Notes: generated from the letters alone by a model not told the origin. A stretch of 32,516 nucleotides of DNA from an uncultured Candidatus Saccharibacteria bacterium (GCA_964502205.1 CAZCTX010000001.1:9974-42489), one strand, 5' to 3'; positions 1-32,516 are shown, counted from the stretch's first letter. Numbers and translations: made by a program.

Positions 1-1
1 C

Positions 2-30
2 TTGCAATTTTTAAAAAAATTACATATAAT
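2..30 (+). promoter_or_regulatory. sigma70-type promoter candidate: TTGCAA, 17 nt, TATAAT
   Basis: TTGCAA at 2-7, 17-nt spacer, TATAAT at 25-30, 45 nt upstream of the ATG at 75. Confidence 0.5.
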
Positions 31-74
31 ATATTCAATTCTAAAAGGTCGTAATAAAAATACATATAATCAAT

Positions 75-449
75 ATGAAGTTTTTAAAAAAAATATTAGT
101 AGTTGTTTTAATATTAGCTATGCCAATGATTGCTTTGGCAACAGATGATTATCTTAAAATAGACTATATGAATGATGCGCCAGGTAGTGACTTTAATATT
201 ATATCTTTTGTTAAGGTTTTGATTAATTGGCTATTCTACGCATTACTAGTTGTTGCTTTGATTATGTTAATTATGGTAGGCTGGCATTATGTAACAACTG
301 GCGGGCAAGATCCGGCTAAGGTTAAAGATAATGGGAAGAAGCTAGGGTTTATTTTAATGGGTATTGCCATTGCCTTAATTGCTAAAGGATTGATTTATGC
401 TGCTTGCTTCTTAGTAACCAGCGGAACAAATGTTTGTACTTTTTGATAA
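75..449 (+). CDS. small secreted/membrane protein, TrbC/VirB2-like (T4SS-pilin-like), paralog A
   Basis: Signal-like N-terminus MKFLKKILVVVLILAMPMIALA. Two hydrophobic helices flank GGQDPAKVKDNGKK. The ORF-track end at 444-446 is a TGA; read as Trp, the frame stops at the adjacent TAA at 447-449. Confidence 0.7.
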
Positions 450-476
450 AAATTAATAAAAATTTAAAAAAAATAT

Positions 477-839
477 ATGAAGAAATTTATTTCTCTATTT
501 GTATTGGCTTTGTTTATATTGCCATTTACAGCATTGGCTCTTCCAAGCGAACCAGGTGTACAATTGCCAACTGTTATGGGTACAACCCAAGACTTATTCG
601 ACTTTATCCGAATTGCAATTAACTGAATATTCTACGCTTTGTTAATTCTTGCTGTTATCTATATTCTGTTCATTGCTATCAACTATGTAACTCAGGGCGG
701 ACAAGATCCTTCAAAAGTTAAAGACAATGGAAAGAAGTTGGGATACATTATTATTGGAATTGTCGTTGCTTTAATTGCCAAAGGATTGATTTATCTTACT
801 TGTTACTTGATTACCGGAGGACAGACTTGTAAGTTCTAA
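477..839 (+). CDS. small secreted/membrane protein, TrbC/VirB2-like, paralog B
   Basis: ATG at 477 (MKKFISLFVLALFILPFTALA) is in frame with ORF 639-839 through TGA 624-626. The C-terminal 75 aa align with paralog A (INWLFYALL vs IN[TGA]IFYALL; GGQDPSKVKDNGKKLG). TAA stop. Confidence 0.75.
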
Positions 840-846
840 TACAAAT

Positions 847-873
847 AAAACCAACCCGAAAGGGTTGGTTTTT
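847..873. terminator. intrinsic terminator hairpin
   Basis: CCAACCC-gaaa-GGGTTGG with a 5' A-run and a 3' T-run. Confidence 0.75.
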
Positions 874-893
874 CATTAATCAAAAAATGTACC

Positions 894-922
894 TTGACTT
901 TCAAGGTTATTTAGTGTAAAAT
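894..922 (+). promoter_or_regulatory. promoter candidate: TTGACT, 17 nt, TAAAAT
   Basis: TTGACT at 894-899, 17-nt spacer, TAAAAT at 917-922, upstream of infB. Confidence 0.55.
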
Positions 923-958
923 TGTATTACGCTATTAAAACCTATTAAGCTTTTTCCT

Positions 959-2443
959 ATGAAAAATATTAACGAAAATCAATTAATACCAAGACCGCCT
1001 ATTGTTGTCGTAACAGGACATATTGACCATGGGAAAACAACCTTATTATCATATATTAGGCAGAATAAGTCGATTCTTGTAGAAAGCGGTAATATTACTC
1101 AGCATATCGCTGCTTATGAAATTGAAATTGATGTTGAAGATCAAAAAAGGAAGATTACATTTTTGGATACCCCAGGACATGAGGCCTTTTCTTCTTTAAG
1201 ATCAAGAGGGGCTAAAATCGCCGACATTGCAATCTTAATTATTGCTGGAGACGAGGGATTCAAACCACAAACAAAGGAGGCTTTGGCTCATATCAAGGCA
1301 AACAATATTCCTTTTATTGTTGCTATAAACAAAATTGATAGACCAAATGCAAATTCGGAAAAAGTGAAAAACGAATTAGCTCAGCATGATATTTATTTAG
1401 AGGGAAGAGGAGGAGATGTTCCTTGTATTGAAATATCAGCGAAAGATGGAACAAATATTGATTCTTTATTAGAAATGATTATTCTTTTGTCTGATATTGC
1501 TGAAGAAAAGGCAAACCGAGACACTTTTGCTAGTGGTTTTGTTTTAGAATCTCATTTAGATCCTAAATGCGGATATACCGCAACACTAATAATTAAAGAT
1601 GGGACATTAAGGCATGGGGATAATATTTTTACAACAACTACTGACGGAAAGATTAAAATCTTAAAAGATTTTATGGAAAAAAGTGCGAAGGAATTGAGTT
1701 TTTCTTCACCAGCTATTGTGGTTGGTTTTAATGATTTGCCAGAACCAGGAAGCAAATTTGTTGCTGGAGAAAATATTCCAGAAGAACTGATCAACAAAAT
1801 CAAAGAAGGGGAGACAATAGAACTATGCAGAAATCAAGTTCTAGGAGAAAATTTAGAAAATACAATTAATATTATAATCAAAACAGATTGTATTGGTTCA
1901 TGCGAAGCTTTGATTTATAGTTTGAATTCTTTGGCCAAAGATTTAAATGTTAGTTTTAGAATTGTTGATAACAACATCGGAAATGTAAATGAAAAAGATG
2001 CGAAGCTAGCGGAATTAACAAAATCAGCGATTATTAATTTTCGGGTTAAGACCGAAAGTGATATGTCTAATTTCATTGAAGCAAATAATATTCAAGTATA
2101 TTATGGGGATACAATTTATGCTATTATCGAACAATTAGAAAACGATATATTAAGCAAAGAAGAAGATAAGCCAAAAATCGGTGGATTAATTAAGGTATTG
2201 GCAATATTCAATGATAGCAAGGGATACAAAATTGTTGGTGGCGAAATATTTGAAGGCAAGGTTTCAGTTGGCGATAATTTTGTAATTGAAAGAGAAGAGA
2301 AAGAAGTCGGAAAAGGTAAAATTAGTGGTATTCAATGTCAAAAACAAAAAGTAAATACTTTAGGAAGTATTAATGAATGCGGATTAATGATAGATTCTAA
2401 AGATGAAATTATATTAAATGATATATTAAAATTCTATATTTAA
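959..2443 (+). CDS. infB: translation initiation factor IF-2, short form (494 aa)
   Basis: GTPase motifs GHIDHGKTT, DTPGHEAF, NKID. The protein starts about 10 aa before the G domain. rbfA follows 1 nt later. TAA stop, no internal TGA. Confidence 0.9.
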   Translation: MKNINENQLIPRPPIVVVTGHIDHGKTTLLSYIRQNKSILVESGNITQHIAAYEIEIDVEDQKRKITFLDTPGHEAFSSLRSRGAKIADIAILIIAGDEGFKPQTKEALAHIKANNIPFIVAINKIDRPNANSEKVKNELAQHDIYLEGRGGDVPCIEISAKDGTNIDSLLEMIILLSDIAEEKANRDTFASGFVLESHLDPKCGYTATLIIKDGTLRHGDNIFTTTTDGKIKILKDFMEKSAKELSFSSPAIVVGFNDLPEPGSKFVAGENIPEELINKIKEGETIELCRNQVLGENLENTINIIIKTDCIGSCEALIYSLNSLAKDLNVSFRIVDNNIGNVNEKDAKLAELTKSAIINFRVKTESDMSNFIEANNIQVYYGDTIYAIIEQLENDILSKEEDKPKIGGLIKVLAIFNDSKGYKIVGGEIFEGKVSVGDNFVIEREEKEVGKGKISGIQCQKQKVNTLGSINECGLMIDSKDEIILNDILKFYI

Positions 2444-2444
2444 C

Positions 2445-2753
2445 ATGGAACACAAAGAAAAAACACAATTATCAAGATCAGAAGAGATAGGAAAAATAAT
2501 TGCTCAATACATTGAGGAAAATGATTTTTGCGATCGTTCAATTATTATTACTGTTACTGATGTTCTGCTAAACGATCGTCTGGATGTTGCAAAAGTTTAT
2601 ATATCAATTTTCCCAAAAGAAAAAGAATTATATATTTTTCAAGATATCGAAAAAGATGTATATCACATGCAGAATTTTTTAAATAAAAATTTGAAATGCA
2701 GAATGGCACCAAGAATAAAGCTTTTGTTGGTTCAGGAAAAACAACTTGATTAA
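2445..2753 (+). CDS. rbfA: ribosome-binding factor A
   Basis: 102-aa ORF directly after infB (classical infB-rbfA order) with RbfA-like size and sequence. TAA stop. Confidence 0.75.
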   Translation: MEHKEKTQLSRSEEIGKIIAQYIEENDFCDRSIIITVTDVLLNDRLDVAKVYISIFPKEKELYIFQDIEKDVYHMQNFLNKNLKCRMAPRIKLLLVQEKQLD

Positions 2754-2782
2754 TAGCCAAAATTTGATATAATAAATGTATC

Positions 2783-2858
2783 GGTCACTTGGCGAAGTAG
2801 CTAACGCTGCGGTCTGCAAAACCGTTATTCGTGGGTGCAAGTCCCACAGTGACCTCCA
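2783..2858 (+). tRNA. tRNA-Cys (GCA), CCA encoded
   Basis: Acceptor GGTCACT/AGTGACC. Anticodon stem GCGGT/ACCGT with loop CTGCAAA. T stem GTGGG/CCCAC with unusual loop TGCAAGT. Discriminator T followed by CCA. Confidence 0.8.
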
Positions 2859-2860
2859 TG

Positions 2861-2890
2861 GTAGAGAACAATTATGTTCTCTATTTTTTT
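2861..2890 (+). terminator. intrinsic terminator
   Basis: GTAGAGAAC-aattat-GTTCTCTA(t) followed by T7. Confidence 0.7.
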
Positions 2891-2912
2891 AAATTAAATT
2901 TTGCACAAAGAC

Positions 2913-2941
2913 TTGATTTTTTATTTAAAACACATTATAAT
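2913..2941 (+). promoter_or_regulatory. promoter candidate: TTGATT, 17 nt, TATAAT
   Basis: TTGATT at 2913-2918, 17-nt spacer, TATAAT at 2936-2941. The first ATG of the downstream gene is only 5 nt later. Confidence 0.5.
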
Positions 2942-2945
2942 ATAT

Positions 2946-4373
2946 ATGAGTATTGTTAATCAAAAAATTAATAACTTCAATATGAATGATTTAAATAGCC
3001 AAAACAATTCTATACCACAAGACCAAAATAATTTACAAAGTAATCCAGTTGATCCTAATTTTTTACCAAAAGATTCAAATGTTTATATCCGAACAATGAA
3101 TGCAGATTTAAATAATTTGAAAAACCAAGGTGGAGAAACTTTGCCTTATGTTGAAAATCCAGTATCTGCTTCTAACTTTGGTAATCTTGAAACACAAAAT
3201 ACACCTAGTTTTACAATGCCAGAAGCACCAAAACCAGCTGAAATGCCTCCAGTTGAAATGCCAAAAATACCAGAAGCAATGCCAACTTTTGAGATGCCCG
3301 TAGCTCCAGTTGAAACGCCTAAAGCACCAGAAATACCTTCAGTTGAAGTGCCAGTTAACAGTTCTTTTTCTGCTCCTGCACAAGAAGTTCCTAGCTTTGG
3401 TGCACAGGTTAATTTAAATGAAAATCCTAATACATTAAACGATATCAAGGAGAAAATAAATGCTTTAAACGAAACCCCAGAAGTTAAAATGGAAAATCCA
3501 GGAATTAACAATTTGAGTGCTAACTTAGATGGAGGGTTAAATAATTTAATAACTCCGGAAGAATTTACGCCAATGTCAAATGTAGACATCAATGGCGGAG
3601 AGCCACCAAAAAAGAATAAAACAATATTGATAATTGGAGTTGTAAGCATATTAGCCTTTGTGTTACTTTTTGTTTTTGTGATAAGACCAAAGATGCTATC
3701 ACCAAAAGTATCTTTAAAAAATGTTAATACTCCGGATGCCTTAATGCAACCAACTGTCCCCGAAACAGTCACAACAACAAAGCCTTCGCCATTTATGATG
3801 CTTAAGGGCGGGTTCCAATTAGACAACGTTGATATTGATATCTCCAAATCACCAGAGATCGTAAGTCAAATAAAAGAAGAGGCTAATAATTTATTATCCC
3901 CTAATAGTTTTAAAGTTATCGTTTCAAAAGTTAAAAACCAATATTTAACTTCTCAAGAAATATTAAATGCTTTTGTTGATAATGCTCCAGTTTCATTAGC
4001 AAACAATTTAGATGAAAAATATTTGGTTTATAGCTTCTATGGGGAAGTACATCCTGCTTTGGGACTAGTTTTCAAGGTAAAACCAGAAACTGTTGAGCAA
4101 ATTAAAACAGAATTTAAAGCTTGAGAGACAAATCGAAATATTATTAAAAACACTATGGACATTTGGCTATTCTCGCCTAAAACGCCCACAACAAAAACAT
4201 TTAAAGACGCCGAATCTTTAGGGGCTACTATTAGACATTTTGATTATCCTGGGAAAGAAGCTTCTCTTGCTTATGCCTTTTTTGAAAACAATGTTATTAT
4301 ATCAACTTCTTTAGAATCTATTAATTCAGCTATTAATTACTTGCAAAATGGAGATACTCCAATAATTAGGTAA
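2946..4373 (+). CDS. hypothetical single-pass membrane protein with Asn/Gln-rich and Pro-rich N-terminal region
   Basis: ORFs 2901-4124 and 4155-4373 share a frame and join through TGA 4122-4124. One TM helix (ILIIGVVSILAFVLLFVFVI). No family recognised. The start is uncertain (ATG 2946 or ATG 2982). Confidence 0.65.
3216..3356 (+). repeat. coding low-complexity repeat (P-x-E-M/V-P units)
   Basis: MPEAPKPAEMPPVEMPKIPEAMPTFEMPVAPVETPKAPEIPSVEVPV, with recurring ccagttgaaatgcc-like DNA units. Confidence 0.6.
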
Positions 4374-4375
4374 TT

Positions 4376-4405
4376 CAAAAAGCGGTCAGAAATGACTGCT
4401 TTTTA
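4376..4405 (+). terminator. intrinsic terminator
   Basis: AGCGGTCA-gaaa-TGACTGCT followed by T5. Confidence 0.75.
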
Positions 4406-4410
4406 AATTG

Positions 4411-4439
4411 TTGTATTTTGGTGATTAATTTGATAAAAT
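4411..4439 (+). promoter_or_regulatory. promoter candidate: TTGTAT, 17 nt, TAAAAT
   Basis: TTGTAT at 4411-4416, 17-nt spacer, TAAAAT at 4434-4439, upstream of ftsH. Confidence 0.5.
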
Positions 4440-4472
4440 ATACAGGCAATTAATAAATTTTAAGAAAATACA

Positions 4473-6287
4473 ATGAAAAATATATTAAAAAATATTTTGG
4501 TTATATCATTAATTCTGATAGCTGTATCATTGATGTTTGGCGGCTCAAAAGGATTGAATTTTACATCCAAAAGCAAAGATATATCTGTTAGCGAATTAGT
4601 GGCGTTGGTCAATGCAGGAAAAATTAAAGAAATCGAAATTAAAGAAAAGAATATTGTTAGTTTGGATTTTGAAGGAAATAAAAATATTGCTAAAATTAAT
4701 AGCAATGAATCTATTTTCGATGTCTTCAAATATTATAATGTTGATCCTTTAAAATTAGAGGCAACAAAAGTTGTATTTAAGGAGGATATAAATTGAAACA
4801 ATATTTTCTGACTAGTTTTGATTGGTATTGTTCCGCTATATTTCTTATTCACATTACTTAATATGTTCGGCAAGAATAGCAAACAAGGCCCTGGTCAAAT
4901 GTTTACATTCAATCAGGCAGGAGTAAAGCAATTTTTACCAAATAAAAACAAAATGACATTTAAGAATGTGGCGGGATTAAAAGAAGAGAAAGAAGAATTA
5001 ATGGAAATTGTTGATTTTTTGAAAAACCCTAAGAAGTTTACTGATTTAGGCGCAAAGATACCAAGAGGGGTTTTATTAATGGGAAGTCCCGGAACAGGCA
5101 AAACATGTTTAGCAAGATCAATTGCTGGCGAAAGTAATGTTCCTTTTTTTCACATATCAGGTTCAGAATTTGTTGAAATGTTTGTTGGCGTTGGTGCATC
5201 AAGAGTAAGATCGGCTTTCGCTATTGCTAAAAAAGCTTCGCCTTCGATATTGTTTGTTGATGAAATCGATGCCATCGGCAGAGAAAGAGGTTCTGGAATT
5301 GGTGGTGGCCAAGACGAAAGAGAGCAAACATTAAATCAAATATTAGTTGAAATGGATGGGTTTGATAATAATACAAATGTTATTGTAATTGCTGCTACTA
5401 ATAGGCCCGATGTATTAGACAGCGCATTGCTGAGACCTGGAAGATTTGATAGAAGAATAATATTACATTTGCCAGATATATCGGAAAGAGAAGAGATATT
5501 AAAGCTACATTTGGAGAATAAAAAAGTTAATAAAGATGTAAATGTTAGAAAAATAGCAGAGAGAACTCCTGGTTTTTCTGGGGCAGATTTGGAAAATTTA
5601 ACAAACGAAGGGGCTTTGCTAGCGGCTAAAAAGAACCAAAAAGAAATAACGGAAGAAAATCTTCTACAATCTATTGAAAAAGTAATATTAGGACCTGAAA
5701 GAAAAAGTCATGTTATTAAGCCAAAAGAAAAAGAAATTACCGCTTACCATGAAGGTGGCCATGCATTGGTTGCATCAAAATTAGAAAATGCAGATCCAAT
5801 ACATAAGATTTCTATAATCTCGAGAGGTAGAGCGGCCGGATATACCTTGCAATTGCCAAGTGAGGATAAGAATTTTTCAACTCGATTAGAGATACTTGAT
5901 GAATTAACTACTTTAATGGGAGGCTATAGCGCTGAAGAAATTATTTTTGGCGATATATCAACGGGTTCAGCGAATGATTTAAAAGTTGCATCAGAAAAGG
6001 CCAGAGCTTTTATTATGAAGTTTGGCATGAGCAAGTTAGGTCCAATTTCTTTAGCCGAGGATGAATCTGTTTTCTTAGGAAAATCTCTAACTTCAAAGCA
6101 TAATTATTCAGAAGAGCTATCAGCTGAAATTGATAGAGAAATGAGCGAATTAATCAAAACAGCTCATAAAAAGGCCAGGGAAATATTAGAGAAGAACAAA
6201 GCAATGCTTGAAAAAATCGCAAAGGTATTACTTGAGAAGGAAACAATAGAAAAAGACGAATTTTATGCATTACTTGAAGAAAAATAA
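4473..6287 (+). CDS. ftsH: ATP-dependent zinc metalloprotease FtsH
   Basis: ORFs 4473-4796 and 4818-6287 are in one frame, joined by TGA 4794-4796 and 4809-4811, both at the entry to TM2. Walker A GSPGTGKT, Walker B LFVDEID, zinc site HEGGH. TAA stop. Confidence 0.95.
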
Positions 6288-6300
6288 TTTTTATGGTAAG

Positions 6301-6333
6301 ATAGAAGTGCTTTAAAAGTACTTCTATCTTTTT
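6301..6333 (+). terminator. intrinsic terminator
   Basis: ATAGAAGTGC-tttaaaa-GTACTTCTAT followed by cT5. Confidence 0.7.
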
Positions 6334-6345
6334 AAATAATATCTC

Positions 6346-6418
6346 GGGCGTGTAGCTCAGTTGGTAGAGCGATCGTCTTATACACGATTGGTCGAGGGTT
6401 CGAGTCCTTCCACGCCCA
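6346..6418 (+). tRNA. tRNA-Ile (UAU), CCA not encoded
   Basis: Acceptor GGGCGTG/CACGCCC. D arm GCTC-AGTTGGTA-GAGC. Anticodon stem ATCGT/ACGAT with loop CTTATAC. T loop TTCGAGT. Confidence 0.85.
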
Positions 6419-6426
6419 CAGATTTG

Positions 6427-6455
6427 TTGAAAAAAGTAATGAGATATGATATAAT
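6427..6455 (+). promoter_or_regulatory. promoter candidate: TTGAAA, 17 nt, TATAAT
   Basis: TTGAAA at 6427-6432, 17-nt spacer, TATAAT at 6450-6455, 10 nt before tRNA-Val. Confidence 0.55.
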
Positions 6456-6465
6456 ACAAATACAA

Positions 6466-6539
6466 GGACGATTAGCTCAGTTGGTTAGAGCGCTACATTG
6501 ACATTGTAGAGGTCAGAGGTTCGAGTCCTCTATCGTCCA
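6466..6539 (+). tRNA. tRNA-Val (GAC)
   Basis: Acceptor GGACGAT/ATCGTCC. Anticodon stem CTACA/TGTAG with loop TTGACAT. T loop TTCGAGT. Confidence 0.9.
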
Positions 6540-6561
6540 CAGAAAATATTAATTTTAACTC

Positions 6562-7476
6562 ATGGAAATAATATTCAACGAGACTGGAAAAATACGTTTT
6601 GATAAATGATTGGCCTATAAATTCCCGGAAAAAAGTAGGGAATTTTTCAATAATAATATAAAATCTGGGAATATAACATTAAATGATGCAAAAACAAAAT
6701 CATCGGTAAAATTAAAGATAGGTGATAAGATAATAATAGATGATGAAATTCTAAATGACCAAGCGGTGAAGATAATGCCGAATAAAAAAATAAAGATAAA
6801 GATTGTTTTTGAAAATGATGATTTTCTGATTGTTGATAAGCCGGCGGGATTATTGGTTCATCCAGTAACTTTAAAAGATGAAGATACTTTAGCTAACGCT
6901 TTGGTAAATAAATATCCAGAAATTGTTAATGTTGGCGAAGATCCTTTGCGCCCAGGAATTGTTCATCGACTTGATAAGGATACTTCTGGATTAATAATAG
7001 TGGCTAAAAATCAAAAATCTTTTAAGATTTTAAAAGATAAGTTTCAGAAAAGACAAATACATAAAGCTTACTATGCTTTAGTTTACGGCAAGTTGAAAAA
7101 TAAAATAGGGGAAATTGATGCTCCGATTACAAGATCTAAAAGCAAATTCAACCGTCGTAAAATTAGTTTTGATAAAGAAATGGGGAAGGAGGCATTGACT
7201 AGATATGAAGTTGAAAAAGAATACGATGATGTTTCTCTGTTAAGAGCATATCCGGAAACAGGAAGGACACATCAGATAAGAGTGCATTTGGCATCAATGT
7301 CTAATTTCGTAATTGGTGACAATGAGTATGGTTCTAAGAAAATTAATAGCAAATATAATATAGCTCGACAATTTTTGCATGCTTTTCAAATTGATTTTAC
7401 CTATAAAAAGACAAAATACCATTTTGAATCTAAATTACCGGCCGATTTAGCAAAGGTCTTAAAAGAAATTGAATAG
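6562..7476 (+). CDS. RluA-family (RluD-like) 23S rRNA pseudouridine synthase
   Basis: ATG at 6562 joins ORF 6610-7476 through TGA 6607-6609 (RFDK[TGA]LAYKF; S4-like N-terminus). Catalytic motif HRLDKDTSGL. TAG stop. Confidence 0.9.
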
Positions 7477-7477
7477 G

Positions 7478-7506
7478 TTGACTAATTGATGTTTTTTTGG
7501 TAATAT
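7478..7506 (+). promoter_or_regulatory. promoter candidate: TTGACT, 17 nt, TAATAT
   Basis: TTGACT at 7478-7483, 17-nt spacer, TAATAT at 7501-7506, upstream of rplS. Confidence 0.55.
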
Positions 7507-7545
7507 CAATACATAACACTTTTAATTGAAAATAAATTAAATAAA

Positions 7546-8004
7546 ATGACAAAAAGTATTTTTGCGATAAATGAAGAAATAAAAAAGACTTCAAAAACAG
7601 TTTTAGACAGCATTAAGGCTGGCGATACAGTAAAAATTGTATTAAAACTAAAAGAAACAAACCCTGACAAGAAGAGCAAGGGTAGCAAAACACAGACTAT
7701 TCAAGGTTTGGTTTTGGCAAGAAAACACAATAAGGAATTGGGTGCATCTCTTACTATAAGAAGTATTGTTGACTCAGTCGGTGTTGAATGAATTCTTCCT
7801 CTATACACAAGTGATATTATCAAGGTTGATATTCTAAAATCCTCAAAAGTAAGAAGAGCAAAGCTTTATTACATTCGTAAGAAATCGGTTAAGGAGACAA
7901 AGGCAAAATTAAGAAAAGAAACAAAGAAAGTGATGGAAGAATCTAAGCAAGCCGAAAAAGAAGATGTTGTAGAAATAGAAGAAGTCGGCGAAGATAAAGA
8001 ATAA
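7546..8004 (+). CDS. rplS: 50S ribosomal protein L19 with Lys/Glu-rich C-terminal tail
   Basis: ORF 7546-7791 continues in frame through TGA 7789-7791 to TAA 8002-8004. L19 core motifs include VGVE[TGA]ILP and KVRRAKLYYIRKK. Confidence 0.9.
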
Positions 8005-8010
8005 AAATTT

Positions 8011-8032
8011 AAATGGCCCGGAAGGGCCTTTT
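8011..8032 (+). terminator. intrinsic terminator
   Basis: GGCCC-ggaa-GGGCC followed by T4. Confidence 0.65.
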
Positions 8033-8038
8033 AAAATA

Positions 8039-8067
8039 TTGAAATTTGATAAAAAAAATGCTATAAT
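8039..8067 (+). promoter_or_regulatory. promoter candidate: TTGAAA, 17 nt, TATAAT
   Basis: TTGAAA at 8039-8044, 17-nt spacer, TATAAT at 8062-8067, 13 nt before tRNA-Leu. Confidence 0.55.
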
Positions 8068-8080
8068 AAACAAGCAAGAA

Positions 8081-8165
8081 GCCGAAGTGGCGGAATTGGC
8101 AGACGCGCTACCTTGAGGTGGTAGTGGTAGCAATACCTTGTGGGTTCAAGTCCCTCCTTCGGCAC
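8081..8165 (+). tRNA. tRNA-Leu (GAG), type II
   Basis: Acceptor GCCGAAG/CTTCGGC. Anticodon stem CTACC/GGTAG with loop TTGAGGT. Long variable arm. T loop TTCAAGT. Confidence 0.9.
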
Positions 8166-8190
8166 GTTAATATATTATTAAAAAATATTT

Positions 8191-8622
8191 ATGAAAGGAA
8201 AAAAACTCTGAGCATTTCTTATAATGCTTTTATTCTTAGCGGGTAGCTATGGAACTTATTTAATAGTCGGTATGTCTATGGATTCAATCGATACAACGGA
8301 AAATATTACGGTTGATACCAAAGAAACTGTTGAAGTGATAGCTGAAAAAGATGATTCGGTTTTGATATTTTATTCTAGCAGTTGTCCTCATTGTGAGGTT
8401 GTTGAAAAATATTTAGCATCTAATCGATCAACAATTAAGGCAAATGTGAAGAGCTTAAAAATAGACAATCCTAAGACGGACAAGTCTAATATAGAATTGG
8501 CTTTAGCCAAGATAAAGGAGTGCAAATTAAAAGACAATTGAGGGGTACCTTTGATGTATCATAATGGTGATTGTTTAATGGGTGACCAACCAATTATTGA
8601 TTATCTTAATCAAATTAAATAA
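8191..8622 (+). CDS. membrane-anchored thioredoxin-fold protein (CPHC active site)
   Basis: ATG at 8191. In-frame TGAs at 8209-8211 and 8539-8541 join it to ORF 8224-8541 and a 27-codon tail. N-terminal TM helix. Motifs FYSSSCPHCEVVEKYL and [TGA]GVPLMY. TAA stop. Confidence 0.75.
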
Positions 8623-8643
8623 TGGCCTTAAGGGCCATTTTTT
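8622..8643. terminator. bidirectional terminator shared by convergent genes
   Basis: ATGGCC-ttaag-GGCCAT followed by a T-run. It overlaps the uvrC stop codon. Confidence 0.6.
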
Positions 8644-9902
8644 AATTGTTTAAGATAAAGTTTATGATGATAATTAATAGCAAAGCGATGAGACTCATCT
8701 TGAATTGAATTCAAAAGATTTTTTAGTTCGGAAGAGAGATCTTTAAGATAAAAGAAACTTACTCTTTCTTTTGAATAAACTAGAAACTGCTTCTTTCCTT
8801 TCGCAAGAGAGCCCAGAAGCACATTTTTAAAATATTTATCTTTTGAAAAAATTGAAATGGCGGCATTGAGTTGAGCAATACCCCCATCGATGATGATTAA
8901 ATCTGGATGAATTCAATGAATGTTATTAATTCTTCTTTTAAACACTTCTTTCATCATCAATATATCGTTGGGTGATAATTCGGTATATTTTATTTTAAAC
9001 TTCTTGTATTCTGCTTTATTGGGTTGACCATTAGAAAAAAACACCAAAGAAGCGGTTGCAAATTTTCCGGATATGTTGGAAACATCATACATTTCTATGT
9101 TTTTTATTTGTTTTTTTGTTTCAAAAAGCTTGGCTATTTCTAGGAGTGGTTCATCATAATTACGAGATTTAATTTCAAGAGAAGTTTTGTGCTTGAAAAG
9201 ATTTTCAACTGATAATATTTGTTTTTTTATTAAATTTGCTTGTTCGAAACTTTGCTCTTTTATAAGCTTCTGTATTTTTGCTTTGAGTTTTTTAATTATT
9301 TTGGTATTATTGAGAGTTAATACATCTATTAGGTTTGAAATGTTTTGTGTGTATTGGCTTATTTCTTCTTTTGTTGCTTTATGATTTTTTAAACAGCAAA
9401 AGCCCGGACAGAGGTTTATTTGATTATTAATACAAGGCTTAATATGTTTACTGTTGCAGGTACAATAGGGAAATATTTGGCGTAAAAATTTTAAAAGATT
9501 CTTAAGGTGTGTGCCCGATGTAAAAGGACCAATGATTATTCCTTCGTTGTCCTTTTCATTATGAGTAATTATTACTTTAGGAAAAATATCTTTTGTGATT
9601 TTTACAAAAAAATAATTTTTGCTGTCTTTTAAAATAATGTTTATTCTTGGCTGGTAGCGCTTAATATATTTAGATTCGAGAAGTAAAGCTTCTGTTTCGT
9701 TGTTAGTTATGATTCATTTTAAATTATTAGCATACTTACTAATTGATTCATTTTTACGAATACTAATGTCAACATATGATTTCAAACGTTGATTTAGGTC
9801 ATTGGCTTTGCCAACATAAACTATTTCTTTTTTATTTGAAAAAATATATATGCCGGGAAGGTGCGGACTATTTTTAATTTTTTCAATAATATTTTTATTC
9901 AT
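8628..9902 (-). CDS. uvrC: excinuclease ABC subunit C, short form (424 aa, no HhH2 tail)
   Basis: I translated the minus frame codon by codon; only TGAs at 9714-9716 and 8913-8915 interrupt it. GIY-YIG N-terminus (PGIYIF...VYVGKA), ETEALLLES, Cys-rich box, PDLIIIDGG, DESHRFAI. TAA stop. Confidence 0.9.
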
Positions 9903-11463
9903 GGTTTTGGGATAAGTTGAGAATTTTGAGCATTGATTGACCAGTCATTTCAATTGGTTTTGGAATATTAAATATTTCTAATATAGTAGGGCTAATGTCT
10001 GCCAGAATGCCAATTGCGCTTCTTTCAACTTGCAATATTTCGTTATGAGTTTTTGGTATTGGATATTTTCATTGATTATCAATCAGGTGAACTGGCACAA
10101 AACTACCGTCATGGCCAAATTCTGATTCTCCAGTAAGAGGATTTTTCATACGCTCAATATTGCCGTGATCAGACGTGATAATAAAAGTAAAATTCTTTTG
10201 AAGCCCATAGTTAATAAGCTTCTCTAGCTCGCTATCAATAATCGATATTGCTGTTCTGGCAACATCCATATCACCAGTGTGGCCAGCCATATCGGCGTTT
10301 GGATAGTTTATAAGTATAAAATCATAAACACCTTCGTCCATTATTTGCTGAGCTCTTTCTGTTATACTTGGAGCCTCAAGATATGGATTTTCTTTAAAAT
10401 TTAACGACGGATCGGATGGCAGAATAAACCAATATTCCCCAGGAAACGGTGTTTTATTTAAGCCATTAAAATAATAAGTAACATGAAGAGATTTAATCGA
10501 TTCGCTTATATGTGCTTGTCTTTTTTTATTGTTCGACAATACCATTGATAAACAATTGTCAATCTTTTCGTTTGGGAACGCAATTGACGCGTTGATTTTT
10601 TGATTTAAATCTACTAGACTTGTAATTTTTAAATTAGATATATTTGTTTCTTTTTGCAAGAGCTTATTTGCTAGATACTCTATTGGAAAAGAGTTCGGTT
10701 TTAAATTGAAAAATATAACACTATCGTTAGAACTTATTGGTTTAAATATATTTTTAATGGCAAAGGGTTCAATAAACTCATCGCTGATGCTTTTTGTTTT
10801 TAATTCTGTCAAGTATTGTATTTCTTGTTGGTTTTGGTTGTTAGAAATTAAGAATTTAAAGAATTTATCAATATACATTTCGCTGTGTTCGTTAAGGGCG
10901 TAAAAACGTCCGGTAATTGAAGCTATATTTATTGAACCAAGGGTTGTTGATTCTTTGTTGAGATTTTCAATAATTTCTAAAACTTCATTTTTGGGGCCAT
11001 CTTTACCATCAGATATTAGATGGACGCAAATATTGTTGAATCCATTTGCTCTAGCAAGATAGATTAATGAAATGAGGTGCTCTTTAGATGCAATGGTTTC
11101 GTTTGAGCCAATCAATCCAATAAGATGAAGGGTACTGTTGTTGTTTTTCGAGTGATTAATTGCCTCCAAAAGTATTTTGTTTTTAAGAAATTCACCGTTG
11201 GAAATGCTTTGGTCAATGCGGGTTTTGGCTTGGTATATAACTTTGCCGGAACCTAAAATTAAATGGCCGACTTCGCTTGATCCTTCCTCAAGATATTTTA
11301 AGCCGCTAGCAATTCCAGATGTTTGAAGCGCGTAATATGGATAATTTTGCTTGAGGTGGTCAAGAAATGGTGTTTTGTATAAGAAAATTGGGTTTGTATG
11401 GTCATTACGACCAATGCCTCAGCCATCAACAATGATAAGGCAAACTTTTTTGTTATTACCCAT
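9895..11463 (-). CDS. gpmI: 2,3-bisphosphoglycerate-independent phosphoglycerate mutase
   Basis: ATG at 11463. The frame was verified by hand, with TGAs at 11419-11421 (IIVDG[TGA]GIG) and 10069-10071. Motifs GSSEVGH, ISDGKDGP, NYPNADMAGHTG, SDHGN. The TAA at 9895-9897 overlaps the uvrC ATG. Confidence 0.93.
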
Positions 11464-11488
11464 GAATTTGTATTTAATATTTAAATAA

Positions 11489-11517
11489 ATTATATCATAA
11501 AGATTGATTAAATACAA
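11489..11517 (-). promoter_or_regulatory. promoter candidate: TTGTAT, 17 nt, TATAAT (minus strand, for gpmI-uvrC)
   Basis: The reverse complement reads TTGTAT-ttaatcaatctttatga-TATAAT. It overlaps the divergent plus-strand promoter. Confidence 0.5.
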
Positions 11518-11532
11518 AATTTCTGTTAAGAT
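11504..11532 (+). promoter_or_regulatory. promoter candidate: TTGATT, 17 nt, TAAGAT
   Basis: TTGATT at 11504-11509, 17-nt spacer, TAAGAT at 11527-11532, upstream of the GT2 gene. Confidence 0.45.
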
Positions 11533-11547
11533 ATATGTATAATCTAA

Positions 11548-12234
11548 ATGAATAATATGAATCTATCTATTATTATCCCTGCTTATAATGCTGAAAATTT
11601 TATCAACAATACATTGGAAAAAATAATATCGAGTTTTCCAGAAAGTGAAATTATTGTTATTAATGACGGCAGCAATGACAAAACTTTAGAAAAAATTCAA
11701 GGATATGGCAATATTAAGGTTATTAATCATGAAAAGAACGTTGGGAAAGGTATGGCCTTGCGAAGTGGTTTTGATTTAGCTTCTAAAGATTTTATTATTT
11801 TTACTGATGCAGATTTACCATATGGAGTTGAAAATATTAACAAAATATATACTTTGCTAAGCGATGGTGCCGGTGATGTTGTTATTGGCTATCGAAAAAA
11901 GTTTAAAGAAGGACTCTTTAGACATATAACGCACTTAAGCGTTAATATTATAATTCAAGTTTTGTTTTGATTCAATATTTACGATACTCAATGTGGGTTA
12001 AAAGGTTTTAAAAAAGAGTTTATTAAAAAAATAAATTCTGGTTTAATTTCTAAAAACTTTACTATTGATATTGAAATATTATATATGGCTAAAATTCTAA
12101 AGCAGAGGATTTTCAAATTAAATGTTAAAGCTGGAGACGAAAAGAATGTAAGTACAATAAAAATAAAAGATATAATTATTATGCTAATTGAAATTTTAAA
12201 AATTAGATTTAATAAAAAATATTTTAAAAACTAA
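11548..12234 (+). CDS. family-2 glycosyltransferase (polyprenyl-phosphate sugar synthase-like; GtrB/CsbB/Dpm1 type)
   Basis: Motifs IIIPAYNAE, VINDGSNDKT, FTDADL and, after TGA 11968-11970, YDTQCGLKGF. TAA at 12232-12234. Confidence 0.85.
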
Positions 12235-12235
12235 T

Positions 12236-14302
12236 ATGTTAAAAAAGATATTGAAATCGCCTATATTTATAAGTATATGTATTTTGGCTTTATTATATAT
12301 ATTTCTTTTTAATCAAATCCCTTGGGATTTAATTTTAAGGGATACAATGGTTTCAGGAGGGGATACAGGCTCACATAATTACATTGCTTATAAAATAAAA
12401 GATATATTTCCAACAATTAAAACATGGACTCATGATTGGTATGGTGGCTTTCCTTTCTTGTATTTCTATCCGCCACTAATGTTTGTTTTTTCGGCCTTAT
12501 TAAGTTTTGTTTTAAAATTAAATGTTGCTTTTAAAATAACAACATTGCTAGGGACATTGCTTTTGCCTATTTGTGTTTATCTGGGGTTAAAGTTTTTAAA
12601 TTACAAAAAGCACATTCCCGAATTGGGAGCCCTAGGATCAATAATGTTCTTGTTTTTAGAAGCTTTCAGTATATATGGAGCAAATATACCTAGCACACTG
12701 GCGGGTGAGTTTTCTTATTCATTTTCTTTTGCTTTATTCTTTTTGTTTATTGGCTTGTTCTCAAAAGGAATGGATGAAAACAAATATCTAATTCCTAATA
12801 TTGTTATTTTAGCTATTATGGCATTAGCCCATCCTTTTCCAGTTATTAGTGCTACACTTTATGCGATGATATTAATTTTTGTAAAAAAAGCTTGAAAATC
12901 AAGATTAATATATATGATAAAGACTTTTGGAATGGCTTTTTTTATATCAGCTTTCTGATCAATTCCTTTTTTGTATTACAAGGGGTATACCAGCATGATG
13001 AATTGATACCGAACAATTGAAATTAAAGAAATATTTCCGGATTTCTTAATTCTGTTTTGACTATCAGCTGTTGTCGGCTTGTTTGTTTCAATTATTTCTA
13101 AAAATTGGAAAATTGTTAATTTTTTAATAATTGGAATTACAAATTTTGTTTTGTTTTTATTAATTAATAATTCACCGATATATAATACGAGATTTTTGCC
13201 TTTCTTTATTATGACATATATTCTCGTTGGGGCGATTGGACTTGGATATTTGCTTGATGAGGTTTTCAAAGATTCAAAAGTGTTAAATGTTGTTGCCGTT
13301 GTAATATTAATTGTTTGAAATTTGTCTTTGATTAATCCTAGCTTCTTTTGAGGAAAGAATACAAGGATAACATCGCAGGTTAAATTCATTCCTTTATGGA
13401 TGAATTGAAACTACAGTGGTTTTGAGAATAAAGACGCCTATATTAATAGCGCTATGCCTTTGTTTGAATATTTAAAAACATTACCATATGGAAAAGTAAT
13501 GTGGGAGTACAGGCCAGAATATGATTCATATGGTACCCCAAGATTTCTTGAAAATATCCCTATTTTAACTGGTAAACCAACTTATGAGGGGTTGCTAATA
13601 GAATCGTCGGTATTTGGACCATTTCATTTTATAAACCAAACAGAGACTACTCAGAGCCCAACCTCGGCTATTGCTGGGTTTGAATATCCGCCTTTTGATT
13701 TTAAAAAGGGGGTTGAGCATTTGAAATTGTCTAATGCGAGATATTTTGTTGCTTTTACTGACACCATTAAGAATTTAGCTAAAGAAAATATGACTTGACT
13801 TGCTAATGCAGGTAGCTTCTCGGTGTATGAAGTTCCGGAAAACAATTTAATTGATGTTTATGACGATTATGAAGTTGTTAAAAGAGAGAAAAAATGAATT
13901 AAAAAATCAATCGATTGGTACAAAAATGGAGATTTAAATATTCCTATTGCTTTTTATTCTTCGAAAAAAGAAAGGGAGATGTTGATGAAAACTGAAAATT
14001 CGCCAAAGGTTAACGATGTGTTAGTTAAGGAGTTAACTGAGAATAGAATATCTTTTGAGACAAAAGATATTAACAGATTACATTTATTAAAAGTTTCATA
14101 TTTCCCAACATGAAAAGTAAAGGGAGGCGATGGACCTTTTCTTGTCTCGCCGTCTTTCATTGGTATAATTCCAAGGCAAAACAATGTTACTGTTTATTTC
14201 GGTATGGGGATTATTGACCAGATATCATATGCTTTAACCTATTTGTCAATTGCTTTAATTTTGGTCAAAATATTAAAACCAAAACTAATTAAGTTTTTGT
14301 AA
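12236..14302 (+). CDS. large polytopic membrane protein, YfhO/PTPS-related GT-C-like glycosyltransferase candidate (688 aa)
   Basis: ORFs 12236-12895, 13079-13318 and 13454-13798 plus linkers lie in one frame. I checked every codon; 10 in-frame TGAs and no TAA/TAG until 14300-14302. N-terminal GGDTGSHNY...WYGGFPFLYFYPPL. About 10 TM helices. C-terminal SYFPT[TGA]KVKGG...VTVYFG. Confidence 0.75.
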
Positions 14303-14303
14303 T

Positions 14304-14332
14304 TTGCTTTAGTTTTGTTTTTATGGTATAAT
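14304..14332 (+). promoter_or_regulatory. promoter candidate with extended -10: TTGCTT, 17 nt, (TGg)TATAAT
   Basis: TTGCTT at 14304-14309, TG at 14324-14325, TATAAT at 14327-14332. Confidence 0.5.
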
Positions 14333-14355
14333 ATATTAAATATTAATCTTAAAAT

Positions 14356-15753
14356 ATGGGGGAACAACCAAAAGTCACAACAAAAAAAGAAGAGGGAGAT
14401 GTGGATCAAAATCAAGAAAATCCCACAGTTAAAGAAGATGATAGGAAAGACCCAGAGACAAAAGGACCAAACAAGCCTAGGTTAGGCAAAAACTGCCTTT
14501 CTTTTACCGCCAAGATGCGTGCGGCTATATGAAAAAGTGAAACTCCAGAAGCCTTATTAAAAGCATTGGAAAGTTTTGGGAAAGAAGCTCTTGGGCCAGA
14601 AAGGGAAAAAGCGCTAGAAGAAACAAAAGAAGTTGTAAAAGAGGTTGGGGGAAATATTAAAATGATTGAGAGAAAGTTAAAAGATGCCGAGAGAACAAAT
14701 GACAATCAGGCTATTATTAATGATTTGCGTACAAATTTTAAAGATCCTTTCGAAGGCGTTAATCGAATAAAGGATGAAAAGGTGAGGAAAGCAATAACAA
14801 ACATATTGCTACAAAACCAAGCTGTTAAAAATTATTACATCCTTTCTATTGGAGACGACCAATCATTAGAAACTGAAAAAATGTTGAGCGATTTGGCGAA
14901 GGACGAAAAAGGCAGAGATTTAAAAGAAAACATTAATGCGTTTTTGGATGCGGCAAAAGATGCGCGTAAAAACGAAGATAAAAAAGAAGCCTTTTTAGAA
15001 AAATATATTCGCGAAGCATTTAAAATAAACGAAAAATTTGAAGGCCAAATAAATTTATCTAATTTTTTTGATAGTAATCCGGATGCAAAAGAAAATCTTA
15101 AAAAAGAGATCGAGGATTTTATTTTAAAAAAGGAGAATTATGAAATCGAAGAGGAGGAAGTTGAAAGAGAAGTTGAAGGAAAAGAAGAGAAGGAGATAGA
15201 TATTGAAGAAGATATTGTTGATAAAGAATATCCGCAAATAAAGAAATTCTTCAATAGATATTTGAAAAATGAAAAAAGCTCTCCGTTCATGAAACCCGAA
15301 GATGGAGAAAATGTTTTGGAAGAAATTAATGATTTTCTTACAACAGATGATGACTCGGGTAATACGCCAACGATCGCTCTTTTTTCAGAATTTCTGACAA
15401 AAGAAAAAGAAAGAATTAGTGCTAAGGAAAAAGTTGAAACACCTGAAGAAAAAGAATCAGCCAGCGAATTACCAAGCGTTGACATGAGCAAATTAATGAC
15501 GACAAGGCTAGAAGAAGAAAAGAAAGGAGAAAAACCGCCAAATTGATTTGACGATGTAAAAAATCTGCTTTTCTTAAAAAGTGTTGATTTCGGTTTTTCT
15601 ATTCTTGCCTCTATGATTTTTAGTCCCGTTTCAACTGCCATCTGACTATCTAAGGCAAGGCTGGATATAAAAACTGGCAAGTTCGATATCAAAGACTGGC
15701 AAGATTTAAAAACTGGTAATATATTTGAAGATCCCAAGAAAGATAAAAAATAA
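14356..15753 (+). CDS. hypothetical highly charged (Lys/Glu-rich) protein, 465 aa
   Basis: ATG at 14356 is in frame with ORF 14566-15546 through TGA 14530-14532. The frame continues through TGAs at 15544-15546 and 15643-15645 to TAA 15751-15753. No family recognised. Confidence 0.6.
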
Positions 15754-15754
15754 A

Positions 15755-16120
15755 TTAAGCTAGGTGTTTACCGCAATCAATACAGAAATCAGCTGCTGGG
15801 TTAACATCTAGTTTTTTTATTTCTATATCTTTTTTACATTTTTCACAGATACCAAATGTTTTCACTTTCATTTTATGCAACGCTTCGTTAATTTCTTTTA
15901 ATCTACTTTCGAGAAGTGCTTCGGTTGAAAGTTTATTAAGATATTCGCTAACTTCAAGGGCATTGTCTTCTTCTGAAAGGCCAATAGAAGGGATATATGA
16001 GTCAAAATCATTAGGATTATCGCCCTTAGGAACACCAAAGGCAGATAATTCATTTTGAATTTTTTGTTTTTCAGTTTCTAATTGTTCTTTGTATTGTTTT
16101 ATTTCTTCTGGATTAAGCAT
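15755..16120 (-). CDS. DksA/TraR-family C4 zinc-finger protein
   Basis: 121 aa with a coiled-coil N-terminus and C-terminal CEKC-x17-CIDC. TAA stop. Its stop lies 1 nt from the stop of the upstream convergent gene. Confidence 0.8.
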   Translation of the reverse strand: MLNPEEIKQYKEQLETEKQKIQNELSAFGVPKGDNPNDFDSYIPSIGLSEEDNALEVSEYLNKLSTEALLESRLKEINEALHKMKVKTFGICEKCKKDIEIKKLDVNPAADFCIDCGKHLA

Positions 16121-16192
16121 ATTTTAAAAATTAATATTAATATATAATATTGTTTCAAATTTATTCATTTTTGTCAATCAAAATATATATTA

Positions 16193-16220
16193 TTGACTAT
16201 TATGAAAAAAATGATATACT
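16193..16220 (+). promoter_or_regulatory. promoter candidate: TTGACT, 16 nt, TATACT
   Basis: TTGACT at 16193-16198, TATACT at 16215-16220, 14 nt before tRNA-Gly. Confidence 0.5.
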
Positions 16221-16234
16221 AATAAAGTAATGAT

Positions 16235-16306
16235 GCGGGTGTCGTATAGTGGCTATTATATCTCCTTGCCATGGAGAAGACGGCAGTTCGATTCTGCTCA
16301 CCCGCT
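16235..16306 (+). tRNA. tRNA-Gly (GCC)
   Basis: Acceptor GCGGGTG/CACCCGC. Anticodon stem TCTCC/GGAGA with loop TTGCCAT. T arm GGCAG-TTCGATT-CTGCT. Confidence 0.88.
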
Positions 16307-16310
16307 CAAG

Positions 16311-16337
16311 AAAAACCAGCCTTATGGGCTGGTTTTT
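16311..16337. terminator. bidirectional intrinsic terminator
   Basis: A5-CCAGCC-ttatg-GGCTGG-T5, between tRNA-Gly (+) and the protease gene (-). Confidence 0.75.
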
Positions 16338-16339
16338 AG

Positions 16340-17341
16340 TTAGTTAAAATTAACTTTCACAGCTATTTCTTTTTGATCTCTTAGTATTTTTAATTTTATT
16401 GAATCGCCAAGACAGATATCTTTTAGAAATTCATTGATTGGATGCTTATGATCAATGCGGTTGTTGTTAATTTCAAGAATTATGTCTCCTTCTTTGATAC
16501 CATATTTTTGAGCAAGACTTCCTTCCATCACGCCTGATTGACTGGAACCATAAATAATGAAGGCGCCAAAATCAACAGGGAGATTATATGTTCTTTTAGC
16601 TGTTTCATCTACAATAATGTACCTTACGCCTAACGAAACATGCTTAACAGCGCCAAATGATTTTAAATCTCGGATGATTTTTTTTATTGGATTGATTGGA
16701 ATTGCAAGACCGATATTTTCAACACCGCTAACAGCAAGGGTAGTAATACCAATAACTTCGCCTTTGAGGTTAATTAACGGGCCACCAGAGTTGCCAGGAT
16801 TGATAGCAGCGTCTGTTTGAATAAGTCCTTTGTATTCTAATGTGCCTTTGTAACTGCTATCAGTTTTAACATATCTGGAAAGACCCGAGATAATACCTTT
16901 AGAGACTGTTTTTTGGAATTCATCTAAGACATTGCCGATAGCAACAACAGTTTCGCCAAGAGATATTTTTGTGGCATCACCTAGTTTTAAAGTTGGTAAT
17001 GGCTTTTTATTTGTTGTCTGGAGCTTAAGAATAGCGATATCATTAACATCATCATAGTGAAATAGGGCACAGTCATAAAATACTTCGTTTCAAAATATCT
17101 TGTATACAAGCTTTCTATTGGATATTGGATGATAATTAGTGGCAACGAGGCCGGAGCGGTCAACAATAAATCCCGATGAATTTCCAATTTTTTCAAAATA
17201 TTCGTTTTTTATTTTTATTACCGTAATATCTGATATTGGTTTTTCTATTGGTTTTAATGCAAAAATACCGACAATAGAAGGTAGATTCTGCTTAATTGTT
17301 TTTGCAATATATTTGTCAAAATTTAAAGCTGAATTAAACAT
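16340..17341 (-). CDS. HtrA/DegP-like trypsin-fold serine protease with C-terminal PDZ domain
   Basis: Hand translation gives a continuous frame from 17341 to 16340 with one TGA at 17090-17092. Triad context VATNYH, DIAILKL, GNSGGPL. PDZ-like GIKEGDIILEINN. TAA stop. Confidence 0.9.
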
Positions 17342-17414
17342 ATTTTAATGTTATTGGTTTGTTAATTAAAATATATCATAATAGAAAAATAAAAACAATA
17401 GGAGTTGACTACCT

Positions 17415-17443
17415 TTGACTTTTAGCTAAAAATTTGCTAAAAT
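17415..17443 (+). promoter_or_regulatory. promoter candidate: TTGACT, 17 nt, TAAAAT
   Basis: TTGACT at 17415-17420, 17-nt spacer, TAAAAT at 17438-17443. Confidence 0.55.
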
Positions 17444-17459
17444 ACTAAAAATACAAATT

Positions 17460-17825
17460 ATGTTTAATTTAATCAAAAAATTTATAGCATTACTATTAAT
17501 TAATTGAGTTGGCGTTTATGTCTGCCAAAGGATTTTTCCTGAAATAGTAGTGACATCAAATATTAAGACGCTATTTACCTTTTTAGTTGTTCTGTCCGGA
17601 TTAATGGTAATAGTAAAACCAATTCTCGATATCGTACTTAAACCTTTTGTTATTTTAACTTTAGGGATATTAAATATTGTAGTAAATATGGGAATTGTTA
17701 TGGTGGCCAACAACTATACTCAAGCAATTGTAATTAATAATAATTTCACATTGTTTAAAGTTACGTTTATTATTGGAGTCATTGGTTTTTTGGTTAATTT
17801 AGTGATTGGATTAAATTCAAATTAA
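17460..17825 (+). CDS. 4-TM membrane protein, phage-holin-4_2 (PF04020-like) family
   Basis: ATG at 17460 joins ORF 17550-17825 through TGA 17505-17507. The pattern LLIN[TGA]VG...VKPILDIVLKPFVILTLGILNIVVN matches my memory of this family. Confidence 0.6.
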
Positions 17826-17845
17826 TAACAATATAAATTAAAAAC

Positions 17846-18067
17846 ATGCAACATCAAATAGTTTCAATTGTTCAAATAGTTACTGCTTTTGCTTTGATCA
17901 TTTTAATTATGATTCAACAAAAAGGTGGAGGGCTTTCTGGTTTTTTGGGCGGTACGTCAACAGACTATATGAAAAAAAGAGGGTTGGAAAAGTATTTACA
18001 TACTTTTACTATAATATTAATGGCATTATTTATCTTATCTTCAATTTTAATGTTTGTTGTAAAGTAA
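17846..18067 (+). CDS. secG: preprotein translocase subunit SecG
   Basis: 73 aa, two TM helices separated by the Gly-rich loop QQKGGGLSGFLGG. Confidence 0.8.
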   Translation: MQHQIVSIVQIVTAFALIILIMIQQKGGGLSGFLGGTSTDYMKKRGLEKYLHTFTIILMALFILSSILMFVVK

Positions 18068-18086
18068 GTTAAAATTAAGTTTAGTT

Positions 18087-19778
18087 ATGAATATATTAAA
18101 GAAAATCAATCGCTTGTGAAATAAATTTTCTGTAAAAGAGAAGGTTTTGAGTTTTGGATTTGCGATCTTAGTTGTTTTTAGTTTAGTTAAAATAGCTCAA
18201 TCTCTTGTTAATAAAATTACCGTATTAAAGCCAGCAATTGGCGGTACTTTAAATTATGGTACATGAGAGGCGCCGAAAACAATTAATCCAGTTATTAGCC
18301 AGAATAATGACATTGAACAAGAGCTTATTAATATGATTTATAGCGGTTTAATTGAAGAAGACGGGAAGGGTGGTTTTGAAAATAATTTGGCTGAAGAGAT
18401 TATTATTAATCCTCAAAGAACTGTATATGAAATATATATAAGAGATGATGTTTATTTTCATGATGGCAAGAAATTAACAGCCGATGATGTTATTTTTACA
18501 GTTTCAGCGATGAAGAATCCGGAATATAAAAGTCCATTATTGAGCTTATTCAAAGATGTTAAAATTGAAAAATTAGGAGAATTAATGGTAAAAATTACTG
18601 TGCCTGTAAACCAAACAAACTTCTATAACTATTTAGGATTTAAAATAATGCCAAAACATTTGTGAGAAAATGTTGATGTTGATTTTTTTGCAGTTCACGA
18701 ATTAAATAACAAGCCAGTTGGATCAGGACCATATGTTATTTCAAAAGTTCAAAAAAACAGGAATGGAAAAATTGTTAATTTGAGTTTAAAAAGAAATAAA
18801 AAATATTTTAAAGAAGTTTTTATTGAGAAAATAAATGTTCAGATTTTTGATAGTATTGAGAGCACTTTTGTTGCCTTTGTAAAAGGAAACATTGATATAA
18901 TAAAAGAGTTAACTCCTTATCAAAAAGATTTAGTTCGCAATAAAAGCCGAATTAAAATTAATCATACTGTTTTACCAAGATATTATGCTATATTCTTAAA
19001 TCAAAAGAATTCGTTATTATCAAATCCAAAAATTAATGAGGCTTTGGATATGGCAATTGATAAGCAAAAGATCGTTGATATGATTTTCTTTAAAGATGCT
19101 GAGTTATTAAATGCTCCAATTTCAAGCAAATTCATTGGATATCATGAGGATTTAAATGCTAATATTTTTAATTTAGAAAAGGCAAAAGCAAAGTTAAAAG
19201 CATTAGGCTTTGAAGACAGGGACGGAAATGGTGTTATGGAAAAATGAAGTGGAAAAAATAAAACAGATTTAGAATTCTCTTTACTGTTGCCTTCGAACAA
19301 TGAGCTTATTCATTTAGCTGATATGGTTAAAAAGGATTGAGAAAGTTTAGGGGTTAAGATTCATTTGCAAATAGTACCACTACATGAATTGTATAAAGAT
19401 TATCTAAAAACTCGAAACTACGATGCTTTAATTTTTGGAGAAACATATACTATTACTCCTGATTTGTACTATTTCTGGCATTCAAGTCAGACAAGTGGAT
19501 TAGGACTCAATCTTTCTGTTTACAAAAATCAAGGTGTAGATTCAATACTAGAAATCAATCATACAACAACAGATAGAAAGCAAATTGAAAAAAACTTATT
19601 AGAATTTCAAGAATTGTTAAACAAAGATCGACCAGCAATATTCTTAAATAACCCTCATTATATTAATGCTCATAACAAAAGAATTAAGATAGAAGACTAT
19701 CAAATATATAATTCTTTTTCATCGTCATTTACAAATGTAGATAAATGATACATTGAGCAAAAAAGAACTATTAAATAG
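18087..19778 (+). CDS. ABC-transporter family-5 (peptide/nickel type) substrate-binding protein, TM-anchored
   Basis: Four ORF fragments in one frame are joined by TGAs at 18117, 18264, 18663, 19245, 19338 and 19746. Motifs IMPKHL[TGA]E, NNKPVGSGPY, VKKD[TGA]ESLGVKI. TAG stop at 19776-19778. Confidence 0.85.
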
Positions 19779-19784
19779 CTTAAT

Positions 19785-19817
19785 AGATATACAATTTATA
19801 CACTTGGTTGTATATCT
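19785..19817 (+). other. 10-bp inverted repeat / hairpin
   Basis: AGATATACAA, 13-nt loop, TTGTATATCT, just after the SBP stop. There is no clear T-run, so terminator function is uncertain. Confidence 0.3.
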
Positions 19818-19827
19818 AACTCTTTAA

Positions 19828-19856
19828 TTGAAAGGGTCAAAGATTTTAATTAAAAC
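19828..19856 (+). promoter_or_regulatory. weak promoter candidate: TTGAAA, 17 nt, TAAAAC
   Basis: TTGAAA at 19828-19833, TAAAAC at 19851-19856, 14 nt before tRNA-Leu. Confidence 0.35.
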
Positions 19857-19870
19857 AATTAATCGCTAAT

Positions 19871-19952
19871 GCCGAGGTGGTGAAATTGGTAAACACGCAG
19901 TGTTCAGAACGCTGTGCTTTACGGCTTGCGAGTTCAAATCTCGCTCTCGGCA
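19871..19952 (+). tRNA. tRNA-Leu (CAG), type II
   Basis: Acceptor GCCGAGG/TCTCGGC. Anticodon stem CAGTG/CGCTG with loop TTCAGAA. Long variable arm. T arm GCGAG-TTCAAAT-CTCGC. Confidence 0.85.
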
Positions 19953-19981
19953 CAAATTAATATATATATAAATAAAATATC

Positions 19982-21793
19982 ATGAATGAAGAGAAAGTAG
20001 ATGCGGCCAAAGCGCCGGTTAGGAAAATTGTACCAAGACGTTACAGCAATCAGCACCCTGCAGGGAAAAGACCTATGTCTATAAACAAGGCGAAAGAAAG
20101 AATAAGTGGAGATAATAATCCAGTTAAGATTATGGCCTTAGGTGGCTTGGGTGAGTTTGGTAGAAATATGTTCGTTATGGAATATAAAAACGAATGTATA
20201 ATCGTTGATATGGGGCTACGTTTTCCAGAAGAAAATATGCCTGGAGTAGACCTTATTATTCCAAGTATTGAATATTTCAATAACAACAAGAATTTAAAAA
20301 TTCTTGGGGTGTTTATATCACATGCTCATTACGACCATTTAGGAGCTGTTCCTTATTTAATTTCAAAATTAAATTATCCACCAATTTATACAACGCCTTT
20401 AACAAAGGAAATAATCAACAAAAGACAAGAAGAGTTCACTGGCATGAAGAAGTTGGACATTCGATTGGTTGATTCGGAGAAAAACAATAGAATTGAATTT
20501 AGTAATTTTATTATTAATGTTTTTCATGTAAATCATAATGTGCCTGATTCAGTTGGGTTTTTAATTGAAACAAAACAAGGAAATATTATGTATACTGGAG
20601 ATTACAAGATCGATTTTAATCCAATATTTGATAAGCCCGCTGACTTAACTAGAATAGTTAAATTATCGTCAATGGGAGTCGATTTACTGATGCCAGATAG
20701 CACTGGTATAGAGCAAGAAGGGCATTCCATTTCGGAGCAAGAAATATTTCAAAATCTTGAAATTATCTTTATGCGTGCTAAGGGTAGAATAATATTAGCA
20801 ACTTTTGCATCTTTAATTAGCAGATTGCAACAGGCAATTGTTTTAGCTGAAAAGTTTAATAAGAAAATAGTTATCAATGGGTACTCAATGAAAACTAACC
20901 TAGCAATTGCTAAAAAGCTTGGATATGTTAAGACAGAGTTAAAGACGGTCATTGATGTTAAAGACATGCATAGGTATAAGCCCGAAGAATTGGTAATTTT
21001 AACGACCGGTGCTCAAGGAGAAGACAATGCTGGATTAATGAAAATAATTAATAAGGAGAATAAGAATATTAGAATACAACCGGGGGATACAATGATATTT
21101 TCTTCATCAGTTATTCCGGGAAATGAAATGGCAGTACAATGCTTAAAAGATAGTTTAACTCGTCAAGGAGCTAATATATATCATTACAAGATGTTAGACA
21201 TTCATGCTTCCGGTCATGCTCATAAGGAAGATATTAAGATGATACTTAATCTTATTAAGCCAAAACATATAATGCCAGTCCATGGATTCTACTACATGCA
21301 GAAACTGCTTAATGATCTTGCTCAGGATGTACTAAAGCTTAAAAAAGAAGATTGTATTTTAGCTGGAAATGGCCAGGTAGTCGAGATGGTAAGAGGAAAA
21401 GTGGTAATTACACCCAAGTTCGTGCCAGCTAACTATGTTATGGTAGACGGGTTGGGAGTAGGAGATGTTGGCGAGATTGTTTTACGTGATCGCCAAGCGT
21501 TGTCCCAAGACGGCATGTTTATTATCAATTTGATAATCGATCGTAAGCATAAAGATATTAAGGTTTTAGAAATTATATCAAGAGGCTTTATCTTTATGAA
21601 GGATTCTAATGAATTGGTAAGAAATACAAAAGAAAAAGTTAATCAAATTGTTCAAAAGATTATTCAAAAATCTTCGACCGATGATGTAAATGAGTCGTAT
21701 ATTAGAAATATATTAAGGGATGAAATCGGTTTGTTCTTGTTCCAAAAAACGGAGAGAAGGCCAATGATAATTCCAATTGTACTTGAGATATAG
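19982..21793 (+). CDS. rnj: ribonuclease J
   Basis: 603 aa. Metallo-beta-lactamase motif SHAHYDHLG, beta-CASP region, HASGHA. About 45-aa basic N-terminal extension. TAG stop, no TGA. Confidence 0.9.
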   Translation: MNEEKVDAAKAPVRKIVPRRYSNQHPAGKRPMSINKAKERISGDNNPVKIMALGGLGEFGRNMFVMEYKNECIIVDMGLRFPEENMPGVDLIIPSIEYFNNNKNLKILGVFISHAHYDHLGAVPYLISKLNYPPIYTTPLTKEIINKRQEEFTGMKKLDIRLVDSEKNNRIEFSNFIINVFHVNHNVPDSVGFLIETKQGNIMYTGDYKIDFNPIFDKPADLTRIVKLSSMGVDLLMPDSTGIEQEGHSISEQEIFQNLEIIFMRAKGRIILATFASLISRLQQAIVLAEKFNKKIVINGYSMKTNLAIAKKLGYVKTELKTVIDVKDMHRYKPEELVILTTGAQGEDNAGLMKIINKENKNIRIQPGDTMIFSSSVIPGNEMAVQCLKDSLTRQGANIYHYKMLDIHASGHAHKEDIKMILNLIKPKHIMPVHGFYYMQKLLNDLAQDVLKLKKEDCILAGNGQVVEMVRGKVVITPKFVPANYVMVDGLGVGDVGEIVLRDRQALSQDGMFIINLIIDRKHKDIKVLEIISRGFIFMKDSNELVRNTKEKVNQIVQKIIQKSSTDDVNESYIRNILRDEIGLFLFQKTERRPMIIPIVLEI

Positions 21794-21795
21794 TA

Positions 21796-21820
21796 AAGGC
21801 CAGCCGTTAGGCTGGCTTTT
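21796..21820. terminator. bidirectional intrinsic terminator
   Basis: GCCAGCC-gtta-GGCTGGC followed by T4, between rnj (+) and tRNA-Arg (-). Confidence 0.75.
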
Positions 21821-21825
21821 AATTG

Positions 21826-21898
21826 TCTCCCTGGGAGGAATCGAACCTCCATCAATAGCTTAGAAGGCTACTACTCTATCCATTGAGCTACAGGGAGC
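21826..21898 (-). tRNA. tRNA-Arg (UCU)
   Basis: The reverse complement gives acceptor GCTCCCT/AGGGAG(a). Anticodon stem GTAGC/GCTAT with loop CTTCTAA. T loop TTCGATT. Confidence 0.88.
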
Positions 21899-21907
21899 TT
21901 TGTATTT

Positions 21908-21936
21908 ATATTATCATATTTAGTATTTGAAATCAA
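21908..21936 (-). promoter_or_regulatory. promoter candidate: TTGATT, 17 nt, TAATAT (minus strand, for tRNA-Arg)
   Basis: The reverse complement reads TTGATT-tcaaatactaaatatga-TAATAT, 9 nt before the tRNA 5' end. Confidence 0.55.
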
Positions 21937-21955
21937 GGAGTTTTTTTGGTATACT
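21927..21955 (+). promoter_or_regulatory. promoter candidate: TTGAAA, 17 nt, TATACT
   Basis: TTGAAA at 21927-21932, TATACT at 21950-21955. The -35 box overlaps the -35 box of the divergent tRNA-Arg promoter. Confidence 0.5.
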
Positions 21956-21981
21956 ATATATGTAAAAATAAAATAAAAACT

Positions 21982-22599
21982 ATGAAGAAAAAATGGATAT
22001 TTTTAACTATTATTATCGTGTTCGTTGTTGCGATTTTTATTATTATGTCAATAAAAAACAATCGAGTTAATGGGCAGATTACAAATATTGATGCTGAAAA
22101 TCGAATTGTTATTATTCAGGACCAAGACCAAGAAATCGCTTTGAAATTAAATAACAAAACAAAAATGTTTGATATTAGAAACCATCCGTGCTTATTCAGT
22201 GATTTTAATATTGGTTTTGATGTTACTGCAAAAATGAAAGAAGAAAATGGTAATTTAAATGTTGACTGAATAAGAATTAAAAAATCTCCAAATATTGTAA
22301 TTTTGGTGCCAGAAGATAAAGCAATTGTACGCAATATGATAAAAGTAGAAGGGGTGGCAAGGGTTTTTGAAAATACATTACAAATTGAAATTAAAGATAA
22401 AAAAGATAAGAAAGTCATTTATTCAAAAACCGTAATGGCTAATCCAATTGATATTGGTTTGTTCGGTCCGTTTGAAGCAATAATTGATTTGAGCAAATAT
22501 GCTGATTTGAAGAATATTGAATTAAGCGCTTTTCAATATTCTGCCAAAGACGGAAGCGTAATAGATAAAACAACTATTAATTTAGATGTTATTAAATAA
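21982..22599 (+). CDS. membrane-anchored protein with C-terminal Gmad2-like Ig-fold domain
   Basis: ATG at 21982 (MKKKWIFLTIIIVFVVAIFIIMS) is in frame with ORF 22303-22599 through TGA 22267-22269. VEGVARVFENTLQIEIKD...GLFGPFEAIIDL resembles the Gmad2 pattern as I remember it. Confidence 0.6.
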
Positions 22600-22604
22600 T
22601 AAAA

Positions 22605-23570
22605 ATGAAATTAAATAGAGGATTTGTCGAAAATATATTTATAGTATTTATGCTATCTTTGATAATGGCTTTTTCGGCATTTCTTTCCAAACAAGTTAAG
22701 GAGGTGGAGATATTTAAATTAAAGACTGTTAATAATGCTGTGCGTAATGCCAAGGATAAGAATGTATTAGTTTTGGGTATTGCTGGGTTTGATAGCAATG
22801 GGCCACTTTTGACAGATGTTATGATGGTTGCCAATGTAAATTTGGAAAAGGGGTCAGTAAAAGCGATATCAATACCAAGAGATTTGTTGGTGAGTATCAG
22901 GGGAAGTAAAAGTTTTACTAAAATTAATAATTTATTAACAGTTGATAATCCTAATTTGAAAATTAAGAATACGGAGTTAATTCGTGAAAAGGTTGAACAA
23001 ATTACTAATTTAAAAATTGATAATATTGTAATTGTTGATCTAGATGGTTTTAGATATTTTATTGATGCAATCGGAGGGGTTAATGTATATCTGGAAAAGA
23101 CATTGTATGACCCTTTGCTAGCTAATCCTGATAATCCGAACGAGAGGTTTCATTTAGAGGCCGGCTGGAATTATTTGGACGGGAAAAAAGCAGCAAAGTT
23201 TGTAAGATCAAGATATGCGGCGACTGGTGATTTTTCGAGAATAAGCCATCAGCATGATTTATTAATGGCTGTATTTCAAAAATTAAAGAAGCTAAATGCT
23301 TTTACAAATCCGGTAATGCTGTATAAGATTTACAGTAGTTGAGGCGGATATCTATATACCGACTTTAATGTGAACGATGGTTTTAAGTTCTTACCTTTAG
23401 CTAAAAATTTGGATGGTAAAAATATTAAATTTTCTACTATAAGCTATTCTAAGCCAGAGCAATTGCTTGTTTCAACTTCGTCGGATGTTTATGGATACTT
23501 TTTAATGCCAAAAATTGGGTTAGAAGATTATTCAGAAATTCATAATTATATATATAATTTTATTTATTAA
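22605..23570 (+). CDS. LytR-CpsA-Psr (LCP) family protein
   Basis: ORFs 22605-23342 and 23370-23570 are in one frame, joined by TGA 23340-23342. N-terminal TM helix. Motifs TDVMMVANVN, ISIPRDL, DAIGGVNVYL, LDGKKAAKFVRSR...GDFSRISHQH. Confidence 0.88.
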
Positions 23571-23571
23571 T

Positions 23572-24162
23572 ATGGATAATACTAATTTGAAAAAAATTAT
23601 TGTTGGATTAAATAATCCAGGCAAAGCATATGAGCAAACACCACATAATATTGGGCGTACTTTTCTAGAATGATTAGTAGAAAAATTAATTGAAGACCAA
23701 AAAATTGATAAGACATGTAAATGAAAAAATGATAAAAAAATATTAGCTAAGGTTTTGGAAGCTAAGATCGGACATAAAGATGTTATCTTTGTTTTGCCTT
23801 TAACTTTCATGAATGAATCGGGGAATTCAGTGTCAAAGGCCATAAGCTACTATAAAATTGATACGAAGGGTCTTATGGTAGTTCATGATGAGTCAGATAT
23901 GCTAATTGGCAAATCAAAGTTGGGCTTTAGCCATTCAGCAGCAGGGCATAGAGGGGTAAACTCAATAATACAAAATCTTAAAACTCAGTCTTTTTTTAGG
24001 TTCAGGATTGGCATAAGGCCAACTGATATTTTAGAATCAAAATATAAATTTAAGGCTGGAGACTATGTGGTTAAGAAAATGACGAAGGAAAATCAAAAGA
24101 TATTGCTGAATAGTTTTGAGAAATTCTACATCGATATGATGAGGTGAATTATTAATAGCTAG
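23572..24162 (+). CDS. pth: peptidyl-tRNA hydrolase
   Basis: ATG at 23572 (IVGLNNPGKAYEQTPHNIG) joins ORF 23755-24147 through TGAs at 23671 and 23722. Motifs FMNESG, VVHDESD, GHRGVNS. The ORF-track stop at 24145-24147 is a TGA; the real stop is TAG 24160-24162. Confidence 0.9.
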
Positions 24163-24169
24163 GTTAGTC

Positions 24170-24198
24170 TTGAAATTTGGTTGATTATATGGTAAGAT
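24170..24198 (+). promoter_or_regulatory. promoter candidate: TTGAAA, 17 nt, TAAGAT
   Basis: TTGAAA at 24170-24175, TAAGAT at 24193-24198, upstream of the orphan gene. AGGAGG lies at 24224-24229, 8 nt before the ATG. Confidence 0.5.
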
Positions 24199-24237
24199 AT
24201 AGCCAGTTCTTAAATTTTTTTTCAGGAGGAAAAAGTT

Positions 24238-24570
24238 ATGAAAAGATTTGTTAAAAGAGGCCACGCGACAGTTGACATCTACAGAGGTAAAATTGTAACA
24301 ATCGACGATGTATGCTTCGTCCTCAACATGGACGGAATAGACATCTCGAGACAGGAGGTAGAATGTCTTATAACTGGCAAAGCACTATCTCTACCCTCAA
24401 GCAATTTTATAATAAAAGATGGGCGGATATCCGGCTGTCTATCGGGAGTTGGAAAAATAGACGAAGACCTAAAATCTTCATTTTTAGATCATTCTTTAAT
24501 ACTGGGTCCAGACGTAATACCGCTCTCAAAACACCAAAGTGAATTTATAAAAACTGCGCTTCTTTTTTAA
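24238..24570 (+). CDS. orphan hypothetical protein (110 aa), compositionally atypical
   Basis: It has its own promoter, the only clear AGGAGG ribosome-binding site in the window, a TAA stop and a strong terminator. It has no TGA and no TGG, and many C-ending codons (GAC, ATC, CTC, TTC). No family recognised. Confidence 0.55.
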   Translation: MKRFVKRGHATVDIYRGKIVTIDDVCFVLNMDGIDISRQEVECLITGKALSLPSSNFIIKDGRISGCLSGVGKIDEDLKSSFLDHSLILGPDVIPLSKHQSEFIKTALLF

Positions 24571-24589
24571 CAGAGTCGGGCAAACAACA

Positions 24590-24627
24590 AAACGGCTGGT
24601 GGAAATTTCCACCAGCCTAAAATTTTT
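24590..24627. terminator. bidirectional intrinsic terminator (24-nt perfect palindrome)
   Basis: GGCTGGTGGAAA/TTTCCACCAGCC, then T5. It sits between the orphan gene (+) and tRNA-Pro (-). Confidence 0.8.
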
Positions 24628-24628
24628 G

Positions 24629-24699
24629 TCGGGGTGCCCAGAATCGAACTGGGACCACATGCTCCCAAAGCATATATACTACCACTATACTACACCCCG
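24629..24699 (-). tRNA. tRNA-Pro (UGG)
   Basis: The reverse complement gives acceptor CGGGGTG/CACCCCG. Anticodon stem TATGC/GCATG with loop TTTGGGA. T arm CCCAG-TTCGATT-CTGGG. Confidence 0.85.
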
Positions 24700-24716
24700 T
24701 GTTTATTTGTAATGTA

Positions 24717-24745
24717 ATATTAACAAATTTTAAGTTAAAAATCAA
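24717..24745 (-). promoter_or_regulatory. promoter candidate: TTGATT, 17 nt, TAATAT (minus strand, for tRNA-Pro)
   Basis: The reverse complement reads TTGATT-tttaacttaaaatttgt-TAATAT, 17 nt before the tRNA 5' end. Confidence 0.5.
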
Positions 24746-24776
24746 TAGTAAAAATAATTTCTCGAAATCAATGAAA

Positions 24777-24805
24777 TTGCATTTGTTTGTAAAAATATTT
24801 AAAAT
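24777..24805 (+). promoter_or_regulatory. promoter candidate: TTGCAT, 17 nt, TAAAAT
   Basis: TTGCAT at 24777-24782, TAAAAT at 24800-24805, upstream of the flippase gene. Confidence 0.5.
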
Positions 24806-24839
24806 ATGTTATCATTTGTTTATAGAATAAAATTAAATT

Positions 24840-26138
24840 ATGAAAAAACTTTGGACTAACATTAGCGCGGTTATGATAAGTAAGATAATTAGAATTGTTC
24901 TAATGCTAATTTCCGCAATACTAGTGAGTCGCTATTTCGGACCCGCAGGGAAGGGTATTTTTGCTTTAATAGCAACTCTTCCTATTTTAATAGTAAATTT
25001 GGGAAATTTAGGTATTACTAATGCTAATATTTTTTTAGTCTCTAAGGAAAAACAAGACGAGAGGAATATATTTTATAATTCTTTTTGGTTAGGATTAGCG
25101 TTGAGTGTGTTTTTTGTAATTATATTTATTTTAATTCTAAACACAAATTCAAAAATTTTCTTTGGTACGCTGGAAAGATCTTATATCTTAATGATTGTCG
25201 CTATTACCCCCTTCGTATTAATGGAATCTTTCTTTCAAGGGATACTAACCGGTAAAAAAGATTTTAAAACATTTAATGTTGGCCAAATAATATCTTATTC
25301 GCTTATTGTGGCGGGAGTGATTATAGGTAAAATATTTTTCGATTTGAACATTTATTACGTTGGAATTTTAACATCACTATCGTTAATAGCCCCATGTATT
25401 ATATATTTTTTTGTTCTGTTAAAACAATTTGGTCTCAAATGACATTTTGACCTATGTTTATTAAAACAAGAGTTTGTTTTTGGTTTTAGAGCCTATCTGG
25501 CTTCTGTTATGACATACCTAATATTACGTAGTGATATTTATTTGGTTAATTATTTCTTGGAAGTGAAAGATGTAGGTCTATATTCGGTAGCAGTAAATTT
25601 TTCAGATACTCTATTGCTTATCGCTAACGCTGTCGCCGTAGTTTTGTTCCCGCAAATAATTGGCAATCTTGACATCGGATTAAGAACTATGCTGAAAGCA
25701 GCAAGACTAGTCTCTTTATCTACATTTTTAGCTGCGATTGTTTCTTATGTTTTTGCTAGACCAGTAATAAACACTTTATTTGGGGTAAAGTTTTATGAAT
25801 CATTGCCATCACTCTATATTTTAATCCCGGCCTCTTTCTTTTGAGCACTTACAATAATTATGTCTTTGTATTTGGCGTCTAAAGGGTTTCCTTGGATTAC
25901 CGTCTGAATATGATTGCCAGGGTTGATGTTGAACATATTAATAAATATAATATTTATCCCAAGATTTGGCTTAATTGTTGCGCCCAGTGCCTCATTGATA
26001 TCCTACTTGTTAACATTTTGTTTGCATTTTTATTATATTTCAAAATATGATAAAATAAAAATAAGGGAAGTTATGGTTCCCTACAAACAGGAACTAACCG
26101 ATGCCTTTTGCTATATAATAAAAATAATAAAAAATTAA
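24840..26138 (+). CDS. Wzx-like oligosaccharide flippase (MOP superfamily)
   Basis: ORFs 24840-25442, 25509-25844 and 25914-26138 are in one frame, joined by TGAs at 25440, 25842, 25905 and 25911. About 12 TM helices. Typical N-terminus ...ISKIIRIVLMLISAILVSRYFGPAGKG. Confidence 0.8.
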
Positions 26139-26141
26139 AAG

Positions 26142-27107
26142 ATGGATAGCAATGAATATTTAGATATTTTAAAATTAGTATCTAGGTACGAAGATAGTTT
26201 TTGATTTAAAAATAAAATAAACCCATCTTTGGGCTGAAAATTTTTAGTAGTAAAAATTTTGATAGCTAATGGCAAAAATATGCTCTTTGGCATGCTTTTT
26301 ATTATTTTAAAATTTTTAAAGCTAAAAAATCGTGCGCTGACTAATTATTACACGAAAACTGTTTTAAATTACTTTTTCAATACAAAAAAAGACGATCTGG
26401 TTCTTTTATTTGGAAGGCCTTTTTATTATAAACCTGGCGGAGAAATGGAGCCTCACGAAAAGTTCGCCTCCTTTATGTCTTTGATAATTTTAATGTCTGA
26501 GGTGGTAATAAGAGACCAATATTGTATTAAAGAATTTATAAAAGATGATTTTACTATTATTGACGCTGGCTCACAGATAGGAGAATTTTCTTTATATGCT
26601 AACAATCTTAGTCCCAATAGCAACATATATAGCTTTGAGCCATCTAAATATGTATTTGAAATTTTATGAAAAAATACAGAGAATGTTAAAAAAATTAAAA
26701 TTTTTAATTGCGCCTTGGGAGAAGAGAACAAAAAAATTAAACTACTGGTAGGAAATAGAAACCCTATGTATGGTGGGGATGCAATAGAAAATAGTGGTAT
26801 GGCGAAAAATAAAATAAATAAATTTTTAAATTCTGAGGAAGTGCAAATGGTAACTATAGATAGTTTTGTAGAAGAGCATAAAATTGAAAAGGTTGATTTC
26901 ATTAAAATGGATACTGAGGGGTATGAAAGAAATATAATAATGGGGGCAGCGAAAACTATTAGGCGTTTTTCCCCTGTAATTGTATGCTCGGCTTATCATC
27001 TCAAAGACGATAAAATTAAAATACCAGAATTAATTAAATCGATTAACCCTGAGTACAAATACAGAATTGAGAAGAGGGGAGAAGAAGATTTAGTTTTCTG
27101 AAAATAA
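26142..27107 (+). CDS. FkbM-family methyltransferase with ~110-aa N-terminal extension
   Basis: ATG at 26142. TGAs at 26202, 26235, 26667 and 27099 join the fragments. Motifs IIDAGSQIGEFSLYA...IYSFEPS and VDFIKMDTEGYE. The real stop is TAA 27105-27107. Confidence 0.75.
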
Positions 27108-27117
27108 AATAGCAATA

Positions 27118-28251
27118 ATGAACATTTTGTTTTTATCTCACACTTTTGATAACGGTGGAGTAGAAAAAAATATTTCTCAGCTGGTTTTATCTTTTAAAAA
27201 AAGAGCCTCTGTGCCGATAAATGTTAAAGTAGTGTCTTTGTTGGGCAAAGGACCTCTTTACGATGCTGAATTTTGCAAATGCTTAATGCCACTTAACCTT
27301 AATGTTCAAAAAATACGTAAGTTTAAATTCTTTTCTTATATCTTGATTTTACTTTTTTTACCGGTTTTAATATTCAGATTGAAAAAAGAAGTAAAAAATT
27401 TTTCTCCTCAGGTTGTTTGTAGCAATATGTGGCTATCAGACATATTGGCCTCGCTACTTAAGCATAATGAAGAGTTTAAATTAGTATCTATACAACACGA
27501 TATTATTAAAATAAATTTCCTGTTAACTTATTTTAAAACTATTGCCCTAAAGCGTATGAACAATGTCGTTGCAGTATCTTGTACAGTTAAAAAATTTCTA
27601 GTAGATTACTTTAAAGTTCCGGAAAATAAAATTAAACTTATTTATAATGGCATAGATTATAAAAAGTTTGAATCTTGTAAAAAAGAAAATCTTAATGCTC
27701 CTCTGGTTTTAGGGACAATTGCTAGATTGGACAAGATTAAAGGCCATATTCTTGTGCTTGAAGCATTAAAATTATTAAGCAGTCAGGGGGTTGCATTACC
27801 TCAATATATTATTGTCGGCGACGGCCCTGAGAAAAACATATTACATACGTTCGTTTCCCAAAATAATTTAAAGAACGTTTTATTTGTCGGCAATGTGGTT
27901 GACATATCTGTTTGACTAAAACAAATCGATATTTTTGTTTTGCCTTCGAAATCAGAAGGAATGGGTATCGCAATAATCGAAGCGATGTTAGCGAAAAAAC
28001 TTATCATAGCCTCAGATATGCCTACAATTAAGGAATTGATTATTAACAAAGAAACCGGCTTGTTAATAAATCCCGTTGATTCATTAAAATTAGCAGAAAC
28101 TATTCTGTGAACTTTGAGTCACCGAGACGAAATAAATATAATCAAAAATAACTCGTATGAATGAATAAAATCTAATGAAAAAATTTTTGAATCCTATAAC
28201 TCGACTTCTAAATATTTAGATGTTTTTGGTATTCCATACGAGCAAATCTAA
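27118..28251 (+). CDS. family-4 (GT-B) glycosyltransferase
   Basis: ORF 27118-27915 continues through TGAs at 27913, 28108 and 28162 to TAA 28249-28251. C-terminal motif IFVLPSKSEGMGIAIIEAM. Confidence 0.85.
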
Positions 28252-28313
28252 AGATACGATTAATCGATGTTGTTTTTTGCATAATTTTAAAAAATAACAA
28301 AATCCTGCTTAGA

Positions 28314-28342
28314 TTGATTTTAGTAGCTAAATTTGCTAAAAT
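28314..28342 (+). promoter_or_regulatory. internal cluster promoter candidate: TTGATT, 17 nt, TAAAAT
   Basis: TTGATT at 28314-28319, TAAAAT at 28337-28342, 28 nt before the ATG at 28371. Confidence 0.5.
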
Positions 28343-28370
28343 TTACAAAACACTAATAACGCAAGCATAT

Positions 28371-29453
28371 ATGAAGATAATGACTGTCATGGGTACAAGG
28401 CCAGAAATTATAAGATTAAGTGTTCTGCTAAAAGCCTTTGAAAATTACGGAATAGACAATTTTACCATTTATACAAACCAAAACTTTCACGAAAGTTTAT
28501 CAACTATTTTTATTGAAGAATTGGGAGTTAAAATTGATCATTTTATTGATAAATGCCCGAACACTGATTTAAAAAAATGAATTGAAAACTTAAATTTCAA
28601 TATAGAAAAACTTATTAAAGAATATCGTCCTGATTTTTTTCTTGTTTTAGGCGACACTAATAGCGCATTATCGGCGTTTGTAGCAAAAAAATACGAAATA
28701 CCCATAGTTCATTTGGAATCAGGCAACAGAAGTTTTGATATGAAAATGCCGGAAGAAAGAAATCGGATTCAAATTGACCATATAAGTGATTTTCTTTTGC
28801 CTTATACTGAAAATTCAAAAGAAAATTTAATAAGGGAAGGGGTTGACGAAAAAAAAATTTTTGTATCTGGCAATCCAATTGTTGATGTTTTAAGCGAATA
28901 CAGTGGCAAAATAAAAAAAAGTAAGATCTTAAAAGAACTAAATCTTAAACCTCAAGAATACTTCCTGGTCACAATACATCGCAATGAAAATACAGAAAAT
29001 AATTTAATATTAAAAAACATAGTTGAAGGAATCAATTTGGTTTCCAGCCACTATCATATGCCCGTAATTTGAGGTATGCACCCGCGCACAAATTCAAAGA
29101 TACAAGATAGCAATCTTGTTTTTGACAAAAATGTAAAGATTCTTAGTTCGTTTGATTTTTTTAATTTTGTTATGTTGGAACAAAATGCATATATGATTTT
29201 AACCGATAGTGGCACTGTTCAAGAAGAAGCCTCTCTGTTTAATGTACCGACCGTAACGGTGAGAAATAGCACCGAAAGACCTGAGACAATTTGGTGCAAG
29301 TCCAATATTCTAAGTGGCACAGAGAATCCAAATAAAATTCTAGAGGCAACAAAAGTTATGGCTGTTGCAGATAAAAATTGAATATCTCCATATATTAAAG
29401 ATAGTGGTTTTTCAAACAGAGTAATTAATTTTTTAAAAAATACTTTTAAATAA
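28371..29453 (+). CDS. non-hydrolysing UDP-N-acetylhexosamine 2-epimerase (WecB/FnlC/WbvD-like)
   Basis: Starts MKIMTVMGTRPEIIRL. Fragments are joined by TGAs at 28578, 29070 and 29379. Motifs LVLGDTNSAL, HLESGNRSFD...PEERNR, [TGA]GMHPRT, TDSGTVQEEA. TAA at 29451-29453. Confidence 0.88.
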
Positions 29454-29460
29454 AGATATT

Positions 29461-30360
29461 ATGAAAATATTAATAACAGGAGGGACAGGAACCATTGGGA
29501 AGGCATTATTAAAAAAACTCAGTCCGACAAATGAGCTTGTTGTTTTTTCCAGAGATGAGCTTAAGCAATCTCAATTAAAGGCAGACTATCCGAACGTAAA
29601 ATTTATTATCGGTGATGTCAGGGATTATTCCTCTGTAAAAAAAGCTTTTATGGGCATGGACGCTATAATACATGCTGCTGCCATGAAAAGAATAGAGGTT
29701 TGCGAGGAACACCCAATGGAGGCCATCAAAACAAATGTTATTGGTACGGAAAACGTAGTCAACGTTGCCCGAGAATTGGGAATTAAAAAATTAATAAGTA
29801 TAGGCTCTGATAAAGGCGTTGAGCCTGTCAACGCTTATGGAATGACAAAAGCGTTACAAGAAGTCATAACTACAAACGCTGGCTTCAACTGTGCAAGATA
29901 CGGAAATGTATTCTCAAGCCGAGGAAGCGTAGTCCCTTTATTTTTACATCAAAAGTCTCAAAACATGCCTCTTACAATAACTAACCCAGAAATGACTCGC
30001 TTTATTCTTACTATTGACGACGCAACGGAAATAATTTTAAAGGCGATTGAAAGCGACATGAAAGGTAATATTTTCGTAAAAAAATCTCCTGCTACGGCTA
30101 TAAAAGATATTGCGAGCGCGATAAGCGATAATACGAAGATAATTGGATCGTTTTTTTGTGAGAAAATGCATGAGACTCTAATCTCTAACGAAGAAATGGC
30201 TAGAACAGAGGATGTTGGCGATTATTATATAATTCATAGAGACAAAAATAGTGTTTCGAAAAAACAAAATGAAGAGAAAAAATATTCTTCTGATGGCGTA
30301 ACTCTACTGACCGTTGATGAGATAAAAAACTACATAAGTATTTATTATGAGGATAAATAA
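29461..30360 (+). CDS. UDP-GlcNAc 4,6-dehydratase/5-epimerase (CapE/FnlA/WbjB/WbvB-like short-chain dehydratase)
   Basis: Motifs ITGGTGTIGK, SRDELKQ, IGDVRD, IHAAAMK, IGTENV, YGMTKA, RYGNVFSSRGSVVPLF, MTRF, and a C-terminal GDYY...LLTVDEIK segment resembling CapE as I remember it. Confidence 0.85.
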   Translation: MKILITGGTGTIGKALLKKLSPTNELVVFSRDELKQSQLKADYPNVKFIIGDVRDYSSVKKAFMGMDAIIHAAAMKRIEVCEEHPMEAIKTNVIGTENVVNVARELGIKKLISIGSDKGVEPVNAYGMTKALQEVITTNAGFNCARYGNVFSSRGSVVPLFLHQKSQNMPLTITNPEMTRFILTIDDATEIILKAIESDMKGNIFVKKSPATAIKDIASAISDNTKIIGSFFCEKMHETLISNEEMARTEDVGDYYIIHRDKNSVSKKQNEEKKYSSDGVTLLTVDEIKNYISIYYEDK

Positions 30361-31216
30361 AAAAACAGTTGCAATAATAGCTCCGACCGGAATGTTGGGA
30401 TCCGGTGTTTATTCTATCTTAAAAGATAAGTATAAATTGGTACTAATATATAGAAATAATGATAAGTTAGAATTATTGGATAAAAAATATGGCAAAGTAG
30501 CTGAGCAAAAAAACATTTGTTTTAATATAGAGTCTCTTATGCAAAACCCTGAACAAATAAAAGGTTTGATAAAAAAAATTGGGACAATTGATTCAATCAT
30601 TAATTGCTCTGGGATTATTAATAAATATGCAGATAAAGACATAAAAAAAACATTTTTTATCAATGCAGATTTTCCAAACTTGTTAAGCGATTATTATGAG
30701 GATAAGCTAATTCAAATCACAACCGATTGTGTTTACAACGGTATGGACGGTTTCCCTTATAACGAAAACTCTAGAATAACGTCTTTGGATTCATATGGAA
30801 TTTCTAAATATTTGGGAGAGCCCCAAAAAAGCCTCACATTAAGAACGTCTATTGTGGGAGAGGAGTTGTCTGGCTCCGCATCTTTGTTAGAATGGTTTAA
30901 ATCTAACAATAATAAAACTGTAATGGGGTATGCAAAACACTACTGGAATGGAATTACAGCACGAGAATATGGGCGAATTTGCGATACTATTATAAAAAAT
31001 CGAAAACAATTTCCTAAAAACGGAACTTACCACGTTTTTAGCGAAAAAGTGTCAAAATACGAAATGTTAAAAAGTTTTAAAGAAAAGTATGGATTAAATA
31101 TAAAAATAATTAAGGACACGGAAAAGTTTTGTGATAGAACTCTGTCTACAATTTATCCAGTACAAAAAAAATTAAAAATAAATTCTTTTAAAAAAATGAT
31201 TCAAGACTTAAATTAA
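30347..31216 (+). CDS. RmlD-like NAD(P)-dependent sugar-nucleotide 4-reductase (WbvR/FnlB-role candidate)
   Basis: 289 aa. Rossmann N-terminus AIIAPTGMLGSG, catalytic YGISK. Overlaps the upstream gene by 14 nt. Confidence 0.7.
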   Translation: MRINKKTVAIIAPTGMLGSGVYSILKDKYKLVLIYRNNDKLELLDKKYGKVAEQKNICFNIESLMQNPEQIKGLIKKIGTIDSIINCSGIINKYADKDIKKTFFINADFPNLLSDYYEDKLIQITTDCVYNGMDGFPYNENSRITSLDSYGISKYLGEPQKSLTLRTSIVGEELSGSASLLEWFKSNNNKTVMGYAKHYWNGITAREYGRICDTIIKNRKQFPKNGTYHVFSEKVSKYEMLKSFKEKYGLNIKIIKDTEKFCDRTLSTIYPVQKKLKINSFKKMIQDLN

Positions 31217-31217
31217 T

Positions 31218-32441
31218 ATGAGAATACTTATAGTTACACAAAATTTCCCACCCGATATAGGCGGGGCAGCCATAAGATTATCTGGATATGCCGAACATTT
31301 AACAAAATTGGGGCACCAGGTTTGTGTTTTGTGCGCGAACCCTATTTACCCTCGTGGTAGAATATTCGAAGGGTACAAAAATAAATGATTTCAAAAAGAG
31401 CAAAAGAATGGATACGAAATAATAAGAACCTGAATATTGCCGGTAAAGCCAAGTAGTCACTTTTTTTTAAGACTCTTATCCTATAACTCTTTTGTTGTGT
31501 CCGCTTGCTTTGCTTTATTAAAAATCAAAAAACCTAATTTGACAATTTCGGCGACCCCTTCTTTTTTTGCATCTTTTGTCAGTATATTTAATAAAAATTT
31601 ACGTGGCGGGAAATTAATACTGGATATAACAGACGTGTGGCCTGATTCTGCGATAGCAACTGGCTTTATGAAAAAAGGTTTTTTGTTTTTTTTCGCAAAA
31701 AAAATAGAGCAATGGATTTATAGACAAGCAGATCATATAACTTGTGGTTCGTTGGGTACTAAAAAAGAATTACTTAAAAATAAAAATCTATTAAATAAAA
31801 TCGAAGTAATTCCCGATGCAATTGATGCCAACATTTTTTCAAGTATTACCGAAGAAGAGGGTATTACAAATAAATTTAATTTAAATAACAAATTTGTTGT
31901 TGGCTTTACAGGGTTAATGGGATTCGCTCAAAATGTAAAGATGCTAGCTTTAGTTGCAGAAAAATTAATAAATTACAAGGATATTGTTTTTTTGCTGGTA
32001 GGAGATGGCGGGATGAAAGAAGGGGCGGAAGCGTTTTGTAAAAAAAATAATTTAGTAAATGTAGTATTTATTGGTGAAAAACCTTATTCAGAAATGCCCA
32101 AATATATTAAATGTTTTGACATAGGGTTAGTCACATTAAAAAACGAGCCTTTGTTCGAAAACTCTGTTCCGTCTAAGTTATTTCATTACTGAGCCGGCGG
32201 AAAGCCCGTTATAATAAATCTTAAAGGCGTTGCTTCGGACATAATTCAAAATGCAAATGGCGGAATACTTTGCAGAGAAGATGACGCCGAAGATATGGCA
32301 AACAAAATATTGTTTTTATATACGCATCGTATAGAGGCAAACCTTCTTGGGAAAAATGGACAAGCTTATGTTTACGAAAATTATAGTCGTGATAAAATAG
32401 TGCAAAAACTGAATGATCTTATAAATAAATTAAATAATTAA
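31218..32441 (+). CDS. family-4 glycosyltransferase, WbuB-like
   Basis: Starts MRILIVTQNFPPDIGGAAIR. TGAs at 31386, 31431 and 32190 join the fragments. Motifs DVWPDS and PSKLFHY[TGA]AGGKPVI. TAA at 32439-32441. Confidence 0.85.
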
Positions 32442-32463
32442 ATTGTTGTTTAAAACGCGAGGC

Positions 32464-32491
32464 TTGATTTCTATCAAAAATTTGCTATAAT
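32464..32491 (+). promoter_or_regulatory. promoter candidate: TTGATT, 16 nt, TATAAT
   Basis: TTGATT at 32464-32469, TATAAT at 32486-32491, 9 nt before the truncated tRNA. Confidence 0.5.
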
Positions 32492-32500
32492 CTTACTAAT

Positions 32501-32516
32501 GCCCAGGTGGCGGAAC
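32501..32516 (+). tRNA. 5' end of a tRNA (probably type II, Leu/Ser-like), cut by the window edge
   Basis: GCCCAGGTGGCGGAAC parallels the 5' ends of the two tRNA-Leu genes (GCCGAAGTGGCGGAAT...). Identity cannot be determined. Confidence 0.5.

Follow-up and report, generated by a model that had tools for sequence, protein, structure and literature searches.

TGA as a sense codon

Read with translation table 11, the 31 protein genes of the window (the whole stretch of DNA considered here, positions 1..32516, 32,516 nucleotides) were split into 88 pieces. With stops limited to TAA and TAG, a script recount delimited these 31 genes together with eight tRNA genes, for a coding share of 92% and 9,976 sense codons. 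It returned 57 in-frame TGA codons spread over 23 of the 31 genes, 24 TGG codons, and gene ends consisting of 27 TAA and four TAG. This reproduced the count of a first-pass annotation, of which all quoted coordinates (228, 624, 6607, 11419, 14111, 18663 and 23671) also proved correct. In-frame TAA and TAG were absent by construction, both being set as stops; TGA occurred 5.7 times per 1000 codons in frame versus 28 times in the two off frames.

Chance does not account for these in-frame codons. Homologs from relatives using the standard code aligned over their full length, uninterrupted at the TGA sites, and of 149 pairs in which a window TGA could be aligned with independent assemblies of related species, 110 displayed TGA on both sides. 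Gene continuity and homology extend over TGA, a sense codon here, as the first-pass annotation had held. Several public records from this lineage carry a fragmented annotation because they were read with the wrong code table; such fragmented table-11 gene calls were encountered for the same or closely related DNA in L017, L023, L026 and L028.

Conservation of TGA could be followed gene by gene. The HtrA-like serine protease (16340..17341, - strand; Pfam Trypsin_2 and PDZ) displayed one TGA, at 17090, which was kept in five relatives. Both TGA codons of FtsH (4473..6287, + strand), at 4794 and 4809, were kept in L027, and one of them was ATG in L022. The single TGA of the RluD-like pseudouridine synthase (6562..7476, + strand), at 6607, was kept in L022 and L027; the first-pass annotation had placed this site correctly but had also taken it as evidence for Trp, for which it is uninformative, E. 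coli RluD displaying Ala there. The surface-glycan cluster (24840..32441, + strand), composed of a Wzx flippase, a methyltransferase, a GT4, an epimerase, two dehydratase/reductase-like genes and a second GT4, harbored 17 TGA codons, those of the epimerase included (25440, 25842, 25905, 25911, 26202, 26235, 26667, 27099, 27913, 28108, 28162, 28578, 29070, 29379, 31386, 31431 and 32190).

The many short genes in public table-11 annotations of this DNA could also be expected if these TGA codons were true stops in pseudogenes, sequencing errors, selenocysteine codons or the mark of a recoded phage. The recurrence of TGA across species and independent assemblies argues against such readings. As to selenocysteine, 57 sites in 23 housekeeping genes are far too many, and the sites align with Trp, not with Cys. 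A phage is contradicted by the presence of IF2, FtsH, L19, SecG, RNase J and eight tRNAs, and by synteny with MAG contigs of 60-154 kb. TGA conservation and the alignment columns described below refute these readings, to which we attach a negligible probability.

Amino acid specified by TGA

Across 24,719 codon pairs compared between the window and related genomes, TGA exchanged 52 times with TGG and once with GGN. Codons opposite window TGA were TGA (110), TGG (20), GGN (one) and others (18); those opposite window TGG were TGA (32) and TGG (11). None of the 1,394 window GGN codons faced TGA.

Exchanges with TGG were found in several genes. TGG 228 of pilin-like gene A (75..449, + strand) is homologous to TGA 624 of its paralog, pilin-like gene B (477..839, + strand; IN-TGA-IFYALL), a pairing already proposed in the first-pass annotation, and the position in gene B was TGA in L022 and TGG in L027. 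For each of the three TGA codons of peptidyl-tRNA hydrolase (pth; 23572..24162, + strand), at 23671, 23722 and 24145, between one and three of the six relatives compared displayed TGG and the others TGA, in line with the earlier reading of 23671 as Trp. The LytR-CpsA-Psr (LCP) protein (22605..23570, + strand; Pfam PF03816) displayed TGA at 23340, which was TGG in L002 and TGA in five further relatives. TGG was likewise found in L027 for one of the two TGA codons of uvrC (8628..9902, - strand; TGA at 9714 and 8913), namely 9714; Pfam domains of this gene were read from a 99%-identical locus. In gpmI, encoding cofactor-independent phosphoglycerate mutase (9895..11463, - strand; TGA at 11419 and 10069), the 10069 site was TGG in L022.

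Two proteins, each aligned with 107 distant homologs, allowed the residue itself to be identified. Eight of their 16 TGA sites fell in columns that were 94-100% W, over a W background of 1.5-2.5%, and none in a Gly column; the other half lay in variable columns and were uninformative. Conserved G columns were encoded by GGN in the window in 22 of 28 and 14 of 19 cases.

The first of these proteins, a 688-aa membrane protein (12236..14302, + strand) whose homologs carry PF10131, displayed ten TGA codons, starting at 12893, 12956, 13004, 13058, 13316, 13349, 13406, 13796, 13895 and 14111. Five of them (12956, 13004, 13406, 13895 and 14111) corresponded to W in 105-107 of the 107 homologs, which were at most 50% identical, and none of the ten fell in a G column. 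The 14111 site (SYFPT-TGA-KV) had been singled out in the first-pass annotation, as had 18663 (MPKHL-TGA-E) in the second protein, a solute-binding protein (SBP_bac_5; 18087..19778, + strand) with six TGA codons (18117, 18264, 18663, 19245, 19338 and 19746). There, W was found in 101 of 107 homologs at 18663, in 102 at 19338 and in all 107 at 19746, and was the commonest residue (a plurality) at 18117. C-termini of both proteins coincided with those of their homologs.

Solved structures gave a similar picture, with Trp or aromatic residues at site 15 of gpmI and sites 234 and 337 of the UDP-GlcNAc 2-epimerase (28371..29453, + strand; TGA at 28578, 29070 and 29379). The gpmI codon at 11419, for which an aromatic position had been claimed, stood opposite F/F/F/F/V in solved iPGMs; in the epimerase, 29070 stood opposite Y/F/F/F/F and 29379 opposite W in 4neq.

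TGA thus specifies Trp, not Gly, in the window. The first-pass annotation had come to the same choice, arguing in addition that TGA and TGG together restore a normal Trp content; this argument held for the membrane protein, in which both codons summed to 2.5%, versus 2.5% in homologs. Glycine (code 25) is the meaning of UGA in the Patescibacteria class JAEDAM01 (Absconditabacterales, BD1-5), thus in the same phylum and likewise at low G+C, and was the sole UGA recoding known in the phylum before 2026; a single TGA to GGA replacement, at 17505 relative to L002, also points that way. The column and substitution counts given above refute this reading, under which the Trp content would moreover fall to 0.24%, and we regard it as very improbable.

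Gene ends

The Trp assignment leaves the question of TGA codons located close to gene ends, where UGA might have a dual meaning, Trp inside genes and stop at some ends, through incomplete reassignment or context dependence. Two genes are suggestive in this respect. The last sense codon of pilin-like gene A is TGA 444, followed by TAA, so that the gene ends in CTF-TGA-TAA where its orthologs end in CTF-TAA-TAA (L022) and CTFKFN-TAA (L027); the methyltransferase of the glycan cluster ends in VF-TGA-K-TAA, with TGA at 27099. TGA 444 might, in principle, still be used for termination. From the ortholog ends, it looks like the product of a mutation in the first of two tandem stops, whereby one C-terminal Trp would be added, and an extension by one residue is harmless given the tandem TAA.

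Other late sites behaved as Trp: the TGA five codons before the end of pth exchanges with TGG among relatives, and the invariant W column of the solute-binding protein belongs to a TGA ten codons before its end. C-terminal extensions and RF2 were both reported absent from four genomes of the family described below (PMC13092985). A dual meaning appears unlikely in view of these observations.

Lineage of the window

RNase J (19982..21793, + strand; 603 aa, without TGA) and IF2 (959..2443, + strand; 494 aa, with neither TGA nor TGG) served as anchors, the former for taxonomic placement and the latter for finding the same species and its relatives. RNase J was 74-87% identical to its counterparts on syntenic contigs of JAKLIH01-family MAGs (L001-L007). 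The closest was contig JAKLIH010000001.1 of GCA_022709715.1, which shared gene order over the entire window (L002 and L027) and displayed 87% identity in RNase J and 76% in IF2. GCA_022709715.1 is the genome that gives GTDB family JAKLIH01 (class Minisyncoccia) its name. Syntenic loci L022 and L027 were recovered through IF2 homologs. Nineteen contigs, originating from roughly ten samples, encoded an IF2 protein 100% identical to that of the window; near-identical strains were represented by short metagenome contigs only.

IF2 identities ranged from 64 to 100% in a cluster including JAKLIH01 and then dropped to 54% or less, a gap suggestive of placement inside this family. No mollicute was found among the close relatives, all of which were Patescibacteria/Paceibacterota MAGs, JAKLIH01 included; the first-pass annotation had likewise preferred a Patescibacteria/CPR-type genome to a mollicute. 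Judged from similarity and synteny, the source of the window is an uncultured member of JAKLIH01, its nearest GTDB representative being 87% identical in RNase J.

Taken as a whole, the window is almost certainly chromosomal DNA of JAKLIH01 (order UBA6257, class Minisyncoccia) using code 4, in which UGA is Trp and UAA and UAG alone terminate. UGA would be read by a Trp-type tRNA devoted to this codon (anticodon UCA) and termination at UAA and UAG would proceed through RF1; RF2, the UGA-recognising factor, would have been lost, and most Trp codons would have drifted from UGG to UGA in a genome of ~31% G+C (57 versus 24 here).

Putative UGA decoder and release factors

Genes for tRNA(UCA) or release factors were found neither in the window, in which ARAGORN detected eight tRNAs, none with anticodon UCA (as previously claimed), nor in 9 kb of upstream sequence obtained for this species. 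In the relative GCA_022709715.1, a tRNA(UCA) was located on JAKLIH010000002.1 (L150:13155-13229) by ARAGORN and scored 64 bits with the Rfam tRNA model; L151, L165 and L156 have it at the corresponding position. The adjoining release factor was RF1 (NF001859, 424 bits, PVT motif), the gene of which itself displayed three in-frame TGA codons. JAKLIH01 is reported to be monophyletic, with tRNA(UCA) present according to both publications and RF2 absent from four genomes (PMC13092985) and from 12 further ones (bioRxiv 10.64898/2026.05.24.727570). By analogy with these relatives, the window's own organism would carry the same tRNA(UCA) and lack RF2.

The family tRNA(UCA) displays A1-U72 and G73, the canonical acceptor of bacterial tRNA-Trp, a feature demanded by the search pattern and hence selected for rather than discovered among the matches; bacterial tRNA-Gly, as required by a glycine reading, displays G1-C72 and U73. 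Its normal length and fit to the ordinary tRNA model also set it apart from tRNA-Sec.

Positions 27:43 were mismatched (A.A, G.A or U.C) in all nine recovered sequence variants of the family tRNA(UCA), leaving a 4-bp anticodon stem. The lone tRNA-Trp(CCA) seen beside tRNA(UCA), in L041, displayed G1-C72 and a 5-bp stem, and the two had the anticodon arm alone in common. To judge from this comparison, tRNA(UCA) is no recent copy of tRNA-Trp(CCA). Because acceptor and stem differ and only the anticodon arm is common, an anticodon mutation in the resident tRNA-Trp may not fully explain the decoder, which could go back to an old paralog or to the acquisition of a tRNA; its 'unpinned' stem is possibly tied in function to UGA reading, in the sense proposed by the NAR 2026 study. 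This is put forward tentatively, as a doubtful but not far-fetched option. The NAR 2026 study discusses 4-bp stems for tRNA-Trp(CCA) only (PMC13092985).

Comparison with known systems

The UGA-to-Trp recoding seen in the window is already known for JAKLIH01, having been described by Fakih et al. (NAR, April 2026; PMC13092985) and again, in May 2026, by the gTranslate preprint (bioRxiv 10.64898/2026.05.24.727570). In the former, four JAKLIH01 genomes displayed 150-303 Trp columns with Codetta, 0% UGA stops and no RF2, and UGA made up merely 4-10% of stops in sister lineages (PMC13092985); the latter called table 4 for 12 further genomes (bioRxiv 10.64898/2026.05.24.727570). A Trp recoding in such a lineage had been termed unusual in the first-pass annotation, and unusual it is, although these 2026 publications on the same family remove its novelty. 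What is contributed here is a confirmation of the recoding from raw sequence and one more JAKLIH01 species. Choice of table matters: besides the fragmentation caused by table 11, table 25 would turn each UGA-encoded Trp into Gly.

Published JAKLIH01 genomes match the window in recoding, G+C content and choice of stops (TAA about 85%, TAG 15% and TGA 0%). GCA_022709715.1, syntenic and 76-87% identical at the protein level, possesses both tRNA(UCA) and RF1. The species of the window was not among the genomes read for the present comparison. Genus GCA-2747955, the second Patescibacteriota lineage with UGA-to-Trp according to the gTranslate preprint, belongs to the same class (Minisyncoccia) and displays the same recoding; by name, none of the recovered relatives belong to it, and the window appears to cluster with JAKLIH01 contigs. 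Code 25 of JAEDAM01 captured the same codon in the same phylum, for Gly instead of Trp. With JAKLIH01, Patescibacteria use three codes (4, 11 and 25), as no other bacterial phylum is known to do, a point in print since 2026.

Outside the phylum, Mycoplasmatales and reduced endosymbionts (Hodgkinia, Zinderia, Nasuia and Stammera) also read UGA as Trp in AT-rich reduced genomes, with tRNA-Trp(UCA) and loss of RF2 (both, here, at family level, from relatives and literature) and with UGA outnumbering UGG among Trp codons. They belong to an unrelated phylum and their code has an independent origin; unlike them, the organism of the window carries cell-envelope genes (LCP, HtrA and the glycan cluster) and T4SS-type pilins. 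JAKLIH01 represents an independent replay of the mycoplasma-type UGA capture in a free-standing, AT-rich, reduced genome.

Gene content and codon usage

With TAA and TAG as sole stops, the window (32,516 bp, 31% G+C) accommodated 31 non-overlapping genes covering 92% of its length. These comprised 9,976 sense codons, including 24 TGG and 57 in-frame TGA codons spread over 23 genes, and ended in TAA (27) or TAG (four). The first-pass annotation had read TGA as a sense codon from the sequence alone; its hand counts of genes, TGA and TGG were reproduced identically by script, and each coordinate that it quoted proved correct. TGA occurred in frame at 5.7 per 1000 codons versus 28 in the other two frames, which is the pattern of a rare-amino-acid codon. 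Table 11, in which UGA is a stop, would split the 31 genes into 88 pieces.

Two small, easily overlooked genes contained neither TGA nor TGG: secG (17846-18067, + strand) and a gene for a DksA/TraR-type zinc-finger protein (15755-16120, - strand). The + strand ORF at 15759-16127 was rejected as spurious, the real gene being this DksA/TraR-like ORF on the opposite strand. ARAGORN detected eight tRNAs in the window and, as already noted by eye, none carried a UCA anticodon. A tRNA-Ile with anticodon UAU was located at 6346-6419 and was kept in four loci recovered from relatives (L022, L026, L027 and L029). AUA is usually read by a lysidine-modified CAU-type tRNA-Ile.

Meaning of TGA

For two proteins, each TGA was masked as X in the query to keep the homolog search from favouring any residue. 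Closer database relatives already displaying W at these sites were left out of the alignments, since this reflected only the table chosen by the annotation pipeline. The 688-aa membrane protein (12236-14302, 10 TGA) was aligned with 107 homologs of at most 50% identity. At five TGA sites, 105-107 of the 107 homologs had W; the remaining five lay in variable columns, and none of the 10 coincided with a Gly column. The TGG codons of this gene behaved alike, six out of seven occupying columns with W in 89-107 homologs. Conserved Gly columns were encoded by GGN in the window at 22 out of 28 positions and by TGA at none. Trp content, TGA included, was 2.5%, equal to that of the homologs. The solute-binding protein (18087-19778, six TGA) was compared with 107 homologs of at most 42% identity; three TGA columns displayed W in 101, 102 and 107 of these, and W was the commonest residue in one more. 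The C-terminal ends of both proteins coincided with those of their homologs.

Solved structures provided anecdotes only. Among the individual residue sites singled out by the first-pass annotation, gpmI site 15 (TGA 11419) faced F/F/F/F/V; pth site 34 (TGA 23671) and RluD site 16 (TGA 6607) were variable in PDB alignments and hence uninformative, as were pth site 51 and epimerase site 70. Epimerase site 234 (TGA 29070) faced Y/F/F/F/F and site 337 (TGA 29379) a W in 4neq.

Relatives of the window were gathered with its two TGA-free anchor genes. A scan with RNase J (19982-21793, + strand), restricted to one genome per GTDB species, yielded seven syntenic loci of 74-87% identity, and a search with IF2 (959-2443, + strand) added further relatives. 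Window genes were then aligned codon by codon with nine syntenic loci (24,719 codon pairs). Window TGA was matched by TGA in 110 pairs, by TGG in 20, by GGN in one and by other codons in 18, the latter being mostly hydrophobic or aromatic with TTT the commonest. Window TGG faced TGA in 32 cases and TGG in 11, while not one of 1,394 pairs involving window GGN in the nine loci showed TGA. TGA thus behaved as a synonym of TGG and not of GGN, which rules out code 25 (UGA = Gly). Near-invariant W columns and this interchange together uphold the original choice of Trp over Gly, and UGA is assigned to Trp in this CPR lineage with high confidence.

The end of the pilin A gene (75-449, + strand) reads CTF-TGA-TAA (444-449); orthologs end in CTF-TAA-TAA (L022) and CTFKFN-TAA (L027). 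TGA 444-446 might alternatively be a residual stop, but a one-Trp extension fits all other data. From these endings, it looks like the first TAA of a tandem stop that mutated to TGA, adding a single harmless C-terminal Trp.

Organism and relatives

Loci L002 and L027 belonged to contig JAKLIH010000001.1 of GCA_022709715.1, the MAG from whose accession GTDB family JAKLIH01 takes its name. Gene order was common to this contig and the window throughout, and RNase J and IF2 were 87% and 76% identical, respectively. The CPR affiliation proposed from gene content was thereby supported, and similarity and gene order support a placement in JAKLIH01. The remaining relatives were filed as Patescibacteria, Paceibacterota or 'Saccharibacteria' MAGs, the last name being probably a loose one. 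Four loci (L001, L004, L005 and L007) were titled 'uncultured Candidatus Saccharibacteria', and one IF2 homolog (P0252, 66% identical) was labelled Candidatus Methanofastidiosum, an archaeon; these labels are likely loose or wrong, or the contigs mis-binned.

Strains sharing 99% identity with the window were present in roughly ten samples from Logan and JGI, and one such contig reached 9 kb further upstream, where gyrA, trmD and a third pilin gene lie. Samples containing the window's species included SRR28714611-14, SRR22388160, DRR438508 and JGI 3300010357. No exact match was obtained for the window RNase J. In public JGI and NCBI records, the same or closely related DNA carried fragmented gene calls under table 11 (L017, L023, L025, L026 from GCA_035453665.1, and L028) and full-length genes under table 4 (L027 and L029). 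The gyrA of the JAKLIH01 type genome (L027:17121-20891) encoded 1,256 aa, including an intein with a LAGLIDADG endonuclease; that of the window's species (L013:3697-6141) encoded 814 aa without intein.

tRNA(UCA) and release factor

As tRNA scans of all family loci around the window (L001-L029) detected no UCA anticodon, a metagenome collection was scanned with a Trp-type tRNA(UCA) pattern. This returned 120 mostly mitochondrial- or mycoplasma-like loci, none of which overlapped the family loci by BLAST. About 20 of them (28-33% G+C) clustered as one tRNA with nine sequence variants, always downstream of tRNA-Thr/Tyr/Thr. Several came from sample series also holding family contigs, and one contig title indicated activated sludge. 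Flanking genes contained many in-frame TGA codons at Trp-like sites, e.g. in the ILwGPPG of a RarA-like ATPase. The adjoining EF-Ts gene, looked up by exact match, was traced to JAKLIH010000002.1 of GCA_022709715.1 (L150), where the tRNA lies at 13155-13229 (ARAGORN; 64 bits with the Rfam tRNA model). The same arrangement was found in L151, L156 and L165 (GCA_029567295.1); EF-Ts look-ups for a corresponding contig of the window's own species reached only other family species.

The release factor 7 kb upstream in L150 was RF1 (NF001859, 424 bits versus 268 for prfB; PVT motif). Its prfA gene (5974-7068) contained three in-frame TGA codons, so that in this JAKLIH01 genome the termination factor itself depends on UGA as a sense codon.

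Small ORFs of PF05635 ('23S rRNA intervening sequence protein') were present among the tRNA genes beside tRNA(UCA) (L150:2960-3319 and 12787-13101; L167:3119-3442). In one family species, a large serine recombinase gene (L165:9153-10691, L167:3494-5032) abutted or overlapped the tRNA(UCA) 3' end, suggesting that a mobile element integrated there.

The tRNA had an ordinary length and carried A1-U72 and G73; the search pattern demanded such a Trp-type acceptor end, which was hence selected for and not independently discovered. All nine variants left 27:43 unpaired (A.A, G.A or U.C), giving a 4-bp anticodon stem (e.g. L150:13155-13229, L041:644-717, L072:1127-1201, L059:51-124, L124:3534-3611). 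Covariation at pair 29:41 between G-C and A-T supports the reality of the remaining stem. The only tRNA-Trp(CCA) seen (L041:2373-2444), 1.7 kb from the tRNA(UCA) of that locus, displayed G1-C72 and a 5-bp stem and shared little with it beyond the anticodon arm. The tRNA(UCA) acceptor was canonically bacterial (AGGGG...CCCCUG), unlike that of its CCA neighbour, so this tRNA is no recent duplicate.

Comparison with published recodings

UGA to Trp recoding is already published for JAKLIH01 itself and is not new. Fakih et al. (NAR, 20 April 2026, PMC13092985) describe it in this family (UBA6257, Minisyncoccia) as 'a new independent case', with 150-303 Codetta columns in support of Trp, tRNA(UCA) in two out of four genomes, no RF2, 0% UGA stops and a retained tRNA-Trp(CCA) with a 5-bp stem; UGA makes up merely 4-10% of stops in sister lineages. 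The gTranslate preprint (bioRxiv 10.64898/2026.05.24.727570, May 2026) adds 12 genomes of JAKLIH01 and 10 from genus GCA-2747955, and names Patescibacteriota as the first phylum to combine tables 4, 11 and 25. The first-pass annotation was a sharp reading of raw sequence, but the phenomenon was previously in print. The family tRNA(UCA) sequence had no match in the NAR supplements, and that article treats 4-bp stems for tRNA-Trp(CCA) only. Within the accessible text of these two 2026 papers, the 27:43 mismatch and resulting 4-bp stem of tRNA(UCA) is the one observation made here that they do not describe.
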